A stretch of DNA of 64,000 bases, from IMG/VR virus record IMGVR_UViG_3300018079_000003, positions 1 through 64,000 of that record. One strand, written 5' to 3'. Source of the DNA: a virus. Positions 1 to 64,000 of this stretch are shown piece after piece (position 1 is the first letter of the stretch; each line of letters starts with the position of its first letter). Position numbers and translations under genes: made by a program. Below the pieces are notes generated by a model. It was not told where the DNA came from. It ran no database searches and saw only the letters and a list, made by a program, of their open reading frames with translations.

Positions 1-345
1 CCCCGGTCAGAATCCAGCGGACATGTCGTAATAACTTTCGCGCGCGTGTCCGTATCCCCGTCTTTAATCTCCACCGCGCCGATTTCAATATCAGAAACCG
101 TGAGAGTTACCGTATCTCCCCCCCGCTCCCAAGCCTACTATCTCTTTCAGCCGGCCAAGAATCTTCTTAAGAAGATTATGCTCCCCGTCCCCGCACCTAT
201 ACTCTGTTTCGTAATCGCAAGCCATTTTTAACCCACTGTTTAAACCGCAACCACCAACCCACTTTTTTGTCCACTTTTTTGTCCGCTTTTTTGCCCACCC
301 GCAAGTATAGGACGTTTATTTTAACCCGCTCTCGCAGAAAAAGAA

Positions 346-861
346 TCATATCGGGTGATCCCATTGAAACTTCAGCGCCAAGTCAACGGTAATTGCGGGC
401 GACCACGACATTTCATCGGGACGAACTTTAAACGAGTCTACGCGCTCTAACAAAGCCACCCCACCAACTGCCAAGCCGTCCATGCCAAATTCAGAGCAAA
501 AATATCTCGAATCCGACCGGCGCGGTTTAATCCCGCAAACAAAACAAATCACGCCCCAATAATCATATGGCGTGCCAAGTTCAGACTCACAAAAGACTCG
601 AACCGCCGCCGAATCAATTGGAACGCCGAGTTTAAACACAAAGGGCGTCACTCCCTTAGTGGATTTCAACGTAGTTTTACGCACCCCCTTGAACGGATAC
701 GCCTCATACACAATGCCGTCCTCAAACGCGATGGATACGTGCGCATATTTCGACCGGGAGAACCACCTAATTAAGGCGGCTCCAAACCCCTTACCGCGAT
801 AAAAATAAAGTCTCACGAACCTAGAATTTTCTTTTTCAACTGGTCGCGAGTTGGCACCCAA
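346..861 (-). CDS. Permuted papain-like / NlpC-P60-type amidase (YiiX/C92-like); candidate cell-wall hydrolase
   Basis: Motifs YAHVSI..G.VYEA (His region) and RYFCSEF (Cys region) are in the permuted order typical of the YiiX family. Last gene of the minus-strand arm. Confidence 0.4.
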   Translation of the reverse strand: MGANSRPVEKENSRFVRLYFYRGKGFGAALIRWFSRSKYAHVSIAFEDGIVYEAYPFKGVRKTTLKSTKGVTPFVFKLGVPIDSAAVRVFCESELGTPYDYWGVICFVCGIKPRRSDSRYFCSEFGMDGLAVGGVALLERVDSFKVRPDEMSWSPAITVDLALKFQWDHPI

Positions 862-1121
862 CCGTGCTCCACCGCCCGCAGAAGATTCATCTGTCGCTTT
901 GCCTTAGCGGGAGTCGTAGCCTTGGCTTTTACTCCGTGGGGGGACGCGACTCGCACCCTACCGCCGCCAATGGGTTTTGTTTTGTAAGGCATTGTTTATC
1001 TCCGTGTTGAAGAACCGCATGAGTCATATCCACTGTCCAACCAAATTTCACCCCTTCAATGTAGGGCATAAGATCAACAATATTGTCCGCAGGCAGATCG
1101 CTCATACATAAAAACAGTGCG

Positions 1122-2048
1122 CTATTTTGGACCAAAATGCGATGCGTAAGTTTGCGCTAAAGCGTCCTCCAAGCCCACCTGCGGTTGCCACCCCAAATCA
1201 AAAATTTTAGAGTTGTCCAATAATTTTTGCGGTGTTCCTGCGGGTTGGCTCGCGTCAAACTGAATGACTCCTTGATAGCCCACGGCGCGCGCGATAAAAT
1301 GTGCGATTTCATTTATGGAAAATTCCCGGCCGCTTCCGGTATTGATCGGCTCCGGGGCGTCGTAATCCTGCATCACCCGAAGTAACGCACGCGCCAGATC
1401 ATCAGAATAAAGTAATTCCCGCCGCGCCGTGCCCTCCCCCCATACAGTAAACGCCGGATCGCCCCGTAATTTCGCGTCATGCATCCGAGCCATCATGCCG
1501 GGAATAATATGCCCCGCCTCGCCGTCAAAAGTATCGTTTGGTCCAAAAAGATTACACGGCATTGCTGATACGAATTTACGCCCCCGCTCTCGGTAAAAAT
1601 ACTCACACAAAACCACTCCCGCGATTTTTGCTATCGCATACCCTCGATTTGTTTCTTCCAGCCGCCCTGACATTAAATATTCTTCCTTAATTGGTTGGCG
1701 GCAGTTTCTAGGATAAAGACAATTTGATCCCAGAAAAATCAATTTCTTTGCGCCATACGCCGCCGCGTTAAGAATTACATTCTGCTGTATCGCGAGGTTC
1801 TCACAAAGAAAATCCACCTGATGCGCGGCGTTATCTTTAATGCCCCCCACACGCGCCGCACACATGAAAACATACTCCGGGCGATACACCGAAAAAAACC
1901 ATTTTACCACAACTGGATCAGTGAGGTCCATCTCCTGTCGAGTCGCGGTAATCAGATGCTCGTGCCCTAATGACGCAAGCAACCGGACGAGCGCACTGCC
2001 CACGAGACCCCGGTGGCCTGCAATAAATATTTTAGATTGAATATTCAT
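1122..2048 (-). CDS. fcl: GDP-L-fucose synthase (GDP-4-keto-6-deoxy-D-mannose 3,5-epimerase/4-reductase)
   Basis: Collinear over its full length with E. coli Fcl/WcaG as recalled: [36 protein letters not shown]...RE.L..DD, FD.S.P.GTP.KLLD. Confidence 0.9.
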
Positions 2049-2079
2049 TTCTTAATTCGACTTGCTTGAAATTGAATAT

Positions 2080-2766
2080 TCATCTAGGAATACAAATCAA
2101 CTCGTGTAGATTCGCATCATATCGGCGAACTTCCCGGCAATTATATTGAGACAAATGGCCTAGAATTGACCCGGCGGTAAACCCCAACGGCGCAAGGGCG
2201 GCGGTAAACACTTCGACATGAATGACTGGCTTGTATTTTGCAATTAAATCTTTTGCTCCCGCCAACACCAGTGGCTCCCAACCTTCCGCGTCGATCTTTA
2301 AAAAATCCACCCGCGAGAATCCCAGGCGGTCCAGCGCGACTGTGCGATGAAAACCATCTCGAACCAGGGGCCGTCCACCGAGATGCCATTGTGCCCGCTC
2401 GCATGCCTCCGGCCCAGTCGAGCATTGATACAACTCATCTGAACCCACTGCCGCCTGATAGCAATGGGCCTCGGGGCAATTATGCACCAAACAGAAAAAC
2501 GCATCAGATTGAGGTTCAAATGCATATACCTCGCATCCCCGGAGCAAAAACATATGAGTTGTGTCTCCGATAAACGCCCCCACGTCAATGACGACCTGCC
2601 CCGGCACTAGCGCCCGGACCTCCGGCAAGCCGGTAAAATCATCGTCCCAATCCAACCGGCCCGCCCGCAGGGCCGATGCCGATCCCCCAAGATCGTCTGC
2701 CAAAACAATCTTTCCCGTCTCGCCGATTGGTGTGGTCTTAGGGATTTGCATGTTTAAACACCACAT
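2080..2766 (-). CDS. FkbM-family SAM-dependent methyltransferase
   Basis: VIDVGAFIGDTT SAM-binding motif and VDFLKIDAEGWEPLVLAGA, the FkbM signature. The start may be the ATG at 2751. Confidence 0.75.
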   Translation of the reverse strand: MWCLNMQIPKTTPIGETGKIVLADDLGGSASALRAGRLDWDDDFTGLPEVRALVPGQVVIDVGAFIGDTTHMFLLRGCEVYAFEPQSDAFFCLVHNCPEAHCYQAAVGSDELYQCSTGPEACERAQWHLGGRPLVRDGFHRTVALDRLGFSRVDFLKIDAEGWEPLVLAGAKDLIAKYKPVIHVEVFTAALAPLGFTAGSILGHLSQYNCREVRRYDANLHELICIPR

Positions 2767-3460
2767 GGTCTTGTATGAGACCGTGCAATACCGCTGCGGT
2801 CTTTACCGAATGTATCATCACCCGCCCGTAGAGCCGCACCAACTTCGACATCTCCGCGAACCCACGCTCGCTGGCCGTTTCAAAACTCGCCCCAGTGAAA
2901 AAACTGAGGTGCGGATGCCCACTGCCGCACGCAAGCTGAAGCATGTAATGGTCAATGCACTCGGTGGGAAACGGCATCGGCCAGTCCTCCGGGTTTTGCC
3001 GGGTATGATACGACGTGGGCAACTGGCAATCCAGCATCGCCCGGATACTTTTTCTCGATAAGAAGTATGGCGGCTGACAAGCCAACTTTGGCAACAATGA
3101 CGGCGCAGGATTTGTGTCCACTACCTCATTGGACCAGATCGTATCTGGCGATTCATAACAATACCGAGGAATCTCCGGCGACAGGCAAACTGAGTCCGCG
3201 TCGTGGAAAAGAAAATGCGCGTGCGGGAACTTCAGCATCAGTTCGAGAAATTTCCGATGCCGCTCCAGGGTCTGCGGCCCGATCCAGCCTTTCAGGCCGT
3301 CTGAAAGACAAATACAGCCCGGCATCTGCATGATCGGCGCATCGACGGGTGAAAATATCGCTACCGGGCACTCATGGTGCCGATAGATCGGAAGGTTGTG
3401 CTCGACTTGGTGCGCGTCTCCTGCGTAGGCCGAAACCACTACGAGTGTGTTGGGATTCAT
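2738..3460 (-). CDS. Putative glycosyltransferase, tandem paralog A
   Basis: Clear paralog of 3457..4164 (MNPNTLVVVSAYAGD vs MNPDTLVAVSCYAGD; FLFHDADS vs FLFNDSDS; WSNEVV; PPYFLSR). The DxD-like motif is DAD. Confidence 0.4.
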   Translation of the reverse strand: MNPNTLVVVSAYAGDAHQVEHNLPIYRHHECPVAIFSPVDAPIMQMPGCICLSDGLKGWIGPQTLERHRKFLELMLKFPHAHFLFHDADSVCLSPEIPRYCYESPDTIWSNEVVDTNPAPSLLPKLACQPPYFLSRKSIRAMLDCQLPTSYHTRQNPEDWPMPFPTECIDHYMLQLACGSGHPHLSFFTGASFETASERGFAEMSKLVRLYGRVMIHSVKTAAVLHGLIQDHVVFKHANP

Positions 3461-4164
3461 GGATGCTCCTGCGCATAGGCCCGATGATGCGCCAGCAATC
3501 GGTGTAGGTGATCCGAGGATTTTACCGGATGCACAAACACCCGGCCATGATATCGAACTCGGCCCGACATTTCACCCCACGACTCCCCCCATGGCTCCCC
3601 CATGCGATTGACCTTTGTCCACGGTTCTCCCGCCTCTAAAAAATTTTTATGAAAAATCCCGGCTTCACACACTAATTGCAACATATAGTGATCAATATAC
3701 GGCGTAATAGGATGGATAACGATCCGATCTGCCACCCCCACCATTCGCTGTATCAACGCTCGGCTTAAAAAATACGGGGGCTGCATGGCAATCTTTGGTA
3801 ATGACGACGCATGTGGTCGCGGCTCAACTACTTCATTTGACCACACCACATCCGGGGAATCATAAACATACCTAGGAATTTCTGCGGATAAACACATCGA
3901 GTCCGAATCGTTAAACAGAAAATATTTGTGCGGATAGGTCAGCAATATCTCTAAATATTTGCGTTGCCGATCCAAGGAGTCCTGACCAATATACGCGCGT
4001 TTTCCAGCATGACGACAATCCCATCCCGGCAGGTCCACGGGAGAATCTTCGGGAGAAAATATCACTACGGGCGTCTGATGATGAACGTATGCCTCGATAT
4101 TCCCCGTCACTTGACCAACATCGCCCGCATAACAAGAAACTGCCACTAACGTATCGGGATTCAC
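3457..4164 (-). CDS. Putative glycosyltransferase, tandem paralog B
   Basis: Paralog of 2738..3460. I place the start at GTG 4164, which gives a GTGA overlap with the upstream stop and an N-terminus MNPDT matching the paralog. The ORF track extends to 4236. Confidence 0.4.
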   Translation of the reverse strand: MNPDTLVAVSCYAGDVGQVTGNIEAYVHHQTPVVIFSPEDSPVDLPGWDCRHAGKRAYIGQDSLDRQRKYLEILLTYPHKYFLFNDSDSMCLSAEIPRYVYDSPDVVWSNEVVEPRPHASSLPKIAMQPPYFLSRALIQRMVGVADRIVIHPITPYIDHYMLQLVCEAGIFHKNFLEAGEPWTKVNRMGEPWGESWGEMSGRVRYHGRVFVHPVKSSDHLHRLLAHHRAYAQEHP

Positions 4165-4676
4165 CGGGCGATTTGAATTTGAAACTGTTGAAAACCGTCT
4201 GACTCCGGGACCACCACCGATGCGACTTCCCGCCACTCGGCCCCAAGGGAGGACGCGCGCTGTATAATCACTACGCCGGACTGCATCTCCAAACGAAAAA
4301 AATTATGAACATCCGAGCGGTTCACATAAAATACCGAGCAAAACACCTCGACGCCGTCCCGCCAGCCGGAAATCTCCACCGCTCGGCCCCGGTAGAGTAG
4401 CGGAGGATCGGTAGGCAGACTTTCAATCCCGGCTGTATTCACGGCGGTGAGCGAAAAATATGTGCCCGCATCCACGCCGCTTAACTCCCCCGTCGTGCCG
4501 GTGAAAGACGCGATCCACACATTATTCGCGTAAAGCCGGTATTCCAAAAGGTCCGGCTCCGTGTTAGCGCGCCATGAAAAGCCTACCGTGTCGGCCCGAA
4601 CCATTAAAATGGAACAAATTAGTAGTATCTTAGCAATTAGCTTTTTCATAAATTGGTCGTGGGTGCCGTCGCTCAA
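4161..4676 (-). CDS. Secreted FN3-like domain protein
   Basis: N-terminal signal-like segment MKKLIAKILLICSILMVRA, then a fibronectin-III-like pattern (FSW..N.E.DL.EYRLY ... GTYFSLTAVNTAGIES). Confidence 0.45.
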   Translation of the reverse strand: MSDGTHDQFMKKLIAKILLICSILMVRADTVGFSWRANTEPDLLEYRLYANNVWIASFTGTTGELSGVDAGTYFSLTAVNTAGIESLPTDPPLLYRGRAVEISGWRDGVEVFCSVFYVNRSDVHNFFRLEMQSGVVIIQRASSLGAEWREVASVVVPESDGFQQFQIQIAR

Positions 4677-4763
4677 TTACGGCATCCCCCGGAACGCATC
4701 CGGTGCGCTAGCATTTGCGCCAACCCACGATAAAATTGGTCGTCAGAGAAGGCCCGCCCCACG

Positions 4764-4835
4764 TCGCGGGGGATGGAGTCGAACCATCCGCCTCTTGGTT
4801 ATGAGCCAAACGAGCTACCGCTGCTCCATCCCGCA
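4764..4835 (-). tRNA. tRNA with CAU anticodon (elongator Met, or Ile2 if lysidine-modified)
   Basis: Hand-folded cloverleaf: D stem GAGC/GCTC, anticodon stem TTTGG/CCAAG, loop CTCATAA, T stem GATGG/CCATC, T loop TTCGACT. The acceptor stem has a U1:G72 wobble and an A7:C66 mismatch. No CCA is encoded. Confidence 0.8.
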
Positions 4836-4886
4836 TAATAGCCCGCACCTAAACTCGCTCATTACAAACGGTGGGCGGGCCATAAA

Positions 4887-5246
4887 TTACTTCGACACGG
4901 ACACACGCCGCTTCGATTTGACAAGCGGTCGTTCCGCCAATGGAATCGACGGAGATACCGCTTCACGCACAACCGCCGACCGAACCGAAACCGTGCGGAC
5001 GCTGATCTTCAAATCCAACGAGGCATCCGGGTTGGTCGCCCCCTCAGCTTCAAAAATAATTTGATCGTGCGTGTCGCCGAGTTGCCATAACCTAAGAACT
5101 CCGGCCACATGCCGCAATGTCTCCACGAATCTTTCGTTGTTCGTATCAACCGATCCTGAAGACACGCCTAGGGCATTAGCTTTCGCTAAAATCTCATCCG
5201 CCACGTCGGCGAGCCGTCCCCCCGATATAATTTTCCAGTCGGCCAT
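4887..5246 (-). CDS. Hypothetical protein
   Basis: 119-aa ORF packed tightly with its neighbours. No motif recognised. Confidence 0.45.
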   Translation of the reverse strand: MADWKIISGGRLADVADEILAKANALGVSSGSVDTNNERFVETLRHVAGVLRLWQLGDTHDQIIFEAEGATNPDASLDLKISVRTVSVRSAVVREAVSPSIPLAERPLVKSKRRVSVSK

Positions 5247-5248
5247 AA

Positions 5249-5443
5249 TTAACTTTTTGAAGACTCTACCGAAACGTTTGTTTCGACTACGAGCGCGCTT
5301 TTGAGGATGTAATGTCCAACCACACGAGTCTCGCCAATTACCGCCGCATCCGAAGCGTCAGTGTGCGCACTTAAAAATTCATCTTCCGTGCCTTCGTCCT
5401 CCTTGGTGACAAATAACTCCTTTGGAAAACTATATTTCGCCAT
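5249..5443 (-). CDS. Hypothetical acidic protein
   Basis: 64-aa ORF with 2-nt gaps to both neighbours. Confidence 0.4.
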   Translation of the reverse strand: MAKYSFPKELFVTKEDEGTEDEFLSAHTDASDAAVIGETRVVGHYILKSALVVETNVSVESSKS

Positions 5444-5445
5444 AA

Positions 5446-5571
5446 TTAGACTTTGTTTTCATCGACCCATTTATCGACTGCCGCCTTTTTCTTCGGATTC
5501 GCCCGAAAGAAAAAGTAGCTCACCACGCCGCCAATGACGGCACCAACACCAAACGCAATTACAAGCTCCAT
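5446..5571 (-). CDS. Small membrane protein (41 aa)
   Basis: MELVIAFGVGAVIGGVVSYFFF is one TM helix followed by a basic tail. The internal ATG at 5571 lies 9 nt after a CCACTGTTTCTT motif, so I prefer it to the track start at 5697. Confidence 0.4.
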   Translation of the reverse strand: MELVIAFGVGAVIGGVVSYFFFRANPKKKAAVDKWVDENKV

Positions 5572-5575
5572 AACA

Positions 5576-5609
5576 AAGAAACAGTGGACTGGATTGCGGC
5601 AATTGGCCA
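5576..5609 (-). promoter_or_regulatory. CCACTGTTTCTT motif copy (candidate phage-specific promoter)
   Basis: Minus strand reads TGGCCA-N17-CACTGT-TTCTTTGTT-ATG. The 12-mer (5576..5587) is identical to three other copies. Confidence 0.45.
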
Positions 5610-6800
5610 CATTAAAATTTTTATTTTTTCCTTCGCCCGCGTGGAGTTGATGAACAAATCCTTGGTCCACGACTCTTGGTTCCCCGCACAGTTGCACTGA
5701 ACTTGGCAGCTTTGTTCGCTCATATTTTTATTGGATGATTACGACTTTCGATCCGGGAGGCAGGACTACCCAGTGGTCGGTATCGAATCGACGACCCGCC
5801 CCGGCTTGTTTTGGCCCACACGCATGCCTGCGCATGTATACAAAGCGGATCGCCACACTGGCGAATCGACCAGAGCCGACATATTACCAGAAAAATATTC
5901 GGCTGTCAAGTGTTCCAACCTTTATATTTCGTGTAGGCGGCTCATGCTTGGTCCTACGGCGAAACGCGGTAGGACCATGCGACGTTTTCACACGCGCGCA
6001 AATACTTACGCCGCGAAAGACATTTTTCTTCCCACACTCTCGTGCCGGGCCGTCCGTTCCATCGTTGGAACGTGTAGCGCCGGAAAGTCAGACCGAAAAT
6101 TTTGACCGCTTCCAAAACCAAGCAGGCTTTATCGCCAAAAGGATTAAGCCAACCGTCGAGCGGATAGGGGATTTCTGTGCGTGCGTATTTCATAAAATAG
6201 TTGCCATATTTTTGACCAAATTACACCAACACCCCTCGATGTCAAATTTTTATATTTTTCGATCCCGATTTTTTGTATCTCGAAAGGGTCAATAAGCAAA
6301 GACGCCGGGATTACGGTCACTCTAAGCCGAGTTCATATCGCGGTTTGGCTACAGTCCGCCTAATTGCGCTTCTGAATCCCCACCGTCGCGAATTCGGTCC
6401 CACTCGAGCGGCGTCATAGAAGTAGTGGACCGCGCCGAGCGGTTTTACCACTTCGATCTCGATTTTTCGTATCTCGAAACTGTCACTGAGCGAAGATGCC
6501 CCGGCAAAAACCCCCGAAGGCACTTTCAAAATTGCGGATCGGGCTATTTTGGCGGAAGTCGTTGAGTATCAGGACGTTACGACGAATCGGCGATTCGTCG
6601 GACAGCCGTTCTGAAGAAGGGGTTGCGGATTTTTGGCTTGACGCCGGAACGCCCTAATGGCGTTTGGCGGGACGTTAACGTTAACGTTATAAAGCTCGCC
6701 GGGACTCGGATCGCCCTTTCGCTTACGGGCACCCCGGACGTAGGACATAAATTAAGTAAATCCCCTAGTTTTCCTTCCGTAGATATTCATGTCGAATTAT

Positions 6801-6829
6801 TTGACTGTTTAAACAGTTTATGCGATAGT
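6801..6829 (+). promoter_or_regulatory. Sigma70-type promoter, leaderless configuration
   Basis: TTGACT-N17-GATAGT, with ATG 6835 five nt after the -10. The spacer begins with GTTTAAAC. Confidence 0.55.
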
Positions 6830-6834
6830 GCGGT

Positions 6835-7086
6835 ATGAAAAAGATATCACAATACACTGACAGCGGAGGGGGTAACGGAGTAATTGACTATCCAGTGAAC
6901 GAATACGTGGTGCTGGGAAATCGGCTATTTCGTAAAATTGGAATGCAAAAAGTGCCGGTTCAGTGTCACTGGTTTACTAACAAGGAAGGCTCCTGTTTAA
7001 TGGACCAGTGGGGTTTCACGCATCAGATTGACTATCCGGTGAACGATTTGACAACGTTTAAACCATCTGATAATATAACAATATGA
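6835..7086 (+). CDS. Early hypothetical protein (cassette A)
   Basis: 83-aa ORF with an internal IDYPVN repeat. Its N-terminus MKKISQYTD is shared with 8364..8525. ATGA overlap with the next gene. Confidence 0.5.
   Translation: MKKISQYTDSGGGNGVIDYPVNEYVVLGNRLFRKIGMQKVPVQCHWFTNKEGSCLMDQWGFTHQIDYPVNDLTTFKPSDNITI
7048..7076 (+). promoter_or_regulatory. Sigma70-type promoter, leaderless configuration
   Basis: TTGACA-N17-TAATAT, with ATG 7083 six nt after the -10. It is embedded in the 3' end of the preceding ORF. Confidence 0.65.
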
Positions 7087-7361
7087 CATACAACCAAGCT
7101 GAAAAACTCGGAAACCGCCAAGATTTTATTCGCGAGTATGCTGCCGCCATGAAGGCGGATTGCGACTCGGGCAAGCACGCCTACATTATCCCGGCAGATG
7201 GATGGGAAGGGCTTGCGGCCCGGATGGTAGCGTCGATTCTTGTTGGACGGGCGCACGTTTCGGACGTTGCGAAGAAAATCGCCAAGAAGTTTGGGGCTAG
7301 GCCAACCGTGGCCGGGGTCACCGAATTGCTAAAGGGCCTGCCGGAAGCGGGCGGGCGGTAA
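7083..7361 (+). CDS. Early hypothetical protein (cassette B)
   Basis: 92 aa. N-terminus MTYNQAEKLGN is shared with 7693..8037. Confidence 0.55.
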   Translation: MTYNQAEKLGNRQDFIREYAAAMKADCDSGKHAYIIPADGWEGLAARMVASILVGRAHVSDVAKKIAKKFGARPTVAGVTELLKGLPEAGGR

Positions 7362-7407
7362 AATAAATTTGACAACCCAATCAAAAAAAATCTACTGAAA
7401 GGATCAA

Positions 7408-7650
7408 ATGAAAATCGAAATTACAGGCGCGATGGTGAATATCCACAAAGAGGAATCGGACAAACGGTTCAAAAACGATTCGCAGTTCTTTTATGCGTTG
7501 CGTAACGCACTTCGGGCGCAAGGCCGCGATGAGCGGAGCGCGGGCCTGTATTGCATGCATGACCGCAATAGGAATGGGTCTGTAAATTTTCGATGTGGTC
7601 GCGCATACAATAAGGATGGGTCTGTAAATTTTCGATTGGAACGGCAATAA
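7408..7650 (+). CDS. Early hypothetical protein (cassette C)
   Basis: 80 aa. Paralog of 8068..8367 (MKIEITGAMV..KEESDKRF..DSQFFYALRNALRAQGRD). AAAGGA SD-like sequence 5 nt upstream. Confidence 0.6.
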   Translation: MKIEITGAMVNIHKEESDKRFKNDSQFFYALRNALRAQGRDERSAGLYCMHDRNRNGSVNFRCGRAYNKDGSVNFRLERQ

Positions 7651-7657
7651 TAAAAAT

Positions 7658-7686
7658 TTGACAACGTTTAAACAATCTGATACTAT
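7658..7686 (+). promoter_or_regulatory. Sigma70-type promoter, leaderless configuration
   Basis: TTGACA-N17-TACTAT, with ATG 7693 six nt after the -10. Near-duplicate of 7048..7076. Confidence 0.65.
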
Positions 7687-7692
7687 AACAAT

Positions 7693-8037
7693 ATGACATA
7701 CAACCAAGCAATCGAAAAACTCGGAAACCGTGAGCAGAAAAAGATCGCTAACAATACCTACCTTTGCCGAAGGCAGGATGGGGCAGTGGCGGTCCGGCTG
7801 CATGCGACAGACATCCTGACCTTCCGGCCTGATGGTAGTGTGGTTCTTACCACTGGCGGCTGGCGTTCGGTGACCACCAAGGCGCGCTTGAACGCCTACT
7901 GCCCCATCGGGCGCGGGATTGGCCAACGGGCCGGCGTGTGGTATCACGGCTCAACTAAGGTTGAAATGATGGAAGGCGACCGCATCAATGAAGCCACGGG
8001 CGCAGTTTGGCGCACGGACGGCACCGTGGTGCTTTAA
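7693..8037 (+). CDS. Early hypothetical protein (cassette B')
   Basis: 114 aa. Shares promoter and N-terminus with 7083..7361, then diverges. Confidence 0.55.
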   Translation: MTYNQAIEKLGNREQKKIANNTYLCRRQDGAVAVRLHATDILTFRPDGSVVLTTGGWRSVTTKARLNAYCPIGRGIGQRAGVWYHGSTKVEMMEGDRINEATGAVWRTDGTVVL

Positions 8038-8067
8038 TTGGCTCGGCCATATTACTGAAAGGATCAA

Positions 8068-8367
8068 ATGAAAATTGAAATTATAGGCGCGAGGGTGATT
8101 GTCCGCAAAGAGGAATCGGACAAACGGTTCCGAAGTGATTCGCAGTTCTTCTATGCGCTGCGCAACGCATTGCGCGCGCAAGGCCGCGACGTGATTAAGA
8201 AGCTGATGGCCAAGGATGGTCACATGGTCAGCGCGGGTGTTTACTACATCCGCGACCGCAAAGGCGCGTATGCAATTCATGACCAAAACTATCAGATTGC
8301 TAGCGCGGCAGAAGACTTTAATAAGGATGGATTCGTAAATCTCAGACTTGAGCGATTGTCGGCATGA
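8068..8367 (+). CDS. Early hypothetical protein (cassette C')
   Basis: 99 aa. Paralog of 7408..7650 with the same ACTGAAAGGATCAA upstream sequence. Confidence 0.6.
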   Translation: MKIEIIGARVIVRKEESDKRFRSDSQFFYALRNALRAQGRDVIKKLMAKDGHMVSAGVYYIRDRKGAYAIHDQNYQIASAAEDFNKDGFVNLRLERLSA

Positions 8368-8525
8368 AAGAATCACAATACACTGATAAATATTTTATTC
8401 GGGACGGCATTCAAATCGCAATGATCGTCGATGAAGTGGCGCGCGATTACGCCCGGTGTTCGGCTTCGGATGCGGTAAAGGCGAGCTATGATGCGGCCCG
8501 GCAATCCGCAAGTGCGGTTCTATAG
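8364..8525 (+). CDS. Small early protein (53 aa, cassette A')
   Basis: Hand-translated and below the ORF-track cutoff. ATGA overlap with 8068..8367. N-terminus MKESQYTD resembles that of 6835..7086. Confidence 0.4.
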   Translation: MKESQYTDKYFIRDGIQIAMIVDEVARDYARCSASDAVKASYDAARQSASAVL

Positions 8526-8552
8526 TCCGACTTGTCCCAACCCCCGAAACTT

Positions 8553-8580
8553 AGCCCGGCCTGAGAAGCCGGGCTTTTTG
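8553..8580 (+). terminator. Rho-independent terminator
   Basis: AGCCCGGC-ctgagaa-GCCGGGCT followed by TTTTT, at the convergence with the minus-strand genes. Confidence 0.7.
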
Positions 8581-8619
8581 CTGTCCGTAAAATTCATCGT
8601 GTGGTCAACTTCCCAAAAC

Positions 8620-9288
8620 TTAGTGGTCATCATTATCATGAGGATTATCAACCGGCTCGGGGTTCGATTTCTTCGCGGAATCAATAATTGCCTGCCCTAC
8701 CTGAAGCTGGGCATCAAAAAGTTGTGCTCGCGGCGTGTTGCTCGCCCCGGCCTTGCGCATCGCCTCGGCAATCTTAACATGCATTTCGCCTGCCGCAATA
8801 GTTCCCTCTGCCCCTTCGTTGCGTTTTGCCCGGTCTTGGGCCGTGTCGGATAAAGCTAAATAACTTAAAGCATGGGCTTTCTCAATTGCGCTCGCCAAGT
8901 CGGCTAATGCCCTTGTAACTAATTTAGGATATATCACGCCGTTCTTATCAGGATGAAAAAACAAATAGTCATCCACCTCTTTTGGTGTAAGGGCCATGAG
9001 TTTTGAAACAACTTTCTCGACAAACATACGAAAGCGATGCGCTTGGACAAAGTTCATCGCCCGATTTATACTGCGCTCAATATCACCGGGCTTACTGGAT
9101 TTTTTCAATTCAAGGATGCCCTTAAGCTTATCGTTCCATGAATCTTCATCCGCGATACGCAGCACGTCCAGAGCGCGCACGCCTAGCGCATGGGCGGTGC
9201 GTTCGAGGTCGCCCGTAAACGCCGCATAAAGCAAAAATGCGTTCTCGCGATCCACTGGCAATTCTTCATTCATTGCGCTTCGCTCCAT
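8620..9288 (-). CDS. HTH DNA-binding protein, possibly small terminase-like
   Basis: The N-terminal segment AFLLYAAFTGDLERTAHALGVRALDVL looks like the HTH found in small terminases. The rest is helical with an acidic tail. This is an impression only. Confidence 0.3.
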   Translation of the reverse strand: MERSAMNEELPVDRENAFLLYAAFTGDLERTAHALGVRALDVLRIADEDSWNDKLKGILELKKSSKPGDIERSINRAMNFVQAHRFRMFVEKVVSKLMALTPKEVDDYLFFHPDKNGVIYPKLVTRALADLASAIEKAHALSYLALSDTAQDRAKRNEGAEGTIAAGEMHVKIAEAMRKAGASNTPRAQLFDAQLQVGQAIIDSAKKSNPEPVDNPHDNDDH

Positions 9289-9532
9289 TTTTGGCCCACC
9301 AGTCCGCGCGCTTTTTGTACCGCATATTTGCCCGCGCTTTGCGCTCCAACTCCCGAACCTCGGGCCGCATATTCTCGAAAAGTTTATCTGCCGGAATTTT
9401 CTTCACACGAAACAGTGCATCCATCAGGGCGAATCGGCGATCCGAAAATAGACGGCATGGCGGTTCGGCGCATCGAAAATCATCACGAAAAATAGCCCAG
9501 CGCAGCGCCCAATAATAAGCACATATAGACAT
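9266..9532 (-). CDS. Hypothetical basic protein
   Basis: 88-aa ORF overlapping the start of 8620..9288. An alternative start is Met37 (9424). Confidence 0.35.
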   Translation of the reverse strand: MSICAYYWALRWAIFRDDFRCAEPPCRLFSDRRFALMDALFRVKKIPADKLFENMRPEVRELERKARANMRYKKRADWWAKNGAKRNE

Positions 9533-9800
9533 TAAAGTGGTCTTTCCGGTCCTGTAATCCTTTTCTTACAAGAAAAATAATAAATATGGGGTGGGGAAAA
9601 ACACGGCCCCTAGAGGTGGAAACCTCGAAATGTGGTGGATGTAGACGTTAGCCAGCAATTTGTAATATCCCATCGCTGTAAGTGGCTCGGCGACAAGGCG
9701 ATCCAACGAAAAATCGTAAAACGGAAAGTCTTGCCGGTGGGCAATATATACCCGTATACAGGAATGTGAAAATACTTGTGGCGCTTTTGTCTAACCGGCT

Positions 9801-9812
9801 CCACTGTTTCTT
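9801..9812 (+). promoter_or_regulatory. CCACTGTTTCTT motif copy (candidate phage-specific promoter)
   Basis: Exact 12-mer. ATG 9817 follows CACTGT by 9 nt, as in the copy at 5576. Confidence 0.45.
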
Positions 9813-9816
9813 TGAT

Positions 9817-10029
9817 ATGGCGAACCGGCGAAAAGTCAAATCCGGCGGCACGGCGGCACGGCGAAAAGTCGGCTATTTTGCGGACCAGAAACAAATCCAC
9901 CCGTGCGCGTGCAAAAGTTACAACGGCGGCGGACAATGCTACAATTGTTTAAATGGCGCTCATAGGTTATGTCCCGGTTGTAAACGCCCTAACGCCAAGC
10001 ACCTCGGGCTTAGAATTGTTGCGACTTGA
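9817..10029 (+). CDS. Small Cys-rich early protein (70 aa)
   Basis: Internal ATG of track ORF 9682..10029, chosen for its position after the motif. Contains CACKS..GGGQCYNCLNGAHRLCPGC and ends RIVAT*. Confidence 0.4.
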   Translation: MANRRKVKSGGTAARRKVGYFADQKQIHPCACKSYNGGGQCYNCLNGAHRLCPGCKRPNAKHLGLRIVAT

Positions 10030-10044
10030 CAACCGTGATATAAT
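10016..10044 (+). promoter_or_regulatory. Extended -10 promoter, leaderless configuration
   Basis: TTGTTG-N17-TATAAT with an upstream TG (TGaTATAAT). ATG 10052 lies 7 nt after the -10. Confidence 0.65.
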
Positions 10045-10051
10045 GATCCCA

Positions 10052-10228
10052 ATGAAAATTAAAATACTTACAAAAGACAGATCGGGATACGAAGTAGACC
10101 TTGCCACCGGCAGTCGGTGTTTTCGTATCGTTTCCGCCACGACTCACGGTGCCTTCTGCGTGCCCCAAGATTATGCAGGACCGTGGGAGGGTGAATGGTT
10201 TTGCACCGCTCGAATTGTTGCGACTTGA
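10052..10228 (+). CDS. Small early protein (58 aa)
   Basis: MKIKILTKDRSGYEVD..., ending RIVAT*. In frame with track ORF 9953..10228. Confidence 0.45.
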   Translation: MKIKILTKDRSGYEVDLATGSRCFRIVSATTHGAFCVPQDYAGPWEGEWFCTARIVAT

Positions 10229-10243
10229 CAGCCATGGTATAAT
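10215..10243 (+). promoter_or_regulatory. Extended -10 promoter, leaderless configuration
   Basis: TTGTTG-N17-TATAAT with TGgTATAAT. ATG 10251 lies 7 nt after the -10. Duplicate of 10016..10044. Confidence 0.65.
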
Positions 10244-10250
10244 GGTTGTA

Positions 10251-10445
10251 ATGAAAATTGAAAAAGAGTATGATCGTCACTCCTACGAAGTTCAACAACA
10301 GGGTGAAAACGGGAAGTGGTATCGGCTGGTGTCCAGCGACCGAATTGAAAACGGGAACGATAAAGAAATGGTTCAGATCGCTCTCGAAAATGCCGCCAAG
10401 CAAATCAGTTGGGCGCGGGCGATGAAAACTTTGAAAAAATCATAA
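10251..10445 (+). CDS. Small early protein (64 aa)
   Basis: MKIEKEYDRHSYEVQ..., with an N-terminus similar to 10052..10228. Confidence 0.45.
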   Translation: MKIEKEYDRHSYEVQQQGENGKWYRLVSSDRIENGNDKEMVQIALENAAKQISWARAMKTLKKS

Positions 10446-10648
10446 TGAGCCAAAACATAAAAGAAGTTCTCGATTGTTATCTCGCCGCTCGTAAAAATCT
10501 TTTAGATTTAGTGGAGGCATTGCCGGCATACGTATCTGAAAAAAACTGCCCGCTTCGCTCGGATCATTGGGCACTTTCGAATCAGCTTTTTGGAGTGGGG
10601 AGCTATGGTTGGGCATGTAAATTTTGCGGAGAGACCCACGACACATGA
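10445..10648 (+). CDS. Small hypothetical protein
   Basis: MSQNIKEVLD..., with a TAATG overlap upstream and an ATGA overlap downstream. Confidence 0.45.
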   Translation: MSQNIKEVLDCYLAARKNLLDLVEALPAYVSEKNCPLRSDHWALSNQLFGVGSYGWACKFCGETHDT

Positions 10649-11751
10649 GCAGAATTGCAAAAGACCCGGCCCTATCCGCCCTCGCGGTGGAACTAAAGAC
10701 TACCAAATTTAGCGACGCCCCGGACCTTGAAGAAGTCATCCGCGAGCGATTTGTGGAACTAGCTCGTGGGCATGGCGAATATCCTTTTCGTCTGGTTTAT
10801 CAGATGCCCGATTTCAAAACGTGGGTGGTTCGGCTATACCTTGGCGGCGCAGTCCGCACCATCGGCTTTTCTGCTCGTTTAACTGATGCATGCCGATACG
10901 CCGACATGGCTGCGCTTCGGTTCTGGAAATACCGGGTGCGGGGAGCGTCCGAGCCGGTGGATGCCAATCTCAATTTCGACGTGGCTCAGGCAAAATATGA
11001 CAGCACGGAGGAAATTGAGGCCGCATATTTATTAGACCGAATTGAAAATTACTTACTGTCATCCGGCGCGCTCGGCGACCCCAAACAATCTGAAATTGAC
11101 CGGCAGCGCAACCGAAAAGCGCGCGATGCTCGCAGGACCGTGCGCCATGACCTGCACGCGCTGATCGACGGGTTGAATGAAAAACTAGACTTGATCGACG
11201 CGCGGCTAAAACATATCGAGGATGGGGTTTGTAAAAAGCAAATAAATCCTGAGTGGGTTAGGTCTGAGTGGGATGTTTGTTTTGAGCCTCGCGGAAGGGA
11301 TTTTAAACACGAGCCAAATCCGGCGTGGCGCGATCCCCTGCCGGGTGAGGTTACGGGCGCAGTTTTTTCGCCTGCGGGGGAAATAAGATTAGTGCCCTTC
11401 AATGTGTGGGTGATTCCTGACCACTATATTACTCTTCATGTGCCCGCGCGGATTGTGAATGGTTTGGAAATTCTAACCCCGGAAGCGCATGAGATGATCT
11501 GGAAATACCGGGTGCGGGGAGCGTCCGAGCCGGTGGATGCCAATCTCAATTTCGACGTGGCTCAGGCAAAATATGACAGCACGGAGGAAATTGACCGCGC
11601 TCGTAAAGATGAGCGCGCAATGGAAGGCGAAATTCGCGGCGTGCAATCCGGTCCCGTGCCCGAAGAAGTAAAAGTAGTCGCGCAAGACGTAATTACTACG
11701 TTGGAAAATCTTTTTTCGTCATCGCCTATTGATAACTCGCCGAAATCATGA
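10645..11751 (+). CDS. AP2-like DNA-binding protein carrying an internal 97-bp duplication
   Basis: WVVRLYLGG..IGFS....A.RYADMAALRFW......ANLNF resembles an AP2 domain. The C-terminal half of that segment is repeated exactly. Start placed at the ATGA overlap. Confidence 0.45.
   Translation: MSRIAKDPALSALAVELKTTKFSDAPDLEEVIRERFVELARGHGEYPFRLVYQMPDFKTWVVRLYLGGAVRTIGFSARLTDACRYADMAALRFWKYRVRGASEPVDANLNFDVAQAKYDSTEEIEAAYLLDRIENYLLSSGALGDPKQSEIDRQRNRKARDARRTVRHDLHALIDGLNEKLDLIDARLKHIEDGVCKKQINPEWVRSEWDVCFEPRGRDFKHEPNPAWRDPLPGEVTGAVFSPAGEIRLVPFNVWVIPDHYITLHVPARIVNGLEILTPEAHEMIWKYRVRGASEPVDANLNFDVAQAKYDSTEEIDRARKDERAMEGEIRGVQSGPVPEEVKVVAQDVITTLENLFSSSPIDNSPKS
10922..11018 (+). repeat. 97-bp perfect direct repeat, copy 1
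   Basis: Identical to 11498..11594 by base-by-base comparison. Confidence 0.9.
11498..11594 (+). repeat. 97-bp perfect direct repeat, copy 2
   Basis: Identical to 10922..11018. The 576-nt offset keeps it in frame. Confidence 0.9.
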
Positions 11752-11757
11752 TTTAAT
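11729..11757 (+). promoter_or_regulatory. Sigma70-type promoter, leaderless configuration
   Basis: TTGATA-N17-TTTAAT, with ATG 11764 six nt after the -10. Confidence 0.5.
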
Positions 11758-11763
11758 ACGTCT

Positions 11764-12654
11764 ATGAGAATTTTAAAGAAACATATTCAAAAACTAAATT
11801 CCATTCTTGATTCGGGCTTGATCAGAGGGTCCGGCAGTAAAGCCAAGCCGGGAAATATCTGCGTTGAGCAGGCGGTTTGTATCGCGCTTGGTTACAAATT
11901 CTCCGACAATCCACCGTGCGTCTCGCGCGCTTTTCGTTCTCTGAAAATGCGGCTGAATGATTGCTCTGGTTGGTCGTCTAATAAAGCGCGGGCCGAAGGA
12001 TTGCGAAAACTCGCTGTCGTGCAAATTGGTTCTCGCGGCGCGTTGGATGATCAGGAATTTACCCGGCGAGTCACCGAAGCTACAATCCAACAAATTATCC
12101 CTCGTGCGCTTCGTAATGCTGCAAAAGTTTGTCCGCGCTATGCTGAACGGCTTGAAGCGGCGGCTGTTCGTTGCATGCAGGAAGGCACGCGGAAGGCGGC
12201 ACTTGCGGCTAAAGAAATCGCCGGTCGCGCCGCCACCACCGCCAACGTTGCCGCCACCACCGCCGCCAACGCCAGCTACGCCGCCACCGCCGCCGCCAAC
12301 GCCGCCGCCACCACTGCCGATGCCGCCCGCTACGCCGTCAACGCCGCCAACGCCGCCGCTGACTGCGCCGCCGACTGCGCCCACGCCGCCAACGCCGCCG
12401 CCGCTGCCGATGCCGCCGCCAGCGCCGCCCACGCCGCCGATGCCGCCACCACTGCCGCCGCCGACTGCGCCCACGCCGCCGATGCCGCCGCCACCACTGC
12501 CGTTGCCGCCCGCTACGCCGCCCACGCCGCCGATGCCGCCGCCAATAAAGCAACGGCGCGCGATGCCGAAATGATTTTTTTCGCCGATATGGTGCTGGCG
12601 ATCCTTGTAGATATGGCAGTGCCCGGCGTGAAATACCTCAAATGGATCAAGTAA
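11764..12654 (+). CDS. Protein with an Ala-rich periodic repeat domain
   Basis: A globular N-terminal ~150 aa, then ~105 aa of xAA-periodic sequence (ARYAAHAADAA, ADCAHAADAA), then a short hydrophobic C-terminus. Confidence 0.55.
   Translation: MRILKKHIQKLNSILDSGLIRGSGSKAKPGNICVEQAVCIALGYKFSDNPPCVSRAFRSLKMRLNDCSGWSSNKARAEGLRKLAVVQIGSRGALDDQEFTRRVTEATIQQIIPRALRNAAKVCPRYAERLEAAAVRCMQEGTRKAALAAKEIAGRAATTANVAATTAANASYAATAAANAAATTADAARYAVNAANAAADCAADCAHAANAAAAADAAASAAHAADAATTAAADCAHAADAAATTAVAARYAAHAADAAANKATARDAEMIFFADMVLAILVDMAVPGVKYLKWIK
12228..12546 (+). repeat. GCC-rich low-complexity coding repeat
   Basis: Degenerate GCCGCC(A/G)(C/A)C units. The region is open in several frames on both strands. 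Confidence 0.85.
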
Positions 12655-12752
12655 TAAATTTTTGGTGCATAGCTTAATTAGAGCGACGGCAGAAATCGTA
12701 TGGATGCGGGTAAATCCCGCTGCACCAAATTAAACCCCATAAAAGTAAACCT

Positions 12753-13073
12753 ATGATCAAAGAACACATCCCGCAACCTCTCACCATCGACGTGGCCCGC
12801 AAGCTGGCCGGTGCGCTGGCGAGAGTCAACGAACTGGGTGCGACGGCGATTCAAACGCCGACAATTGAAGCGGAACTGCGCGGGCAATCCGAATTCATTG
12901 CGAACACTCTGCGCGACCACGCGGACGAATTTGTTTCGTGTTGGTTCACCATCCAACAGGAATACGGGCCGCTGGTCCGCGCCGCCGCCACGCTGTTCCG
13001 CCGCGCGGCGGACGTGAACAACCAAGCCCGGCAATTGGAACAGGCACACGCTGCTGCTGGCAAGACGGAGTAA
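12753..13073 (+). CDS. Hypothetical protein
   Basis: 106-aa ORF. No motif recognised. Confidence 0.5.
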   Translation: MIKEHIPQPLTIDVARKLAGALARVNELGATAIQTPTIEAELRGQSEFIANTLRDHADEFVSCWFTIQQEYGPLVRAAATLFRRAADVNNQARQLEQAHAAAGKTE

Positions 13074-13093
13074 AAGTTTCCGTGCCACAGAGT

Positions 13094-13180
13094 ATGTTTG
13101 AAACAATAATAACCGCCGCTGCGGTTGTGTGGGTGCTCACCCTTGTGGCGCTCCACCTCGCGGGTCCACCAAAAGTATGA
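13094..13180 (+). CDS. Micro membrane peptide (28 aa)
   Basis: MFETIITAAAVVWVLTLVALHLAGPPKV. Internal ATG of a track ORF, with an ATGA overlap to the next peptide. Confidence 0.3.
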   Translation: MFETIITAAAVVWVLTLVALHLAGPPKV

Positions 13181-13269
13181 AGTTTTATACTAAGACTACT
13201 ACCGTATTGATTTGGCTCGCGCTCGCTTATGGCTACGGTGTGCTTATGGGCATTTGGTTTATGTTATGA
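13177..13269 (+). CDS. Micro membrane peptide (30 aa)
   Basis: Hand-translated MKFYTKTTTVLIWLALAYGYGVLMGIWFML, with ATGA overlaps at both ends. Confidence 0.3.
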   Translation: MKFYTKTTTVLIWLALAYGYGVLMGIWFML

Positions 13270-13517
13270 ATACTTGTGAACGTCCGCCTGACGCGGGGCA
13301 CAACGGTCCTTGTGCTGCCGCGCCGATAAATCCCGCCGCCACGCCCGCCGAGGTGTTGGGCAAACGTCAGTGGACCCTCAAGGCCCTGACCGCCGACATA
13401 AAACAATTACGATTTTCATTTTCGTCCGCCGAGCAGAACCAAAACGTCCGGCTGGCGGTCAATCACCTCGAAGACGCGCTTCATCGTTTATCTCTCGCGA
13501 TTGATCAAGTCTTTTGA
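13266..13517 (+). CDS. Hypothetical protein
   Basis: MNTCERPPD..., at the internal ATG of track ORF 13212..13517, coupled by ATGA. Confidence 0.45.
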   Translation: MNTCERPPDAGHNGPCAAAPINPAATPAEVLGKRQWTLKALTADIKQLRFSFSSAEQNQNVRLAVNHLEDALHRLSLAIDQVF

Positions 13518-13756
13518 TCCCGATGATATGCTTTTCTAGTATGATCAAAGCAAAGCAATTCACGATGGAGCGGCTTAAGAGCGAACTGAATCGCCGCGTG
13601 CGCATATGGTCTGGCGAGTGGCTGGCCTACTGGGGGCCGAATGCCGCAGGTTACGTAGAGAAGCCAAAGCAGGCGGGCGAGTGGACGCTGCGTGAGGCGT
13701 ATGAGTTGACTTCTCACTGTGGACCTGAAAAGAAAATTCATTTCGAGCGCGTATGA
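13514..13756 (+). CDS. Hypothetical protein
   Basis: 80-aa ORF. TTGA overlap start, or the ATG at 13523. Confidence 0.45.
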   Translation: MIPMICFSSMIKAKQFTMERLKSELNRRVRIWSGEWLAYWGPNAAGYVEKPKQAGEWTLREAYELTSHCGPEKKIHFERV

Positions 13757-13983
13757 CCGAAGAAATTTGGAAAAAAGACGCCGACAGAGGCCGAAGTGGC
13801 GGCTTTTGCAACGTTACAACGCACAAAATCGAAGGGCATCCCGGCGCGATGGTGTGGGCGACCGCAGACGAGCCAGAAATTTTCTACCTGACCAACGCCC
13901 GGGGAGATAAAAGATCAACTCATCTTCTAGAGGCGAAGACCCTGGCGGAAGCGATCAGGGCGGCGGAGGATTGGCTGGCATGA
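13753..13983 (+). CDS. Hypothetical protein
   Basis: 76-aa ORF with an ATGA overlap. Confidence 0.45.
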   Translation: MTEEIWKKDADRGRSGGFCNVTTHKIEGHPGAMVWATADEPEIFYLTNARGDKRSTHLLEAKTLAEAIRAAEDWLA

Positions 13984-14276
13984 TTTTCACCACTTGGAAT
14001 TTTGTTATGGGGGATTCCGTCGTGCGTTACGCAGTCGAGTTAGGCAGCCCGTCCTATTGTTTTTCTTCTGAAAGAGTATTTAAGCGGTCATACCCCTTCA
14101 CATTTGAAGAAGGTCGTGATGCAGCCCGGCAATACGCTGCCGATATTTTCAACTGGTGCGCAGCAAAAAGGGATTACGCCTACGCCGACCACCCCGAGCC
14201 GACAATCCCGTGGCCGCTGCACTGGTGCGCGGCGATGGAGATCAAACGGAATTGTGTGCGGGAGTTTAACCGATGA
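13980..14276 (+). CDS. Hypothetical protein
   Basis: MIFTTWNF..., with the ATGA overlap start at 13980 inside the track ORF. Confidence 0.45.
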   Translation: MIFTTWNFVMGDSVVRYAVELGSPSYCFSSERVFKRSYPFTFEEGRDAARQYAADIFNWCAAKRDYAYADHPEPTIPWPLHWCAAMEIKRNCVREFNR

Positions 14277-14437
14277 ACACGACAATATCATACTGGGTAT
14301 TAGATTATTGGGGCTGTGGAAATTGTGGACGGATCAACTCTGTCAATCACGCCTCATGTGAGAAGTGTGGGTTGGGGGAACGCCCTCCGAAACTGGATGA
14401 TGTAGACGAGGATGCCAATGAGAGCGGAACAAAATGA
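14273..14437 (+). CDS. Small zinc-ribbon protein (54 aa)
   Basis: Hand-translated. WGCGNCGRINSVNHASCEKCG fits the RanBP2-type W-x-C-x2-C-x3-N-x6-C-x2-C pattern. ATGA overlap upstream. Confidence 0.4.
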   Translation: MNTTISYWVLDYWGCGNCGRINSVNHASCEKCGLGERPPKLDDVDEDANESGTK

Positions 14438-14735
14438 AGTCTGTATGTTCGGCACCTACGGGCGGATTTACGAATCGGTGGAAGAACCGAAGCGCGAACT
14501 TCCCCGCCGCGTGATTAACCCCGAGGTGGCGGCCTGGCGGCTTGGCCGTAGGGCGGTAAATCCTAGGACTGAAAGCCAATATTGGGGCGGGTAGAATGAA
14601 AAAATTCGGGCAGTGGCTTTGTGGCAGACTCGGCGGGCATTCGTGGCGTAAGTGGTATTATCTTGGGGAGCATCGGCAGTGTCGGGTCTGTGGTCGGCAT
14701 GAAATCCGGCACATTGCGGAAGAAGAATTAAGATT

Positions 14736-14918
14736 ATGGGACAAATGAGAAAGCAAGACTTCATTGGTTTGAAAAGCGCGGGCAAAGCCCGCCATTGTCA
14801 ACATTTGGAATGGGAGGGCTGCCCGGAGGTGGATGCAGTTTGTAAAGGCTGTGGAAAAGACGAACACGAAGTCAATGCGGAGCAGGACAAAATCTCCAAG
14901 GAGGTTTTTGGTGAATGA
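14736..14918 (+). CDS. Small Cys-containing hypothetical protein
   Basis: 60-aa ORF containing CQHLEWEGCPEVDAVCKGCG. Confidence 0.35.
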   Translation: MGQMRKQDFIGLKSAGKARHCQHLEWEGCPEVDAVCKGCGKDEHEVNAEQDKISKEVFGE

Positions 14919-15006
14919 AAGCACGGATTAAAGAAACCAACGATGCCCAGGGCATCGTAAACGTATGGCAATACAAGCCGCCCATCCAAGGAATTCCCGT
15001 CTGGGT

Positions 15007-15468
15007 ATGATCGAGTGGACGCCAGAAAACTCCGCGCCGCCACCGCCACCGCCACCCGCGAATTTATTTTTCGCGTGGCTGGTTATTCCCTCCATGTGGG
15101 CGATGCAACCGCGCGATCAGGTTGAGGCGCAAGCCATGCGGGATTTTAATGTGCGACTGATGGAGGTCAATCTCGCCCGCTGGAATTTGGAGATTCTTGA
15201 GCGGTGTCAGAAGTGTTTTGGCGCTTTGATTTACCGCGAGCCGGGTTCGATGCTGTCCTGCGGTGCGGCCCAAGTGTGTGACTATTTTTTCGCTCGTGAT
15301 CGTAAAGAATCATTGGTTTATACATGGCTGCCTCGCGAACGGCAATTTCGCATGGTAGATCAGGACTGGGTAGATTTACGTAGGTTTGCATCGGATTCTC
15401 TGTGCTCGGCGTTGGAAGACTTAAAACTCTTCTCTCGTAATGGCGATTCTTTTTACAAAAAGATTTGA
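15007..15468 (+). CDS. Hypothetical protein with a poly-Pro tract
   Basis: MIEWTPENSAPPPPPPPA.... ATGA-coupled start. Its TGA stop lies inside the next TTGACA. Confidence 0.45.
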   Translation: MIEWTPENSAPPPPPPPANLFFAWLVIPSMWAMQPRDQVEAQAMRDFNVRLMEVNLARWNLEILERCQKCFGALIYREPGSMLSCGAAQVCDYFFARDRKESLVYTWLPRERQFRMVDQDWVDLRRFASDSLCSALEDLKLFSRNGDSFYKKI

Positions 15469-15493
15469 CACAGTTTTAAAAATCTGCGATATT
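15465..15493 (+). promoter_or_regulatory. Sigma70-type promoter, leaderless configuration
   Basis: TTGACA-N17-GATATT, with ATG 15500 six nt after the -10. Confidence 0.6.
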
Positions 15494-15499
15494 CTGATT

Positions 15500-15829
15500 A
15501 TGAATTATTCTGACGATACGGCCCGGCTAAACTGGCTGGAAGCCCATGGGGCCGGGCTTAATAGTCCAGGCGGATGGGCGCATGTTTGGGTTACGGGTGA
15601 TTTTGATCGCCCATCACATTATTACGGGGAAACATATCGCAGTGTGATAGACCGCGCAATGGGGTATGGCCCCGGCACGCCCGCCACCCGGCGCGGCAAA
15701 AGGTCGCATGAATTTTCAGTTGGTGTCTGTGTCTCAATGGTCACTCCTGATAAAGGAGCGCGGCAGGTTACGTCATTACCCTGCCGCGCTCCCAAATTTT
15801 ATGGCCTACGTCCATGGATTATTAAATGA
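15500..15829 (+). CDS. Hypothetical protein
   Basis: MNYSDDTARLNWLEAHG.... Internal ATG of track ORF 15440..15829, chosen from the promoter geometry. Confidence 0.45.
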   Translation: MNYSDDTARLNWLEAHGAGLNSPGGWAHVWVTGDFDRPSHYYGETYRSVIDRAMGYGPGTPATRRGKRSHEFSVGVCVSMVTPDKGARQVTSLPCRAPKFYGLRPWIIK

Positions 15830-16713
15830 TTAGCTCGTATCCATCTATTTACACCATCGGCCACCGCTACATCGCCAACCTTTTCAATGGCCGGGTGGTC
15901 ATCGAAGAAAAAGTTGACGGTTCGCAGTTTTCTTTCGGCGTTTTCGACGAGCAATTAATCTGTCGGTCTAAAGGTCAACAAATCCAACTGGGCGATCCCG
16001 GCATGTTTAGCAAAGCGGTGGAAACGGTTGGCGCGTTGCGTAATAAACTCACGCCGGGCTGGACCTATCGCGGCGAGTATCTTCAGAAGTCCAAGCATAA
16101 TTGCCTTGCTTATGAACGCACGCCAGTGGGAAATATTATTATTTTCGACGTGATGACCGGGGGCGAGCATTACCTCGATCCCGCGACTAAGTGTACGGAG
16201 GCGGATCGTCTCGGTTTAGAATGCGTCCCGTGTTTTTATTCGGGTGAGGGAAGCGCGGTCGTGCTGCTATCACTCGCGGATTATTTTCAACGTGACTCGG
16301 TTCTCGGCGGCGTGAAAATCGAGGGCGTGGTCGTGAAAAACTACGATCAGTTTGGTGGGGACAAGCTTATTCTGGTGGGCAAGTTTGTCAGCCCGGCTTT
16401 TAAAGAGAAACACCAGACGGAGTGGAAAATCTCCAACCCAACTAAGACGGACGTGGAGCAACAACTCATCGCGGAGTTGACCACGGAAGCCCGCTGGCGC
16501 AAGGCCGTGCAACACTTACGCGAGGCGGGCAAGATTACGGATACGCCCACGGACATCGGCGCGATCATGCTTGAAGTAAAGGCCGATATTCTCAAGGAGG
16601 AAGCCGAATATATTAAAGAAGTGCTGTTTAAACACTTCTGGCCGAAGATTGCGCGCGGCGTGACTGCGGGAATCCCGGAATGGTATAAGAAAGATTTGGG
16701 GTTGTTATCGTGA
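15826..16713 (+). CDS. ATP-dependent RNA/DNA ligase (KxDG nucleotidyltransferase, RNA_ligase-family-like)
   Basis: Motif I EEKVDGSQ, RGEYL, IIFDV (motif III), EGVVVK (motif IV), LVGKFV (motif V). Confidence 0.65.
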   Translation: MISSYPSIYTIGHRYIANLFNGRVVIEEKVDGSQFSFGVFDEQLICRSKGQQIQLGDPGMFSKAVETVGALRNKLTPGWTYRGEYLQKSKHNCLAYERTPVGNIIIFDVMTGGEHYLDPATKCTEADRLGLECVPCFYSGEGSAVVLLSLADYFQRDSVLGGVKIEGVVVKNYDQFGGDKLILVGKFVSPAFKEKHQTEWKISNPTKTDVEQQLIAELTTEARWRKAVQHLREAGKITDTPTDIGAIMLEVKADILKEEAEYIKEVLFKHFWPKIARGVTAGIPEWYKKDLGLLS

Positions 16714-16922
16714 GTATTGCACAACTGAAGACCGAAGCGCGGGAAGCCGCCACTTCCCGAGGGCATGAACTTTCTATTTTTATTCGTCTATCCGCCCGGC
16801 GATATTTCGCGATTTGCACTAAATGCAGCGGGCGGGTGTATATAAATTCCGCGCCGATGCCCAACGAAATCGAAATCAGCGGCGAGCCGGTCGCGGCGGG
16901 CTGCTCTGGCAAAAAGGAATAA
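16710..16922 (+). CDS. Hypothetical protein
   Basis: 70-aa ORF with a GTGA overlap start. Confidence 0.4.
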   Translation: MSIAQLKTEAREAATSRGHELSIFIRLSARRYFAICTKCSGRVYINSAPMPNEIEISGEPVAAGCSGKKE

Positions 16923-16925
16923 TTT

Positions 16926-17198
16926 ATGAAAAAACTAATAGTGAACATTACTAAGGGAGATTTTAGAAACGCCGGGGCGTATTGCGACAATGTCGGATGT
17001 CTGCTGGCTACCGCGCTGCTCCGTATGGGCATGCGCGGCATTAATTGCGGGTTTGATCGCGTAACCACCACACCGGGGGGGAGATGGTTTTTCTCGAAAC
17101 AGTCGCAGAACAAAATTTTTCGCTCGTATTCGTGCCTCTCGGGCAAGCCGCGCAAGGATGCGAAGCCTTTTCAAATTATCCTACACCCCCGCTCATGA
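16926..17198 (+). CDS. Hypothetical protein
   Basis: 90-aa ORF with an AAGGA SD-like sequence upstream. Confidence 0.45.
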   Translation: MKKLIVNITKGDFRNAGAYCDNVGCLLATALLRMGMRGINCGFDRVTTTPGGRWFFSKQSQNKIFRSYSCLSGKPRKDAKPFQIILHPRS

Positions 17199-17359
17199 AA
17201 ACAAAAATTGGATTACGCGAAAGCGTCGCGCAAGCAAAAACCCCGGCAGAGATCAATGACTTGTTGGTTATCGGCACACAATTCGAGATGGCCAGCGCGC
17301 ATACGAAGCGTCGTTGGCAGAACACTGCTGCGCGACGGCAGAAAGAACTGACGAAATGA
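17195..17359 (+). CDS. Small hypothetical protein (54 aa)
   Basis: MKTKIGLRES..., with an ATGA overlap start. Confidence 0.35.
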   Translation: MKTKIGLRESVAQAKTPAEINDLLVIGTQFEMASAHTKRRWQNTAARRQKELTK

Positions 17360-17437
17360 CTGATCCATTCCCGGCCCATAGCAGTCTGGCGATTATCGCC
17401 TTCGGGTTTTTCGTCGGCTGGGCCATTAAAGGATTTT

Positions 17438-18712
17438 ATGAAAATAATCGAACTGATCGTTTCTAACTACAAGCGCGTAAAAGCGGTAACTATCAAACCT
17501 CTCGGCGAGCACGTCGTCATCGGCGGGCGCAATGAACAAGGCAAGTCTTCTACCATCGACGCGCTTTTCGCGGCGTTGTGCGGGAGCGAAGCAATCTGTG
17601 ATAAGCCGATCCGAGAGGGCGCGTTGACGAGTGAGACGGTTGTGAATCTTGGCGAGTATGTGGTGACCCGTAAGTTTTCTCCTACCGGCACGATTCTCAC
17701 GGTGAAAAATGCTGAAGGTAAGACTCAGGGTTCGCCGCAGACGTTGCTTGATGGTCTGGTCGGCGCGATTGCGTTTGACCCGTTGGCGTTCACTCACATG
17801 GAGCCGAAGGCGCAGCGGGAGTTATTGGCGAAGCTGGCCGGGCTGGACTTCAAATTGCTTGACGCGGAGTATCAGGCGCTTTATGACAAACGCCGCGACG
17901 CGAACCGGGACGCCGATAAGATGGCGGCGAAGCTGACCGGTCGTCGGACTCACGAGGGCGTGCCGGAAGTGGAAGTGTCAGTGGAGGCACTACTGACGGA
18001 ATTAAAATCAGCGAATGTTTTAAATGACCGCAAGACCGAGGCGCTAAAGGATTTGAACGACGCCAAACGAAACGCTACGGCCCGAGAAGAACAAAGTCAA
18101 CTTGCGATCCGAAATGTAAATCAAATACGGGATGCATTGTGTGTGGCGGAACGGCATTTAGGGGAATGTGAGAAGGCGCGAGAAAACGCGATTAACAATT
18201 TTAACATCGCTATTGCTGCGCACACTAGTGCGCCCGAAGTGGATACTGCGCCTATTACTTTGCGAATCGTCGAGGCCGACAGTATCAATGCCAAGGTGCG
18301 TTCTAATCGTGAATTTAATGGGCTAATGGACGAGTCGGCTCGTTTGTCGGAACAAGTCCGGGCGTTGGGTCGTGATCTCGACGCCAAAGCAGCACAGAAG
18401 GCGCAAGCGATTCGAGATGCGAAATACCCGCTGCCCGGTCTCACTCTCTCCGATGACTGCGTGCTTTTCAAAGGCATCCCCTTGAAGCAGGCCAGCACTG
18501 AAGAACAGTATCGCATCGGCGCGGCCATTGGCGCGGCGCTGAATCCGCAATTGCGGGTCATGGTGATTCGTGGCGGTTCATTGCTTGACGAGAACAATCT
18601 CGTGGCACTCCTGAAGTGGGGCAATGAGAATGATATTCAACTGATCGTCGAGCGCGTAGGCAGCGGCGACGAATGCACGGTCGTGATTGAGGACGGAGAG
18701 ATTTTAAAATGA
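17438..18712 (+). CDS. SMC/Rad50/SbcC-like AAA ATPase
   Basis: Walker A GGRNEQGKSS, a central coiled-coil-like region, and a C-terminal RVMVIRGGSLLDENN Walker B/D-loop-like segment. Confidence 0.6.
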   Translation: MKIIELIVSNYKRVKAVTIKPLGEHVVIGGRNEQGKSSTIDALFAALCGSEAICDKPIREGALTSETVVNLGEYVVTRKFSPTGTILTVKNAEGKTQGSPQTLLDGLVGAIAFDPLAFTHMEPKAQRELLAKLAGLDFKLLDAEYQALYDKRRDANRDADKMAAKLTGRRTHEGVPEVEVSVEALLTELKSANVLNDRKTEALKDLNDAKRNATAREEQSQLAIRNVNQIRDALCVAERHLGECEKARENAINNFNIAIAAHTSAPEVDTAPITLRIVEADSINAKVRSNREFNGLMDESARLSEQVRALGRDLDAKAAQKAQAIRDAKYPLPGLTLSDDCVLFKGIPLKQASTEEQYRIGAAIGAALNPQLRVMVIRGGSLLDENNLVALLKWGNENDIQLIVERVGSGDECTVVIEDGEILK

Positions 18713-19158
18713 AAACCAAAAACATAAAAGTTGTTCCCGCCGTTTTGGATGGGATTCCTATCGAAGTTGCCACGTCCATGCTTTGTGCCCGCAAGGCAAA
18801 GCTGACCGCTCGCATGCGCAAGACCTGCCGCGCTGCCCGCGAGCGGGTATGTCCCAGCATTGCGCCCATTATAAATACAAAGGATGGACAAGAGTATCGC
18901 ATGGACGCAAAGATCGACACCGAGGTGAAGCTGGATCGCCTCGCACGCGGACTTAATTGGAAGCAGCTTCACTCTCACCTCAAGCGGTGGGGGAAACGCC
19001 GGGCGAAACTTCAGACGGAATTTATTCGACTGATGGAGTCTACTACCTTGGGTGCGGTAAAGGAATCGCGAGGCCGGGCCTTGACTTGGGCGGCGGGGCA
19101 AATGGAACTGGCTCAAGATGCTTTGTCGGCGGAAATCAAACGCCGGGAGAAAAGCTAA
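18709..19158 (+). CDS. Hypothetical basic protein
   Basis: 149-aa ORF with an ATGA overlap. Confidence 0.5.
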   Translation: MKTKNIKVVPAVLDGIPIEVATSMLCARKAKLTARMRKTCRAARERVCPSIAPIINTKDGQEYRMDAKIDTEVKLDRLARGLNWKQLHSHLKRWGKRRAKLQTEFIRLMESTTLGAVKESRGRALTWAAGQMELAQDALSAEIKRREKS

Positions 19159-19472
19159 TGGGATACAACACGCGCTATTTCCTGACTGTCAAGCCGCCTA
19201 ACCCGGAAACGATCCCGGCGCTCAAAGTCTTTAGCGGAGAAGCGGACTATTGTTTGAACGATGACGGCACCACAAACAATGGGGGTCGGTGGTATGAACA
19301 CGAAAAAGATATGCGTGAGTTTTCTAAACACCGCTTGGACGTGCTTTTTACCCTAGAGGGCGAGGGAGAAGAAGTGGGGGATATGTGGAAAAAATATTTT
19401 AAGAATGGACTCTGTCAAGTCGCGAGGGCGCATATTACTATCGATAAATTCGATCCCAAAAAACTAATTTGA
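19158..19472 (+). CDS. Hypothetical protein
   Basis: MGYNTRYFLTV..., with a TAATG overlap start inside track ORF 18957..19472. Confidence 0.45.
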   Translation: MGYNTRYFLTVKPPNPETIPALKVFSGEADYCLNDDGTTNNGGRWYEHEKDMREFSKHRLDVLFTLEGEGEEVGDMWKKYFKNGLCQVARAHITIDKFDPKKLI

Positions 19473-19545
19473 GCATGCGGTGTGAGAAACAATCACTTAA
19501 ATTCGGGTATCTGTTCTTGAGCCGCATGCTCAATTCCCACAAACT

Positions 19546-20490
19546 ATGAATGAATTACAACCAGCCCCACAGCGCCCAATGACTCTCGCAAAGAACGACT
19601 TGGGCGGGATATTGTCATTGATTAACAACCCGGAATTGGAACTGTTGGGCGGTTTATCGCCGACGATGGAACCGTTGGTGATGGAGGAAGAAAAACCACC
19701 CGTCCGGCGTGAAAGCCCTCCCCCTATCGTCCGTCCCGTTGGCCGTTCGCTGCTATTCTCGGGGCGGCTCGCATCGGGAAAAGATTACGTCGCGGAGAAA
19801 GCGGGGGCAAAAATATTTAGCCTTCCCGATCCGCTCTATGCGGTTGCCAGTCATCTTTTCGGCGTCGAGGTAACTTCCACTAAAAATAAAGATTTGCCCG
19901 GCATGCGCGCTTTTCTCCAATACCTCGGGCAATGGGGCCGCAACGAGGTAAACGACAAATATCCCTACACCCCGGCCCGTGCCGTATTCGTTCAAATGAT
20001 CCGGTCGCTGGGCGTGCATTCCCAATCAAAAGCGTTTTGTCCCTCCGTCGATTGGTCGAGCTTCGGATTCGACAACGAGATTTGGGTCAAGGCTTGTGCC
20101 ACCCGAATAGAAGGCGTGAGAGAGCACGACGCGGCGGTGAAGCGGGTGGCGATACCAAACCTTCGTTTTGAATTTGAATTGAAATATTTTCGTGAGCGGG
20201 GCTTCGACCACTACCACATCATGTGTTCGGCAGAGACGTGGGCGGAACGTTTGGTCAAGAAAAACCTCAAGCCGGAGTCCAAGGAATTGAACGACATTTC
20301 GGAACAGTTGGCGATCCATCTCGACCGGGACGTGGCGAAGAAAACCAAAGCGCAACCCGTGGGCAATAAGTTGAAAGTGATTTGGAACGACCCTCGGCCC
20401 TGCCCCTCCGCCCGGCTCTACACCCTGAATGAATTCTTGCAAGCCGTCGCTATTGATGAGGTGGTCTTACCGGAGGACGACCAGCAATGA
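19546..20490 (+). CDS. Deoxynucleoside monophosphate kinase-like protein with an N-terminal extension
   Basis: SGRLASGKDYVA P-loop variant, PDPLY, LQYLGQWGR, IPNLRFEFE, as in T5/T4-type dNMP kinases. From recollection only. Confidence 0.5.
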   Translation: MNELQPAPQRPMTLAKNDLGGILSLINNPELELLGGLSPTMEPLVMEEEKPPVRRESPPPIVRPVGRSLLFSGRLASGKDYVAEKAGAKIFSLPDPLYAVASHLFGVEVTSTKNKDLPGMRAFLQYLGQWGRNEVNDKYPYTPARAVFVQMIRSLGVHSQSKAFCPSVDWSSFGFDNEIWVKACATRIEGVREHDAAVKRVAIPNLRFEFELKYFRERGFDHYHIMCSAETWAERLVKKNLKPESKELNDISEQLAIHLDRDVAKKTKAQPVGNKLKVIWNDPRPCPSARLYTLNEFLQAVAIDEVVLPEDDQQ

Positions 20491-20536
20491 CCGATAACAT
20501 GGTTTTTTTAATTTGTATTACCGTCGTGGTCGTGGT

Positions 20537-20893
20537 ATGGGTATGGAAAAGCGACTGAAAGTTTTATATGTTGCCGGTCCTTTCCGCGCGGCGAATGCGT
20601 GGGAGGTAGAACAGAACATCCGTCGCGCCGAAGCCCTCGCCCTTGAGGCGTGGCGATGCGGCTGCGCGGTGATTTGTCCACATACTAACACCCGATTTTT
20701 TTCCGGCGCGGCCCCGGACCCTGTATGGCTCGACGGCGATTTGGAAATGTTGCGCCGTTGTGATGCGATCCTGATGACGCCGGATTGGAAAAGATCGTCC
20801 GGCGCAACGAAAGAATGGGAACTGGCCCGCGAATTAGATATGGCGGTGCTTTACTCGATAGAAGACTTAAAAGAATGGCTTGAGTATGTTTAA
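20537..20893 (+). CDS. Nucleoside 2-deoxyribosyltransferase-like protein (DUF4406/DUF1937-like)
   Basis: VLYVAGPFRA...E.N...A......G..V.CPH......WL..DL..L..CD....PDW..S.GA..E pattern. Confidence 0.55.
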   Translation: MGMEKRLKVLYVAGPFRAANAWEVEQNIRRAEALALEAWRCGCAVICPHTNTRFFSGAAPDPVWLDGDLEMLRRCDAILMTPDWKRSSGATKEWELARELDMAVLYSIEDLKEWLEYV

Positions 20894-21458
20894 ACGGGGC
20901 ACATTATCGGTCCTGTTTGGCGTCCACCAATTTTTGTGGCATCCGTTTACTGTGTGGCGGGCGTGGCGCTACCTGTATAAGAAAAATCCATCCGCTTACG
21001 AATTGCTCGCAATAATTTTTCACGATACCGGATATGTCGGAAAATCTACGATGGACGGTCCTAATGGACGCACTCATCCAGAGGGCGGGGCAAAGATTGC
21101 GATGTATGCGGCTTACGTATTGGCGCGTCTTCGTGGTAGGAGTTGTGCGGACGCCACCATCATCGGATTGCGGATTTACAAACTAAGTCTATTCCATTCA
21201 ACTCATTACGCCCAACTAAAAGACGCGCCGGTATCGGCGCTGTACCTACCGGACAAGGTCTGTATCCTTTTCGATCCGCCGTGGTTCTATAAGTTGCGCG
21301 CGCGTCTGTCCGGCGAGTTGGCGGAATACGTCAATAATGAAAACCATGCTCGTGGGCAATTCCTGTTTACGGCGGATCAATGGCTAACGCAGTATCGTGA
21401 AAAAATATTGAAGAAGGCTAACGACTATCTCGAAGAACGATGTCGCCCGAAATTTTAA
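20880..21458 (+). CDS. Possible HD-domain phosphohydrolase
   Basis: The only recognisable cues are IFHDTGY and a later HSTHY. Confidence 0.3.
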   Translation: MSMFKRGTLSVLFGVHQFLWHPFTVWRAWRYLYKKNPSAYELLAIIFHDTGYVGKSTMDGPNGRTHPEGGAKIAMYAAYVLARLRGRSCADATIIGLRIYKLSLFHSTHYAQLKDAPVSALYLPDKVCILFDPPWFYKLRARLSGELAEYVNNENHARGQFLFTADQWLTQYREKILKKANDYLEERCRPKF

Positions 21459-23008
21459 ATAGACTCCGCGACCATCAGGTTCAACCGGCGCAACGACTGC
21501 TCGAAATCCTTCAGCACAACCGAACGGCGGCGGATTTTTCGGATACAGGCACCGGCAAGACTTACGTGGCGGCGGCGGTGGCAAAGTCGCTCGCCCTGCC
21601 TACGCTGGTCGTGGTCCCCAAGATTGCGATTAACCAATGGCACCGGGCCGCAGAACATTTCGACGACTCCATAAGTGTAATTAATTATGATATGTTACGC
21701 ACGGGACGGACTCCCTACGGCAGGTGGGATAACAATCCGCCGCCCGGCTTTATTCACGAAGAACGCTATGTTTGCCAGTGCTGCCAGCAAAAAGTGGACC
21801 TTGAAAATTATTCTCCCTGCTATACGCACCCACAAGGCGTGCATTGCTTGGTGATAAAAAAGACTCCGTGGAAGTATGGTAAATTCCATTTTCACCCCGG
21901 TGTGAGTCTTATAGTTTTCGACGAGGGACACCGTTGCGGCTCGCTCGATAGCCTCAACGCCGGTCTTATGATCGCGGCCCGGCGCGACGTGCCAAAGGGG
22001 CTGGTGCTGACCGCCACGGCGGCGTGCAGTCCTCTACAAATGCGCGCGCTGGGGTATTTTTTGGACCTGCATACTTTAAATTATGATGTTCTGGCCCGCC
22101 CGCCGGTCCGTCAAAAGAAAAATTTCTACTCGTGGGTGGCTCGTTATGGGGTTCGACGCGAGCCGATGCGTGGTTTGCAATGGCACGTAGGCGCGGAGCA
22201 ACAGCGGGTAATTATGGCGGAAATTCGGAAAGAAATTATCCCGGCCCGTGGAGTGCGGGTTTGCGTGGACGATATTCCCGGTTTTCCTGAAAGAGAAATT
22301 ATAAGTGAATTATATGACTTCGACGAAGTTGATAAAATTAACGGACTTTACGATGAGATGGCTGATGCACTCAATCGTTTGGAACGGACGCAGGTGGGCG
22401 ATGTATGTCCCGACCACCCACTTACTCGAATACTCCGCGCTCGACAAAAGATTGAACTGCTCAAAGTCCCAATTGGAGTTGAGTTGGCACGAGACTACGT
22501 GGCCAAAGGATATAGTGTCGGGCTGTTCGTCAATTTCCGGCAGACCCTTGACGCACTCCGCGAGCGGCTTGGACTTAAATGCATTATTGACGGCTCCCCG
22601 GCTGGGCAGCGTAATCGGCAATGGAGTATCGACGTTTTCCAATCGGACGTGGAGCGCGTTATTGGGGTAAACAACGAGGCCGGGGGGCTGGCCCTGTCAC
22701 TCCCGGACTTGCATGGAAAACACCCCCGAGTGGGGATAGTTTTCCCCTCGGAAAAGGCCAAGACTATGCGCCAGATATTCGGGCGATTCCATCGGGACGG
22801 CAGCAAGTCCAAGTGTTTTTATCGGGTGATCCTCGCCGCCCGGACATACGAAACATCCCTGCACCGGAACCTCCGCAATAAATTGAACAATCTCGACGCC
22901 TTAAATGACGCGGACCTGATGCCCGATAATCTGGTCTTGACCAAGTCTTCTTTTCCGTCCACTAATTATTTGACAACCCAATCGACTCATGATAGTCTTG
23001 TTTTATGA
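21440..23008 (+). CDS. SNF2/DEAD-like helicase
   Basis: Motif I DTGTGKTY, motif II VFDEGHRC, and a C-terminal helicase-lobe-like region. Confidence 0.75.
   Translation: MSPEILNRLRDHQVQPAQRLLEILQHNRTAADFSDTGTGKTYVAAAVAKSLALPTLVVVPKIAINQWHRAAEHFDDSISVINYDMLRTGRTPYGRWDNNPPPGFIHEERYVCQCCQQKVDLENYSPCYTHPQGVHCLVIKKTPWKYGKFHFHPGVSLIVFDEGHRCGSLDSLNAGLMIAARRDVPKGLVLTATAACSPLQMRALGYFLDLHTLNYDVLARPPVRQKKNFYSWVARYGVRREPMRGLQWHVGAEQQRVIMAEIRKEIIPARGVRVCVDDIPGFPEREIISELYDFDEVDKINGLYDEMADALNRLERTQVGDVCPDHPLTRILRARQKIELLKVPIGVELARDYVAKGYSVGLFVNFRQTLDALRERLGLKCIIDGSPAGQRNRQWSIDVFQSDVERVIGVNNEAGGLALSLPDLHGKHPRVGIVFPSEKAKTMRQIFGRFHRDGSKSKCFYRVILAARTYETSLHRNLRNKLNNLDALNDADLMPDNLVLTKSSFPSTNYLTTQSTHDSLVL
22970..22998 (+). 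promoter_or_regulatory. Sigma70-type promoter, leaderless configuration
   Basis: TTGACA-N17-TAGTCT, with ATG 23005 six nt after the -10. It lies inside the helicase 3' end. Confidence 0.55.
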
Positions 23009-23184
23009 GTAAAGAAATTATTATTTCCACTACTCTTAGTTGCAATCACCGGATGGTGGTTTACTATAAGGTTGGTTCTGACGGTAAGAAAGCCAGCATT
23101 ACGCGGCACGAGCCGATTGATCCGGGCAAGCCGTGTATTAAGCGGTCCTTTAGAGGAATGGACTCTCGAAATTCGTGCCGATGA
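23005..23184 (+). CDS. Small hypothetical protein (59 aa)
   Basis: Hand-translated MSKEIIISTTLSCNHRMVVYYK.... Overlaps the helicase stop and is ATGA-coupled to the nuclease gene. Confidence 0.35.
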   Translation: MSKEIIISTTLSCNHRMVVYYKVGSDGKKASITRHEPIDPGKPCIKRSFRGMDSRNSCR

Positions 23185-24473
23185 TTATGAACCCTCCCTA
23201 CTCACCGTCGTCGGGGGAACGAGTTCATCATTCATATTCCCCGTCGTCGTTGCAATCCACTGAGGCGTGCCCTTGTTACAAAAATCGCGATAGTAAACAC
23301 ATTCGCGGGATCATGGGAACGATTGCGCACAAGGTCACGGAAACCGGCGAGGACGATAACCGACTGGACGATAATGACGCCGCTGCCGCAGCGGAGTGTA
23401 TTGATTTTTACGACAAGCGCCGGGCGATGGCGTTGGCGGCGCGTAATTCAGCAGTTGAAAATCTTGCAAACGAAATTTGGGTGCCGCCTACGGCGGAAGG
23501 ACCGAGAGATGCGCGCGTGCCGTCGATACAACAAGCCGAAGAAAGGATTCCACAAATTATTGAACTTCAAGAAACATATCTCGCGGTAGACGAAATTGAA
23601 TTCCCGGACGGCATTAAATCCACTACAGCGGGTTTCGTGGACCGGGTGCTCATCGCCCATTGCGGCACCTATGCGGAGTTGTTTGATTGGAAATTTGGGC
23701 TATGGCCCGTGGAAAAGGCAGAAGATAATTTGCAGGGGCTGTCCTACGTAATTGGGTTGTTTCGAGAGTATCCCAATCTGAAGTCCGCCCGGTTTTTCTT
23801 TAAGCAGCCTTATACGGGGGAAATTTCCCATTCGTTGTTTACTCGCGAAATGTTGCCGGAGTTATATTTACGAATTCAGGTCGTCGTCGCCAGAGCACGC
23901 ACGGCACGCGCGCTTGCGGCTAAGGGGGATTACTCTATGGCGTCGCCTATGGTGCCGGTCTGTAATTTTTGCGATAACATTGGACGCTGCACGAAGGTTC
24001 TCGACATTGCGTTGAAAGTTGGCAAGAAATTTTACCCGTTGGAAATCCCGGAAGATGTGACGCCTACCGAAGTGCATAGCGCCCGTGATACTACTCTCGG
24101 AATGCGCTTAGCGGGGGTTTTGGCGGTATGGGCGAAGGCATATCGCGGCACGATCACCAACCGGGTAATTTGCGGGAACGCTGACGCGCCTGACGGTTTT
24201 GTTTTAGCGCCCGGATCGACGCCCCGGCAGATTCGAGATGTGACCAAGCTAAAAGAAGTCTCACTTAAATATTTGACACCGGAGGAATATTCGGCGATAT
24301 TACCCCAAGAGCCGCCGTTTGGTGCGCTCGAAGATGCGATTTCGGAAAAAGCGCCGCGCGGGCATAAAAAGGCTACGGTAGAAACTTTTCAATCTCAAAT
24401 TTTAGAGACTGGTGCGGTAGAAAAAGGCACCGCTTACGCTTTCCTAAAGGCAATTCCGTCTAAGGAAAAATAA
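23181..24473 (+). CDS. PD-(D/E)XK nuclease with a Cas4-like Cys cluster
   Basis: N-terminal CPC and C-terminal C-x2-C-x5-C (CNFCDNIGRC), which is the 4Fe-4S pattern of Cas4/AddB. Core motif D..V......ELFDWKFG. Confidence 0.65.
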   Translation: MIMNPPYSPSSGERVHHSYSPSSLQSTEACPCYKNRDSKHIRGIMGTIAHKVTETGEDDNRLDDNDAAAAAECIDFYDKRRAMALAARNSAVENLANEIWVPPTAEGPRDARVPSIQQAEERIPQIIELQETYLAVDEIEFPDGIKSTTAGFVDRVLIAHCGTYAELFDWKFGLWPVEKAEDNLQGLSYVIGLFREYPNLKSARFFFKQPYTGEISHSLFTREMLPELYLRIQVVVARARTARALAAKGDYSMASPMVPVCNFCDNIGRCTKVLDIALKVGKKFYPLEIPEDVTPTEVHSARDTTLGMRLAGVLAVWAKAYRGTITNRVICGNADAPDGFVLAPGSTPRQIRDVTKLKEVSLKYLTPEEYSAILPQEPPFGALEDAISEKAPRGHKKATVETFQSQILETGAVEKGTAYAFLKAIPSKEK

Positions 24474-24493
24474 AAAACTAAAAATACAAAAAT

Positions 24494-25333
24494 ATGGAAA
24501 TCAAATTCGGTCCTCCTTCGGGCGCAAGCCCGGCTCCCGTCACGGAGAAAATCGTGAACCCCACTCCGGTCTCCGGCGTGGAGATTGAATCAGAAACTAC
24601 TTATTGCCCTGCCGTGCCCGGCTCGGCGGCAGTCGCAACGTTGTCGGAACATGGCGATGCGATTCCATCCCTGAAAGAAATCAAACTCCCGCGCATAAAT
24701 ATCGTCCACAACACCGGACGGTTGAAAGATGCGTTTGAGCCGGGAGAGATCGTCTACAATCAAACGACGGTGCTTTTCACGCCTCCCGTCGTCAACAAAT
24801 CAACAGGGAAAGTCGAGCGCGAAGGCACTCCCCCCGTAGATTTGGTTGTTTTGCACTTTTTTCCCACGCGCTTTGTAGAGAAAGTCGTGCCTTACAACAG
24901 TCGTCGCGGATTGATTGTAAACACCGAATCGGATGTCCGGGCGGCGGGCGGCACCGTGAGCTACGACGAGGCAAAGATTAAGCCCAACGTCCCGTTGTTT
25001 GAATATATGGCCGATGCTTTTGTGGCCATTCGCCGTCCTAATCATTGCGCTGATGACGATACGGTTTTCGTCTATGCCGTGGGCAATGATAAATACGCCC
25101 TCGGTCTGTGGAGCATGAAGGGGTCCGCCTATACGGTGGCTAAGACGGCTTTTTTCACTCCCCTGAAAATGGGATGTTTGAAAAAAGGCGGGTATCGGTC
25201 GTATCACTTCGCGGTGAGCACGTTTGAGAAGCCGTTTCAAACCGGCAACAAGACTTGGGTTCCGGTCTGTCTCCCGACTGTTCCCACGGACGCGGCGTTT
25301 CTCGAATTCGCCGCACAAATCCTGAAAGGCTAA
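24494..25333 (+). CDS. Hypothetical protein (a recombination or ssDNA-binding partner is possible from position only)
   Basis: 279-aa ORF directly after the nuclease and followed by a terminator. No motif recognised. Confidence 0.5.
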   Translation: MEIKFGPPSGASPAPVTEKIVNPTPVSGVEIESETTYCPAVPGSAAVATLSEHGDAIPSLKEIKLPRINIVHNTGRLKDAFEPGEIVYNQTTVLFTPPVVNKSTGKVEREGTPPVDLVVLHFFPTRFVEKVVPYNSRRGLIVNTESDVRAAGGTVSYDEAKIKPNVPLFEYMADAFVAIRRPNHCADDDTVFVYAVGNDKYALGLWSMKGSAYTVAKTAFFTPLKMGCLKKGGYRSYHFAVSTFEKPFQTGNKTWVPVCLPTVPTDAAFLEFAAQILKG

Positions 25334-25339
25334 TCGTAA

Positions 25340-25373
25340 GTGGGGAGGACCGCCAACTCCCCACCTTCTTTTT
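25340..25373 (+). terminator. Rho-independent terminator
   Basis: GTGGGGAG-gaccgccaa-CTCCCCAC followed by CTTCTTTTT. Confidence 0.7.
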
Positions 25374-25592
25374 ATGGCAGATCGACAAGCACAAAATTGT
25401 AACTGGGACGTTCGAGACGATGACGGCACAATTACGTGGGAACGTGCGGGTATTGCGGTGCTGATGGATATTCGTCGAGAATTAAAGACGCTTAATCAGA
25501 TTTTGCACTGTCAGAATTTTCTTGCCATCCCGCATAAGCTGGACCGCATTCGGATCAATACCACCCGGCGCAAGCGCCGAAGAAAGATTTGA
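25374..25592 (+). CDS. Small hypothetical protein with a basic tail
   Basis: 72-aa ORF. Its TGA stop lies inside the next TTGACA. Confidence 0.4.
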   Translation: MADRQAQNCNWDVRDDDGTITWERAGIAVLMDIRRELKTLNQILHCQNFLAIPHKLDRIRINTTRRKRRRKI

Positions 25593-25617
25593 CAGTGTTT
25601 AAACTTTGTGCTATACT
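25589..25617 (+). promoter_or_regulatory. Sigma70-type promoter with a very short leader
   Basis: TTGACA-N17-TATACT, with ATG 25627 nine nt after the -10. The spacer contains GTTTAAAC. Confidence 0.6.
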
Positions 25618-25626
25618 CCGGGCACG

Positions 25627-26277
25627 ATGAAAGATAAATCGTTAAAACATGAAACTCGGGAGGGATGGCTGCTCGCAGCGGTCGCTCTCATGCGTCCCTT
25701 GTTCTCGGACAGGGGTTATACCGTCCCGCAAGTGCGGGTGTCCTGCGGCTGGCCTTCCAGTCGCGCGTTGAGTGCTAAAAAGAGGTGCCTCGGAGAGGCG
25801 TGGTCGAAAGATGCGTCGTCTGAAAAGATTGCGAATATTTTCATCACGCCGTGGTTGGAAGAAAAACCCGATGAGGACCAAGGAATTTTGCCCACCCTGA
25901 TCCACGAATTGGGGCATGCGACGGTTGGAAACAAAGAGGGTCATAATAAAGTTTTTGGTAAATGTGTCCGGGCAGTGGGTCTGACCGGCAAGCTTACTTC
26001 GACTCATGCGAGTAAAGAACTGCTCGAACAATGCGTGGCGTGGCACAAGGAATTGGGCGAGTTTCCGCATGGTAAACTCGACTCCAACAAACGTCCGAAG
26101 AAAAAGCAAACCACCCGCTTGATCAAATGCGAGGACAAAGCCAGCGGTTATACCGTCCGCATCACTCGCAAGTGGTTGGAGGAAGGCGGCGCGCCGATTT
26201 GCCCGCTGAATAACAAACCCATGACTTACGAAATCCCGGACGATCTGGATTTCGACGGGGAGGGCGACAATGAATAG
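25627..26277 (+). CDS. SprT-like zinc metallopeptidase domain protein
   Basis: HELGHA zincin motif in an SprT-like context (LIHELGHATVG..GH...F). Confidence 0.65.
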   Translation: MKDKSLKHETREGWLLAAVALMRPLFSDRGYTVPQVRVSCGWPSSRALSAKKRCLGEAWSKDASSEKIANIFITPWLEEKPDEDQGILPTLIHELGHATVGNKEGHNKVFGKCVRAVGLTGKLTSTHASKELLEQCVAWHKELGEFPHGKLDSNKRPKKKQTTRLIKCEDKASGYTVRITRKWLEEGGAPICPLNNKPMTYEIPDDLDFDGEGDNE

Positions 26278-26662
26278 CACCTCAGCGTCCGTGGAAATTC
26301 ATGGGGTGCCATTGTCGGCATTTGACGCCGGGCTGGACCTTGCGTCCATGCGCTACCTAAACGAGTCCGCAATCAAGCAACACGCACTCACTTGCGCGGC
26401 GAAGTTTCGTCCGAAGTTTACCCGAGTCGGGCAGGGCTTCATTGACGAAGTCAAGGCGGACGTGGAAGCCTTCGTGCGGAGCCTGCGCACCGATGCGGAG
26501 CGAGAAGTCGCGCCGCACTCGTGCCTTGAGCCGGTGGAGGATTTTCTCACCGGCGCGTTCCTTGAAAAAATTCGGCCCATCCTGAATCGTCAGGTGGCCC
26601 GCACGATCCAGTCCAAGGTTTGGCGACAAACGACTGGAAAAACCTTAACGAGCACTCGTTAA
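26270..26662 (+). CDS. Hypothetical protein
   Basis: 130-aa ORF with an 8-nt overlap to the upstream gene. Confidence 0.5.
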   Translation: MNSTSASVEIHGVPLSAFDAGLDLASMRYLNESAIKQHALTCAAKFRPKFTRVGQGFIDEVKADVEAFVRSLRTDAEREVAPHSCLEPVEDFLTGAFLEKIRPILNRQVARTIQSKVWRQTTGKTLTSTR

Positions 26663-26727
26663 GGGGGGAACCCCTTGACCAAGGGTGATAAGGTTCGCGT
26701 GGTCCCGGCGATACGGGACAAAACTTA

Positions 26728-27204
26728 ATGAAGCAAATCCCCCTCACTAAGGGCATGGTTGCGACGGTAAGCAATCAGTGGTTCAAAAAACTTTCTAAAG
26801 TAAAGTGGTATGCGCAGAAATGTGGGCTTCACTACTATGCGGCGCGGCGGGATCGGGCGGGGCGACTCATTTTGATGCATCGGGTTATCATGGGGGCGAC
26901 GGCAAGACAGGTGGTTGATCATCGAGATTTATGCGGGTTAAATAATTTACGACGAAATCTTCGTTTGGCCTCTCATTCACAAAATCATGGAAACCAAAAG
27001 AAATATTCGGGACGGTTTACCAGTCGGTTTAAAGGAGTGTGCCGGTCGAATGCCAACGACTACAATCCATGGATTGCTTACATAACTGTCGATTCTAAAC
27101 GTCGGTATCTTGGGTATCATTCTACTCCCGAAAAAGCTGCCCGCGCGTATAATAAAGCGGCCCGACATTTGTTTGGTCCTTTTGCATTGTTAAATTTGGT
27201 ATGA
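26728..27204 (+). CDS. HNH homing endonuclease with an AP2 DNA-binding domain
   Basis: VDHRD...NN.R.NLR..S...N (HNH), followed by FKGV...W.AYI......YLGY..T.E.AARAYN.AA...FG.FA.LN (AP2). Confidence 0.8.
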   Translation: MKQIPLTKGMVATVSNQWFKKLSKVKWYAQKCGLHYYAARRDRAGRLILMHRVIMGATARQVVDHRDLCGLNNLRRNLRLASHSQNHGNQKKYSGRFTSRFKGVCRSNANDYNPWIAYITVDSKRRYLGYHSTPEKAARAYNKAARHLFGPFALLNLV

Positions 27205-29210
27205 ACCACATAAGTTTAGATTTTGAGACGTTTTTCAGTCGGAAGTTGAAATATGGCCTTCGGACTATGATTGCCGAGACATATTGTCGGCATCCTCTTT
27301 TTGATCCATATTTAATTTCGGCCTGTGATGGCACAACTTCGTGGGTCGGGCATCCTCGGGATTTTAATTGGGACTCTTTACGGGGCCGAAGTATCGTGGC
27401 ACACAATTGGTTTTTCGAGAAGTCGGTAATCATGGAAATGGAACGGCGGGAGTGGATTCCCCCGGTTCTAGCACATATCAAAGAGGCCCACTGTAGTGCG
27501 AATCTTACCGCTTACTTTTGTAACCGTCGCGCACTTGATCAAGCCGTGGAATATCTTTACCAAGTCAAGGTGTCCAAAGACGCCCGTGGAAATGCCGATG
27601 GCAAACACTGGCCCAAAGATTTTTCCCCAGAGGAACAAAAGACGATGTTGGAATACGCAAAGGGTGACGGCTGGTGGTGTTGGAAGTTGTGGGAAGACCA
27701 CTCATCCAAGTGGCCGCAGATGGAACGCGAGTTGAGCCGCATCACGATTGACCAAGGCTTGCGTGGCTGTCAGATCAACGCTGAATTGTTAGATACTTAC
27801 ATCGTGCAAACCCACGAGATGAAGGCCAACACGGAAAAAGTTTTACCATGGATGGGACGCGCGGAAGATGAAGACGACGAGTCGTGGGAAGACTTTAACC
27901 GGAAGCCCACCTCAACCAAGTGCATCGCGGAACAATGTAAGCGATCCGGCATCCCGTGCTGCCCGGTCAAATCGGATGACGAAGAAGCCTACGCCGAGTG
28001 GGAAGCTCTCTATGCGCCCGCGCACCCGTGGATTCACGCGGTTGGTGCGTGGCGATCCGTCAACAAGCTTTACAAAACTTTTCTCAAGGTGAAGTCTCGA
28101 TTACGTGCGGATGGCACGATGCCCTTCGCGCTAAAATATTTCGGCGCGCATACGGGCCGGTGGTCGGGAGCCGAGGGCATAAATATGCAAAACCCCCGTA
28201 AGCGCCCGATCTTTTGTAACGAACACGGGCTGATGGAGTCTAAGGTTTTGCGGGAAGATGAGGCGTTGTCCTATAAAAAAGAAACCGGCGTGTGGCCTGC
28301 GTGGGTTCGGTTCGCGGTAGATTTTCGACATTTGATTGTTCCGAGACCCGGCAAGCGCATGGTCGTTTCGGACCTTAGCCAAATTGAGCCGCGCGTGCTT
28401 GCGTGGTTATGTGGTAACGCAGAACTGTTGGCACTCATGGCCCAAGGCATGACGCCATACGAAGCACATGCCAGAGCGACCATGGGTTGGACCGGCGATG
28501 TGTCTTTAAAAGATGCGGGTAAAATCGACCCGAAGGCGGAGTTAATGTATAAATTAGCGAAAGCGCGGGTGTTGGCGCTGGGCTATCAGGCGGGGTGGGA
28601 AAAATTTGTTGTTATGGCATTGGATACGGGGTTGGATATTACAAAAGACGATCCCGAATTCATTGAAGTGACGTGCCCAATTACGGGTAAAACCAAACAG
28701 GTGAGCGGCTACGGCACAACCAGCAAAAAGATAGTCGCGGAATTTAGAGAACAGAACCCCAAGATTAAGGGTTTGTGGGAACACCTAGATAGTGCGTTTA
28801 AACGATCCGTGGGTTCAGATTTTTCTATGACCTTGCCTAGCGGGCGGGTGATGAAGTATGACAAGGTGCGTTGTGAAATCTGCATCGAAAAGGACAAAGA
28901 GACAGGCAAACCCAAGCGGCGGTCGGTTTTCACCGCAGATATTGGGGGCCGACGTAAGATTATTTACGGTGGACTTTTGACTGAAAATATCACACAAGCA
29001 GTTGCGCGGGACGTGTTTGCGTGGCATATTGTGAATATGGCTCGGCGCGGTTGGTTGAATTTATTTTCGGCCCATGACGAAGCGATCCTCGAAGTGGACG
29101 CCGACGTGAGCGCGAAGGACGTGGAACAGGAAATGAGTCGATGCCCGGAGTGGATTCCGGGGTTGCCGGTTGCCGCCGAGGCTAAGATCGTCCCGCACTA
29201 TTTAAAATGA
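27201..29210 (+). CDS. Family A DNA polymerase with a 3'-5' exonuclease domain
   Basis: ExoI SLDFET. Motif A VVSDLSQIEPRVLA, motif B KLAKARVLALGYQAG, motif C SAHDEAILEV. Confidence 0.85.
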   Translation: MNHISLDFETFFSRKLKYGLRTMIAETYCRHPLFDPYLISACDGTTSWVGHPRDFNWDSLRGRSIVAHNWFFEKSVIMEMERREWIPPVLAHIKEAHCSANLTAYFCNRRALDQAVEYLYQVKVSKDARGNADGKHWPKDFSPEEQKTMLEYAKGDGWWCWKLWEDHSSKWPQMERELSRITIDQGLRGCQINAELLDTYIVQTHEMKANTEKVLPWMGRAEDEDDESWEDFNRKPTSTKCIAEQCKRSGIPCCPVKSDDEEAYAEWEALYAPAHPWIHAVGAWRSVNKLYKTFLKVKSRLRADGTMPFALKYFGAHTGRWSGAEGINMQNPRKRPIFCNEHGLMESKVLREDEALSYKKETGVWPAWVRFAVDFRHLIVPRPGKRMVVSDLSQIEPRVLAWLCGNAELLALMAQGMTPYEAHARATMGWTGDVSLKDAGKIDPKAELMYKLAKARVLALGYQAGWEKFVVMALDTGLDITKDDPEFIEVTCPITGKTKQVSGYGTTSKKIVAEFREQNPKIKGLWEHLDSAFKRSVGSDFSMTLPSGRVMKYDKVRCEICIEKDKETGKPKRRSVFTADIGGRRKIIYGGLLTENITQAVARDVFAWHIVNMARRGWLNLFSAHDEAILEVDADVSAKDVEQEMSRCPEWIPGLPVAAEAKIVPHYLK

Positions 29211-29608
29211 GGCGTTGTTCTTCTTGTCGTAAGGTTAAGCCGTTGCCGGAATTTTATAAGGCAGCGGCCAAAGCGAATCGGGGTTATCAATACAACTGTA
29301 AGCGGTGCTGTTGTGGCTTAGCGCATAGTTGGCGACAAAGAAATCCCCGCCGCGAACGATCCATACAACTTAAGAAAAATTATGGTATTACGATCCAACA
29401 GTTTGAGGCCGTGGAAAGGTGTCAAAAAAGACGCTGTGCAATTTGTAAGAAGCGCGCTAAATTGACGGTCGATCATTGTCACGCTCGGTTAGTTGTGCGG
29501 GGCCTTCTTTGTGCCAAATGTAACGCTGGAATCGGGTTGCTTTGTGATTCGATAACTATTTTACAATCCGCTATTGTGTATCTATCTCCCGATGTTCTTC
29601 GCGACTGA
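29207..29608 (+). CDS. Recombination endonuclease VII
   Basis: CAICKK....LTVDHCH....VRGLLCAKCNAGIG, the T4 endonuclease VII family signature. Confidence 0.8.
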   Translation: MRRCSSCRKVKPLPEFYKAAAKANRGYQYNCKRCCCGLAHSWRQRNPRRERSIQLKKNYGITIQQFEAVERCQKRRCAICKKRAKLTVDHCHARLVVRGLLCAKCNAGIGLLCDSITILQSAIVYLSPDVLRD

Positions 29609-31781
29609 AAATTTAACGACGAAATCCGTATCTCCGTGCGATCCGTGGACCTTCATTCCGCCGCAGCAAGTGTCGAAACAAATCCGGCACGATAAACAAA
29701 GTCGCCAAGACTGGTATCGTAATATTGACACCCAATGGAATTTTTATACGCCGCTCGAAGCGTCCAACCCGAACCAGCGAGTCAGTAACGAAGATAACCC
29801 GTCGAAATTCATTCACGGCTTCGCGGCGGACTATGACGTGAAGATTCCCATGTCGCGCGTGTTGGAAGTTGTCGCCGCGATGGATATAAAGCCGTCGTGG
29901 ATCGAAACCTCGCTGGGCGGTAAAATCCGGCTGGTGTGGCTATTTCTCAAACCGTTGCGGGTGGACGGCACGGATTTTTGTATTTTCTTACTTGAACGCG
30001 CCATGAAGTGGTTGCGTCTGGATTTATTGCCGGGCCTTGATGAAGGCGCTTTCACTGACCCAACCCGGCTGTTGTGCAACGGCGGAGAGTGGCTGGCCAC
30101 TGGACACGGTCCACTCGCTGAGGTGCCATTGCAGGTATTTTACATCGGGGTCGCTCGCGACTTTCAGTTTGTCTCTACCGACCTCGCCGAGGTGCCGTTG
30201 GATGTCGTGGAAGAAAAAATCAAGGAAAAATATCCGAATTTTAGCTGGCCCGGCGAATTTGCGTATGAGACACAGGGGCCGTCGTTTTGGATACCGGAAT
30301 CAAAGTCGGCTATGTCGGCTATCGTCAAAAAGGACGGCATGTTTACCTTCTCGGATCATGCCGACAAGTCTTTTTACTCTTGGGGCGATATTTGTGGTGT
30401 CGATTTTCTCAAGGGCCACGCCGACAACGCGATTGCGGTTGCTACTAAAGATATTTATTGGGATCAGAAGAATTTTTGGAGGAAGAAGTCCGGTTTCTAT
30501 GCGCTCATGGGGATGACCGAGCTACAAAACTTTTTCAAAGTCCAGTGCCGTCTCAGCGCCAAGCCGGGCAAATCCGGCCAGTCTCCGGTTGATCTGGCGC
30601 TCTACCATATCTATACGACCAACTGTATCATCGGCGCGGGACCGTTTGTGTTTAAACCCTCCGGGTTAATGGAGTATATGGGCCGACCCGTGTTAAATAC
30701 TTACATACCGCGCGCGCTCGTCCCCGCAGCGGGCGAACAGAAATGGGGTCCAGATGGTAATTTTCCGTTTCTCTCCCAACACTTCGACGTGTTATTTGAT
30801 CCCGTCTATCAAAAAAAATTTTTTCTGGCGTGGTGGAAACATTTTTATACTTCGGCATATACGCTGACGCCGATGCCCGGCCCGAATGTCTATCTGGTCG
30901 GCGGCACGGATGTGGGCAAGACGATGACCAGTCGGGCAATCATTAGTCTGTCGGTGGGTGGCTTTGTGGATGCTTCCGGGCATCTGATCGGCGGCGAGTC
31001 GTTCAATTCACACATCTACGAAAAACCGCTGTGGGTGATTGACGATGAAGTCGTGGGCGACAACTCAGCGGCGCAAACCCGATTTCATGCGATCTGGAAA
31101 AAGACCGCCGCCAACCAACAATTTTTGTTTAGTAAAAAATACGAGGTGCCCTTGACAATTGATTGGATGGGTCGTATCTTTTGCACGTTGAATATGGATT
31201 ATATTTCCAGCCGAATCATGGGGCCGATGGACGGCTCGGTGATCGACAAGACTTGCGCGTTCCGCTGCCCCGCTGTTTCAAAAATTATTTTCCCCTCCCG
31301 ATACGAACTGGAAAAAATCATTGCTTGTGAACTGCCTTACATGCTTCGTTGGCTGCTGGACTGGGAGCCACCCGACTACGTGCTGCGGGATGTCCGGTAT
31401 GGATTCAAGTCTTATCAAGAGTCTTCCCTGCTCGACAAAGCCCATCAGGGCGGTAAGTCTGCACCCTTCAAGGAATTGTTGATCGAGGTGTTGCAGAATT
31501 ATTTTATTCAGGAGAAAAACGCAACAGAATGGCGCGGCACGGTTACACAACTCCTGCGGATGTTGCAGACCAACCCCCATAACGAATCCATTCTGCGGCT
31601 GTTGCGATTGGAACAGACCAATCGCTACCTCGAAATGATCCAACGCGAAGCCCTCGTGGAATGCACCGTCGAGACCGGTCCGATGAAGACCCGCGTGTGG
31701 GTCTTTGCCCGGTTCGGCGATTTGCCGCCCGCTGTCACGCCCGCTTTATTAACCCCCACTCATAACCCCTTTACGAAATGA
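29592..31781 (+). CDS. Primase / SF3 (D5-like) helicase
   Basis: Walker A GGTDVGKT and Walker B WVIDDEV in the C-terminal half, with a large primase-like N-terminal half. Start taken at ATG 29592. Confidence 0.65.
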   Translation: MFFATENLTTKSVSPCDPWTFIPPQQVSKQIRHDKQSRQDWYRNIDTQWNFYTPLEASNPNQRVSNEDNPSKFIHGFAADYDVKIPMSRVLEVVAAMDIKPSWIETSLGGKIRLVWLFLKPLRVDGTDFCIFLLERAMKWLRLDLLPGLDEGAFTDPTRLLCNGGEWLATGHGPLAEVPLQVFYIGVARDFQFVSTDLAEVPLDVVEEKIKEKYPNFSWPGEFAYETQGPSFWIPESKSAMSAIVKKDGMFTFSDHADKSFYSWGDICGVDFLKGHADNAIAVATKDIYWDQKNFWRKKSGFYALMGMTELQNFFKVQCRLSAKPGKSGQSPVDLALYHIYTTNCIIGAGPFVFKPSGLMEYMGRPVLNTYIPRALVPAAGEQKWGPDGNFPFLSQHFDVLFDPVYQKKFFLAWWKHFYTSAYTLTPMPGPNVYLVGGTDVGKTMTSRAIISLSVGGFVDASGHLIGGESFNSHIYEKPLWVIDDEVVGDNSAAQTRFHAIWKKTAANQQFLFSKKYEVPLTIDWMGRIFCTLNMDYISSRIMGPMDGSVIDKTCAFRCPAVSKIIFPSRYELEKIIACELPYMLRWLLDWEPPDYVLRDVRYGFKSYQESSLLDKAHQGGKSAPFKELLIEVLQNYFIQEKNATEWRGTVTQLLRMLQTNPHNESILRLLRLEQTNRYLEMIQREALVECTVETGPMKTRVWVFARFGDLPPAVTPALLTPTHNPFTK

Positions 31782-32509
31782 AAAATGGACACCGGAGAAA
31801 AACGGGTAATTCGGCGCATAACGATTTATTGCGGGGAATTCCTGAGACCCGCTTAAGCCTTGAGCAGGAGAGCGCGCTTTCTGACAAGATTCAGGCCAGC
31901 AAAAAATCCGATGAGGACTCAATAAATGCTCTGGCGCTGCACAACCTGCGCGAAGCCTTCTATTATGCCCTCGCTTGTTCAAAGACGCTGCCCCCGGACG
32001 ACGTCTACAGCCTTTGCTACGCGGCCCTTCGATACGCCGCCACCAATTTCAAATACCGAGGCGCGCGTTTTTTCCCCTACTCTAAGGCGTATATCCGGGG
32101 AGAAATCTATAAAACATTTAATGATCGAAACGTCGTCAAAGATGCCATTTGCGAACCGTTGCGTTTAGGGGACGAGGAAATGGTTAGAGAGATCGAAGAG
32201 TCGGAAAACGGCCACCCCCTTAGTTTGCGCCGCCCTCGTAATTTTATTGAGCCTACCGTCGAGTCGGACCTTCATGGGATCGTCATCCGGGATGAGTGGG
32301 GGCGGATCAAGCCGATTTTTCGGGACAAACTCTCTGAAAAGGAGCGGATGGTGTTGGAATTGAAATTCGAGGGCGGATTCAACTTTAGAGAAATCGGCGA
32401 TTTACTGCGGGTCTCCCGGTCGGATACACAGGCGACACACACGCGGGCTTTGAGAAAAGTGCGTTGTGTGCTGATGAGAAAAAAGGCACTATTTAATAGA
32501 CACCAATGA
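31778..32509 (+). CDS. Sigma-70 family RNA polymerase sigma factor (two-domain)
   Basis: Region 2-like F..YSKAYIRGEIY. Region 4 HTH ERMVLELKFEGGFNFREIGDLLRVSRSDTQATHTRALRKVR. Confidence 0.75.
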   Translation: MKNGHRRKTGNSAHNDLLRGIPETRLSLEQESALSDKIQASKKSDEDSINALALHNLREAFYYALACSKTLPPDDVYSLCYAALRYAATNFKYRGARFFPYSKAYIRGEIYKTFNDRNVVKDAICEPLRLGDEEMVREIEESENGHPLSLRRPRNFIEPTVESDLHGIVIRDEWGRIKPIFRDKLSEKERMVLELKFEGGFNFREIGDLLRVSRSDTQATHTRALRKVRCVLMRKKALFNRHQ

Positions 32510-33045
32510 AAATCCTTGCTCTCGACCTTGCGACCAGCACCGGCTACGCCTACGATGATGCGTTGGGGCGGTTACAATGCGGCACTTGGCTGCTCGCTAC
32601 GGATAAAGAACTTAAGTCGGCCCGAAGGGAGAGAATGAATCGCCGGTGTGATCCTCGAATCTCGAAATTATTTCATCGGATTCAAAACCTGAACCGAGAA
32701 AACCGTTTTGACGTAATCGTTTTTGAAGATGTTCCTTTTTCAAGTTATACTTGGCAATGCCAGCTTTGGTCCAGTCTTCGGGCGGCGGTTTGGCTTGCGC
32801 CACACTACCCGCCCCTTTTCGAGGCGGTCCCGGTGGCGACCTTAAAGCTTTTTGCGACCGGCCATGGCGGCGCGACGAAAGAAATGATGGTTGGCGAACT
32901 TATCCGTCAGGATAAAAGATTTACAATCGTATCCGGGGTTAGAGATCATGCTTTTCTTGGAAATCAAATCCTTGACGACAACGCGGTTGATGCGATCTGG
33001 TTGTGGAAATGGGCACAGAAAAATCTAAGTCGAATAGGGGTATGA
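32506..33045 (+). CDS. RuvC-like Holliday junction resolvase
   Basis: ILALDLATSTGYA (Asp), VVFEDV (Glu), DDNAVDAIW (D-x-x-D). Confidence 0.75.
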   Translation: MKILALDLATSTGYAYDDALGRLQCGTWLLATDKELKSARRERMNRRCDPRISKLFHRIQNLNRENRFDVIVFEDVPFSSYTWQCQLWSSLRAAVWLAPHYPPLFEAVPVATLKLFATGHGGATKEMMVGELIRQDKRFTIVSGVRDHAFLGNQILDDNAVDAIWLWKWAQKNLSRIGV

Positions 33046-33734
33046 AACCAACTATTCCAATTCCCAGTCGAGAACAAGTGACTCAACAACAAATGGGTGC
33101 GTTGTTGACTTCGATTGCAACGTTGCTGCCGTATTTTCATATTGACCATGAAGACTGGAAAGGCGGCGCGCTGGACGGCGGCACCAAAATCGCAGTTCAA
33201 AATACGTTAATTGGGCTATGTGAGCGGATAGATTCAATTTTGGCGGATGCGCAACGTTGGACTCTTGACGAAGCCCAGAAACTTGAGACCCAACTTGGCG
33301 ATCTTTACACCGAACACGCGAATGTTTTGCGCGCGCAACAGGAACAGCTTGCATATATGGGAAAACCACATGTGCGGCACGGCCCCGCGTTATTTCGACT
33401 CGCGGATGGGGGTTGGGGGGCGATCCTCGGCAGTTTAAACGATCTTGACAATTCGATTGTTGGCGTCGGGGGTTCGCCCGCGCAGGCGTTGGAAGCTTTC
33501 GACGAGATGTTCAACGGTCGCATTCCCTCGCATCTTCAAGCATGGATTGCCGTCCGCGAGGAAGCCCTTAAAAATAATTTAACGCCACCTAACTATGAAA
33601 AAACAAAATTGGACCCCGGAACAAGTCGAGACTCTAAAGCGCCTGAAGGCGGAAAAAGTCAGCCACGACGTAATCGCAAAGACCCTCGAAAAGACCAAGA
33701 CGGCAGTGGACCGAAAGGTGGATCATCTACCTAA
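33042..33734 (+). CDS. Hypothetical protein
   Basis: ATGA-coupled start. The last ~140 nt overlap 33595..34608 in another frame and encode a low-complexity tail, so the true 3' end is uncertain. Confidence 0.4.
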   Translation: MKPTIPIPSREQVTQQQMGALLTSIATLLPYFHIDHEDWKGGALDGGTKIAVQNTLIGLCERIDSILADAQRWTLDEAQKLETQLGDLYTEHANVLRAQQEQLAYMGKPHVRHGPALFRLADGGWGAILGSLNDLDNSIVGVGGSPAQALEAFDEMFNGRIPSHLQAWIAVREEALKNNLTPPNYEKTKLDPGTSRDSKAPEGGKSQPRRNRKDPRKDQDGSGPKGGSST

Positions 33735-34608
33735 AATCCCCACTACTGTCGATCCCATCAAACAAGAGGCGTCAAAAGTGCCGCGAGAATTTGGCCGCAT
33801 GCCGCTTACGGTTTTCGATTCGGGCGATTGGACTCGTCTCGGATTGGTTTCCGATACCCACCTCTGCTGCCGGGAGGAACGTTTGGATGCTCTCCATGCA
33901 CAGTATGACCTTTTCGAGCAAGAGGGGATTACGACGGTTTTTCATGCGGGCAATCCGGTTGATGGTTACATCCAAAGAATTAACGGGGCGTCCGTCTTCG
34001 AGACCACCCCGGATGGACAGGCGCAGTATTTCGTGGACAACTACCCCAAGCGCGAGGGCATCGTCACGAATTTTATAACCGGGGACGATCACGAATCTTG
34101 GTTCGCGCCGGGCTTCAACTTTGGGGCCTATCTGGACATGGTTGCAAAATCCCAAGGGCGTGAGGATTTGAATTATATTGGCCATGTCGAGGCCGATGTG
34201 GAATTGCGTTGCGGGGAATTCAAACAGATTATGAAAATCCAGCACCCCGGAGGCGGCTCGGCCTACGCGCGCTCTTACAAAGGCCAGAAGATGGTGGAGT
34301 CCTTTCAGGGCGGTGAGAAGCCCGCTATCCTCGTGCAGGGCCACTACCACGTCAGCGGTTATTCGTTTGACCGCAATGTTCATATTATCGGGATGCCGGG
34401 GTTTCAAGACCAAACCATTTTCGGTCGCAAGAAACACCTGCGGTTTGAGATCGGCGGCGTGATTCTGGAATTTAAGATGTCTCCGGTCACTGGGGCCATT
34501 ACCCGGTTGCGTCCTGAATTCACCATGTATTTCGACCGGGGATTTTATAAGGCGTTTTTGAAGTCGGACGCACGACTGCTGAAAGGACATGTCATAATTA
34601 ACACATGA
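33595..34608 (+). CDS. Calcineurin-like metallophosphoesterase with a GcrA/Myb-like N-terminal HTH
   Basis: VSDTH, HAGN, GDDHE, HPGG and GHYH phosphoesterase motifs. The N-terminus WTPEQVETLKRLKAEKVSHDVIAKTL..TKTAVDRKV resembles the GcrA N-terminal domain. Confidence 0.65.
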   Translation: MKKQNWTPEQVETLKRLKAEKVSHDVIAKTLEKTKTAVDRKVDHLPKIPTTVDPIKQEASKVPREFGRMPLTVFDSGDWTRLGLVSDTHLCCREERLDALHAQYDLFEQEGITTVFHAGNPVDGYIQRINGASVFETTPDGQAQYFVDNYPKREGIVTNFITGDDHESWFAPGFNFGAYLDMVAKSQGREDLNYIGHVEADVELRCGEFKQIMKIQHPGGGSAYARSYKGQKMVESFQGGEKPAILVQGHYHVSGYSFDRNVHIIGMPGFQDQTIFGRKKHLRFEIGGVILEFKMSPVTGAITRLRPEFTMYFDRGFYKAFLKSDARLLKGHVIINT

Positions 34609-34615
34609 ACTGGTC

Positions 34616-34819
34616 TTGAAAGTTATTTGCCTCGTTTGCGGAAAGCAAGCCGTTCCATACTACCAAAGCTACGAAAAGAACGGATGGGAAGCGGGCTTCA
34701 GGTGTTGTTATTTGAGAATTCCGTTTCGGGATTTTACACCTCTAACAACGGAGCGACTTATTGAGAGCGCCCCGCTCTATTACGAAAACCGTCGAGAAGA
34801 ATTAGATTACGGGTTTTAA
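34616..34819 (+). CDS. Small hypothetical Cys-containing protein
   Basis: 67-aa ORF with a TTG start. Last plus-strand ORF before the convergent block. Confidence 0.25.
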   Translation: MKVICLVCGKQAVPYYQSYEKNGWEAGFRCCYLRIPFRDFTPLTTERLIESAPLYYENRREELDYGF

Positions 34820-35392
34820 AATGGAGTTGAGGATTCTACCAGCGCCGGGAGCCGGTCCCGAAGTCGGAGCGCCCTGACTGACGTTCTTGATCCTCGCCGT
34901 GGTAAGCTTGTTTTGCGTGCTCGCGGGCGCGGGTGATGGAGATGGGCCGGGAGTGGGGACATCAGCCGTCTTCGGTCCCGAGGGCGTGGACGCATTCAAA
35001 ACAGGATTTCCCTCGCCAGACTGGGAAATGGATTGAGACACCTGATCGAACGGCGGGGCGACTTCTAGCAACCTTCCCTGCTTGTCGGCTTCCATAAGGT
35101 CATTGCCCGCGAGGTAAAGCTGGTTGAACATTACCCCAAGGTCTCCCGCAATGCTGCGGTATAGGCCCACACCCGCCCGCTGTAGGGCGTCTTTGTTGTC
35201 GGCGATCAGTTTAGCCTCTGGGCGCTTCTCGAACGTTGCAATGGCCGTGGAGAACGCAGGCGGGGCACCGGCAAACAGCCCTCGAATGGCCGGAAGTTGC
35301 AATAACTCGTCCGGGAAGTCCCCGCCTTGGGACTGGGTTGTGGGGGTCACTTCGGGCGTGGAAGATTTCGGTTCGACGATATTTTCTGCCAT
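34802..35392 (-). CDS. Virion-module hypothetical protein with a Pro/Ser-rich C-terminus
   Basis: Start taken at MAENIVEPK (ATG 35392), just after the stop of the giant gene. Confidence 0.45.
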   Translation of the reverse strand: MAENIVEPKSSTPEVTPTTQSQGGDFPDELLQLPAIRGLFAGAPPAFSTAIATFEKRPEAKLIADNKDALQRAGVGLYRSIAGDLGVMFNQLYLAGNDLMEADKQGRLLEVAPPFDQVSQSISQSGEGNPVLNASTPSGPKTADVPTPGPSPSPAPASTQNKLTTARIKNVSQGAPTSGPAPGAGRILNSILKPVI

Positions 35393-35399
35393 ATAGTAA

Positions 35400-38300
35400 T
35401 TAGTGCGCCAATTTGCGCGGTTTGACGAGGGATTCTGCAAGGGCGTTTGCTGCCGCCTGTTCATCTACCCGTCTTTCTGCGTTTTGTTTGGGGGAAAAAA
35501 TAATTTCGTAAGGATCAGATTTTGTGTTAAAATACCCCGTTCGTTGTTTTTTATCTCGATCCATAAATTTGAATCGTAAAACTTTTCCTCCACCCTCAGC
35601 CGGTTCTTCCGCTTCGATGATTACTTCCTGTTTTGGATATTTAATTAATTTAATTCCAGTATGGCGGGATGGAGTGACTTTGAGTCGGTCTCCGAGTTGC
35701 GGCGGTTGAAACTTCGCTGCGCCGACTTCCGGCAAACTCGTCGGCGGTTTGACAATTGATTCTTCTAGTGGAACCCACCCGCTTTCAGTCCACACTTCGG
35801 CACTTGTAATGGGGATTTTTTTAGTGGCATAATAATCTCCCGTCGATTCTTTTTTAAAATCTTTTGATTGCGGCAGGCGCAGCAACACCGGCTTTCCGTC
35901 TTCAGGAGCGAAGTGCCATGCGATATTAGCTTTGGTAGTCCAATATGATCTCTTTTCCGTAGATTTATCGGGCCAAGTTGATTGGTCCGTTCCATAAGAC
36001 GGGGGAAATATTAAAATATTTTTGGTGCGAAGGATGTCGCCTAGTCGCTCTTGATTACTCGCATGATAGACGTAGCCCGGATCAGTAGGAGTTTTGGAAT
36101 CGGGACTTTTCAGGGCATCCCAAAATTCTGGAGGTTGGAACGTCACGCCGACATCCGGGAGACCCGCCGTGTCGATTTCCTTGTTATTATAAAAAACTTT
36201 CAGGCCCTTCGTGACTGCGGCGTCTTCGATAGCCCCCCGTTGCGCGCGCGGCAGGGTTTCCCACCGGCCTGGACCCTCGATTCCGATAGTGTTTTCGTCC
36301 ACGTTGTAGGCGCGCAGGAATTTTCGCGCCCCCATAACTTCGTATAACTTCTCAACACCCCCCACGTCCATATCCCGCGCTAATTTATCAAGGTCAATAT
36401 CCAGATCACGCGCCGTATTAAGTTCATACGCCGCTTGCTCGTGACCTTCGGGCGCAAGAATTACGTCTCCCTTCGGGCCGATCCAATAGGCGGCTCCCGG
36501 ATCATTGCGCAACGCTGATTTCTTTTCCGCTCGTTCAACCGCCCTCTGGAATACTCGCTTCTTCGGTTGTAGTTGCACGGGCGCATCTTCGGCTATTTGC
36601 GCGGGTCTGTCAATTGGAAATTTTGGCTGGTATTTAGGGTTGATTTGACGAAAATGAAACCCCGCAGAGCCTTCGCCCGTGGCGGCTTCCCACGCCTCAC
36701 GAAAAAATTGTTGCTGGGCCACGACGTTCATCGCCGAATCAATGTCTGTTTGGATAAGTGCTTCGGCGCGTTTCCCAAAAGAATCGGAAGCGGCTTTTAG
36801 TAATTGAACAAACTCAGGAGTGGCCGATTTTAAGCCGACTGCGTGTGCGTATGTAGTGAATCCTTTTGTATCGGTTGCCCATTTACCGAATTCCTGCGGC
36901 GTCATCTTGGCGATGGATTTCACCAATTCTTCGGCCTGTTCCGCGTTTTTAGGCGGTTGAAATTTTGTTGCCGCCGCGTCAAGGGCGGCGTCTCTAACCG
37001 TTTTAGGAAGCTGACTGGTTTCTAATTCTTCCGTTGTGAGGCCCCGTGCTGTTTCTTCTGTCGCTTGACCGATTTCTTTAGCCCGGCTAAGAGCATCCGA
37101 GCGGTTAAGAAATTCACCGGCATGGGTCGTAAATCCATCAGTAAATGGACCTTCCGCGCCCACTACTCGGGCGTTTTGTTCTGCGTCTCCGTGCCAAAAA
37201 CCTTCCCAAATTTTACCGCGCTCGTCCCGGACGGCGGCTGATTTAATAGCTCGCGGCTCGGCACTAGGTTGAAATCGACGTAGTTGATCAAAATCAAAGG
37301 ATTCTAATGGATACTCGGGGTAGTCTTTTGGAACCTGTTCTAAATCCTTTGCTCGTTCAATTGCATCCGTGCGATTCAAGAACTCTCCCGAATGGGTGAT
37401 AAATCCGTCTTCTAGCCGGTTTAAAAAATCTTCTTTTGGAGAGTTATATGTTTCAAATTGGAGTCCCTTTGTGACCGCATCGGAATGAAACATACCCTCA
37501 TATATTTTTCCGCTTGGGAATCGAATAGCAGCCGATTTTATTGCACGAGGATTTTCTTTTTTAGGCTGAAATCCCGCTGACAAGGTCAACGTATTACCCC
37601 GAAATTGCGGCTGTTCCGGCGTGACCTGAAGCTGTTTGATATTTTCCAGATTCAACCGCTGTATGGCTTCAATAAATTCCGGCATCGCGATTCCTTTCGC
37701 TTGGGCGGCGGCTTCGATCTGCTGACGAAGCGGATTCACTTCCATAATTTCGCGACCGGCGATCCCCTGCCTCTCTGCCTCCGGCCCCTCAAACTTACCA
37801 CGGGGAATCACCGGCACCTCGACGCGGCCCGGCAGCGTCGCGGCGCTCACCTCTTGGGCGGCAATATTGAGCGGCAATTTTCCTTTTTGAATTCGCGCCG
37901 TATCCGGCAACCGAAAATTGAAAAGCATGTTGATGAAATCGGCGCGGCCTTGATCTAAGCCCGAAGCGGCCCCCCGCGGGGGAGGGGCGAAAAATCCCAC
38001 ATCCGTAACGCTCTTGGGGACCACAAGTGGCTCGCCCGCGCCGGTGCGACCGGCCATTTGATTTCTAACGAACTGTTCAGTATCTTTGAATAGTTGCTGC
38101 CAGCCCTCGGGGGTAAGGGTGTCCCCGGCGATAGGGTAAGGCGACGCATCGGCGACCCCCAACTCGACTAATTTCGACGCGAGTTTGTGCGCGTTGGCAG
38201 AAAATACTTCGGGCGACCAGCCTAGGATTTGGTATTTGTCGCCCTTCAGTTTGATGACCCGCTCGGGGAAGAAATTCTTTTCCCATAGCGCACGGGCTTC

Positions 38301-40883
38301 GGGCGGCATAGTGCGAAAGGTTTCGATCAATGCCCTTCGGGCTTCACGATTTGAAGTCGTGGCGGCGGCTGGCTCTCCCGGCGCAGATAAATAATTGACT
38401 TTTACTCCGGCTTGTTGCGCAATTGCTTCCGCAACCTGACCAAGGATTTCTCGCTGAGTTTGAGTGCCTCCGGGCACGGGAATTTCCGGTGCGGATTTGG
38501 CGATTACCCGAGCTTGCTCGGCGTTATCCGTGGGCGCGGGGGCCGTCGTTGGACCGGGCTGAATGGTTGGACGGGCGGAAGGTTGGCGGGGTTCGACGGG
38601 AATACCTTGCGCGGCTTCCCGGACGGCCTCGGTGACTCGAAACTTGGGGGCAACTTGGCCAATTTGGGATACGCGCCCGGGCGACAACGGTTCGCCGCCT
38701 AGAGTAGAAACCAGTTGTGCTACGATGCGAGCCAATCGTCCAGTCAGACCGGAAACATTTTCTAAATTCCCGCTTTTGAAAACTACGTCGAAATTCTCGG
38801 CGGCGAGTTCGCGCGCGAGATACGAGTCGGCTACAGCCGTAGCTTCTTGGGGAGAAAGAATATCCCGCCATGCGTGCTGTGCAATCGAGTTTGGTTCTAC
38901 GCCAGGGTTGGCCTGAACCGCCCGGTCCATGATTTCACCGAGTGTCGCTTTAACCCGGTCTTGCACGAAGCCTGCCTGCGGCTCCGCACCCGTAGCGGCA
39001 CGGTATTCATTGGCAACGGTCATCGCGATTTTTTCCTTTGCGTAGTTCAAGCCCGTGCCGGTGGCGTCGAGGATGACTTCCCGCCAGTCGCCGGGTCCAA
39101 TTCGGGAGGCGTATCGAGTGCCTTCGTTTTCCCATTGGGTGCTGTAGTCTTCCCGCACAATCCGGTCAATCGCTTGGTTGGCGCTTTCTCCTAAAACATC
39201 TTGAATAGGGTGAAATACCTCATGCGGGGCCGCATCGACATTTCGCATGAGAATAACCCGGCTGGGTTTTCCATCTTTACCCGGCAGATTTGCGGTAAAA
39301 AATCCCTCCTGCTCCGCAAAAGTTTTTGATTGCTCCGGGGAAAACCCCGCCTTTAATAACGCTTGCTCGGCGGCAGGAATTTCTTTAGGAAGCATAAAGG
39401 CATCCATAGGCATCCCCGTTCCCTTCATAAACGCGCGGATCGCGTTCAAATGAGTCTGTTGTGCGGGAGAAAGCGCGCCATAGGCGTTCCGATGAATTTG
39501 GTCCAGAACTGGAAATTGGCTGGAAGAAGGAACGGGCTTATCACTCCCCCACGCGCGCGGGCCTACGAGTTGGCCGCTGATAATCCGGCCTCCTGCGCGC
39601 CGGGCAGCGCCAAGGCCACCGAAGAAAGCGCCGATACCGACCGACTGCGTGTCTTGCGGACTTTCTGACGTAAGCGCCGCCGTGCCTATATCAAACGCGA
39701 GACCCTTGCTGATTTCATACGCGGCCATTGGAATCGACCCGGCCACGTCTTTTGCGAGTTGCGTGACGCCGGATCGAACTGGAACCGCGCCTGCGATCTG
39801 CTCACCGGCACCCGCGATTTTTTGTCCAATTTCTGCCACTGTGCGTCCGGTTCGCGCCGCGATTTCTCCGGTCTTTAATCCGGCCAGCGCCCCGAGCGGC
39901 CCTCCTTTAATTGCCCCCGCCGTAACCCCGACTGCCGGACCAGCGATTTTAACCGCCTTGCCGCCTAGTTCTGTTAACACTCCTGCGGTTTGGATTCCGC
40001 GACCAGCTACAACTTCTGCCGCCTTGTCTGCCTTTGCGACGATTTTTTCAGCCCCGGCTGCAACTTTACCCGGAATCAACCTGCCTGCGCCTTGAAAAAG
40101 TTTCCCAAAAGTCCAAAACGAAACCGGGTCGCCCGGCGCAAGGGCCGCTACTTCTGCTTCGCGGATGGGTTTACCAGACATTTCAAGGTCTTTGCGAACT
40201 TCTTCGCTCACGCCCGAGGGTATTAAAAATCCGCTCCCACCTTTTATAATTTTGTCCTCCGCCTCACTTAACCGCACGTCATCCCATAAGTCTTTTATTT
40301 TTTCTTCCGCCGTGCGCGAAGCGGTAACTCTACGAGTAATTTTATCTGCCAGTTTTTGTCCAGATCGACCTATACCAAATAAAGCCGTTTCTGTCCCGGT
40401 GAGATTTTCCAACACCCGTCGCTGTCCTTCCTGCGTCAACTCTTGCGTGAATCCGGGTCGGCTTGCGTCACCGGTAACTTCTCCGATGGCCGAAGCAATC
40501 GGAACGCCCACAAGCGCGTTGGCGTAGTTCCACGCTTGTTTTCCCAATCCTTTTATTAAACTCCCAACGGCGGTCGCAGCTTCTCCGATGGTGGGAGCGT
40601 CTTCAAATTTAAACCCTCGCTCTTTGATTCGATCCTGAACGTCGGCGACTTTTTGAATAATCGCGGGATCAGACTGCAAATCTTTGTTTTGACGGAGGGC
40701 CTTTACCGGGTGAAAGTGCTCGGGGTCTTGGATAGACAGACTAAACAAGTCATCGGCGGACAGGTCGCGAATCGGATTTACCTCGGAAGGACCGGATGCT
40801 GATTGATAAAATTCAATTTCTTCGGGCGTCGGAGTATCCGCTTGATAAAACTCAATTTCTTCGGGAGTAGGAGTGCCGGCCAT
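35400..40883 (-). CDS. Giant multidomain virion protein (1827 aa; ejected or internal polyvalent-type protein)
   Basis: Uninterrupted 5.5-kb ORF at the distal end of the internal-protein cluster. It has a Gly/Ala-rich hydrophobic segment, tandem domain repeats and recurrent FQP linkers. Confidence 0.7.
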   Translation of the reverse strand: MAGTPTPEEIEFYQADTPTPEEIEFYQSASGPSEVNPIRDLSADDLFSLSIQDPEHFHPVKALRQNKDLQSDPAIIQKVADVQDRIKERGFKFEDAPTIGEAATAVGSLIKGLGKQAWNYANALVGVPIASAIGEVTGDASRPGFTQELTQEGQRRVLENLTGTETALFGIGRSGQKLADKITRRVTASRTAEEKIKDLWDDVRLSEAEDKIIKGGSGFLIPSGVSEEVRKDLEMSGKPIREAEVAALAPGDPVSFWTFGKLFQGAGRLIPGKVAAGAEKIVAKADKAAEVVAGRGIQTAGVLTELGGKAVKIAGPAVGVTAGAIKGGPLGALAGLKTGEIAARTGRTVAEIGQKIAGAGEQIAGAVPVRSGVTQLAKDVAGSIPMAAYEISKGLAFDIGTAALTSESPQDTQSVGIGAFFGGLGAARRAGGRIISGQLVGPRAWGSDKPVPSSSQFPVLDQIHRNAYGALSPAQQTHLNAIRAFMKGTGMPMDAFMLPKEIPAAEQALLKAGFSPEQSKTFAEQEGFFTANLPGKDGKPSRVILMRNVDAAPHEVFHPIQDVLGESANQAIDRIVREDYSTQWENEGTRYASRIGPGDWREVILDATGTGLNYAKEKIAMTVANEYRAATGAEPQAGFVQDRVKATLGEIMDRAVQANPGVEPNSIAQHAWRDILSPQEATAVADSYLARELAAENFDVVFKSGNLENVSGLTGRLARIVAQLVSTLGGEPLSPGRVSQIGQVAPKFRVTEAVREAAQGIPVEPRQPSARPTIQPGPTTAPAPTDNAEQARVIAKSAPEIPVPGGTQTQREILGQVAEAIAQQAGVKVNYLSAPGEPAAATTSNREARRALIETFRTMPPEARALWEKNFFPERVIKLKGDKYQILGWSPEVFSANAHKLASKLVELGVADASPYPIAGDTLTPEGWQQLFKDTEQFVRNQMAGRTGAGEPLVVPKSVTDVGFFAPPPRGAASGLDQGRADFINMLFNFRLPDTARIQKGKLPLNIAAQEVSAATLPGRVEVPVIPRGKFEGPEAERQGIAGREIMEVNPLRQQIEAAAQAKGIAMPEFIEAIQRLNLENIKQLQVTPEQPQFRGNTLTLSAGFQPKKENPRAIKSAAIRFPSGKIYEGMFHSDAVTKGLQFETYNSPKEDFLNRLEDGFITHSGEFLNRTDAIERAKDLEQVPKDYPEYPLESFDFDQLRRFQPSAEPRAIKSAAVRDERGKIWEGFWHGDAEQNARVVGAEGPFTDGFTTHAGEFLNRSDALSRAKEIGQATEETARGLTTEELETSQLPKTVRDAALDAAATKFQPPKNAEQAEELVKSIAKMTPQEFGKWATDTKGFTTYAHAVGLKSATPEFVQLLKAASDSFGKRAEALIQTDIDSAMNVVAQQQFFREAWEAATGEGSAGFHFRQINPKYQPKFPIDRPAQIAEDAPVQLQPKKRVFQRAVERAEKKSALRNDPGAAYWIGPKGDVILAPEGHEQAAYELNTARDLDIDLDKLARDMDVGGVEKLYEVMGARKFLRAYNVDENTIGIEGPGRWETLPRAQRGAIEDAAVTKGLKVFYNNKEIDTAGLPDVGVTFQPPEFWDALKSPDSKTPTDPGYVYHASNQERLGDILRTKNILIFPPSYGTDQSTWPDKSTEKRSYWTTKANIAWHFAPEDGKPVLLRLPQSKDFKKESTGDYYATKKIPITSAEVWTESGWVPLEESIVKPPTSLPEVGAAKFQPPQLGDRLKVTPSRHTGIKLIKYPKQEVIIEAEEPAEGGGKVLRFKFMDRDKKQRTGYFNTKSDPYEIIFSPKQNAERRVDEQAAANALAESLVKPRKLAH

Positions 40884-40885
40884 AT

Positions 40886-42322
40886 CTACGGAACATATAC
40901 AAACTTAGAGCCGTCCCACTGCATTCGTCGGCCCGAAGGGAGGGTTTTGATCTCTCCCGACACCCCCTGAACAACGGGTTTTGGCACGCCAAACATTCCC
41001 CCCGTTACTGCCGTTTTTTCCGCTGCGTCCAACCAATTTTCTTCCTCCGCCGTCAGTGTCGTAGACCCACGGGGGGCGGCTCCATTTAAAACATCCACGT
41101 TTTTACGCACGATTCGTTCCCATGAATTGAGGAAAGAATCCCAAGTCGCTGACGTAGATGAAAGTTTCGGATACGACGCCTGTAAAAAACGAATATCTTT
41201 ATCCGACAGATTACCTTTAAGTTTTTGCGCGCCTTCCATCACTTTTTTATTAACGGCCTGTGCCAACTGATCTTGCGATTGATATTGATTGGTGCGCAAT
41301 CCAAAAAACGCCGCCACGGGATTCAGAATTTCAGAAAATAATTTACTCCCCCCGCGCGGACCTATTACATCACTGCGTAAAAGCGGGCGCGCTTTTGTAA
41401 TGGTCGAGAGCGTTTCCATAGATTCCGCCAACTCACCGGAAATGTCTTGCGCCATTTTTGCGGCCCCTTTTTGTGGCTTGACGCCGAGACTTATGCCCCC
41501 TCCGGGCACATCAACGACCGGTTTCGCGGACTGCTTGGATTGCACTTGACTGGGCAAAAATCTCTGAATCTCAGCGTCCCGTTCTATAGGACTTGCTCCG
41601 GCCCTAGGCGTTACTTGAAGTTCTGACGGAACGGACTCAATGGGTCGCTCGGATTCCACGGATGGCTCGGGTTTTCGGGCGCGAACTGTCCCCGGAAACG
41701 CAAAATCATTGGGGGTAGTATCTTCGGTAGTTCCGGGAACCAAATCGGAAAAAGGATTGGCGGCATCCCTAGAAAACCTATCCCGAACTGTCTTGTCTAT
41801 TTCCTGTCCAAATTTGTTTATAAAAACCGGCTCGGTGCTCCCATCAGGAAGGTGGCGGATAAGAGGGGGGCCAGCGGGGGTGATCTGATCCAATGCTACT
41901 TGTTGCCGTGCTTTACGCACCGCAAGTTGCGCTCCCAGCTCAGACATTTTTTGATAATCTGGCCGCCCATCGGAGGTCATCGGTTGCGCAATGCCTGCTG
42001 CGGGAGCAAGAGTCTGAAAGTTTTGTAAATTGGTTCCAAACGTTAGTTGTGCTTCTTGGGCTTCCGCCGAGTGCTTGCGCCGCGCTACGGCATCAGGATT
42101 AGTTTGTTCCTCGGCAATTTGAATAGTCGCCTTTCGTTGCGCGGCTTCGACTGGCTTGTTTTGAATCCGGGCAGTGATATCTTCCGCCGTTATAAAACCC
42201 TTGCGAACGGAATCCGACAACGCTTCTACTGCCGAAGGTGTAACCACCGGCTCCGCTAAACCAATTAGTGAATTAGGATCAATACGACCGAGTGGAGTAT
42301 TTGGTGTTAATTCATTGGCCAT
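40886..42322 (-). CDS. Internal virion protein (hypothetical)
   Basis: 478 aa. Assigned by its position between the tail genes and the giant protein. Confidence 0.4.
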   Translation of the reverse strand: MANELTPNTPLGRIDPNSLIGLAEPVVTPSAVEALSDSVRKGFITAEDITARIQNKPVEAAQRKATIQIAEEQTNPDAVARRKHSAEAQEAQLTFGTNLQNFQTLAPAAGIAQPMTSDGRPDYQKMSELGAQLAVRKARQQVALDQITPAGPPLIRHLPDGSTEPVFINKFGQEIDKTVRDRFSRDAANPFSDLVPGTTEDTTPNDFAFPGTVRARKPEPSVESERPIESVPSELQVTPRAGASPIERDAEIQRFLPSQVQSKQSAKPVVDVPGGGISLGVKPQKGAAKMAQDISGELAESMETLSTITKARPLLRSDVIGPRGGSKLFSEILNPVAAFFGLRTNQYQSQDQLAQAVNKKVMEGAQKLKGNLSDKDIRFLQASYPKLSSTSATWDSFLNSWERIVRKNVDVLNGAAPRGSTTLTAEEENWLDAAEKTAVTGGMFGVPKPVVQGVSGEIKTLPSGRRMQWDGSKFVYVP

Positions 42323-42325
42323 AAA

Positions 42326-42928
42326 TTATAAACCCCAAGTGCCGGGCATCGCCGGGCCGGTCCAACCTCGATTTCGCAGGGGTTGACGCCCGGTAGAAAA
42401 AGAAGACCAAGGCATGTTTAACCAATTAAGTTCGCCCTCTTTCCGTAAAACTTTTTCTCGGTCTTGATACATTTGACGAAGACCTTCCGTGGCTTGAAAC
42501 GGACTGTATTGCAAATCTTTTTGCTGGCGCTGAAGATACCCTAAAGCGTTTTGGGATTCCATTTGTTTTTGCACTTCATTGTTTTGCAACCGTGCCTGAA
42601 CCGCCTGCTCGCGCGCTAGGGCAGTTTGGGCCTCGACCAAATCCGGGTTGGCTTGATTGCCTTGAGTAAGCCCGAGCATTTCTGAGATGAGATTAAGAAT
42701 ATCTTCATTACCACCCGATCCGCCTTGTAAAAATGCCGGGAGGTTATTTGTAGCGGTGGGCGAGGCAACCACGGGCGGAGCTATCACCGACCCCCGAGTT
42801 GTAGACGGAGAAGAAGTCAGCGCCCGGCGAGTTACGTTGTCACCCCCGACACTAATGCGTCGTTTATACTCTTTCAGTTTGTCCCCAACCATTTGAGGCA
42901 TCAAACTTGCACCAGTCCATCCAGCCAT
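42326..42928 (-). CDS. Internal virion protein (hypothetical)
   Basis: 200 aa. Assigned by position only. Confidence 0.4.
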   Translation of the reverse strand: MAGWTGASLMPQMVGDKLKEYKRRISVGGDNVTRRALTSSPSTTRGSVIAPPVVASPTATNNLPAFLQGGSGGNEDILNLISEMLGLTQGNQANPDLVEAQTALAREQAVQARLQNNEVQKQMESQNALGYLQRQQKDLQYSPFQATEGLRQMYQDREKVLRKEGELNWLNMPWSSFSTGRQPLRNRGWTGPAMPGTWGL

Positions 42929-42931
42929 ATA

Positions 42932-43879
42932 TTATGCGGGATTACGAAAATAGTATTCTTCGTCGCTCATGCGGTTCGAGGGTTGCATTAAAATATTCAA
43001 AAGACTACCGGCTGCGGACCCCGCTCCGCCGATTGCTCTCCCCCATTGTTCCGCCGCCCCCATTGTTCCAGACGCTCCAATATCTGCAATGCGTTGGTCA
43101 AGTTTATTTGTCGCTCCCACACGCGCGAGCCAAAGGTTAGCGATATCAGAACCCCCAAGTCCCGATTCGGGTCGCATCGCATTGGATTGGGTTAAAATAC
43201 CTTGAGTCGCTCCCAGCTTACTTAATGATTGAGCCGCAAGACTAGGAAATAAACTACCAAGAATTGCTTGACGCTTCGCGTCCATGTCTTGCGCGGCCTG
43301 TGCCAGTTGCGTCGCACGAGTTTGACGATCCGATTTTAACTTCAGCGCGGCGGTCCCAATCAATTCTCGTAAAATATTTCCCCCCGGCCCACCCGCCGTA
43401 GCAGAACCGCTCATTTGACCCGTGCGTTCAAGCCCTGCCTGCATGAGTTCCGCCTGAACGTCTGGGGGCAAGGTTGCCCCAGCATTAAGTTCAGACATCG
43501 CGGAGTCGATAAGCCTCGCCTTAATGTCATCGAGGCCGGGGACGCCTCGGATTGCTTCCTGTGCCGCAACCGCCGCGACTTGATCGGACGCATCACCCGT
43601 CAGTCCCGCCAAGCGATCAGAAATTGCTTTTTGAGCGTCGTAACGCTGTTGCAGGAGCATCGGGTCGATAACCCCTTGAAGTTCCAACCTAGCCTTTGCA
43701 CGCGCGACATCAGCGGCCCTCGCTTTGGCCCCAATTTTCTTTGGGTCCAACTGTTGAAAAACCCACTCGCGTTGCCGCTCTAGGGCCTTGATTTGGGCGT
43801 TTGTCGCGTCCTCAATCGCATTGGCTTGCATCGCGCCACCGATGATACTACCGGCTGCGCCAAAAAGAGCACCCCACAT
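42932..43879 (-). CDS. Internal virion protein (hypothetical)
   Basis: MWGALFGAAGSIIGGAMQ is a Gly-rich hydrophobic N-terminus. ATG 43879 has GAGGG 9 nt upstream; the track start is TTG 43888. Confidence 0.4.
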   Translation of the reverse strand: MWGALFGAAGSIIGGAMQANAIEDATNAQIKALERQREWVFQQLDPKKIGAKARAADVARAKARLELQGVIDPMLLQQRYDAQKAISDRLAGLTGDASDQVAAVAAQEAIRGVPGLDDIKARLIDSAMSELNAGATLPPDVQAELMQAGLERTGQMSGSATAGGPGGNILRELIGTAALKLKSDRQTRATQLAQAAQDMDAKRQAILGSLFPSLAAQSLSKLGATQGILTQSNAMRPESGLGGSDIANLWLARVGATNKLDQRIADIGASGTMGAAEQWGRAIGGAGSAAGSLLNILMQPSNRMSDEEYYFRNPA

Positions 43880-43897
43880 TTTAAGCAACCCTCATAC

Positions 43898-43931
43898 AGT
43901 AATTAGTGGATATTTTTTTACCTTTTGACAA
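43898..43931 (-). promoter_or_regulatory. CACT-type motif (TTGTCA-N17-CACTAA; CCACTAATTACT)
   Basis: Lies in the 60-nt gap upstream of 42932..43879. CACTAATTACT recurs at 35395..35405. Confidence 0.35.
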
Positions 43932-43948
43932 GTTATCTCGCGCCCGCA

Positions 43949-44770
43949 CTAATCTTTTTGAAGCGTCCATAAAGCAATACCGGGAGGATGAAAAACCCCC
44001 CCGTCGTTGGGCGTATCTGGAATATCTTCGGCTTCGCCAAATGTCTCAAACGCCGCGTGCGGAGCAACTCCCGCCGCCGTAGTGAGTGTAGTTTCTGGCG
44101 TCCCGCCCGAATCTTTTGTGGCCTGCACCAACCAGCGACCCCGCACATTTTGGTTTGCTCCGCCAAACACCGACCATCCGGGGTTTGCCGTCAGGGCCTC
44201 GGTCAAGACCGTATAGGCCACTTGTTTGATGTCTCCGGGCACGCCGGAAATAGTTCGCCATAAATTTCGCTCCCACCAAATCCAAACTGAAATGGTTGTG
44301 TCATAATACTTTTGAAATTCTACCGGCGCTGAGGGACGAGAAGCGGTGGAACCCGATAAATCAATTCCCGAAAAAGGAATCCATGCCGTGCCGTTATAAA
44401 CGTGCCAACTAATCGGGTTGCCGATACTCGGATCGGCTTCAGTCGGATCATGGGTGGTGCGCAACCACACCGGAGGGTCGGCCACTAAGGGCGTGCTTGT
44501 CCCGGTTTGAAACCATTGCTGTTCCGATGCAGAAATATCCAGCGGCACATATCGTTTGAGGTCCACGTCAAAGACCCACCATTGGGTTCCGTTTTTCAAC
44601 CATGGTCCTACATTTGAGGTCGGCTCAGTATCGCCGATGAAAATAAAATTTGCGCCGGTGGGCGAAACAATTTTCATACGCCGCACCATCGCTTCGGCTA
44701 AATCCGGCGGAGTCCCCCGAAACGTCGGGGGGATTTGCCCCATAATAATGATCAGATTTGTATCGTTCAT
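43949..44770 (-). CDS. Tail fibre/tail-associated protein (hypothetical)
   Basis: 273 aa. Assigned from position in the tail module and a general resemblance of the N-terminus to fibre proteins. Confidence 0.3.
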   Translation of the reverse strand: MNDTNLIIIMGQIPPTFRGTPPDLAEAMVRRMKIVSPTGANFIFIGDTEPTSNVGPWLKNGTQWWVFDVDLKRYVPLDISASEQQWFQTGTSTPLVADPPVWLRTTHDPTEADPSIGNPISWHVYNGTAWIPFSGIDLSGSTASRPSAPVEFQKYYDTTISVWIWWERNLWRTISGVPGDIKQVAYTVLTEALTANPGWSVFGGANQNVRGRWLVQATKDSGGTPETTLTTAAGVAPHAAFETFGEAEDIPDTPNDGGVFHPPGIALWTLQKD

Positions 44771-44779
44771 AAAATTATA

Positions 44780-45565
44780 TTATGGGCATGCGACATAAAG
44801 ACTTACCGTAGTTGTATTTGCTCCATCTGGATTCACTCCAATTTTCCCGAATGAATGCACAAAGAAATATGGGTCGTTATGTGCGGCGGTTTCCTGCGCA
44901 AGGGCAGTTGCAAAACAACCCCATCCGTCTTCAAATAAAACACTAGTGCTACTTGTGCCATCATTCCAACGCAAAATGAAAAGCAACGCTGTTGTATACA
45001 TTCCGGGACATGATGGAGTATCGAATATGGCTCCGCTTTCATAAACCAACTTATAATTTCCCGCAGGCAAAGGATTTTCACCGTTGAACCAAGTCAACAC
45101 AAATTGTGGGTTCATCGTTTCCAATAATTTCCACCCATCAATGCAGCCGGGATCACCACCCGTAGGAGTCGTAACCGGATTGCCGGGCGGACCCTCTCCT
45201 TCAGGAGTAATGGGCGTGACTACATAGGTATCGCCCCCTCCCGGACTTCCGGGGGGTAAAGGATGTCCCGGACCTTCTGGGGGTTGTGGAACGCATTCAA
45301 ATATTAACACTAATTCTCCGTCGATTACTTGATAAATGTTATAGCACAACGCCCCCGGAACCGGCGTCCAATCCAGAAAAAATGGTCCGGGAAATTCACC
45401 CGCAATTACTAATCCGCCTACTTGCGGAATCGTTCCAAAAGGCTCCAACACAATGATCGGGACTCCAAAACCACTTCCCGACGCAACATCCCCCTCGCAA
45501 ATGGCCGGGGATACGTAATTAATGCACGGACGCCGGGCAAACAATATCTCCATTACCGAGGTCAC
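44780..45565 (-). CDS. Structural hypothetical protein with a Pro/Gly-rich linker
   Basis: 261 aa. Overlaps the upstream gene by 4 nt. Confidence 0.4.
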   Translation of the reverse strand: MTSVMEILFARRPCINYVSPAICEGDVASGSGFGVPIIVLEPFGTIPQVGGLVIAGEFPGPFFLDWTPVPGALCYNIYQVIDGELVLIFECVPQPPEGPGHPLPPGSPGGGDTYVVTPITPEGEGPPGNPVTTPTGGDPGCIDGWKLLETMNPQFVLTWFNGENPLPAGNYKLVYESGAIFDTPSCPGMYTTALLFILRWNDGTSSTSVLFEDGWGCFATALAQETAAHNDPYFFVHSFGKIGVNPDGANTTTVSLYVACP

Positions 45566-47559
45566 AAACCCTCCCCGAGGCTAAATATTCTAGGCACGAC
45601 TGTTTGTAACTCATGTTCCGCAAACTTAGTCGCCACACATAACGCCACCCGGTCGGCGGCGTCCTGCGATACAATGCTCTCGCCGGTTCCCACCCCAATA
45701 GCCGTAAATCCACTTTGAGAGATCGCCGCCGTTTTGCTAGCCATGAAAAGTCGAATTGCTTTAGCCGATAGCTGATCGACCACCGCGACGCGACTATCCG
45801 CATGAACGCCTTTGCCATCGAACCGAATTGCATTAAACGGAACTTCATTTATGCACGCCTGATTCGAGCCGTCCACCGGCACCGCCTCGTGTATCGCGCG
45901 TGTTCGTATCCACCGAATCGCAGCCGGACCGTGGCCCACGATCAATATCTGAAAACTTTCGTCGATGTCTTCGTTATTGGGAGATTCCACCGGGCACGAG
46001 CCGGTTTCCTCGTCCATGGATTTTTGGCTGGCTTCTTCCGTCCGCTCTACCCGCGACTGCGGCTTAAATCCAAATAACTTAGTGGTTGCCAAAATTTCAA
46101 ATTCCGGCATGAGACTGCCCCGCTCCACGGATAGTTGTTTTATCAATACCGGCTTATACGCGCCCCGCAAACCTCCCGCATAGAAAATTCCAAGATCGAG
46201 ATTTTCCTCAATCCCAACCAAGGCCACTTCCGCCCATCCAAATCTGCACTCTTCGCCGGGCGGTTTCTTTTCGGAGGTTTGGCCAAAATATCCGCGCGTT
46301 TCTACCGACCAAGTAATCGGACATTCGTTATCCAGACGTTCGGGACGGAAAACTTCCCACAAACGATTTTGGTCATCCACGTCTTTTGAGACATGATAAA
46401 TCCGGTCCTGCCCGACAATATGTCCATAAATCCACTCTACCGGGCGAGTGCCCATCCAATAACCCGCCCATGACGCCCCGGAATTGTCGTTTACCGTCTC
46501 GATGCTGGCATCATTTAAGACCCACGTATGTTTGTTATATAGGTCTTCCGAAGGAACGCTCATCAAGAGATATGATCCAAACGCCGCCCCCGCTACCAAC
46601 GACAGATCGTCGCTAAGTTGCGTTTTACTAATCATCATTTCGTTATCACGAATTGGCAGACGCGAAGTAATCTGAGACGCTTGCGCGGAGTCAAACATGA
46701 CGATCCCGGTATGACTAAACCACGACAGACGACCAAAATGTGACACGATTGATCGTTGAGAGGTGCAACCAATATTAAACACCTCCGCCTGAAAATTATC
46801 GGTGGTCGGCCATGACGCCCGGTCCCGAATATACGCCTGCAACAGTTCCGCGTTGGTATCCGTAAATACTAATAGCTGGGGGTTAATTAAAGCGGCGGTT
46901 TTTGCCATCGCTGTAACTTCGCTTTTAAACACAAACGCCGAAATTCCGCCGAGGTAAACGTCCTCCCGAAAACTAAACGGATTGGAAATATCGCTCGCGC
47001 GCACAAAATCTTTAAAGGCAACCCACAACCGGTCGCCCACCCACGCCATCGGCCCGCCGATGGGAGTCTCAAAAGGCCGATCCCTAATATGACCCGACTC
47101 GAAACCGTCGTAAAACGCCGGAGCCGTCGCGCCGCCGTCCTGAATGATTAGCACCGGACGCGCATCAATCACTTCAATTGCCGATCCTAAATCGGGGGTA
47201 ATCCGCCTCGCCGACTGAACTGTTTGCACCCAAAACATCTGCTTCGCAAAAGACGACATCAAAACATTGGGTAACTGTCGAAAACTCAGGAACGGATGGG
47301 GGGCGACATAAATCGCGCCGTCTACCGCGACGACGATTTCTTCCACGCCGGAGCGCGGACGAAAAAGGGCGGCCCCCTGAAGCTTGCCGGGCGGTAGGGT
47401 AATGATACACTTATAGCCGGGTCGGCAGGAGATCGAGCCACCAATGTTTAAAACATTCATGCCACTCCAATAGTAGCCAATCGGCACCTGCTCCGGCGCA
47501 CTGTCGGATTTGGCCCCTCTAAAGAAGGTTCCGTCGAAATCTTGGATCGGGACGGCCAT
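45562..47559 (-). CDS. Large tail protein (nozzle / tail tubular B-like, by position)
   Basis: 665 aa, immediately after a 315-aa gene, as with T7 gp11/gp12. No motif evidence. Confidence 0.35.
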   Translation of the reverse strand: MAVPIQDFDGTFFRGAKSDSAPEQVPIGYYWSGMNVLNIGGSISCRPGYKCIITLPPGKLQGAALFRPRSGVEEIVVAVDGAIYVAPHPFLSFRQLPNVLMSSFAKQMFWVQTVQSARRITPDLGSAIEVIDARPVLIIQDGGATAPAFYDGFESGHIRDRPFETPIGGPMAWVGDRLWVAFKDFVRASDISNPFSFREDVYLGGISAFVFKSEVTAMAKTAALINPQLLVFTDTNAELLQAYIRDRASWPTTDNFQAEVFNIGCTSQRSIVSHFGRLSWFSHTGIVMFDSAQASQITSRLPIRDNEMMISKTQLSDDLSLVAGAAFGSYLLMSVPSEDLYNKHTWVLNDASIETVNDNSGASWAGYWMGTRPVEWIYGHIVGQDRIYHVSKDVDDQNRLWEVFRPERLDNECPITWSVETRGYFGQTSEKKPPGEECRFGWAEVALVGIEENLDLGIFYAGGLRGAYKPVLIKQLSVERGSLMPEFEILATTKLFGFKPQSRVERTEEASQKSMDEETGSCPVESPNNEDIDESFQILIVGHGPAAIRWIRTRAIHEAVPVDGSNQACINEVPFNAIRFDGKGVHADSRVAVVDQLSAKAIRLFMASKTAAISQSGFTAIGVGTGESIVSQDAADRVALCVATKFAEHELQTVVPRIFSLGEGL

Positions 47560-48506
47560 TAGGAAACATCCCAGTCGCGCTTATCCACCAACGATTGAGA
47601 CCCGTCCATAACCACGACCGGATTAACCGTAGTATTCGGCTCGACTTTTTGCTGGGCTTCCAACTCCAAACGCACAGCAGTCACCTCATACGCCTGTGCC
47701 TCTGCTAATTTTTCGGCGGCGTAATACTTACGAGCCTGCACTCCCAACAGAAATCCTACTCGGCTTCGCAACGGGACGTGATCAAACCGGCTGGTAAAAA
47801 TCGGGTTCTTGCGCATGTATGCAATACGAACCCACGATGACGAACGGTTGATTTTAATCCTACGAAATTGTGGCACGGTCTCGTCTGGCTCATACACGCC
47901 CAAAAACACACCGTCTTGTTGCATCAGGGTAATCGAACCTGCGGACGGAGCCTTGTAAATTCCCGTAATGCGCGCAACAGTAGGCGCGGCGGTATCCGGG
48001 ACCGCAACTCCATAAATCGTGGGGACTTGGTATCCATCGACCCACTGCCCATCGACTTGACGACGCAGTTTGTTACCGTCTGAGTCATAACCATAGACTA
48101 GGAGTTCTTTTCCATTATCTTCGGCAAGCTGTAACTGCGTCACTAACTTTGCAGGTGCCGAAATATCTCGATACGTGTAGTGCCAAGCCCCGCCGTCTTG
48201 CCAAGACCACTGGCACCCCTGACAACAATCACCATTTCCATTAAGGTGAAAGCTGAAAAGTTGGCCGTAGCCTAGGGAGGGACGACCCCCGATATTCACT
48301 GCGATTACGGTCTCTACCTCTCGCGGTAATGTAAAACATTTAGAGTCACCTACGGAACATAAATCCAAGAAACCTTTGAATCCTTCTAGGTCCGCCTTAT
48401 TAGCAATCATTGTGACCACGTCCGCGCACCATCGAAATAGCTTTACATCGTCGCAAACCCCAATGATTTTTTTCGTCTCGTCTGCAATATCATCAATCCT
48501 GAACAA
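47559..48506 (-). CDS. Tail adaptor / tail tubular A-like protein (by position)
   Basis: 315 aa. Assigned by position only. Confidence 0.3.
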   Translation of the reverse strand: MFRIDDIADETKKIIGVCDDVKLFRWCADVVTMIANKADLEGFKGFLDLCSVGDSKCFTLPREVETVIAVNIGGRPSLGYGQLFSFHLNGNGDCCQGCQWSWQDGGAWHYTYRDISAPAKLVTQLQLAEDNGKELLVYGYDSDGNKLRRQVDGQWVDGYQVPTIYGVAVPDTAAPTVARITGIYKAPSAGSITLMQQDGVFLGVYEPDETVPQFRRIKINRSSSWVRIAYMRKNPIFTSRFDHVPLRSRVGFLLGVQARKYYAAEKLAEAQAYEVTAVRLELEAQQKVEPNTTVNPVVVMDGSQSLVDKRDWDVS

Positions 48507-49197
48507 ATCGCCCTCCCTTACGTAAGTTTTCTAATTTAAACAGCGGTTGAAGATTTGAAAAGTGAAAGCACCGTTTTTGCTGTTCAGGAATCGTCAAATC
48601 AAATTTACAGCATGGGTGGATGTGATCCACATGCCATTCAGGACCATAATTTTTCCACGACATGCCGGGACGAAACTGCTTTTCCAAATACGCGCGCAAA
48701 TCCGGCCATGAGCACCCGACCAATTCCACCGCCGCCCGAGACTTGACCGCGCCCCGCAATGCCTCGTTAATCCGTTTTCGCAATCGTTTTTTTAATTTAA
48801 AAGCTGGATCATTAAGGCAACGATATGCCTCCCGTGCCCGACCCAAATCCCGAACCCTCGGTCGGTTATGTAACCGCCACGCTTCAGTAGAAGCACGAGA
48901 TTTTTCAGGATTATTTAACGCCCACTCCCGGTTAGACGCCTTGATTTTTTCAATATTTTTTGCCCGCCAAGCGCGCCCGTATGCGCGGCTTTTTTCCCGA
49001 TTCTTTTCTCGCCATGCGCGACCCGCCGCTCTTATTTTACCGGGATTTAACGACTGCCACTTACGAACCCCCGCGCGTGCTTTTTCTAAATTTTTATTTC
49101 GCCACTCGCGACACCGTGCGCGGGCTTTATCGGGGTTCATAGCTCGCAACTCCGCCCGCCGCCTAGAAATTTCTAATGGAGTGCCAGAATGTGGCAT
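48493..49197 (-). CDS. HNH endonuclease with an N-terminal basic repeat array
   Basis: C-terminal WHVDHI.P......N.QPL....N..K (HNH). The N-terminus has ~7 repeats of the type R.WR.KN.EK.RA. Confidence 0.7.
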   Translation of the reverse strand: MPHSGTPLEISRRRAELRAMNPDKARARCREWRNKNLEKARAGVRKWQSLNPGKIRAAGRAWREKNREKSRAYGRAWRAKNIEKIKASNREWALNNPEKSRASTEAWRLHNRPRVRDLGRAREAYRCLNDPAFKLKKRLRKRINEALRGAVKSRAAVELVGCSWPDLRAYLEKQFRPGMSWKNYGPEWHVDHIHPCCKFDLTIPEQQKRCFHFSNLQPLFKLENLRKGGRFVQD

Positions 49198-49198
49198 C

Positions 49199-49537
49199 TT
49201 AGTATTTTCCTTTTTTCATCTTCTCAGATACTATAGCATCTAACGCATCTTCTGTCTCCCTATTATTTTTGGTCGGCGGTTCGGCGTCATCCGATTCGAC
49301 ACCTACAATCTCGCGAACCTCAAACGTGCAAGAATACGTTTTGCCCGACCGCTCGTTGTCGGTCATCGTAAGGCTGGTTTTTTTATATCGAATCGTCATC
49401 CGGCCCTCGTGCGGCACGTCGATTTTTTCTTTTCCCGAATAATGAAATTCGGGATAGTGTTTTTCATCCATGCGATCCCCCGGCATCACTGACGGATTAT
49501 CCCATTTTTGACCAAGATTAAGATTTAATTGTTTCAT
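49199..49537 (-). CDS. Hypothetical protein
   Basis: 112-aa ORF between the fibre gene and the HNH gene. Confidence 0.45.
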   Translation of the reverse strand: MKQLNLNLGQKWDNPSVMPGDRMDEKHYPEFHYSGKEKIDVPHEGRMTIRYKKTSLTMTDNERSGKTYSCTFEVREIVGVESDDAEPPTKNNRETEDALDAIVSEKMKKGKY

Positions 49538-49542
49538 AATTT

Positions 49543-50874
49543 TTATGCGGGCGTAACCACGCCCTCGCGAATTTTTACCGAAAAAGTATTCATCGTGCGC
49601 GCGGCGCTCGCAAGATTTTTAACACCATAAGCGTGCCGCATCGCCGTGTCGGCAGTTGGAAGGGTGGTTATAACCGTCGCGACCAAGGCGCTCCCGATAT
49701 AAAATCGAATTTCCCCCCCGCCTCGATTCCACTCAATTCGGAATAGTTGTCCCACCGTTGTGCTTGGCGCAACGCCCGTATCCACAACCGTCTGACTGGT
49801 TCCGTCACACACCACGGCTTGCCAATTCGTATCCGGGAGCGACGTTGAAAAGCGGAATCCAACAAACACTACGGTCATCGTTTCGGTCTGCAAAAATAAA
49901 TTGGCAGCGGTCGCGTTAGTGTATCCAAGCCACGAACGAGTGCTGACCGTCTCGTTCAGCTTGACCCACATAACTGTCTTATTGTTTAAACTAAACAATC
50001 GAAACGACGTGGTGGGGGATTCGTAATAGGCCGAATTGTTTGTAGTCGCCGATGTGCGTAGGTCACGACCCTGTGGATTGTTTGCGTCGGCGGCAACCGC
50101 GTTTACCGAAGACGCCGTGGAAGTCCATGCATCCCCGATTAGTGTAACGCCGCCATTATGAAAATTCTGAGATCGCTCCGCAAAAAATAACCAATCACTA
50201 ACCGTCCCGCCCGCACCCGGAGGCCCCGTCGCGCCGGTATCACCCTTGTCCCCTTTCGGGACAAAATCAATAACGACTTCATCCGGTTGGACCAACGTTC
50301 CTGATTTAACGATGTTCGCGACCGTGAAAGTATCCCACGTCCCGTTATCGGTAATTACCCCGCTAATTGAAAAAATTGAAAAGACCGCTGGATTGGTTTT
50401 TTTGCGAACTGTTAAGGTTCCCCTGATAGTTGAAGTGCTGTCGTCCCACGTCGCCAGATACGCCGATAGACTATTCGTATCATCGTCTGTCTCGGAAATA
50501 AACAGCGCCGTCGCGAGGGCCAGATCGGCATTATTAAACCGCAAAACTCCCGCGCCGGGATCGCCCGATGAAGTCGTGCCGCTGTAAACGTAGTTAAGCC
50601 CGGTGCTGACTCCATCCGCCCCATTCGTGCCGTTGGTTCCATTCATTCCGGGCGCTCCATCATTTCCGGGAACACCTTGAATGCCTTGCGGGCCGGGGTC
50701 ACCCTCGGGACCGGTCGATCCAGCCGGACCGGTTGCGCCCACTGGACCCTGCGCTCCAACAAAATCAGGAGGCACCCGCCGCAATCGAAATACGTCCGGC
50801 GAAATTTCCACGGTGCAAATCACAAACCCATCTTCGACGATAGCGTTCCAAATTGGAATTTCAGATACCCTCAT
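49543..50874 (-). CDS. Collagen-like tail fibre protein
   Basis: A G-X-Y run GAQGPVGATGPAGSTGPEGDPGPQGIQGVPGNDGAPGMNGTNGTNGADG and a second run GDKGDTGATGPPGAGG. Confidence 0.65.
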   Translation of the reverse strand: MRVSEIPIWNAIVEDGFVICTVEISPDVFRLRRVPPDFVGAQGPVGATGPAGSTGPEGDPGPQGIQGVPGNDGAPGMNGTNGTNGADGVSTGLNYVYSGTTSSGDPGAGVLRFNNADLALATALFISETDDDTNSLSAYLATWDDSTSTIRGTLTVRKKTNPAVFSIFSISGVITDNGTWDTFTVANIVKSGTLVQPDEVVIDFVPKGDKGDTGATGPPGAGGTVSDWLFFAERSQNFHNGGVTLIGDAWTSTASSVNAVAADANNPQGRDLRTSATTNNSAYYESPTTSFRLFSLNNKTVMWVKLNETVSTRSWLGYTNATAANLFLQTETMTVVFVGFRFSTSLPDTNWQAVVCDGTSQTVVDTGVAPSTTVGQLFRIEWNRGGGEIRFYIGSALVATVITTLPTADTAMRHAYGVKNLASAARTMNTFSVKIREGVVTPA

Positions 50875-51074
50875 ATATTATCCACGCAAAGAAAATCGTT
50901 GTTATCTTCTAAAACAACCACACTATTATCTTCCAATAAAAAATCACAGGCTTCGATAGAAAGCAGAGGTGGGACGTTTAAACTATACCGACTCGCCCGG
51001 ATGAACCGCGCCGGGGGGCAACACGAATTCGCTAAATCCGGCCCGCGATAAACCGGTTTATTGCAATTTGACAT
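50871..51074 (-). CDS. Small hypothetical protein (possible fibre chaperone)
   Basis: 67-aa ORF filling the gap between the two fibre genes, with an ATGA overlap to the downstream fibre gene. Confidence 0.3.
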   Translation of the reverse strand: MSNCNKPVYRGPDLANSCCPPARFIRASRYSLNVPPLLSIEACDFLLEDNSVVVLEDNNDFLCVDNI

Positions 51075-52077
51075 ACGTTATTGTCGTCCGCAATGCCACC
51101 GCCGCTACGACATCCACCGTAGTGCATTTACCCCGTAAAGTAATTTGAGTATTATCTCCCGGAATCGCCGTCTGAACGGTAAACGACATAGTTTTCAGTC
51201 CGTTAACTCCTACATTGGACAGGGCGTGTTCTGATCCTCCTAAATCCAACGATGTCGTATTATTTCGCAAAATAAAAAATACCTGATCTGACGCAAGCAC
51301 TCCCGCCAATCCTACCACGTCTACCGAGACCGTAATTTGATAAGTCCCCGAGGTCGGCAATAAAACGCGCGCTTCCGAACCCCCGAAATCCACCGCAGAA
51401 TACGTAACTCCTAGATTATCATCAGTTCCCGACGTAAGAAAATACATCCCATTAGTTGCGGTATGAGAAACACCCGGCGATCCCGGCGGACCTGCCGGTC
51501 CTTGCGGGCCTGCCGGACCCGTTACGCTCTGGCCGGGAAAACCCGAAGGAACAACTAACTTACCCGCCGTAATTGTCGCGGGCGCGCCGCCCAAACCTTG
51601 AACTAACGTTACCCATAGCGTGCCCGAACCGTCCTTAGCCGTAATCTGATACCAACCCGAAGTATCAATAAAGATATACGATCCTACCAACAACGCCGGA
51701 TTGTATTGGGTCGAAATTTGTCGGTTCGGATCGCCAGAATTCGGCTGCGAAAAACTCGCAAGTGTTACCGTAAAAGCATTACTGCCATTTGCCCCCGCCA
51801 CGCCCGGGATGCCTGCGGGGCCGGTTGCACCAATAATCCCCTCTTGGAACAGTCGTATAAAATAACATGCGAGGCCCTCGTCACTCGCGCGAGGATTATT
51901 GTCCAACCCGATATCCAGACTACACGGCAAGGACCACGTCACCACGCCGTTCACTTCTGTTTTTACCACCGCACCAAAAAACTGTGTGGTAAAATTCTGA
52001 ATCTGCGAAGACAGTGCTTCGCATTCAATTGTGCTCGTCTCCGGGCAACAACAAGGACTACAACCGCACCCACACAT
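51058..52077 (-). CDS. Collagen-like fibre protein with a Cys-cluster N-terminus
   Basis: G-X-Y runs GATGPAGIPGVAGANG and TGPAGPQGPAGPPGSPG. The N-terminus is MCGCGCSPCCCPE. Confidence 0.6.
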   Translation of the reverse strand: MCGCGCSPCCCPETSTIECEALSSQIQNFTTQFFGAVVKTEVNGVVTWSLPCSLDIGLDNNPRASDEGLACYFIRLFQEGIIGATGPAGIPGVAGANGSNAFTVTLASFSQPNSGDPNRQISTQYNPALLVGSYIFIDTSGWYQITAKDGSGTLWVTLVQGLGGAPATITAGKLVVPSGFPGQSVTGPAGPQGPAGPPGSPGVSHTATNGMYFLTSGTDDNLGVTYSAVDFGGSEARVLLPTSGTYQITVSVDVVGLAGVLASDQVFFILRNNTTSLDLGGSEHALSNVGVNGLKTMSFTVQTAIPGDNTQITLRGKCTTVDVVAAVALRTTITYVKLQ

Positions 52078-52080
52078 AAA

Positions 52081-52593
52081 TTATTTTCCTTTTATTTGTC
52101 CGCGCAACTCTCCATGCCGGTGACTAAACCAGTAAAGCAAAACGGCCCCAACTCCGAGACACAAAATCAAAATTTCATTACCGACAATCAGGGATGGCAG
52201 CGCCATCAGCGCAATTCCGGCCGCAACCGCTACTGCACTAGTTGTCGCACTCCCCACAATAGCCTTCAACGGGGGCCACACAAACGACGCCGCGCCCGCC
52301 ACGAAAAGTAGCAAACCAACCCAAACGACGCCCTTCAGAGAAGCTAGTTTTGCTCCCATTTCTCGGGCCGTGTCTTTTTGGGCCGCACCGATTTTGGTTT
52401 TCACCCGTTCGGTAACTTTATTTCCCTCCGTCACACGCTCGAATTCCTGCGTCGTGCCGGTCTTTGGGTTTTCTGACTGCTCAACCCCTCCCGAAATACC
52501 GGACGGGCTTTGAAAATGGCTGCGTCCGCCCTTTTGAGACGCAATGCAACCAGAAAGCAACAGCCAAATCAAAATTAAAAATCCGATCTTCAT
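52081..52593 (-). CDS. Lipoprotein-signal membrane protein
   Basis: Lipobox LLSGC after a hydrophobic leader, and a C-terminal half with about three hydrophobic helices. Confidence 0.5.
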   Translation of the reverse strand: MKIGFLILIWLLLSGCIASQKGGRSHFQSPSGISGGVEQSENPKTGTTQEFERVTEGNKVTERVKTKIGAAQKDTAREMGAKLASLKGVVWVGLLLFVAGAASFVWPPLKAIVGSATTSAVAVAAGIALMALPSLIVGNEILILCLGVGAVLLYWFSHRHGELRGQIKGK

Positions 52594-52802
52594 TCGGAGG
52601 GTTTGGTTTTTAATCGACGAACCACATAAATCGCCGTCGCGACGCCAATGATAATTTGAACCAACAGTAGCGCAACCCGAAGATATGATTCAATCCCAGC
52701 AACCGCAGTCTCTTGCGCGGCTTGAACCGCCTGAACCCCCGCCCCCACAAAATTAGTCCCTACCAGCGCGCCAACTTTGGTTGCCTCTGATAAATTTTTC
52801 AT
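52590..52802 (-). CDS. Small membrane protein (holin-like)
   Basis: 70 aa with a hydrophobic C-terminal helix and a basic tail RRLKTKPSE. Confidence 0.4.
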   Translation of the reverse strand: MKNLSEATKVGALVGTNFVGAGVQAVQAAQETAVAGIESYLRVALLLVQIIIGVATAIYVVRRLKTKPSE

Positions 52803-52810
52803 ATTCTTTT

Positions 52811-52850
52811 TCCAAAAAGGGGTTTTGATCGTTTCCGACCAAAACCCCCC
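52811..52850 (-). terminator. Rho-independent terminator after the capsid gene
   Basis: Minus strand reads GGGGTTTTG-12 nt-CAAAACCCC followed by TTTTT. Confidence 0.7.
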
Positions 52851-52897
52851 GTGACCATGACGGCTTTGACTAATTACTCAGCCTCGGCCCACCCCAA

Positions 52898-54196
52898 TCA
52901 GGTCAGATCAGCGCAAGGGTCTTCCTCGCACACACCAACCGTAGCGAACGCATCAGCCCCAGTGAAGCTAGAAGCCACCGGATCGGCGCAATCCACCAAG
53001 CCCAAGTCGGCAAGACAACGCTTATAAGCAATCGCAATGACGTGCTGCGGGCGCAGCGGTTTATACGCGCGGGTGATCTGATATTTGTGGAAACCAAAGT
53101 CGCCCCAAATATTGTTACAATCCATGCTGTAGAACCATTCCAATTCACCCATGTGGAGTTGCGGAGCAAACTTAAAGCTGCCCTCGCCCACGTAGCGTTC
53201 CGGCACCTGCCGCTCGAACGAACCGTCGGCAAGCAAGAAACCGATCTCGTAAAGAGCATCCGTCCAAGCCGGATTAACCTTCGCATACGCCGTTTTCTTT
53301 GCCGCGTTTGAGACAATAATAACCGGATTGATCAGCACCGGCATACCGGCACCATCCAAAACGTTAAACCGTAACGAACGTTGATCCACACCGAAGGCAA
53401 GACCACGATACGCGGGAGATTCCTCGAAACTGTAAGCCTTCAAGGTCGTTTCGCCGAGTTTGTAGCCGCCCGAGGTAAGACAACACATCGTATTCTGCAC
53501 GCCGACTTCGCTGCGGAAGTATTCGACTTGGTCCGCCCCGCCGATGAAGCGGAAGTGGCCCATGCCTTTGTCAGTCGAAAACCATTCGCCGAAAAGCTGC
53601 TCCCGAAGGTAGCGAGCGAGGTAGTGAAGCGCCTTGAAGGTCATCGGCCCGGTGGGCAGGATGGGCGCAAACTTAACGCCGAGATCGGTTTCGGACCCGC
53701 CCGTAAAGAGCGAATTGAAATCGAAGGTGGCGTTTGCTACGAACTTGGAAGCCGAACGCAAATACAACTGAGCGCGGATGTCCGCGTTGATGTATTGCAC
53801 GATCAACTTCTTGAGAGAGTCCTCGGCAGTCGTGTAGCTGGACTTGAAGGCCGAGTAACCCTGCTTGACGCAGATGTTGGGGCCGCGACCCCGAAACGAT
53901 TCCAGTTGGACCGTAAAATTGACGGTATCCGTCAGGTCTTGATGACCATTCAACCCGCAAATTTCGGTATCGCAAACGAAGGTCGGAATGGCGAGACTAT
54001 CGCCGGGAGCCGCCTGCATTTGAACAACGGAACGCTGTGAGTCGGAAGTGCCAGCGGGAAACGTCCCGCCGCCGATCACGTTCATAAAAACAGAATTGGC
54101 CGCGAGTGCTTTTGCGATTGCCCCGACAATTCTGTTATGGTCCTTACTAGCAATGTCTGAAATTTGTGACGGATCGTCACAGTATGAAACAGCCAT
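52898..54196 (-). CDS. Major capsid protein (by position)
   Basis: 432 aa, downstream of portal and scaffold. It is flanked by its own promoter-like motif and terminators, as expected for the most highly expressed gene. No motif check was possible. Confidence 0.6.
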   Translation of the reverse strand: MAVSYCDDPSQISDIASKDHNRIVGAIAKALAANSVFMNVIGGGTFPAGTSDSQRSVVQMQAAPGDSLAIPTFVCDTEICGLNGHQDLTDTVNFTVQLESFRGRGPNICVKQGYSAFKSSYTTAEDSLKKLIVQYINADIRAQLYLRSASKFVANATFDFNSLFTGGSETDLGVKFAPILPTGPMTFKALHYLARYLREQLFGEWFSTDKGMGHFRFIGGADQVEYFRSEVGVQNTMCCLTSGGYKLGETTLKAYSFEESPAYRGLAFGVDQRSLRFNVLDGAGMPVLINPVIIVSNAAKKTAYAKVNPAWTDALYEIGFLLADGSFERQVPERYVGEGSFKFAPQLHMGELEWFYSMDCNNIWGDFGFHKYQITRAYKPLRPQHVIAIAYKRCLADLGLVDCADPVASSFTGADAFATVGVCEEDPCADLT

Positions 54197-54347
54197 ATAT
54201 GTAAACCTTTAACACGAGGCAAATTTTCCGTCGCCTCATCCGGTTGCAGCAAACAATCCGCCGCAAGGATGTATTGTGTTTTTCGTTGTGGCCATCAACG
54301 AAAATTAAGGCCGTCTCGGAAGCGCCAACCCGAGAATTAGGCGCTCA

Positions 54348-54381
54348 AAGAAACAGTGGGAAGTATAAGAAGAAAGGTCAA
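54348..54381 (-). promoter_or_regulatory. TTGACC-N17-CACTGT promoter candidate with a CCACTGTTTCTT 12-mer
   Basis: Starts immediately after the terminator T-run and lies ~150 nt upstream of the capsid ATG. Confidence 0.55.
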
Positions 54382-54384
54382 CTA

Positions 54385-54413
54385 ATAAAAAGGCGGTCGA
54401 AAATCGACCGCCT
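54385..54413 (-). terminator. Rho-independent terminator
   Basis: Minus strand reads GGCGGTCG-atttt-CGACCGCC followed by TTTTTATT. Confidence 0.7.
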
Positions 54414-54437
54414 CCAACATACAAAATTTTTGTAGTT

Positions 54438-54665
54438 TTATGCCTCAGACACGCATAGCACGAGCCGGAGCAAAGTCGCAATTGGCTCGTCCCGCAATCC
54501 CTCCTGTAGGGTGCCGGGGCACCCGCACGTAAACCCGCACTCACTGCTAAAGATACGCTCAAGTTCGTCCGACGTTCGCTGATCGAGAAATTTACTGGCC
54601 GGACCCTGCCGGAGATAGTTGATCAACCAAGTGAGTTGGGCCTGTTGCTCTGCCGTTAATGTCAT
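54438..54665 (-). CDS. Small hypothetical protein
   Basis: 75-aa ORF lying between a promoter motif and a terminator. Confidence 0.45.
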   Translation of the reverse strand: MTLTAEQQAQLTWLINYLRQGPASKFLDQRTSDELERIFSSECGFTCGCPGTLQEGLRDEPIATLLRLVLCVSEA

Positions 54666-54681
54666 AAATTTTTAAGGTTAC

Positions 54682-54715
54682 AAGAAACAGTGGGTCGCCA
54701 AAGAAAAAAGGTCAA
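54682..54715 (-). promoter_or_regulatory. TTGACC-N17-CACTGT promoter candidate with a CCACTGTTTCTT 12-mer
   Basis: Same architecture as 54348..54381, placed 21 nt upstream of ATG 54665. Confidence 0.55.
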
Positions 54716-54719
54716 TCTG

Positions 54720-55448
54720 CTATTTTCCCAAAAGGGATTCACGAGAATAGCTCATCAAACTTCCATCTTTAACCCCATGGATGAACGCCCATCCCTGTTT
54801 TTTTAACCACTCGTATTCTTTAAATTCCATCGTCCTCTGCCCGCAACGGTTCAGATTTTTCTGCGAAAAGCCTACCCCCCACTCCGTAAACTTTGGAAAC
54901 AGATAAATGTCCCACGGCTGTTTGGGGGGCACGCCGGTCATAGTTATGCCCATCACCAACCATTTCAGGAAATCGAGGTTCCCAGTTACCATGATATTAC
55001 CGTTCAAATGCTGGGAACAGTTAAACGTATCGGATGACTCGGCTCCGACCAAGCAAGTGTTTAAACGAATGAACTCTTCGTTACACTCATTGATCCACGT
55101 TTTCGAGATCGGGACCACATCGGCCTCAAGAGCTATGATCCATTTGTAATCTGGTATTTTTCCTTGAGACTTCATGTGGTAGAACCATTCCATCAACGAA
55201 AACCAAAGAACCCAACACCCCCACGGGTGCCCCTCTCCGTGCGCGACACACCGGAGTTTACGAACGTTGAATTTCCTAGACACATGCGCCACGGCTGCCT
55301 CATCATGATCACAGTCCCACCTCGCGATGAAAACAAAATCAATATCGTCCCGGCGCACGGGTTCAATATCGGCAATGAACTTTGCCAGCCGCATCGCTTT
55401 AACTTTATCACCTGCCCAGAATTGAACGGCAATGATTCCTTTTTTCAT
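54720..55448 (-). CDS. Putative glycosyltransferase (GT-A-like)
   Basis: N-terminus IIAVQFWAGD resembles VVSAYAGD of the 2738/3457 paralogs. ALEADVVP is an acidic motif in the DxD position. Confidence 0.35.
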   Translation of the reverse strand: MKKGIIAVQFWAGDKVKAMRLAKFIADIEPVRRDDIDFVFIARWDCDHDEAAVAHVSRKFNVRKLRCVAHGEGHPWGCWVLWFSLMEWFYHMKSQGKIPDYKWIIALEADVVPISKTWINECNEEFIRLNTCLVGAESSDTFNCSQHLNGNIMVTGNLDFLKWLVMGITMTGVPPKQPWDIYLFPKFTEWGVGFSQKNLNRCGQRTMEFKEYEWLKKQGWAFIHGVKDGSLMSYSRESLLGK

Positions 55449-55816
55449 CAGTCGTTGTCGGACACGTCACAAGCCCCAATTTCGGATTTATCACCCAATC
55501 CCGCCTTCAAACCCGGCTCGATGTCTTTCCAAAAATTCTTGTGCTGCCAAGAAGGCTCTAAGACGTAATGATACCTCACCGACCGAAGCCCCATTGGTGC
55601 CACCGCCCTCTGTAAGGACGGGCGCGTCCACCAAAGCTTAATCCGATTAACCAAATCCCGCCATCCAAAAAAATATGGAAACCAACGAGGTTTATGATTT
55701 GATATGCCGTGCCTTAATAGGTTTTTCTGATGTCGCCCATACGAGTGACGCATGCGCTCGAAGCGGCGCACAGCGCGCCTAAGGTCTTTTTCGTATGTTT
55801 CTTGGGTGCTTTTCAT
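55448..55816 (-). CDS. Hypothetical basic Trp-rich protein
   Basis: 122-aa ORF sharing a 1-nt overlap with its neighbour. Confidence 0.4.
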   Translation of the reverse strand: MKSTQETYEKDLRRAVRRFERMRHSYGRHQKNLLRHGISNHKPRWFPYFFGWRDLVNRIKLWWTRPSLQRAVAPMGLRSVRYHYVLEPSWQHKNFWKDIEPGLKAGLGDKSEIGACDVSDND

Positions 55817-55828
55817 GTTTGGGGTGTT

Positions 55829-56566
55829 TTATTCAATTATTTTCCACGGGGCGCGCAATTCCGGCCCCCGGGCATTAGTCGGATATATCTTGGCGTATTT
55901 GTGAAACACCAAAACCGTGTTTGACAACGCCCCAACTGCGTAAAGGGATTCCGCAAGGTTGAGAAAAGCCGAATCAATGACGTGCAACTCTTGGGCCGCG
56001 AAAACCTCGGGCAACCAATCTAAAATCGACCGACGTTTGTTGATGTGAAACCAATCAAGATTTGCCGGTAACAACTCCGACTTGATCAAAAAATTCCGAT
56101 CCCGGTCTTCGTGGACCAGCGCAATGTGTTTTTTTGGCTCCCGATGTCCTTTCAAAAGCCTCGCGGGAAATCGGCACTCCGACCAACGGGCCGCGTAGGG
56201 GACGCCTGCTTGCCGGTAAATTTCTGAGTCCCATTTCGACTCGTCAGCCCCCGCCAACGCCCCCAACTTCATCGCGTGGGGGATTTGAGCCGCCCACCAT
56301 CCTCGCACTTCTCCATCATTCATCGCGGAAAGCACCTGCACATTCGGAAGGTCCGAAACCGTCTGCCGCACCGCCCGCACGTAGTTCACATGCGTCAGCC
56401 ACTTGACCCGTGGATGCTGCCGGGCCAGCACCCGGATCAGACCATTCATAATCAACGCGCTTCCGAATTCCAACGGCCCGAAAACGTATAGGCTTTTTGG
56501 AGGCTGGGGAATGTCGTTCATCATGGGAAATTGGGGGCGGGTCAGATGTATTTCTTTCAGGACCAT
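55829..56566 (-). CDS. Hypothetical protein, possibly glycosyltransferase-related
   Basis: 245 aa in the glycosyltransferase island. The only cue is a weak Rossmann-like N-terminus (LYVFGPLEFGSALI). Confidence 0.3.
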   Translation of the reverse strand: MVLKEIHLTRPQFPMMNDIPQPPKSLYVFGPLEFGSALIMNGLIRVLARQHPRVKWLTHVNYVRAVRQTVSDLPNVQVLSAMNDGEVRGWWAAQIPHAMKLGALAGADESKWDSEIYRQAGVPYAARWSECRFPARLLKGHREPKKHIALVHEDRDRNFLIKSELLPANLDWFHINKRRSILDWLPEVFAAQELHVIDSAFLNLAESLYAVGALSNTVLVFHKYAKIYPTNARGPELRAPWKIIE

Positions 56567-57456
56567 AAGTTGTCTGGATATACTTTATGGCCTGTGTGTC
56601 CACAAATCAAGCCTAAATCTATAAAAACTTCGTGTCCAGATTCACGCGCGCGCCGCGAAAGAATTACGTCCTCGCCAACACCCAACCCAGAAATTTTCCG
56701 TGCCCGACCCGATGCGGCCTCTAGCATCTCAAAGGCTTTTAACGCCTTCTCTCCCGTCATAGGTCCGTCCGACAACATTGCGCGGGTTTTATCTACATCG
56801 TCCATTAGATGATGTTCTGAAGACGAAAACCAATTATCCTTAAGCGCCGGGAACCGCTTCGTTATGTCTTCAAAAACCGAACGATGGGTCAACACGCACC
56901 CGAACCCGATCCAAGCCGTCTGACGAATTTCATCCCGAGGGCATGTTTTTGCAAGTTCGTGACCCAAACCCCCCACTTTCATTCCCTCTGCGAAAATCGC
57001 CGAGGCATTAGAGTGCCGACCAAAATAAAGCGCACCTACAAGATTTTTACCGTGGGAAAGAAGCCGGTCAATTGTATTTAATTTTGCAAACTCGTCGGGA
57101 AACTTTGGCCAGCCACAGTGCATCTTAAACCATTTAGGCCGGCCGCACGGCGCGATGATGTCGTCGTCTACCCAAAGCGCGTATTCGTAATCGGTTTTCA
57201 AAAACTCCGCCGCGCAACTATTACGCATGTGGGCTACGAACGCATCCCCATGGTTTTGCATCAACGCCGTTCGTCGCCGGTCAGCTAATTGCGCAATACA
57301 AAGTGCGGTCATGGGGGAAAACGACTTATAGGCCGGAGTGATAATCAAAACCTTTTTAGAGAGCGGTCGGAAATTATCCGACCGCTCCAAAGGAATCAAC
57401 GGCACTCCCGAACCCCGATCCTCAAGCAAACTCCCAAGCACGGGTCGCGTATCCAT
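56557..57456 (-). CDS. Family-2-like glycosyltransferase (GT-A fold)
   Basis: VLIITPAYKS N-terminal strand and YALWVDDDI DxD motif in the usual GT2 spacing. Confidence 0.55.
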   Translation of the reverse strand: MDTRPVLGSLLEDRGSGVPLIPLERSDNFRPLSKKVLIITPAYKSFSPMTALCIAQLADRRRTALMQNHGDAFVAHMRNSCAAEFLKTDYEYALWVDDDIIAPCGRPKWFKMHCGWPKFPDEFAKLNTIDRLLSHGKNLVGALYFGRHSNASAIFAEGMKVGGLGHELAKTCPRDEIRQTAWIGFGCVLTHRSVFEDITKRFPALKDNWFSSSEHHLMDDVDKTRAMLSDGPMTGEKALKAFEMLEAASGRARKISGLGVGEDVILSRRARESGHEVFIDLGLICGHTGHKVYPDNLWS

Positions 57457-58799
57457 TACGCAGCCGCGCCCACGCGCGCACGCTCCTGCATCACCTGCTG
57501 CGCGATTTCATCGAGCGCATCCACCGTCCGCCCATGAAAAATTTTGTCCTCAGACTGCTTTACTTCGGGAACCTTTCCGCCCGGAGCAACCGCCGATTCC
57601 CGAAGTCGAGAAACACTCGCGCTCTTGAACTTGTTGATTTTCTCCTGCGCTTCCTTCAAGTCTTTTTCCAACTGCGCGACCCTTGAAGTCGCCGCCGCGA
57701 GTTGGGGTTTCAAGTGCAATAATTGCGCCATGCCAATGATCATCACCGCGCGCATATCCGGGGAGTCGTCCTTGAGCGCCGCCTGAACATAACCCGTCGT
57801 TTCTTTAACAAAAGTATTGTGCGCCTCAATAGATTTTTTCGCGGCTTCATCTGCCCCAGCCGGAATTTGTTTGGTATTAAGATATTCCAGCTTAGGCATG
57901 TGCTGTTTTAACACCGCCTCCGTGTCAACATTATGCTTCGTTGCGGCAGCTTCCCATTGTTTTTGCCGCTCCGTCATATAGCCGGAAATATTTTCCTTTG
58001 CCGCCTTTACGGACTGATCTCGATGGAATTTCGCCATCTCGATGTCAGCAATTTTCGATTCCACCAGACGTTGAATCGTCGGATCGCCCATCGCCTCGAA
58101 AATTTTCTCCAAGTTTACATTCTCAGGACCGCCGTTTTTTTTGATCTTCGCAATCACCTCGTCGGTAATGTTTGGAAATTTGCGCAACTGCGCATAAATA
58201 AACTCCTGCGACATTGAGATGGTCTTCTCATGTTCTTTGAACTTGGGGTCGGCGTCCACATCGAGTTTTGCGCGCCATTGGCGAAGGTCTTCCAACTCCT
58301 TCATGATTTCATCCGGCACTGGGGCCGAGAGTTTCGCCTCAAGGTCTTGCGTTTTCTTTTTCAATTCCTCTATCTGCTGCTCGCGGGCGGAAATCTCCTG
58401 CGCCGCTTTAACCTTCACAGCCGAAAAAGATTCTGCCGCTTTAGGACTGGAATTGGGCGGGAGTCCCGGCGAGTCCTTGAAAATATCCTCGGCGCGCTTG
58501 CGTTCGGCCTCGCTCTTGTCAGCGGCGGCTTTGGCTTCCGCCTGCTTTGCCGGATCATTCTCCGCCGCCTTACGCGCGGCCTCGTCGTCTTCCGCCCTTT
58601 TATCAACTTCGGTTTTTTCCTCTACAACCTCGGTCTTTTTCTTCAAGATCGCGTCGAGCGCGTCTCCCGGCTCCGCATTAAAGTCGGGAGAAGTAGACAC
58701 CTTGCCTTGCTCGACGAGCGCCGCCGCCACCTCTGTATTATTTTTTACAACATCGGGGAAGCCGACTTGTTCCGTTTTTGGGATGATTTCGTCTGCCAT
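57456..58799 (-). CDS. Scaffolding protein
   Basis: 447 aa, rich in Ala, Glu and Lys and predicted helical. Sits between the portal and capsid regions. Confidence 0.55.
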   Translation of the reverse strand: MADEIIPKTEQVGFPDVVKNNTEVAAALVEQGKVSTSPDFNAEPGDALDAILKKKTEVVEEKTEVDKRAEDDEAARKAAENDPAKQAEAKAAADKSEAERKRAEDIFKDSPGLPPNSSPKAAESFSAVKVKAAQEISAREQQIEELKKKTQDLEAKLSAPVPDEIMKELEDLRQWRAKLDVDADPKFKEHEKTISMSQEFIYAQLRKFPNITDEVIAKIKKNGGPENVNLEKIFEAMGDPTIQRLVESKIADIEMAKFHRDQSVKAAKENISGYMTERQKQWEAAATKHNVDTEAVLKQHMPKLEYLNTKQIPAGADEAAKKSIEAHNTFVKETTGYVQAALKDDSPDMRAVMIIGMAQLLHLKPQLAAATSRVAQLEKDLKEAQEKINKFKSASVSRLRESAVAPGGKVPEVKQSEDKIFHGRTVDALDEIAQQVMQERARVGAAA

Positions 58800-58802
58800 A
58801 AA

Positions 58803-59108
58803 TTACGTTGTGATTTTGTTACCGTCTTGCCACTTGTCGTCATCCGTGAGGGCCGGATAATCCGTTGCCGCCGCATTTTCTTCGGACGCGGGGTGGGCCA
58901 ATGACAAAATTATTCGGATCGCTTCGCCGACTCCCGCCACCAAGCCCGTCCGGCATAAGATTTTATTTGTGTCGCCTTCGGTAATTAACGTCGGCGCTTG
59001 CTCCGCCACTTTGGGCAACAGCCGAGTCCCAGCGCGAGTTTCAAGAAACTGACGAAGTAAAGTGCTATCGTCGCTATCCCACTCAAGGGCCTGATTGATA
59101 ATTTCCAT
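58803..59108 (-). CDS. Hypothetical protein
   Basis: 101-aa ORF between portal and scaffold. Confidence 0.45.
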   Translation of the reverse strand: MEIINQALEWDSDDSTLLRQFLETRAGTRLLPKVAEQAPTLITEGDTNKILCRTGLVAGVGEAIRIILSLAHPASEENAAATDYPALTDDDKWQDGNKITT

Positions 59109-59129
59109 AGGGTGTTATGGGTTTATAGT

Positions 59130-61181
59130 TTAAAGATCGGGAATCGGGGCATTGATTTCTTCTGCGTCGTGGGCCTGAGATTCTTGAGATAGGGAAGCGG
59201 CTTCCTCATCCAACTGTTTCAACTGCGCAAGCGTCTTTCCGGCATTCTTAACGAAATCCGAAATCGCTTTCAACTGCCCCTTCGGCACACCCTGCTCCGT
59301 GGCACGATTGAAATGGTCGGTCACATGCGCGATAATTGGCTCTAGTTGAGCCGTCTCTGCCTGCCCCTGCATAATCGCCGACGCAAGCTGCTCCGCAATC
59401 GGCATCAACACTTCAAGATGAATCATGTGGTTATCGCGAGGACTCACCGGCACCGGCTGGCCCGACGAGAGAATCATCAACTCGATCTGCTGTAACCGCT
59501 GCTGTTCGGTCTGAACGGTAGGATCATTTTCCGGCAGCAATACCCGCTTAGAAAAATCCGCGTTCATACGCGCGTTCAAGTCCTCAACTTCAAGCTGGCG
59601 CTGGTTATACAGAGGATTGCCTCGCTTCTCTGCGGCCAACGCAACAATCATTTGGCGCTGAATCGGAGTTAAATCATTGATCGTTCCCGCCACCGGCTGC
59701 TTGGCGAGTTCTTTCAATTCCTCGCGAGTCATGTGCTTGAGCAACTCCTTCTGCATCTCTTTCGCATCGTCTTCAACGGTTTCAGAGTCGCATAAACGCC
59801 GCTGCATGGTGCTAACCATGTTCACAAACTGTTCCAAGAACCGGGAGATTCTCACGTCGCGCTGTTCTTCCTCGCGTTCGGCATAGAGATTAACCGCAGC
59901 CGGAGAGCGAAATGCCTCACCCTCGATTCGGGGGGGCGAAGTGGAGCCGATCAACTGATCGACAATCATAGAAAAATACGCATCCAACTTCAAAAATGCC
60001 TCAACGTTACCATCGAACTTTTGTTCGAGCACATTCCAACCCTGCGGAATGATCAGCGCCGAGCCAATCACCGACATCTTGAATGTATGAATACGTTTTA
60101 TATCGCCCTGAATCAAAGTTTTACCCGAAAGAATCGACCGATCCACAATTTCATTCCGGGTCCGGTCGATCATCCCCGCCATTTCATAAATATCCCGACC
60201 CACGCCCTTTGATCCGTGCAAGGTTCCGTTGCCTTTCTGGAAGGCGAAAAAAGCGACGCAATCTTCCATGCTCTCGAACCGATCTTCCTTCTCGAAAATC
60301 AAATCATAATCCGAACCGGCCAAACGATAGTGGGAAACTTTTCCCTCTACCTCGCGCACAAGCAGAGTGTAAACCGTGACCACGCTTGCGCCCGCCATGT
60401 AAGACGCGCCAATAGTAAGTTCCCGAGCCGCGTTTTGATACCACGCCTCCATCGACGTTTCCGGCCCCAACCGGGCCTGAATTTGAGTAGGGGAGGCTTT
60501 GTTGATCGCGGTTATAGTCTTGGACACGTCCCATCCCACCATCTCGGCGGAATCCCGATCCTTGATATACGAATAGAGTTCATGTGGCATGAATGTTTCC
60601 CGAAGCACAACCACTTGCGCCATGGACGGAAGCTGTTTGGTGCCATCCGACACCGCCGACTCGTCCTGCTTAAAATGTTTTGGAAACCAAGTGAACTCAT
60701 CCAACCATCCCACAATTGTATGGCCAAAAAGAGCGTTGTCGAAGCCGATGTCCTCCACGAGGGTCGTCCAGCCCACGCGCGCGCGAATGGTCTTAGTGAT
60801 CAACTCCCGGAATTTTTCCGTTTTCTCCACGGAATTCTGCCACCGATCTGAGAGGGAGGAATTTGTAAGGTATTTTTGGGATGCTACGGCTCGCACAAAC
60901 CGAGGCGCGACCTTCTCGATCATCGACGGCAGCGGTTTGGTGGTAAAATTTTGCTTCCACCCCAACCCCTCGGCCTTAAGTTGCCCGGAATCGTAGGGTT
61001 TTTCAGAATTATATTTCGCCAGAATCCGACTATTTACAATTTGTCGATTTCGCCCGGCTGAAATAATGGTTTTAACCACCTCTTTCGCCATACCAACATC
61101 CTTGATGGATTTCTGCATCGGTTTGCCGGAGGGACCAATCTTCGGACTCTGGATCAAACCATCGTGGGCTACGTCAATCAT
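59130..61181 (-). CDS. Portal protein (by position and size)
   Basis: 683 aa, downstream of the terminase and upstream of the scaffold. Confidence 0.6.
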   Translation of the reverse strand: MIDVAHDGLIQSPKIGPSGKPMQKSIKDVGMAKEVVKTIISAGRNRQIVNSRILAKYNSEKPYDSGQLKAEGLGWKQNFTTKPLPSMIEKVAPRFVRAVASQKYLTNSSLSDRWQNSVEKTEKFRELITKTIRARVGWTTLVEDIGFDNALFGHTIVGWLDEFTWFPKHFKQDESAVSDGTKQLPSMAQVVVLRETFMPHELYSYIKDRDSAEMVGWDVSKTITAINKASPTQIQARLGPETSMEAWYQNAARELTIGASYMAGASVVTVYTLLVREVEGKVSHYRLAGSDYDLIFEKEDRFESMEDCVAFFAFQKGNGTLHGSKGVGRDIYEMAGMIDRTRNEIVDRSILSGKTLIQGDIKRIHTFKMSVIGSALIIPQGWNVLEQKFDGNVEAFLKLDAYFSMIVDQLIGSTSPPRIEGEAFRSPAAVNLYAEREEEQRDVRISRFLEQFVNMVSTMQRRLCDSETVEDDAKEMQKELLKHMTREELKELAKQPVAGTINDLTPIQRQMIVALAAEKRGNPLYNQRQLEVEDLNARMNADFSKRVLLPENDPTVQTEQQRLQQIELMILSSGQPVPVSPRDNHMIHLEVLMPIAEQLASAIMQGQAETAQLEPIIAHVTDHFNRATEQGVPKGQLKAISDFVKNAGKTLAQLKQLDEEAASLSQESQAHDAEEINAPIPDL

Positions 61182-61193
61182 ACGGTCTAATAA

Positions 61194-61222
61194 TCAGTGG
61201 CGTTTTTTGGGCCGTTTGTCAC
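61194..61222 (-). promoter_or_regulatory. GTGACA-N17-CACTGA promoter candidate
   Basis: Lies 12 nt upstream of portal ATG 61181 and overlaps the stop of 61219..61500. Confidence 0.4.
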
Positions 61223-61500
61223 TTGACATATTTACGCCTCCAAACCCTTTTCCATTTATTTAGAGGGCACATCTCAAGGGCCAACATACATTTTGACTCT
61301 ACCATGCAAGTGCAAACACGGCACTGCTCGCCGTTTACCAATTCCGGGCAGGTATTACAAATTCCCATACGTTCCCCCCACTCTTTATCCGTTACAAGCG
61401 TTTCAAAATTAAAAAACCAACCGAAAAATCTTCGCAACTGCGCCGCCGTATAGCGAAAAGGACTGTCCCATCTAAATATCATTGTATTTTCATCCAACAA
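61219..61500 (-). CDS. Small Cys-rich (zinc-binding?) protein
   Basis: CNTCPELVNGEQCRVCTCMVESKCMLALEMCPLNKW. Confidence 0.45.
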   Translation of the reverse strand: MLDENTMIFRWDSPFRYTAAQLRRFFGWFFNFETLVTDKEWGERMGICNTCPELVNGEQCRVCTCMVESKCMLALEMCPLNKWKRVWRRKYVK

Positions 61501-62054
61501 AACGACGGAAGGTCGGGATTATTCACGCGCGGCTCGTCGAGATGCGCCGCTACGGAGGTATCGAAGCCCAAACGGTCGCAAGAGTTTAAACGACTATCTA
61601 AGACTCTCCGGGGAAGAATATCGTCGCGCAATTCGCTCAACGCGCGCCGACACGACGAGCATCCGCCCGATGCCTCAACGTTAAATTGACATTTGGCACA
61701 GATGTGGGCCCGCTGCTTGGCTTCCTCGGGCGAGACAAACCGCAGTTCTTTCTTCCGACGCCGAGTCTCCGCCAACCACTGCAACATTTTCCCTTTTAAT
61801 GACCTATGATTGCCCCCCGCGATGGGAACGGGTGGGGGAGGATTCTGCTCCGAACACAACGACGGATTATTCTGGCAAGCCTGCTCATGAATTTCTTTTT
61901 CTGGATCACCCCGCTCCAAATTATTTACCTTTCGGTAAACTTTCACGCGCGTAATCAGGTCATTCCATCCCTTAGAACTTCTCAAAAGCGTGCCATCAGG
62001 AAGCTTAAAGACAAACCCGTTTGACGGATAAAGATTTACGTTAATACGAATCAT
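61479..62054 (-). CDS. Hypothetical Cys-motif protein
   Basis: 191 aa containing CAKCQFNVEASGGCSSC. Confidence 0.45.
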   Translation of the reverse strand: MIRINVNLYPSNGFVFKLPDGTLLRSSKGWNDLITRVKVYRKVNNLERGDPEKEIHEQACQNNPSLCSEQNPPPPVPIAGGNHRSLKGKMLQWLAETRRRKKELRFVSPEEAKQRAHICAKCQFNVEASGGCSSCRRALSELRDDILPRRVLDSRLNSCDRLGFDTSVAAHLDEPRVNNPDLPSFCWMKIQ

Positions 62055-63961
62055 TCTAAGTTAAGAGTGTCCGTCATGTTCGTAATGTCAATTCTCGCAC
62101 CGCCCTCATAGCGGGCATTCCACCAACTGTCGTCTTCGTTTCCCTCATCCGCGTCTCCGCCTTTCATAGATGGAATTAAACCTGCGCCCTTACGAACCGC
62201 ATGAACCAATAAAGTAATTGCGTCCGCATCATCGGGGGATTCCCAACTACCTCGACTCACATAATCCCGCTTGCTCTCCACTTTGGTCTTTGCCCCGGAC
62301 ATACGAAAACGCCGCTGGGTCAATTGCTGGGTGAGTTTGGTCATGTCAACCGAAGAATTGATTAGAAAATAACCAAACTCACCAAACGAACGCAGCGCAA
62401 ACCAAAGTTCCGTAGCCATCCGGTCGTATTGCTCCTTAGCGGTATGCGTGTCTTCCAACATTATTTTTGCCTCGGAGCAACCTTCCGAATAGTTCAACGC
62501 ATGAATTGCGGTGCTCCACTCATGCTTCATTAGGTCGGCCACCCCCTGACCGTGCCCCGTCCGGTCACAAGCAAAATACTCAGGCCGAATCCCGGAACGA
62601 CGGCATAATTGAATTAACTGATCCTTCATCACCACCGTATCCCCTTTTTGGAGAGGAAATACCTGATTAACTTGGATCGCGATGCGGGGAGTTACCGTCT
62701 GCGTGACTGGGTCTTTGAACATTATCGTTTGACCTTGCGGATACTCCATAGATGCCGGATACTTAACCCCGGTCGCTTTCCCCCAAATCCCAAGCGCAAA
62801 CGATGCCGCCGCGCCGCCTTCCAACGCCAAATCACACGCCCCACAGGGCTTCGGCGCATCCAACCATATAAATTCGCCGCGCCACCGCTGTAACATCCCC
62901 GGAGGGATGATAGTTAACTCCACCCCAGTCGGCGGATAAACTCCACGACCCATCGAGTAATACCCCGCACTCTGCCGACCGCCCGAATTTTTGGCAATTC
63001 GTTCAAGGCCCGGACGCGATTGCAGGCCCGGAAAAATCAATTTGTTTTGGACAACGTTCTCCGATTTTTCTCCGTCGAGGCGCAGCACATCCCACCCGCG
63101 CGCGGACACCCACCGATAGTGCTCGTCCGGGTCAAGGCTCGGCCACCCAAAAGGCGGTTCCGCGCGCTTTCCAACTTCGTCGGTCTGATTAGTTGGATTA
63201 TACGCGCCAAAAATCTTAAACCCACCCGCTCCGCCTTCCTCCTGAATTTGTGAAAGAATATTGTCGATGTCCGACCACAAACCGCCCGGCACATTTTCAA
63301 TTTCGTCAATGAAAACAAATAACCGCGACTGCGGCCCAAACACCGGATGCGGCTCGGGACGGTTTCCGCGTTTATTTCCCTGTAAGCGCCCCGCCTTTTT
63401 TGTCCGTCCCGTAGGAATCACCAGCCCGCTAATGGACGAGAGTTGATTGCGCCGATCCAACCCAATAAATAACGAGCCGATTTCTCCCGGCATTGGAAGC
63501 TTAGCCGTCTGATGTAGGCCCACCAGATGCGAAAAAAGATTCTTCTCAAGATGTTTTTCACTCGGGCCAACCACGGTGATACTAGTCCACCCCGGATCGC
63601 GAATCCATTCGAGGAACAGCCGGGCACCCAGCCCAAAACTTTTACTGCAACTCGACGCGCCCATGATCAAACCCATGGACGAAGTATCGAAAAGGTTCCA
63701 AACATCCTTGGTATATTGCGGGGCCGGAGTAAATTGTGTAGGCGTCCACAACAACTGCGCGGCTTCCTCCATCGCGTTGTTGTTAAGGAGATAATGTAAA
63801 TAATGTTGGAGGGGGGGAAAGGTCTTGGCCGGATTATCGCTGTCGATCTTCAGCCCGAGACCACAGAAATCCGACACCATCGCCGCCGCGTCTCGAAGCC
63901 TGCCCTTGTGGACCGCTGACGCGACTCCCTTGGCAAATGGTTGTAGATTTTCCGGGAGCAT
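62051..63961 (-). CDS. Terminase large subunit
   Basis: Walker-A-like GASSCSKS, Walker B LFVFIDEIE, and C-terminal acidic nuclease-like motifs (ACDLALEG, DDADAI). 636 aa at the head of the structural operon. Confidence 0.7.
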   Translation of the reverse strand: MLPENLQPFAKGVASAVHKGRLRDAAAMVSDFCGLGLKIDSDNPAKTFPPLQHYLHYLLNNNAMEEAAQLLWTPTQFTPAPQYTKDVWNLFDTSSMGLIMGASSCSKSFGLGARLFLEWIRDPGWTSITVVGPSEKHLEKNLFSHLVGLHQTAKLPMPGEIGSLFIGLDRRNQLSSISGLVIPTGRTKKAGRLQGNKRGNRPEPHPVFGPQSRLFVFIDEIENVPGGLWSDIDNILSQIQEEGGAGGFKIFGAYNPTNQTDEVGKRAEPPFGWPSLDPDEHYRWVSARGWDVLRLDGEKSENVVQNKLIFPGLQSRPGLERIAKNSGGRQSAGYYSMGRGVYPPTGVELTIIPPGMLQRWRGEFIWLDAPKPCGACDLALEGGAAASFALGIWGKATGVKYPASMEYPQGQTIMFKDPVTQTVTPRIAIQVNQVFPLQKGDTVVMKDQLIQLCRRSGIRPEYFACDRTGHGQGVADLMKHEWSTAIHALNYSEGCSEAKIMLEDTHTAKEQYDRMATELWFALRSFGEFGYFLINSSVDMTKLTQQLTQRRFRMSGAKTKVESKRDYVSRGSWESPDDADAITLLVHAVRKGAGLIPSMKGGDADEGNEDDSWWNARYEGGARIDITNMTDTLNLE

Positions 63962-64000
63962 TACAGGGGTCGTCCGCAGTCGAGGATAAGAGTCGGATCG

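Follow-up and report, generated by a model that had tools for sequence, protein, structure and literature searches.

Stoperators of cluster A mycobacteriophages are present in dozens of dispersed copies that are read by the repressor gp71 in phage L5, with some copies at promoters and others within transcription units. They are asymmetric 13-bp sites, nearly all of them intergenic, and the reader is an HTH immunity repressor of temperate phages. Known members of the SPRTN/Wss1/SprT group bind DNA at single-strand/double-strand junctions and do so irrespective of sequence, and we know of no cognate sequence, genome-wide site array or KKQTTR arm described for them. In cyanobacteria the highly iterated palindrome HIP1 (GCGATCGC) occurs on host chromosomes of this one phylum and is linked to methyltransferases. 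Chi (GCTGGTGG in E. coli) is asymmetric, orientation-dependent and host-specific, and it is read by RecBCD/AddAB. In cluster K mycobacteriophages, start-associated sequences occur at gene starts only and contain the ribosome-binding site.

The window analysed here, a stretch of 64,000 nucleotides of virus DNA, carries 16 copies of the exact 8-base palindrome GTTTAAAC, which is identical to the restriction site of PmeI/MssI. As for stoperators, one short site is dispersed, a single phage-encoded reader is proposed and some copies lie at promoters. In contrast to stoperators, GTTTAAAC is an exact 8-bp palindrome that is mostly intragenic, reaches up to 3-4 copies per kb, recurs in phages from several phyla and has a metalloprotease-like candidate reader. 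The actinophage word GTTTACAC, a one-letter variant of GTTTAAAC, resembles stoperators in being asymmetric, strand-biased and placed in short intergenic gaps. Nevertheless, neither the asymmetry and orientation of stoperators nor their intergenic predominance was found, as the sites of the window are palindromic and the strand counts of GTTTACAC are 19:4 in KeAlii, 16:6 in Zeta1847 and, with the opposite majority, 4:9 in Intolerant. The candidate reader has the HExxH zincin core of SPRTN/Wss1/bacterial SprT (PF10263; 6mdw, 5xbv), and the small subdomain for zinc and DNA binding that follows this core in those proteins is predicted for it as well, with a weak fold and Pfam match. Similar to HIP1, the palindrome is found in coding and non-coding DNA alike, and a density of at least one copy per kb is reached in loci L028, L047, L060 and L117 (up to 3-4 per kb), compared with only 0.25 per kb in the window. 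Unlike HIP1, it is borne by phages and prophages, follows a phage gene, crosses phyla and is not bound to a chromosomal lineage. Chi has also been considered in phage genomes (PMC3784561). Like Chi, GTTTAAAC is an exact octamer over-represented along the DNA with density ranking above position, but it is palindromic, identical across hosts and did not follow host lineage in the phages and binned contigs compared. It shares with a PmeI/MssI site the identical sequence and the all-or-none requirement for 8 of 8 bases; however, phages avoid such restriction targets, whereas GTTTAAAC is in 10- to 60-fold excess and no cognate enzyme gene was found among the scanned ORFs. Short words right upstream of start codons, as in start-associated sequences, occur as GGAG-n-GTTTAAAC-ATG in L028, L047 and L022 and as aaggaggacGTTTACACatg in KeAlii, but most octamer copies lie in genes or promoters.

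An earlier note on this DNA had listed 14 copies where about one was expected. All 14 positions are exact, two further copies at 630 and 49984 bring the total to 16, and the order-0 expectation is 0.85. Markov models of orders 1-4 predict 1.3-1.9 copies and order 5 predicts 3.6, so that the excess stands at 16 versus 0.9-3.6 for orders 0-5. None of 100 dinucleotide shuffles reached 16 copies (maximum 7), and GTTTAAAC ranks first by frequency among the palindromic 8-mers of the window. The copies are located as follows, with the strand given where one applies:

238-245: GTTTAAAC copy 1, close to the left end and downstream of ORF 346-861 (minus strand); possibly coding (small ORF 197-364)
630-637: copy 2, within ORF 346-861 (minus strand), phrog_1128; gtG-TTT-AAA-Ctc, that is V-F-K-L
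2752-2759: copy 3, at a minus-strand gene junction, in the final codons of ORF 2738-3460 (V-F-K-H) and also directly 5' of an ATG (GTTTAAAC-ATG) of the FkbM-type methyltransferase ORF 2080-2766
6801-6829, plus strand: promoter with copy 4 (6807-6814), TTGACT-N17-GATAGT; the copy abuts the -35 element, ATG at 6835
7048-7076, plus strand: promoter with copy 5, TTGACA-ac-GTTTAAAC(7056-7063)-catcTGa-TAATAT; it drives the 92-aa ORF 7083-7361, whose ATG at 7083 lies 6 nt past the -10 element (near-leaderless)
7658-7686, plus strand: promoter with copy 6, paralogous to the 7048 promoter, TTGACA-ac-GTTTAAAC(7666-7673)-aatcTGa-TACTAT; ATG at 7693, driving the 114-aa ORF 7693-8037 (Pfam Kyano_Gp96)
16626-16633: copy 7, in the RNA-ligase-like gene 15826-16713 (L-F-K-H); L001 retains the copy at its orthologous codons
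20888-20895: copy 8, overlapping the stop codon (GTT TAA) of the DUF4406 gene 20513-20893
25589-25617, plus strand: promoter with copy 9, TTGACA-gt-GTTTAAAC(25597-25604)-tttgTGc-TATACT; the ATG of the SprT-like gene follows 9 nt on
28796-28803: copy 10, in the DNA polymerase A gene 27201-29210 (x-F-K-R); retained in L001, L002/L003 and L007, with Ala, Met or Gln codons supplying the first G
30650-30657: copy 11, in the 735-aa ORF 29574-31781 (V-F-K-P); in this genome only, relatives having F-Q or F-R
33433-33440: copy 12, between ORFs 32506-33045 and 33595-34608, with TTGACA 4 nt downstream; possibly coding
49984-49991: copy 13, in the late ORF 49543-50874 (minus strand); aGT-TTA-AAC (S-L-N)
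50976-50983: copy 14, in the small ORF 50871-51074 (minus strand), S-L-N frame
55059-55066: copy 15, in the late ORF 54720-55448 (minus strand), R-L-N frame
61584-61591: copy 16, in the late ORF 61479-62054 (minus strand), R-L-N frame

At least nine of the 16 copies lie in well-supported ORFs. In a synonymous-codon shuffle of 70 ORFs of at least 80 codons, which preserved protein sequence and codon usage, 2.16 +/- 1.34 copies were expected inside ORFs; 11 were observed, and none of 500 shuffles reached this number. As the earlier note had stated, the coding copies occupy several frames and both gene strands: in the left and middle blocks they read xxG-TTT-AAA-Cxx (Phe-Lys), and in the late minus-strand block xGT-TTA-AAC (Leu-Asn). 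The density in the early/replication half is about 3.5-fold above that in the late half. Moreover, the enrichment is limited to the exact 8-mer. Across 30 hyper-enriched loci, exact GTTTAAAC was counted 473 times versus 7.7 expected, compared with 151 one-mismatch variants versus 156 expected.

In the relatives L001-L008, whose DNA polymerases are 56-70% identical, 1-5 copies were found per 12-22 kb versus 0.1-0.3 expected. With regard to conservation among relatives, the density was thus retained, but the positions mostly were not. New sites have arisen through amino-acid changes, namely K-L-N to R/C-L-N, F-Y-S-W to F-K-R-W and Y-R-G to F-K-R. A function at the DNA level, as opposed to a by-product of coding or composition, is well supported by the codon-preserving null, the exactness, the amino-acid replacements and the recurrence across phyla. 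This part of the earlier interpretation holds; the partner gene and the reach beyond this phage had been missed. A replication or packaging signal, which had also been suggested, finds no support because the sites are dispersed and turn over.

A sigma-70 scan agrees with the promoter geometry previously described at 7048-7076, 7658-7686, 6801-6829 and 25589-25617. The first two read TTGACA-N17-TAATAT/TACTAT with a TG, and 25589-25617 (TTGACA-N17-TATACT, 11 of 12 matches) is the top match within 20-35 kb. In all four promoters the motif overlaps the RNA-polymerase footprint from -35 to -10, and the ATG follows 5-9 nt past the -10 element. A further promoter had been claimed at 20888, but this stretch fails the scan, overlaps a stop codon and is missing at the orthologous place in four relatives; its resemblance to a promoter is probably coincidental. 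The place of the motif in the spacer had been called fixed. In orthologous promoters it does always lie between the -35 and -10 elements, but its distance from the -35 differs by some 4 bp from one to another. In front of the SprT-like gene, the spacer carries GTTTAAAC in eight of eight relatives (L001-L008), with differing flanks and offset, and also in L009/L014/L020. In Mica, Persinger and KeAlii, the SprT start follows the motif at a distance of 23-31 bp. Outside the window family, it was found near this start in 11 of 34 cases versus 3.5 expected, which is only about 3-fold.

The gene behind this promoter encodes the following protein:

25627-26277, plus strand: SprT/Spartan-like zinc metalloprotease gene, P0001, 216 aa, with HELGH at 93-97, KKQTTR at 159-164 and a degenerate C-terminal zinc ribbon

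HELGH conforms to the zinc-binding motif HExxH, and a third His ligand follows downstream; in alignments A1 and A2, H93, E94, H97 and H106 never vary. Pfam PF10263 (SprT-like) matches the protein with E=2e-3 and 18.3 bits, under the gathering cut-off of 25.6; many close homologs have a precomputed PF10263 match, and homologs bear the annotation SprT-like protease. A match to phrog_6361, which carries no function label, was obtained with E=8e-40. For the AF2 model (pLDDT 85), the top PDB fold match is the SprT domain of SPRTN (6mdw), which is weak (E=0.05, probability 0.72, TM ~0.32), and Wss1 (5xbv) is also among the fold matches; both stand for a protease with a zinc-binding DNA-binding subdomain. 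A profile search of PDB sequences with the protein gave no match. The family consensus of the C-terminal ribbon is KCECxxCGY...APxCP; the copy in the window reads KCEDKASGY...APICP and has two of the four Cys replaced.

A scan of IMG/VR by the motif alone revealed about 50 loci with 5-37 copies, the maximum load being 37 copies per 12 kb, and in hyper-enriched loci most copies lie in coding DNA. The SprT-like protein was the sole window protein with tblastn matches in these rich loci (27 loci), and tblastn with window proteins gave no SprT-like match in about 60 loci with 2-3 copies. Similarly, when HMMs of the 14 commonest families of the rich loci were used, it was the only window ORF matched (E=1e-56). 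As a base rate, 164 of 50,697 records of cultured phages carry the gene. In loci selected by the protein, GTTTAAAC is the top 8-mer in bacterial contigs assigned to Gammaproteobacteria, Planctomycetota, Actinomycetes and Competibacterales, and it is enriched in a Bacteroidota contig (8 copies). It is also the top 8-mer in the cultured Dinoroseobacter phage R5C, with 10 copies versus 0.37 expected.

Enrichment covaries with the C-terminal tail of the protein. Among protein-selected loci of at least 6 kb, 23 of 29 genomes with a KKQ[T/S/G]TR tail before the zinc ribbon are enriched for GTTTAAAC (GTTTACAC in actinophages), compared with 0 of 21 without this tail, which belong to four independent clades. 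The Fisher test gives p=5e-9 without correction for phylogeny, the SprT clades being non-independent samples, and many enriched loci were picked via the motif. The six signature-positive loci that lack significant enrichment are short or borderline. Four further cultured phages behaved as predicted: Epa5, which has no signature, contains 0 copies, Mica contains 4 versus 0.06 expected, Persinger 2 versus 0.05, and Intolerant 13 copies of GTTTACAC versus 0.4. No literature on a pairing of the octamer with a SprT-like gene was found. This tie across phages suggests a system, so far undescribed, of a protein and its address on the phage DNA.

Judged from these comparisons of sequences, the 'regulator or DNA-binding protein site' is the best-fitting of the options previously raised. 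The best reading takes GTTTAAAC as the DNA address of the SprT-like protein, as an operator at early promoters and a dispersed loading site elsewhere, at about even odds in our view. Direct binding of the octamer by this protein is slightly favoured, although an 8-bp palindrome would normally point to a dimeric or restriction-type reader. The asymmetry and strand bias of GTTTACAC and the two ribbon Cys lost from the window protein also count against this reading. The C-terminal module would read the exact octamer by its basic KKQTTR arm and the small zinc-ribbon hairpin with a conserved Arg that follows it. The phage maintains many exact copies, densest in the early/replication half and gained and lost at differing places between relatives. 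Four of these lie in the -35/-10 spacers of strong host-type, near-leaderless early promoters, one of which belongs to the SprT-like gene. A protein sitting on these four copies would occlude RNA polymerase, which would result in negative autoregulation and the shut-off of a few early genes; such occlusion is plausible, with the balance leaning somewhat against it. The intragenic copies might be dispersed sites for loading or tethering, by which a DNA-activated protease is held on the DNA of the phage itself, where a plausible task would be the removal of bound or cross-linked proteins (host silencers, defence nucleases, roadblocks). That tethering of the protease is the purpose of the dispersed copies seems rather improbable, and any reason for a protease to require as many as 3-4 sites per kb is speculative. 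As a tentative and on the whole unlikely generalization, a Spartan-like DNA-activated metalloprotease, made sequence-specific by its KKQTTR/zinc-ribbon tail and addressed to 'self' early DNA by GTTTAAAC/GTTTACAC, might form a widespread, undescribed phage system that autoregulates its promoter and strips or degrades those host proteins which bind to the incoming genome or attack it.

It is unlikely that another phage protein reads the octamer and that the SprT-like gene is a regulated or co-inherited neighbour. Such a reader could be a divergent small regulator or the following protein:

31778-32509, plus strand: phage sigma-70-family protein (Pfam Sigma70_r4, E=1.6e-9), a competing candidate for the reader, which the comparisons between genomes speak against

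The window family carries a sigma-like gene, as do the actinophages KeAlii and Zeta1847, and a weaker match (E ~1e-15 after iteration) was obtained in seven hyper-enriched loci. Operators in promoter spacers are classic repressor sites, and a 76-aa LexA-N-like winged-helix protein is common to hyper-enriched phages. However, Curtobacterium phage Halsey, which is syntenic with KeAlii, has the sigma-like gene but neither SprT nor a single copy of the motif, and Brahms likewise combines a sigma-like gene with 0 copies. A search of the fetched parts of R5C and of the MAG loci gave no sigma-like ORF; for Mica and Persinger, none appears in the annotation of their records. The window contains no homolog of the LexA-like family, and no KeAlii ORF is shared with Zeta1847 yet missing from both motif-free relatives. 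Besides, another reader would leave the covariation with the tail signature of SprT unexplained.

Improbable as well is a restriction-modification or epigenetic target, for which a DNA methyltransferase of phage or host or a PmeI-like enzyme would recognize the octamer and the excess would reflect methylated signals or a repair-driven drive. All-or-none recognition of an exact 8-bp palindrome, to which the counts here conform, is characteristic of type II enzymes. The window nearly lacks many GC-rich 6-bp palindromes, and this avoidance of palindromes elsewhere in the genome is intense; therefore, restriction pressure is real. Yet restriction targets are avoided, whereas GTTTAAAC is enriched, and the same word is found in phages of several host phyla. 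No DNA methyltransferase or restriction domain was detected in about 50 scanned window ORFs (late ORFs in part), which leaves the methylation target named in the earlier note without support, and the sole methyltransferase is of the FkbM type and lies beside sugar-modifying genes. A conversion drive predicts depleted one-mismatch variants, and they are not depleted.

Marginally less probable still is a site for a host factor that the phage mimics or exploits, be it a Chi-like recombination-nuclease signal, a nucleoid protein site or an RNA polymerase contact. Exactly recognized, over-represented octamers are known from Chi, and the copies are evenly spaced (within-locus CV 0.6-0.7; 1 gap below 25 bp versus 24 expected), which fits protection along the DNA. 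Host recognition sequences vary by phylum, however, and the same octamer accompanies alpha-, beta- and gamma-proteobacterial hosts as well as Planctomycetota and Bacteroidota contigs. In the prophage-like loci L179 and L189 the copies end part-way along the fetched stretch, and closely related phages with similar hosts differ totally, as seen for KeAlii versus Brahms and Halsey.

Very unlikely is the view that the octamer itself is a promoter element, used by a phage sigma factor or fixed in the early-promoter spacer, with cryptic or by-product copies in coding DNA. Four copies do lie in sigma-70-type spacers and the copy at the SprT promoter is conserved, but the offset to the -35 varies among orthologous promoters, the motif lies upstream of the -35 in R5C and downstream of the -10 in KeAlii, and further good promoter matches of the window lack it. 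Copies at 3-4 per kb within genes, or between Shine-Dalgarno and ATG, cannot be promoters. A neutral origin from composition, from the usage of codons or dipeptides or from common descent is effectively refuted by the codon shuffle, the independent, amino-acid-changing origins of sites and the exactness, together with the low predictions of Markov orders 0-5 and the recurrence in unrelated phages. The 10.5 copies predicted by order 6 are nearly self-referential, because 7-mers of the motif itself supply most of that model.

If the octamer is the address of the SprT-like protein, this would explain why one palindrome is in 10- to 60-fold excess in a genome that purges restriction-type palindromes, and the common but function-less annotation 'SprT-like protease' would gain a function. 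A protease would join the short list of proteins known to recognize sites dispersed over a whole genome. Under the wider generalization to a phage system, this protease would be the first of the DNA-protein-crosslink type to be addressed by sequence, and the octamer would represent a new class of genome-wide self-marking in viruses. Provided that the link holds, the system can be read from sequence alone as a KKQ[T/S/G]TR SprT-like gene together with an iterated octamer. Cultured models are at hand with Dinoroseobacter phage R5C, Burkholderia phage Mica, Pseudomonas phage Persinger and the Arthrobacter cluster AZ phages. Octamer density may also be a practical marker that separates early from late modules and, in prophage-like regions, phage from host DNA.

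The palindromic octamer GTTTAAAC occurs 16 times in the window by exact search. These are the 14 copies listed in an earlier note and two more at 630 and 49984, so that the excess claimed there was confirmed. It is the commonest palindromic octamer of the window, whose G+C content is 51%. Base composition predicts 0.85 copies, Markov models of orders 1-4 predict 1.3-1.9 and order 5 predicts 3.6. The order-6 expectation of 10.5 alone comes near the observed 16, and this model is mostly made of the motif's own heptamers. None of 100 dinucleotide shuffles reached 16 copies. Moreover, 11 coding copies were observed versus 2.16 +/- 1.34 after synonymous-codon shuffling of 70 ORFs, which left protein sequences and codon usage unchanged, and none of 500 shuffles reached 11. 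As the shuffles and Markov orders 0-5 fall short, neither composition nor codon usage nor protein sequence accounts for the excess. Several 6-bp palindromes are strongly avoided in the window (observed vs expected: GGCGCC 0 vs 52, CCGCGG 1 vs 48, GCCGGC 5 vs 51, CGGCCG 3 vs 43, CGATCG 0 vs 25, GGATCC 0 vs 21, TCCGGA 0 vs 23), which implies a host with many restriction systems.

Genes run leftward from 1 to 5.7 kb, rightward from 5.7 to 34.7 kb (early and replication genes) and leftward from 34.8 to 64 kb (late genes). The first 34.7 kb hold twelve copies and the late block four. Four of the 16 are located within sigma-70-type promoters:

6801: promoter TTGACT/GTTTAAAC-N9-GATAGT, from a sigma-70 scan
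7048: promoter TTGACA-ac-GTTTAAAC-N7-TAATAT, from the same scan
7658: promoter paralogous to that at 7048, from the same scan
25589: promoter TTGACA-gt-GTTTAAAC-N7-TATACT, the top promoter match within 20-35 kb

The earlier proposal that the octamer sits in promoter spacers thus held for these four, whereas a fifth site at 20888, which runs across a stop codon and lacks conservation, failed the scan. In all four promoters an ATG follows the -10 element by 5-9 nt, which predicts near-leaderless transcripts; genes neighbouring these early genes carry an AAAGGA ribosome-binding site instead. The early cassettes at 7040-8100 are paralogous gene pairs. Regions 7040-7100 and 7650-7710 are duplicated, with near-identical promoters and first codons (ATGACATACAACCAAGC), and ORFs 7408-7650 and 8068-8367 begin alike with gaaaggatcaaATGAAAATyGAAATTA (regions 7395-7440 and 8055-8100).

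The remaining copies occupy both stop-free frames and encode Phe-Lys or Leu-Asn. In the late-gene copies at 49984, 50976, 55059 and 61584 the frame is always xGT-TTA-AAC, and they thus contain U-UUA-AAC, the classic slippery heptamer of -1 frameshifting. A frameshift reading leaves the Phe-Lys-frame and promoter copies unexplained; the heptamer in the four late genes probably just follows from their use of the one alternative stop-free frame. At the left end, a tandem direct repeat CCACTTTTTTGT-CCACTTTTTTGT-CCGCTTTT at 246-290 adjoins the first copy. The same end encodes an NAD-dependent epimerase/dehydratase (E=2e-54) and an FkbM-type methyltransferase (1122-2766, minus strand), sugar-modifying genes that are unusual in a phage, and a copy of the octamer directly precedes the methyltransferase start. 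A different set of octamers, of the CCGCCGCC type, has 9 of its 33 window occurrences within 280 bp (12260-12536) inside ORF 11764-12654, suggesting a low-complexity, GC-rich coding repeat.

Megablast with 7 kb of the window gave no match in cultured phages, and known phage polymerases share only about 25% identity with its DNA polymerase; to judge from its sequence, the window phage is novel. Eight IMG/VR relatives (polymerases 56-70% identical) carry 1-5 copies per 12-22 kb versus 0.1-0.3 expected. In codon alignments a few sites persist among them. One is the polymerase site x-F-K-R, kept in four lineages, where Ala, Met or Gln codons provide the first G through their wobble base. The majority of sites turn over, and several were created by amino-acid replacements (conserved K-L-N to R-L-N or C-L-N; F-Y-S-W to F-K-R-W; Y-R-G to F-K-R). 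Selection thus acts on how many sites there are and not on particular ones. The replication-region DNA of the relatives (119 kb) holds 23 copies and their late-region DNA (363 kb) 20, a 3.5-fold difference in density (z about 4.4, calculated by hand) with both above expectation. All eight retain the spacer copy in the promoter of the gene at 25627-26277, with an offset to the -35 element that varies by about 4 bp.

This gene (plus strand), directly downstream of the 25589 promoter, encodes a 216-aa SprT/Spartan-like protein, and two DNA-only scans of IMG/VR led to it. The scans, for a promoter-like 16-mer and for two copies 15-45 bp apart, returned many otherwise unrelated octamer-rich contigs with up to 37 copies in 12.4 kb and 31-60% G+C. 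The SprT-like protein is the sole window protein with homologs in these contigs. Among HMMs of their 14 commonest gene families the only window match was the SprT-like ORF (E=1e-56). A homolog was present in 27 loci, each with at least four copies, and in none of some 60 loci carrying just two or three. Only 164 of 50,697 cultured phage records encode one, so that chance would not be expected to place a homolog in every motif-rich lineage. The protein contains HELGH, a KKQTTR stretch and a zinc-ribbon-like C-terminal hairpin. It matches phrog_6361, which has no assigned function, and weakly the Pfam SprT-like family. Its AlphaFold model (pLDDT 85) is nearest to the SPRTN SprT domain and Wss1, with weak scores. 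The window copy lacks two ribbon cysteines, a caveat for a role as reader of the octamer.

An HNH homing-type endonuclease (26728-27204, plus strand; phrog_99, E=9e-31) separates the SprT operon from the DNA polymerase. It is probably mobile, since its homologs have another location in two relatives (L005 and L006) and are absent from the remaining ones. An endonuclease VII gene is found at 29207-29608. Many genes of the hyper-enriched IMG/VR loci L028, L047, L078, L022 and others have the motif between their Shine-Dalgarno sequence and ATG (GGAG-n-GTTTAAAC-ATG); at 6872 in L028 it forms the tip of a terminator-like hairpin. In hyper-enriched phages the SprT gene adjoins a gene pair which, from reading the sequence, we take to be amidoligase-like and glutamine-amidotransferase-like.

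Loci in bacterial genomes were fetched by protein similarity only. GTTTAAAC headed the over-represented octamers in contigs binned to Gammaproteobacteria and Competibacterales (8 copies each), Planctomycetota (6 and 5) and Actinomycetes (4). A Bacteroidota contig with 8 copies was enriched as well, though other 8-mers rank higher there. Among cultured phages, similar results were obtained for Dinoroseobacter phage R5C, where it is the top octamer with 10 copies in 50 kb versus 0.37 expected. R5C also has a complete set of genes for 7-deazaguanine DNA modification (QueC/D/E, FolE, DpdA-like transglycosylase). Arthrobacter phage KeAlii and Microbacterium phage Zeta1847 have no GTTTAAAC and instead 23 and 22 copies of its one-letter variant GTTTACAC, located after promoter -10 elements, between Shine-Dalgarno sequence and ATG, and in genes. 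The motif is absent from Bordetella phage CN1 and Microbacterium phage Brahms, which have a SprT-like gene, and from about 20 Polynucleobacter loci of one SprT clade. Together with phage Epa5, these rule out that SprT presence alone predicts the motif. A rule that the SprT promoter always carries it was also rejected, as it holds in the window family and several others but is overall only about 3-fold above chance.

The failure of the presence rule led to a refinement based on the protein's tail. All motif-bearing genomes encode K-K-Q-[T/S/G]-T-R-x-x-K right ahead of the ribbon and a conserved Arg in a ribbon strand, and all motif-free SprT genomes have lost both (Brahms, CN1, the Polynucleobacter clade and a divergent copy in the relative L004). 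Among protein-selected loci of at least 6 kb, 23 with the signature were enriched and 6 were not, whereas none without it was enriched and 21 were not (Fisher p=5e-9, not corrected for phylogeny; four independent signature-free clades). Four more cultured phages were fetched as predictions. Epa5, without the signature, had 0 copies as predicted. Mica (KKKQTTR) had 4 copies versus 0.06 expected and Persinger (PPKQTTR) 2 versus 0.05, each with one copy 23-26 bp upstream of the SprT start, and Streptomyces phage Intolerant (PKKQGTR) had 13 copies of GTTTACAC versus 0.4 expected. In KeAlii, Zeta1847 and Intolerant GTTTACAC is the top over-represented octamer and shows strand bias (23, 22 and 13 copies versus about 0.5 expected). 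In the temperate phages Mica (L195), Persinger (L196), KeAlii (L144) and Zeta1847 (L146) the SprT-like gene sits beside the integrase where the early operon ends, a hint that it may take part in the lysogeny decision or in maintaining the prophage.

The main rival for the reader is a sigma-70-family protein of the window (31778-32509, plus strand; region 4, E=1.6e-9), which is conserved in the relatives. The actinophages also encode sigma-like proteins, as do some hyper-enriched loci with weaker matches. In cluster AZ Arthrobacter phages a sigma-like HTH protein and a SprT-like protease are paired upstream of the integrase, and a related phage cluster lacks the protease; the preprint makes no mention of a repeated octamer (10.1101/2025.05.26.655371). 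The enrichment of GTTTACAC in cultured actinophages is apparently unreported, this preprint included. An example of such a protease-free phage is Curtobacterium phage Halsey; syntenic with KeAlii, it has the sigma-like gene without the SprT-like gene and no copy of any GTTTANAC, and Brahms combines a sigma-like gene with a signature-less SprT and 0 motif copies. The motif therefore follows the SprT tail and not the sigma-like protein, and this rival is disfavoured. Comparing gene presence and absence in KeAlii and Zeta1847 with Halsey and Brahms gave no candidate gene. A 76-aa LexA-N-terminal-like protein that hyper-enriched phages have in common was rejected as reader, having no window homolog.

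Thirty hyper-enriched loci (243 kb) contain 473 exact copies versus 7.7 expected, and one-mismatch variants together are at expectation (151 vs 156). Recognition would thus be all-or-none across the eight bases. Copies are spaced more evenly than random (within-locus CV 0.6-0.7), and gaps below 25 bp are nearly absent (1 vs 24 expected). The HutC/GntR operator is GTnTAnAC; such an operator was dismissed, as the scanned ORFs include no GntR-like protein and one-mismatch sites are not enriched. Conversion drive was rejected since one-mismatch variants are not depleted, although the Markov expectation is itself contaminated by the motif.

The best-supported reading, drawn from sequence comparison, is that the octamer would be the recognition site of the C-terminal module of the SprT-like protein. 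The DNA-level function proposed in the earlier note is partly supported, and a specific, testable partner gene can now be named. The protein bound at the spacer site of its own promoter would act by steric occlusion, which would mean negative autoregulation and would also shut off a few early genes. Occlusion fits, and a phase-dependent activator or promoter element does not, because the spacer copy persists at a -35 offset that varies by about 4 bp. The intragenic copies, being dispersed, evenly spaced and biased to the early region, would point to a role that depends on DNA coverage. Spartan-type proteases are activated on DNA, and by analogy one may speculate that intragenic copies tether the protease to the phage's own DNA. 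How it would bind a palindrome in most phages and an asymmetric variant in actinophages is likewise a matter of speculation.

Literature searches turned up no account of either octamer or of phage SprT proteins with sequence specificity. L5-type stoperators are likewise dispersed sites for one phage protein, but an HTH repressor reads them, and they are asymmetric and intergenic. HIP1 is also an iterated octameric palindrome, although chromosomal and confined to cyanobacteria, and Chi is an over-represented octamer that is host-specific and asymmetric. None of the three has a protease-like reader and none extends across phyla. We see in the system a known kind of arrangement in a new form, in which cognate sites for a phage DNA-binding protein are dispersed over the genome, with a substantial chance that it is categorically new, a sequence-addressed, DNA-dependent protease.

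Follow-up and report, generated by a model that had tools for sequence, protein, structure and literature searches.

What would a phage decorate with an activated-fucose enzyme, a methyltransferase and glycosyltransferase-like proteins, all encoded side by side? This question is raised by one end of a viral DNA (IMGVR_UViG_3300018079_000003:1-64000; the whole 64,000-nt stretch analysed is called the window here). An initial account drawn from the DNA alone (the sequence-only reading) had described at positions 1122-4676 a minus-strand operon with fcl, an FkbM methyltransferase, two tandem paralogous glycosyltransferase-like genes, a signal-peptide FN3 protein and a tRNA, which together with an island at 54720-57456 would form a self-contained, two-locus glycan pathway. 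We observed that the phage context of the window is real. There were PHROG matches to DNA polymerase A, helicase, exonuclease, tail-fibre and virion-protein families, the same DNA was found in 4-6 assemblies, and the window together with a 5.2-kb gap closed a circular map of about 69.2 kb for this uncultured phage of about 69 kb. The possibility that the arm is flanking host DNA was not borne out, since no compositional break was seen on the 69.2-kb map, the GC and GC3 of the arm equal the genome values, the map is circular, and the arm recurs at the same location in a sister phage (L028).

The listed genes were all present, on the minus strand and at or near the positions assigned to them. 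The array begins with the gene for a small protein (4161-4676, probable start ATG 4649), which overlaps ParB (3457-4164, 235 aa) by 4 bp and is translationally coupled to it. ParB in turn overlaps ParA (2738-3460, 240 aa) by 4 bp, ParA overlaps the methyltransferase gene (2080-2766, 223-228 aa) by 14-29 bp, and fcl (1122-2048, 308 aa) follows after 31 bp. For ParB, 4164 is a more likely start than the GTG at 4236, which would give a longer protein, and for the methyltransferase a start at 2751 is more likely than 2766. These overlaps and the short spacing are consistent with a single operon, and every ORF of the arm is intact and tightly coupled to its neighbours. A tRNA-Met (anticodon CAT, 4763-4835, minus strand) was indeed found upstream of the array, at the same position as in L028 and L029; it lies just outside the end that had been drawn for the operon. 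A sigma-70-like promoter lies immediately upstream of the arm, at a strand-switch region. Such a promoter might mean early expression, which would fit a remodelling of the host better than a role in the virion.

The fcl product, a GDP-L-fucose synthase-like extended SDR, shares 44-45% identity with E. coli Fcl along its whole length. Its best PDB matches were all GDP-L-fucose synthases (7ll6, 1.5e-88), it scored 2e-54 with Pfam Epimerase, and its best family by far was NCBIfam Fcl (NF047922) with 366 bits, under the equivalog cut-off of 500 bits. The ortholog in the relative L019, which lies beside a true gmd, had a similar score (353 bits). A score under this cut-off is a point against the virion role considered below. 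Residues 11-18 (GHRGLVGS) aligned with the NADPH-binding glycine motif of the E. coli enzyme (GHRGMVGS, of the GxxGxxG type), and S108, C110, Y137, K141 and H180 correspond to S107, C109, Y136, K140 and H179 of E. coli. From the E. coli structures, we take the S-Y-K residues to be the catalytic triad, and the C/H residues to be the acid-base pair for 3,5-epimerisation. As all of these were kept, with no inactivating substitution, the fcl gene is full-length and intact, as had been proposed. It is 81% identical in protein (77% in nucleotides) to the fcl of the sister phage L028 and 66% identical to that of L019, whose adjoining gmd is bona fide (514 bits, cut-off 415). The only nucleotide-level phage match to fcl was Synechococcus phage S-SRM01.

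The partner gene was missing, however. A tblastn search with E. coli Gmd gave zero matches in the window and in the 5.2-kb gap (L001), so that the suggestion of a gmd past the left edge did not hold; the DNA beyond this edge was read and encodes no Gmd. With no gmd anywhere on the map, the pathway is not self-contained, and fcl is an orphan in this genome. In other viral contigs with fcl, a gmd was within 8 kb in 73 of 80, while in the lineage of this phage 10 of the 26 fcl-bearing cassettes had fcl without an adjacent gmd. The sugar precursor, GDP-4-keto-6-deoxymannose, would most likely have to come from the Gmd of the host. In its catalytic set (identical) and sequence (45% over the full length), the phage enzyme resembles the colanic-acid WcaG/Fcl of E. 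coli (PDB 1bsv), but in cells the enzyme always shares its operon with Gmd, whereas the phage enzyme is alone.

ParA and ParB are 46% identical to each other (E 2e-71), and are thus the tandem paralogs that had been described, although their likeness to glycosyltransferases came from structure (the ParA model) and not from any sequence family: neither had a Pfam match at E<=10 or a glycosyltransferase PHROG, and none of the 186 members of the ParA family had a Pfam domain. The AF2 model of ParA (pLDDT 96) had GT-A enzymes as its top PDB and BFVD matches in Foldseek. Across ParA and the island protein o299, the Foldseek matches (E 1e-4 to 9e-8, TM 0.4-0.6) were mostly GT-A transferases, with a few nucleotidyltransferases. 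This confident model indicates that ParA is a GT-A-fold glycosyltransferase-like protein of an unclassified family, and the 46% identity suggests the same fold for ParB. The DxDS motif of ParA (D87-A-D89-S90) was invariant in 121 sequences, and ParB has DSDS at 86-89; both are probably of the DxD-type, metal-dependent kind. A ParB-type ortholog could be separated from the ParA type in the relatives.

The methyltransferase belongs to the SAM-dependent FkbM family, as seen from matches to Pfam Methyltransf_21 (PF05050; 48 bits, cut-off 22.7), TIGR01444 (65 bits, cut-off 37.7) and phrog_8156. Its place between a glycosyltransferase gene and fcl suggests an O-methyltransferase of the sugar type. 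It was missing from every related cassette and from the sister phage. The small protein has a hydrophobic, signal-like N-terminal segment, in agreement with the signal peptide proposed for it, while the FN3 part of that proposal was weakly supported; there were zero Pfam matches at E<=10, and the single PDB match was a weak one to the FnIII domain of chitinase A1 (E=0.15). Its gene precedes ParA in L028 too and overlaps it there, so that the coupling of the signal protein to a Par gene has been kept across about 25% nucleotide divergence. This exported protein has no part in the virion model given below, which is a point against that model.

We also evaluated the island, whose genes are all on the minus strand. 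At its upstream boundary is o447 (57456-58799), a K/E/A-rich coiled-coil protein that had weak coiled-coil-type matches only, and whose conserved position suggests a scaffold function. At the downstream boundary is o432 (52898-54196), probably the major capsid protein as judged from its position, size and conservation (mean column identity of 87% among the relatives); it had no family or PDB match and no HK97-type match. The variable part of o432 is its C-terminal tail, which is Ser/Thr-rich and Cys-flanked. More than 80 IMG/VR contigs encode an o432-type capsid-like gene.

The island does contain a glycosyltransferase-like protein, as had been claimed. The AF2 model of o299 (56557-57456, directly after the scaffold-like gene; pLDDT 91) matched STIV A197, LH3, ColGalT1, ppGalNAc-T2 and SpsA, and it has the motifs DDD (97-99) and GED (261-263), of which D97 and D99 were invariant and D98 at least 90% conserved in 121 sequences. 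On this confident model, o299 is a GT-A glycosyltransferase-like protein. It has 417 homologs, and its own sequence-family matches were sub-threshold only, namely Anp1 (0.022) and phrog_34859 (3e-4). In 50,697 GenBank phage records, tblastn gave one weak partial match to o299, from an unannotated marine virus, and none to ParA or o432. The second core gene, o242 (54720-55448), had no PDB or Pfam match, and its hhalign probability was low (7.6%). It shares with ParA and ParB three collinear motifs, AGD, E/DxD and HxVK (in o242 AGD at 12, EAD at 108 and HGVK at 224), and is probably, if tentatively, a distant Par-like GT-A protein. The remaining two ORFs, o245 (55829-56566) and o122 (55448-55816), showed no detectable relationship to any glycosyltransferase in family and profile searches, and a glycosyltransferase role is not supported for these two. 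The first is an accessory gene present in a minority of relatives (the closest, L019, L030 and L101, included), and for the second no relatives were found. None of the glycosyltransferase-like enzymes of the arm or island had a transmembrane segment.

The relatives supported the view that the two loci belong together. This lineage consists of uncultured, deeply diverged phages of 68-75 kb, whose terminase-like and portal-like proteins are about 60% identical. We collected 48 unique cassettes anchored on o432, and hence not selected for Par. All 48 have both o299 and o242, placed between o447 and o432. Par and SDR genes were both present in 32 of these, with Par only in 2, SDR only in 5 and neither in 9 (Fisher 5e-5, a statistic that ignores phylogeny and treats the cassettes as unrelated). 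The Par and gmd/fcl-type genes of relatives are usually inside the island block, between o299/o242 and the probable capsid gene, with gmd next to an fcl-type gene in many cassettes. The sugar-nucleotide module itself differs between relatives, being gmd with fcl, fcl alone or another SDR. In the closest canonical relatives, L019 and L030, the order is o299-(Par)-ParA-gmd-fcl-o245-o242-o432. The window looks like this layout after ParA and fcl have left the block and gmd has disappeared; the order o299-o245-o242 as in the window was found in three unique cassettes. A Par and fcl displaced by about 15 kb were seen in this phage and one sister phage, L028, whose arm consists of tRNA-Met, signal protein, ParA and fcl. 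The glycosyltransferase genes are thus tied to virion genes throughout the lineage, while the capsid identity of o432 is itself something that we infer.

We propose that the arm (1122-4835) would be the displaced accessory half of a lineage-wide glycosylation cassette. The universal core would be the two soluble glycosyltransferase-like proteins o299 and o242, which stay in the head-gene block. The accessory half, one or two Par GT-A enzymes and a nucleotide-sugar module, is normally in that block as well, and here would have shifted about 15 kb upstream, still within the one long co-directional array, to a place beside the tRNA-Met and the small exported protein. GDP-4-keto-6-deoxymannose would be made by host Gmd, since the phage has no gmd, and phage Fcl would turn it into GDP-L-fucose. 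ParA and ParB would then extend a glycan begun by o299 and o242 with fucose or neighbouring sugars, and the FkbM enzyme would O-methylate a sugar of the same glycan. A virion protein is the most likely recipient of this glycan, the leading candidate being the Ser/Thr-rich tail of o432, which would give a variable glycan coat. We hold with moderate confidence that the arm both provides (methyl-)fucose and attaches it to an o299/o242-started glycan on a virion protein; the donor, order, methylation target, acceptor and timing we infer. Coating of the virion by sugars is the most likely role, as related phages group these genes in a single block beside the probable capsid gene. Location by itself is no proof, however, since late or structural modules may also house auxiliary genes that have nothing to do with the virion.

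The live rival, which we consider unlikely though worth keeping in view, is that the enzymes remodel the host envelope. They would modify undecaprenyl-linked units of O-antigen, capsule or exopolysaccharide on the cytoplasmic face of the membrane, and the changed surface would block superinfection or re-adsorption of progeny, with the exported protein as part of the same programme. Phage gmd, fcl and glycosyltransferases are usually read as cell-wall/LPS genes, for example in cyanophage S-SCSM1 (PMC9602691). The need for host Gmd implies that the host is already a producer of GDP-deoxyhexose polysaccharides, the arm adjoins a promoter and an exported protein, and the sugar-nucleotide module varies among relatives much like O-antigen loci. 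However, the core genes keep their place between the scaffold-like gene and o432 in every one of the 48 cassettes, although the lineage is deeply diverged, and such constancy is unusual for a host-specific moron. The enzymes are without transmembrane segments, the genes scanned included no Gtr-type or other membrane glycosyltransferase, flippase or polymerase, and the evidence of lysogeny did not go beyond a small resolvase-type recombinase. The features of a Gtr-type (O-antigen seroconversion) module were lacking, with no GtrA, GtrB or membrane glycosyltransferase families among the scanned genes and the cassette in the head-gene block, not beside an integrase or att site.

It is improbable that the target is the exported FnIII-like protein, modified in the cytoplasm before export like adhesins of the HMW1C/TibC type. 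The conserved overlap of its gene with ParB here and ParA in L028 favours such a target, but this protein had only three homologs (against 186 for Par and 417 for o299) and had no counterpart in any canonical cassette. This rules it out as the acceptor for the whole lineage, and at most it would be an additional target in this subclade. We regard it as very improbable that fcl and its neighbours, once translocated and deprived of gmd, have become non-functional, decaying cargo. The missing gmd, otherwise so regularly near fcl, would agree with this; against it are the intact and tightly coupled ORFs, the conserved Fcl residues and Par DxDS motif, the 81% protein and 77% nucleotide identity to the L028 ortholog, and the recurrence of fcl without adjacent gmd in the lineage. 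Least probable is DNA hypermodification, with the glycosyltransferases acting on hydroxymethylated bases of phage DNA to evade restriction: we know of no report of GDP-fucose as a DNA-glycosylation donor, the precomputed Pfam matches of the replication module included no hydroxymethylase, thymidylate-synthase-like, TET/5mYOX or DNA methyltransferase domains, and the cassette is in the head-gene block, not beside nucleotide-metabolism genes. Its one support is that DNA-decorating phage glycosyltransferases are diverse and often unclassified (bioRxiv 10.1101/2023.12.21.572611, PMC13326640).

Virus-encoded glycosylation of virions, as proposed here, has precedents. The capsid protein of the archaeal virus STIV is glycosylated. 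STIV A197 (PDB 2c0n), a small viral GT-A protein, was the best structural match of o299 (E 8.8e-8); the likeness is at the level of fold only (11% identity, TM 0.42-0.62), and o299 is 100 residues longer with an extra helical insertion. In mycobacteriophages (Che8 and other cluster F1 phages), the C-termini of capsid and tail-tube proteins bear glycans that the phages' own glycosyltransferases make (Freeman et al. 2023, cited in PMC11256854 and PMC12619734). Soluble phage glycosyltransferases, a C-terminal capsid tail as acceptor (proposed in our case) and a variable glycan coat would be common to both. No sequence relationship to that system was found (tblastn, as above, with nothing for ParA and o432 and only the weak marine-virus match for o299), and the mycobacteriophage genes are near the right genome end (PMC11256854), whereas here they are between the scaffold and capsid genes. 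Our phage has, in addition, nucleotide-sugar enzymes and a methyltransferase, and its glycosylation is predicted from genes. Chloroviruses put their own GT-A enzymes and O-methyltransferases to work on capsid glycans, and PBCV-1 (GMD, GMER, A064R, A061L) shares with our phage a virus-encoded GDP-fucose pathway enzyme and DXD GT-A enzymes of very low similarity to known families (PMC9614988). Its dedicated O-methyltransferases act on the terminal 6-deoxyhexose of the capsid glycan (PMC9614988), and a methyltransferase is also carried here, of the FkbM type. PBCV-1, however, is a eukaryotic giant virus with N-linked glycans and both GMD and GMER, unlike a 69-kb phage with only the GMER/Fcl step and a compact cassette in its head module. 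The cyanophage clusters (S-SCSM1, PMC9602691) likewise have an fcl homolog co-located with glycosyltransferases, but with gmd beside fcl, in large T4-like genomes and outside the head-assembly genes, and they are read as host cell-wall genes.

More tentatively, and with less confidence than in the role of the arm itself, capsid glycosylation may be a core trait of this widespread uncultured lineage of about 70 kb. Two orphan GT-A families (o299 and a Par/o242 superfamily) would O-glycosylate the o432 tail, and swappable modules would make virion glycan 'serotypes', these being sugar-nucleotide (gmd with fcl, orphan fcl or other SDRs), glycosyltransferase and methyltransferase (FkbM, in this phage) modules. 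Homing endonucleases adjoin the cassette, and may help to shuffle the modules. If true, programmed virion glycosylation would extend well beyond actinobacteriophages, and the coat chemistry of a phage would be tied to a metabolite of its host, GDP-4-keto-6-deoxymannose.

We examined how the glycosyltransferase-like genes of the structural module are arranged across the lineage, using loci retrieved with ParA, one of two paralogous GT-A-like proteins of the window (21 from IMG/VR, 2 from NCBI and 2 from JGI), and 80 loci retrieved with the probable capsid protein o432, an independent set that carries no selection for Par. Both sets showed one conserved order: o636, o683, o447, o299, o242, then optionally gmd, fcl or another SDR, and one or two Par genes, followed by o432, o170 and o339 (ORFs being named by length in amino acids). 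The genes o299 and o242 were present in 48/48 unique complete cassettes. Par and SDR genes were variable: 32 cassettes had both, 2 had Par only, 5 had an SDR only and 9 had neither (Fisher 5e-5 for co-occurrence, phylogeny not corrected for). Relatives with the core genes only include 72-75-kb contigs (loci L073 and L099) and those of L040 and L101. The link drawn by the sequence-only reading between the island at 54720-57456 and a distant fucose and methylation arm is thus borne out, since in relatives Par and gmd/fcl-type genes stand inside the o299-o432 block itself.

In the window the arm lies apart, at 1122-4835 on the minus strand. In transcription order it consists of a tRNA-Met (CAT; 4763-4835), a signal-like protein of 162-171 aa with an N-terminal hydrophobic segment (4161-4676, probable start 4649), ParB (3457-4164), ParA (2738-3460), an FkbM-family methyltransferase (2080-2766) and fcl (1122-2048). 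With overlaps of 4 bp or 14-29 bp between adjacent genes, or else a spacing of 31 bp, the arm fits a single operon. The closest canonical relatives, L019 and L030, read o299-(Par)-ParA-gmd-fcl-o245-o242-o432, and the L019 gmd scores 514 bits against an equivalog threshold of 415. The window therefore looks like a version of this order from which gmd has been lost and in which ParA and fcl have shifted by about 15 kb; its o299-o245-o242 order is seen in 3/48 cassettes. In a sister phage (L028/L029, about 75% identical in nucleotides) the arm is displaced to the same position, in the order o83, o119, tRNA-Met, signal protein, ParA, fcl, o171L, 546-aa protein and trypsin-like protease, without ParB and without FkbM. 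When the 546-aa neighbour was used as a query for the insertion site of the arm in relatives, only partial matches that gave no information were obtained.

Many relatives carry homing-endonuclease-type genes (NUMOD3, Endonuclease_7, AP2) in or beside the cassette, often between Par and o432 (L003 5831-6349 and 11672-12157; L004 11694-12212; L030 757-1257); the window has one at 29207-29608. Such enzymes may be what shuffles the cassette or moves it to another site. A divergent extended SDR with 24-29% identity to fcl, whose best NCBIfam match is still Fcl at 98-134 bits, takes the fcl slot in many relatives (L004 10732-11697; L006 5171-6106; L007 8420-9328; L009 11364-12332), which implies that their sugar is a different one.

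The fcl gene of the arm is intact and full-length. Its product shares 44-45% identity with E. coli Fcl, and every top PDB match is a GDP-L-fucose synthase. The NCBIfam Fcl score of 366 bits is by far the best match, yet lies under the 500-bit equivalog threshold. The NADPH motif, the Ser-Tyr-Lys triad and the Cys/His epimerisation pair of E. coli Fcl are all kept, so the inactivating substitutions that might have undercut the arm were not seen. FkbM clears both curated thresholds (Pfam PF05050, TIGR01444); it is absent from all related cassettes and is also not found beside fcl in 80 other viral contigs. The label FN3 for the small exported protein, which has 3 homologs, is weak: its one PDB match, at E=0.15, is to the FnIII domain of chitinase A1, and Pfam gave nothing. 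Directly downstream of fcl, in the window and in L028, is a gene for a permuted-papain or NlpC-P60-like protein (346-861, minus strand; weak YaeF/C92 matches, phrog_1128 at 4e-27).

We further looked for gmd, which the sequence-only reading had placed possibly past the left edge. PHROG matches in the window include DNA polymerase A, helicase, exonuclease, tail fibre and virion structural proteins, and its DNA recurs in 4-6 assemblies. One of these, a contig of 69,179 bp with 99.99-100% identity, continues from window position 1 across 5,232 bp that lie outside the window to window 64000; the window in turn spans the 53-bp break of that contig, giving a joint circular map of about 69.2 kb. The contig break lies at window 12405-12457, in a GC-rich block (12001-13000; 0.62 vs 0.52 for the genome). 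Nearby, an exact 97-bp direct repeat (10922-11018 and 11498-11594) lies within a 375-aa ORF at 10624-11751.

Besides small ORFs, the 5.2-kb gap, read through the retrieved locus L001, holds genes for the 546-aa protein, a trypsin-like protease, a LamG-like protein and a resolvase-type recombinase. The last three, of which the recombinase is a small serine enzyme, lie at L001 14136-16595, between the arm and a terminase-like gene, and nothing but the recombinase hints at integration or inversion. No match to E. coli Gmd was found by tblastn in the window or in the gap, establishing that the phage has fcl without gmd. Phage-borne fcl is common (at least 206 viral stretches match), and gmd lies within 8 kb of fcl in 73/80 of the other viral fcl loci (best 80 of 206). 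In this lineage, 10/26 fcl-bearing cassettes lack an adjacent gmd, so its loss appears to be tolerated specifically here. Contigs of relatives with a window-like island (L040/L101 type) were not among the best 80.

The possibility that the arm is flanking host DNA, with an att site or boundary at 5600-6800, was rejected. In GC and GC3 the arm genes equal the rest of the genome, GC is flat around 5600-6800, the junction is kept in L028 and the map closes as a circle. Instead of a compositional boundary, 5700-6835 holds a non-coding strand switch of about 1.1 kb with a change in GC-skew sign and divergent promoter-like sites, and may be a control region or origin. The divergent sites, TTGACA-17-TAATAT (extended TG), are at 5909-5881 (minus) and 7048-7076 (plus), and the left part of the region shows 86% nucleotide conservation in L028, above the flanking genes. 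At 7083-8367 (plus) a two-gene unit is duplicated in tandem, the first pair coding for 92 and 80 aa and the second for 114 and 99 aa; the two pairs have in common the N-termini MTYNQA..EKLGNR and MKIEI.GA.V..KEESDKRF..DSQFFYALRNALRAQGRD, and the 114-aa copy has a Kyano_Gp96 Pfam match on record.

Searches of Pfam at E<=10 and of PHROGs at E<=1, sequence or profile searches of PDB and, for ParA and ParB alone, a search of NCBIfam assigned no family to ParA, ParB, o242, o245, o122, o432, o683 or o636; they returned nothing or hints only, namely weak terminase PHROG matches at 0.012 and 0.031 for o636. The two paralogs ParA and ParB are 46% identical to each other, and neither falls into a family of Pfam, NCBIfam or PHROG. 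For ParA, 186 family members were detected, all metagenomic and often on 68-75-kb contigs; none has a Pfam domain, and a D87-x-D89-S90 motif is invariant in the alignment. An AlphaFold model from this alignment (pLDDT 96) matched, in PDB and a viral structure library, almost exclusively GT-A glycosyltransferases with a few nucleotidyltransferases. Among the matches were xylosyltransferase 1, glycogenin, blood-group GTA/GTB, C2GnT, ColGalT1 and many annotated viral glycosyltransferases, at moderate TM-scores of 0.4-0.6. By its predicted structure, ParA is thus a GT-A protein at the level of fold with a DxD motif, outside any described family.

ParA had no match in 50,697 GenBank phage genomes, and neither ParA nor o432 pointed to a cultured relative there; the arm DNA matched these phages only within tRNA genes and along a short part of the S-SRM01 fcl. 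In 185,579 species genomes the search found no Par homolog, cellular or in a prophage, so the family gives no clue to the host.

The island genes o299, o245, o122 and o242 had been read as structural-module glycosyltransferases. This holds for o299, whose family has 417 members, none with a Pfam match; D97, D99 and a G-E-D at 261-263 are invariant, and D98 is at least 90% conserved. Its model (pLDDT 91) has GT-A enzymes as best matches (STIV A197, LH3, ColGalT1, mimivirus R699, ppGalNAc-T2, SpsA). The reading is plausible for o242, which had no database match but shares collinear motifs with ParA and ParB (AGD at 12-13, E/DxD at 86-108, HxVK at 212-224); judged from these motifs, o242 is tentatively a probable distant Par-like GT-A protein. 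For o245 and o122, Pfam/PHROG searches and profile comparison gave no glycosyltransferase relationship. Apart from the motif-level resemblance of o242 and Par, profile-profile comparison among the cassette families gave nothing significant. LH3, ColGalT1 and mimivirus R699 are collagen glycosyltransferases, and a collagen-repeat tail-fibre protein is encoded at 49543-50874 (minus; Pfam Collagen, many tail-fibre PHROGs); this may be a fold-level coincidence.

Fcl, FkbM and the glycosyltransferase-like proteins have no transmembrane segment, which places the chemistry in the cytoplasm. In the scheme with most support, host Gmd would supply GDP-4-keto-6-deoxymannose, which the phage Fcl, by homology and its intact residues, would convert to GDP-L-fucose. 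The universal o299 and o242 would begin a glycan, and the accessory Par enzymes would extend it with fucose or neighbouring sugars, an order suggested by the core/accessory pattern and Par-SDR co-occurrence. FkbM, judging from its position, may O-methylate a sugar of this glycan.

A virion protein is the most likely acceptor, since the position of o299 and o242 is as conserved as the flanking head genes, although late modules can house auxiliary genes as well. On one side of the cassette is o447, a K/E/A-rich coiled-coil protein that appears scaffold-like. On the other is o432 (52898-54196, minus), a putative capsid protein without a family, PDB or phage-genome match, which has 87% mean column identity across relatives except in its variable C-terminal tail. 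These last ~40 residues are Ser/Thr-rich and Cys-flanked with a variable extension (e.g. CADTSSSSFSGSDSF..GVCGDDE). The tail recalls mycobacteriophage capsid and tail-tube subunits, which are glycosylated at their C-termini (Freeman 2023, as summarised in PMC11256854 and PMC12619734). The window also resembles the PBCV-1 capsid glycan machinery (PMC9614988) in combining predicted GT-A proteins with DXD, a GDP-fucose pathway enzyme and a candidate counterpart to its terminal deoxyhexose O-methyltransferases. A Sigma70_r4 protein of 243 aa (31778-32509, plus), apparently a phage sigma-like factor, could time late transcription.

Two features of the arm in this phage, a sigma-70-like promoter close by and the coupling to an exported protein, would suit remodelling of the host surface, which is the usual reading of gmd/fcl/glycosyltransferase clusters in cyanophages (PMC9602691). 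The exported protein could itself be an extra acceptor in this subclade, but with 3 homologs it is too rare to serve the whole lineage as target. DNA glycosylation is unlikely, as the Pfam hits of the replication module include no hydroxymethylase-, TET- or methyltransferase-type domains. A decaying arm is also unlikely, given the intact motifs, the tight coupling and the conservation in L028.

Virion glycosylation by virus-encoded enzymes is established for chloroviruses (PMC9614988) and for some mycobacteriophages (PMC11256854), and phage-borne fcl is likewise known already. What is new is the core/accessory architecture of the cassette, together with two unclassified, predicted GT-A families that keep a constant place between scaffold-like and capsid-like genes across a large uncultured lineage. 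In this genome, the two-locus split is new, as are the lost gmd and the FkbM gene that it alone has gained. A glycosyltransferase pair conserved like the surrounding head genes, from families that lack annotation, offers a testable case; the cassette genes would otherwise be labelled hypothetical, and fcl a cell-wall auxiliary gene. How such cassettes evolve can be seen from the orphan fcl and the split into two loci: the core stays fixed, the accessory sugar modules are mobile, and dependence on the GDP-mannose dehydratase of the host can arise. This bears on variation of the phage surface, on immune and receptor shielding, and on host range.

Follow-up and report, generated by a model that had tools for sequence, protein, structure and literature searches.

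Leaderless transcripts are already known in phages. The classic example is reportedly the lambda PRM-cI mRNA, which Shean and Gottesman are said to have described in 1992 as an RNA made from a sigma-70 promoter with the A of AUG as its first base. It serves one regulatory gene of the lysogenic circuit, in a genome and a host that otherwise use Shine-Dalgarno (SD) sequences. Cluster O mycobacteriophages, with a high-GC actinobacterial background, have three SigA-like promoters per genome, PL1, PR2 and PL2 (PMC4351075). For the Thermus thermophilus phage phiYS40, a review describes middle and late transcripts that start at the start codon and hence have to be translated without a leader (Sevostyanova et al. 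2007, as summarised in PMC3594737). In this phage, infection changes the levels of IF2 and IF3, and the Deinococcus-Thermus host itself has many leaderless genes. A -10 motif 6-7 bp 5' of the ORF is an experimentally validated signature of leaderless genes in Deinococcus (PMC12340547). This motif, TANNNT at ~6-7 bp from the ORF in Deinococcus-Thermus and with an equivalent in Actinobacteria, serves as the promoter -10 of leaderless cellular genes, mostly without a clear -35, while leadered genes carry GGAG sites (PMC12340547).

Leaderless expression is known but uncommon, and in the phage described here and its relatives its predicted use is very consistent. The source is an uncultured, tailed phage of ~69 kb (IMG/VR record IMGVR_UViG_3300018079_000003), of which positions 1 to 64,000 were analysed; this stretch is called the window below. 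Like phiYS40, it is a tailed phage in which a whole class of transcripts would be leaderless, here predicted from sequence alone. Unlike the middle and late phiYS40 classes, these transcripts would arise from promoters with a full -35/-10 consensus in the non-structural, presumed early/middle half. The modal spacing is that of the Deinococcus-Thermus motif, but the -35 and the TGn are strongly conserved and the genome is almost SD-free. In comparison with the three promoters of Cluster O phages, the arrangement is predominant: it accounts for 9-10 sites in the window and, across the family, for 28 of the 68 strong sites (defined below). The nine sites of the rightward, non-structural half are the following (-35, spacer length, extended -10, gap from the -10 to the ATG in nt, start codon and product):

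6801..6837, + strand: promoter TTGACT-17-TGcGATAGT, gap 5, ATG 6835 (83-aa ORF)
7048..7085, + strand: promoter TTGACA-17-TGaTAATAT, gap 6, ATG 7083 (92 aa)
7658..7695, + strand: promoter TTGACA-17-TGaTACTAT, gap 6, ATG 7693 (114 aa, Kyano_Gp96-like)
10016..10054, + strand: promoter TTGTTG-17-TGaTATAAT, gap 7, ATG 10052 (58 aa, MKIKIL...)
10215..10253, + strand: promoter TTGTTG-17-TGgTATAAT, gap 7, ATG 10251 (64 aa, MKIEKEY...)
11729..11766, + strand: weak candidate TTGATA-17-TGaTTTAAT, gap 6, ATG 11764 (296 aa)
15465..15502, + strand: promoter TTGACA-17-TGcGATATT, gap 6, ATG 15500 (109 aa)
22970..23007, + strand: promoter TTGACA-17-TGaTAGTCT, gap 6, ATG 23005 (59 aa)
25589..25629, + strand: promoter TTGACA-17-TGcTATACT, gap 9, ATG 25627 (216 aa, weak SprT-like match)

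Re-reading of the sites returned every coordinate, hexamer and 17-nt spacer of the original prediction, with gaps of 5, 6, 6, 7, 7, 6, 6, 6 and 9 nt. The extended -10 TG at -15/-14, spelled out earlier for two sites, is present in 9/9. The -35 matches the consensus at five or more of its six positions at 6801, 7048, 7658, 15465, 22970 and 25589; 11729 scores 4/6, and 10016 and 10215 score 3/6, both with a perfect TGnTATAAT. An A at position 2 of the -10 is near-invariant in such promoters. It occurs together with T at position 6 in eight of the nine sites, the exception in position 2 being 11729 (TTTAAT), which can be regarded as a weak promoter candidate. The sites at 7048 and 7658 lie in near-identical duplicated segments, as do those at 10016 and 10215. 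Because two pairs are duplications, the nine sites, although all present, amount to about seven independent ones, one of them weak.

The promoters are squeezed into the final codons of the gene before them, and stop codons fall within a -35, a TGn or a -10. The upstream TGA was found inside a TTGACA in the four cases claimed, with ORFs ending at 15468, 25592, 10029 and 10228. At 15465 and 25589 this TTGACA is the -35 itself; at 10016 and 10215 it sits in the spacer and the -35 used is TTGTTG, so that the 10016 spacer holds the stop of the upstream gene (..RIVAT*). The TGA within the TGn element of 11729 is likewise the stop codon of the upstream gene. The 7048 promoter lies within the 3' end of the 6835-7086 ORF and the 22970 promoter within that of the helicase gene, both with an ATGA stop/start overlap. 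As the promoters overlap the ends of preceding genes, a gene could serve both as the opening cistron of its own mRNA and, by read-through, as an internal one.

The non-randomness of this layout was assessed with strong sites, defined as a -10-like hexamer that is preceded by TGn and placed 17 nt from a -35 matching at five or more of six positions. Both strands of the 64-kb window contain seven, against a shuffle mean of 1.2. At six of these seven, an ORF of 40 codons or more begins with an ATG at a gap of 5-9 nt (binomial P ~3e-9), and this composite count of 6 compares with 0.08 (maximum 2) in 300 dinucleotide shuffles. A loose consensus scan finds 26 sites where 17 are expected, as would suit a pattern that arises by chance where gene junctions are rich in A+T, or from matches selected by eye. 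This explanation is already refuted by the composite count, by independent replication in 28 other genomes, by the -35 enrichment among the relatives (below) and by the more distant phages taken as a control set (L120-L170), in which 135 sites give no peak at gaps 5-7.

The 28 related genomes are metagenomic phage loci with helicases 43-65% identical, and they were counted together with the window. Single-sequence searches with the 296-aa protein or the helicase yielded nothing, and two loci from an RNA-ligase search (L009 and L010) proved to be unrelated phages and were left out. Among isolate phages, megablast of 10 kb gave 0 matches, tblastn with the putative terminase and the helicase returned no cultured relative, and the DNA polymerase reaches at best ~25-30% identity. 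Strong sites number 68 in the window and the 28 loci together, and 59 lie on the early strand. In 28 of the 68 an ATG follows at gap 5-9, distributed as six at gap 5, 12 at gap 6, five at gap 7, one at gap 8 and four at gap 9, against ~0.3 per other offset. The TGnTAnnnT-to-ATG offset profile shows the same spike at gaps 5-7 in the window and in the relatives. The peak at 6 nt recurs independently in the 28 related genomes, in front of unrelated downstream genes. At gaps 5-9, the start codon of the family is ATG in 28 cases, GTG in three and TTG in none, and the window has 9/9 ATG; 5'-terminal GUG or UUG work poorly in leaderless initiation. The relatives have 87 sites with an extended -10 and an ATG 5-9 nt after it; five or more -35 positions match in 24% of these, compared with 1.5% of random positions, a 16-fold enrichment, and the spacers measure 16 nt (14), 17 nt (15) or 18 nt (6). 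The near-identical genomes L172 and L173 show no variant in the promoters, which left microdiversity uninformative about selection.

RNA polymerase usually starts at the seventh base after the -10 hexamer. With the ATG placed 5-7 nt after the -10 (9 nt once, at 25589, where the predicted leader is ~3 nt), transcripts would begin at or within ~3 nt of the AUG. At a gap of 6, the A of the ATG falls on the usual start, and leaderless or nearly leaderless first cistrons are hence the best reading. A pyrimidine precedes the A of the ATG at six of the nine sites, which fits the Y-1/R+1 preference of transcription starts. We give a probability of about 0.75 to the reading that these are working promoters of the housekeeping-sigma type, with starts in this range and leaderless first cistrons. 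The promoters, with -35 TTGACA, a 17-bp spacer and the extended -10 TGnTAnnnT, would stand at the start of transcription units in the rightward non-structural half. They would be used by the primary sigma factor of the host, starting at the A of the AUG or a few nucleotides away. The ribosome and the initiator tRNA would bind the 5'-terminal AUG directly, in an initiation of the 70S type. The position of the genes suggests early or middle timing.

The placement had been called systematic; it is the prevailing arrangement, but predominant is the better word, as the gap is 5, 7, 9, 12 or 23 nt among orthologs of the 25627 gene. Two close relatives account for the 12- and 23-nt gaps, and in more distant ones the gene has no promoter immediately 5' of it, so a zero-length leader is not strictly constrained. 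L004/L108 has a counterpart of the 22970 promoter, likewise placed at the 3' end of the helicase gene; its gap is 7 nt.

Six of the nine promoter-proximal ATGs have support as the starts used. At 6835 (6 nt), 7083, 7693, 11764 and 23005 a stop codon in frame occurs 6-12 nt before the ATG, which makes these five ATGs the first possible starts, and the product of 25627 has an N-terminus conserved in its orthologs. For 10052, 10251 and 15500, which have in-frame alternatives upstream, the start is less certain. The paralog N-termini at 10052 and 10251 align, which favours both; no homologs were found to choose between ATG 15500 and 15440. An external gene caller agrees on 6835, 7083, 7693, 11764 and 25627 (216 aa), skips 10052 and 23005, and takes 10173 instead of 10251 and 15440 instead of 15500. 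It places the start of the 11764 gene at 11764 on one contig and at ~11806 on another.

The promoters could also be real while translation starts at a downstream in-frame codon or in another ORF, giving ordinary leaders next to an incidental ATG. Formally this could be so, since further start codons occur in frame 16-48 codons downstream; the small size of most products, which lack database support, and the two skipped genes are in line with it. We nevertheless hold it to be very unlikely. An incidental ATG would not yield a family-wide, ATG-specific spike at gaps 5-7 tied to long ORFs. The orthologs of 25627 begin at the promoter-proximal ATG, the N-termini of the 10052 and 10251 paralogs coincide, and the 59-aa product of 23005 is conserved from about residue 1-5 on in orthologs from three relatives (L001, L007 and L002).

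It had also been argued that such transcripts leave no room for an SD sequence. None of the nine sites (0/9) has one, but this is not distinctive: an SD core precedes 10/71 genes of the phage against 7/71 in a control window, and since the whole phage is nearly without SD, its absence at the nine sites is uninformative. Same-strand junctions are of 10 nt or less in 37 of 72 cases. Internal cistrons without SD would probably be translated by termination-reinitiation across such tight junctions (ATGA, TAATG, or TAA, 3 nt and ATG). A gap-0 peak of TANNNT before the late genes, considered as a second leaderless class, is explained by the TAA + 3 nt + ATG junctions.

This compact organization also lends itself to a mainly internal mode of expression, by read-through and stop/start coupling, in which the sites are weak, conditional or vestigial and leaderless mRNA is minor. 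The promoters overlap or adjoin the 3' end of the upstream gene, tight junctions are frequent, and the 25627 orthologs of distant relatives lack a promoter of their own. The ATGA overlaps at 7083 and 23005 count against the leaderless reading, as coupling alone could express both genes. However, non-functional sites would not be expected to show near-perfect promoter matches at 6-fold over-representation (7 vs. 1.2), nor the bias of 59/68 towards the early strand. Moreover, the promoter sequence of 25627 is conserved across relatives whose DNA polymerases are 56-70% identical. Predominantly internal expression is therefore considered unlikely.

Besides the nine sites and their leaderless reading, four further features of the window were recorded:

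9917..9955, + strand: ambiguous extra candidate GTTACA-17-TGcTACAAT, gap 7, ATG 9953 (91-aa ORF)
7369..7410, + strand: TTGACA with a poor -10 (TCTACT, 16-nt spacer), 11 nt 5' of ATG 7408
5881..5909, - strand: TTGACA-17-TGgTAATAT, facing left from the divergent control region
31778..32509, + strand: phage-encoded sigma factor (Sigma70_r4, E = 1.6e-9)

The 9917 candidate has the features by which the original prediction selected its sites; it lies inside a Cys-rich ORF ending at 10029, and the 9953 ORF is in frame with 10052. ATG 7408 has an AAGGA motif, and the 7369 site may be a short-leader promoter; it has TTGACAacccaatc in common with the 22970 promoter. The leftward site at 5881..5909 is the sole strong consensus site without a nearby ATG, the next candidate start being at 5723, ~150 nt downstream. 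The DNA polymerase start at 27201 (TTGTTT-16-TGtTAAATT, 4-nt gap) was not added to the list because of its weak -35 and short gap; an equivalent exists in L004 only, and other relatives have hairpins at that place.

No TTGACA/TGnTATAAT consensus promoters were found in the late region of the window, and the phage sigma factor probably serves the late genes. It might instead read the nine sites, which would then belong to a middle rather than an early class, with the leaderless geometry unchanged. The phage does encode a sigma with a region 4 domain, and the GTTTAAAC that some of the promoters share is a hint of control specific to the phage. The motif, however, is the textbook housekeeping consensus, TGn included, and the sigma gene closes the rightward gene block, downstream of every site. 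The 6801 and 7048 promoters adjoin the divergent control region and would need to be transcribed before any phage protein is made. Recognition by the phage sigma is hence judged improbable.

The GTTTAAAC palindrome is present in the spacers of some promoters and also within genes, at conserved positions. It stands immediately 3' of the -35 at 6801 and in the spacers at 7048 and 25589, and the 15465 spacer holds a degenerate GTTTTAAAAA. A more complete expression logic can be drawn from these sequences, in which every unit would open leaderless, internal cistrons would be SD-free through reinitiation, and the palindrome would be an operator switching a promoter subset. As a whole this scheme is possible but doubtful; such a logic may be undescribed for a phage with canonical -35/extended -10 promoters.

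The gene content says little about the host. The epimerase gene has 45-53% identity to many phyla, with Patescibacteria marginally first, which is not decisive, and host inference from the Kyano_Gp96-like gene failed, its homologs being in cyanophages, Caulobacter phages and Burkholderia phages. A search of Rfam yielded only the tRNA. The phage tRNA-Met, considered as an initiator aiding leaderless initiation, was rejected: without the three G:C pairs in the anticodon stem, it does not qualify as a canonical initiator.

If the starts are confirmed, this would be among the clearest phage lineages routinely using leaderless first cistrons with full consensus promoters. The ~35 natural promoter/5'-AUG pairs, with discriminators of 5-9 nt (12 and 23 nt in orthologs), are a resource for the study of start-site selection and leaderless initiation. 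The analysis would also correct gene starts, with 23005 and 10052 left uncalled and 15440 and 10173 called for 15500 and 10251, and it provides a signature by which transcription units can be annotated across a widespread, uncultured family of ~60-75-kb phages. It points to a host that makes little use of SD pairing. If the complete logic holds true, this host clade would combine an E. coli-like promoter consensus with largely SD-independent translation, and the promoter-ATG signature could be usable as a marker for host assignment.

Slicing the sequence recovered every hexamer of the nine sigma70-consensus promoters that the original prediction had placed 5-9 nt from an ATG and read as the source of leaderless early and middle mRNAs. 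All are on the + strand: the -35 hexamers start at 6801, 7048, 7658, 10016, 10215, 11729, 15465, 22970 and 25589, and the ATGs lie at 6835, 7083, 7693, 10052, 10251, 11764, 15500, 23005 and 25627. The 17-nt spacer is present in all nine, and the gap between the -10 hexamer and the ATG is 5, 6, 6, 7, 7, 6, 6, 6 and 9 nt, respectively. A TG at -15/-14 (extended -10 element, TGn) also occurs at 9/9 sites; it had been spelled out for two only. The observation of nine promoter/ATG sites is confirmed, but only about seven are independent, since the units at 7048 and 7658 match almost exactly across the promoter and first codons and those at 10016 and 10215 form a direct repeat, which also codes for the RIVAT at the C-terminus of the upstream gene. 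Site 11729 is weak (-35 of 4/6; -10 TTTAAT, without A at position 2). The promoters occupy either the final codons of the preceding gene or junctions of 12-34 nt. As predicted, four upstream ORFs (ends at 15468, 25592, 10029 and 10228) each stop on the TGA of a TTGACA; in the 10016 and 10215 units, this TTGACA falls in the spacer.

The window covers most of the ~69-kb genome of an uncultured tailed phage, and identical proteins are found on metagenomic contigs of 68.6-69.5 kb. A DNA-level search (megablast, 10 kb) returned no related cultured phage, the helicase and the putative terminase had no match among cultured phages, and the DNA polymerase shares only about 25-30% identity with theirs. 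The genome is organized as follows:

4763-4835 (-): tRNA with CAT anticodon
about 6.8-35 kb (+): rightward block with small unknown genes, RNA ligase, ATPase, helicase, a DUF2800 nuclease-like gene, family A DNA polymerase and sigma factor
26728-27204 (+): AP2-domain gene, directly upstream of the DNA polymerase gene, with an ATGA overlap
31778-32509 (+): phage-encoded sigma factor (Sigma70 region 4, E = 1.6e-9), at the end of the rightward block
35.4-64 kb (-): leftward block of structural genes, including a 1,827-aa tape-measure-like protein

No TTGACA/TGnTATAAT sites were found in the late genes of the window. The otherwise rightward early block is interrupted by a leftward gene pair (217-222 aa and 88 aa; 8620-9532, -) with good coding scores and no family match for either gene. 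The AP2-domain gene has five scattered paralogs in the related locus L005 (1627, 5015, 11962, 15826 and 18158), and this dispersal suggests a mobile homing-endonuclease-like element. Bacterial initiator tRNAs carry three consecutive G:C pairs in the anticodon stem; the tRNA here does not, so it is probably an elongator (Met or Ile2).

A loose consensus scan of the window gave 26 sites against 17 expected, which is not convincing. A strict definition, with 5/6 or 6/6 matches in the -35, a spacer of 17 nt, a TGn and a -10 carrying A2 and T6, leaves seven sites on both strands, compared with 1.2 in dinucleotide shuffles. In six of these seven, an ORF of 40 codons or more begins with an ATG at gap 5-9, for which the binomial P is about 3e-9; this composite arrangement averaged 0.08 in 300 shuffles, with a maximum of 2. 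An unbiased profile of the offset from TGnTAnnnT to an ORF-opening ATG in the window shows a spike at gaps 5-7 (8 cases vs. about 0.4 per other offset). The seventh strict site is:

5881-5909 (-): strong leftward consensus promoter TTGACA-17-TGgTAATAT, with no ATG close by

The ~150 nt from this promoter to the next start (5724-5875, -) have no Rfam match, and their folding is just slightly better than that of shuffled sequence (z = -2.2).

The same architecture is visible in related metagenomic phages, 60-75-kb contigs recovered by DNA-polymerase and helicase searches of IMG/VR. Among 29 loci with a helicase 43-65% identical, the strict scan found 63 promoter-like sites, nearly all on the helicase strand, with an ORF-opening ATG at gap 5-9 in 24 cases. 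Pooling the window and the related loci, with one duplicate locus removed, gave 6, 12, 5, 1 and 4 ATGs at gaps 5, 6, 7, 8 and 9, compared with about 0.3 at other offsets; other start codons were rare (GTG 3, TTG 0), and 59/68 sites are on the + strand. Neither the downstream genes nor the promoter sequences are the same from genome to genome, so these cases are independent instances. In the genome L004/L108, promoters of this type precede the genes of a 572-aa protein and of the DNA polymerase. Starting instead from the 87 unique extended -10 elements with an ATG at gap 5-9 in relatives, a -35 of at least 5/6 is present in 24%, vs. 1.5% at random positions. Among more distant phages taken as a control (135 sites; helicase 32-37% identical), gaps 5-7 show no peak. 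The gene starting at 25627, with a weak SprT-like match, keeps its promoter in the nearest relatives, but the gap varies (9 nt in the window; 23, 12, 5 and 7 nt in relatives), and no promoter lies directly upstream of it in more distant ones. The systematic arrangement originally proposed is thus predominant, but not obligatory.

The ATGs at 6835, 7083, 7693, 11764 and 23005 each have an in-frame stop 6-12 nt ahead of them, in many cases within the -10 or TGn, and they are therefore the first possible starts. The next in-frame start of these genes is 16-31 codons further downstream, and translation from such a downstream start is very improbable. The orthologs of the 25627 product in six relatives all start 8-10 residues ahead of a conserved TRE(E/G)WL motif, three relatives have an ortholog of the 59-aa product of 23005, and the paralogous products of 10052 and 10251 align from the MKI encoded by these ATGs. 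On the public contigs, an independent gene caller chose the same starts at 6835, 7083, 7693, 11764 and 25627; it picked 15440 and 10173 rather than 15500 and 10251 and left 10052 and 23005 uncalled. The proposed starts at 15500, 10251, 10052 and 23005 rest on promoter and homology arguments, and for the first of these genes, both 15500 and 15440 stand as candidates. The 296-aa product of gene 11764-12654 (+) is repetitive and rich in Ala in its C-terminal half. A stretch of ~270 bp (12280-12545, +) within this gene holds virtually all differences from two near-identical metagenomic copies; it either is hypervariable or represents an assembly-unstable repeat.

The gap geometry indeed leaves no room for a Shine-Dalgarno (SD) sequence, but this is not what distinguishes the nine genes, because the phage overall is nearly without SD. 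A core (GGAG, GAGG or AGGA at -17 to -4) precedes 10/71 phage genes and 7/71 in a control window, and only a handful are strong (GGGAGGG). One of the few SD-like contexts (AAGGA) is ctgaaaggatcaaATG, found upstream of both members of a paralogous pair (7408-7650 and 8068-8367, +; MKIEI(T/I)GA...). Same-strand junctions are of 10 nt or shorter in 37/72 cases, of which 13 are ATGA overlaps. TANNNT abutting late-gene ATGs was considered as a separate motif and is explained by a TAA stop followed by 3 nt and the ATG.

Transcription from sigma-70 promoters starts most often seven bases downstream of the -10 hexamer, at a purine (+1) that follows a pyrimidine (-1). A gap of 6, found at five of the nine sites and the mode in the family, would thus place the A of the ATG exactly at the usual transcription start; the -1 base is a pyrimidine in 6/9. 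Promoter 25589 (gap 9) would yield a leader of about 3 nt. We estimate at roughly 75% the probability that these are functional promoters giving mRNAs with 0-3-nt leaders. The main alternatives are translation from a downstream start and expression mostly via coupling, with little promoter activity; the latter would draw on the short junctions and is improbable beside the excess of strict sites over shuffles. Given the placement of the promoters, a leaderless first cistron could also be read as an internal cistron of a read-through transcript, for instance at 7083 and 23005 (ATGA overlaps). The host primary sigma is favoured over the phage sigma factor as reader of the sites, because the first genes next to the divergent control region bear the motif.

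The 8-bp palindrome GTTTAAAC occurs in 16 copies in the window, vs. 1.5 expected:

GTTTAAAC in the window: 238, 630, 2752, 6807, 7056, 7666, 16626, 20888, 25597, 28796, 30650, 33433, 49984, 50976, 55059, 61584
GTTTAAAC in related loci: L001 269, 8678, 11412; L002 8667, 11584; L007 8877, 11608

It lies in the spacer right after the -35 in 4/9 promoters, is present in the conserved SprT-like gene promoter of relatives and is retained at orthologous codons within their DNA polymerase and RNA ligase genes. The palindrome could serve as an operator or be bound by some other protein. Small DNA-binding candidates encoded by the phage are the product of 7083, with its weak HTH match, and the AP2-domain protein. 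An exact 12-mer, CCACTGTTTCTT, occurs four times. Two copies (9801-9812, +; 5576-5587, -) stand 4 nt ahead of an ATG, and the others are part of a 34-nt repeat (TTGACCTTT..CCCACTGTTTCTT; 54348-54381 and 54682-54715, -) in late-region intergenic space; these repeats may represent a second promoter class.

Leaderless phage transcripts are already known, lambda cI being an established case, and the present one is not a new mechanism. In Deinococcus, experiments identified TANNNT 6-7 bp upstream of ORFs as the -10 element of leaderless genes (PMC12340547). For Thermus phage phiYS40, leaderless middle and late gene transcripts are established (PMC3594737), and in Cluster O mycobacteriophages, they were predicted from SigA-like promoters (PMC4351075); dRNA-seq of phiKZ found none (PMC8244752). 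In comparison with lambda cI, phiYS40 and the Cluster O phages, the present phage uses full consensus -35/TGn/-10 promoters, its genome is almost without SD, and the arrangement is predominant across an uncultured family. The leaderless interpretation of the nine sites is supported in silico and extends to this family. The likely logic would be a leaderless first cistron, with SD-independent reinitiation at the internal cistrons that follow. The near absence of SD, together with the short same-strand junctions and ATGA overlaps, suggests a host with SD-independent translation and such reinitiation.
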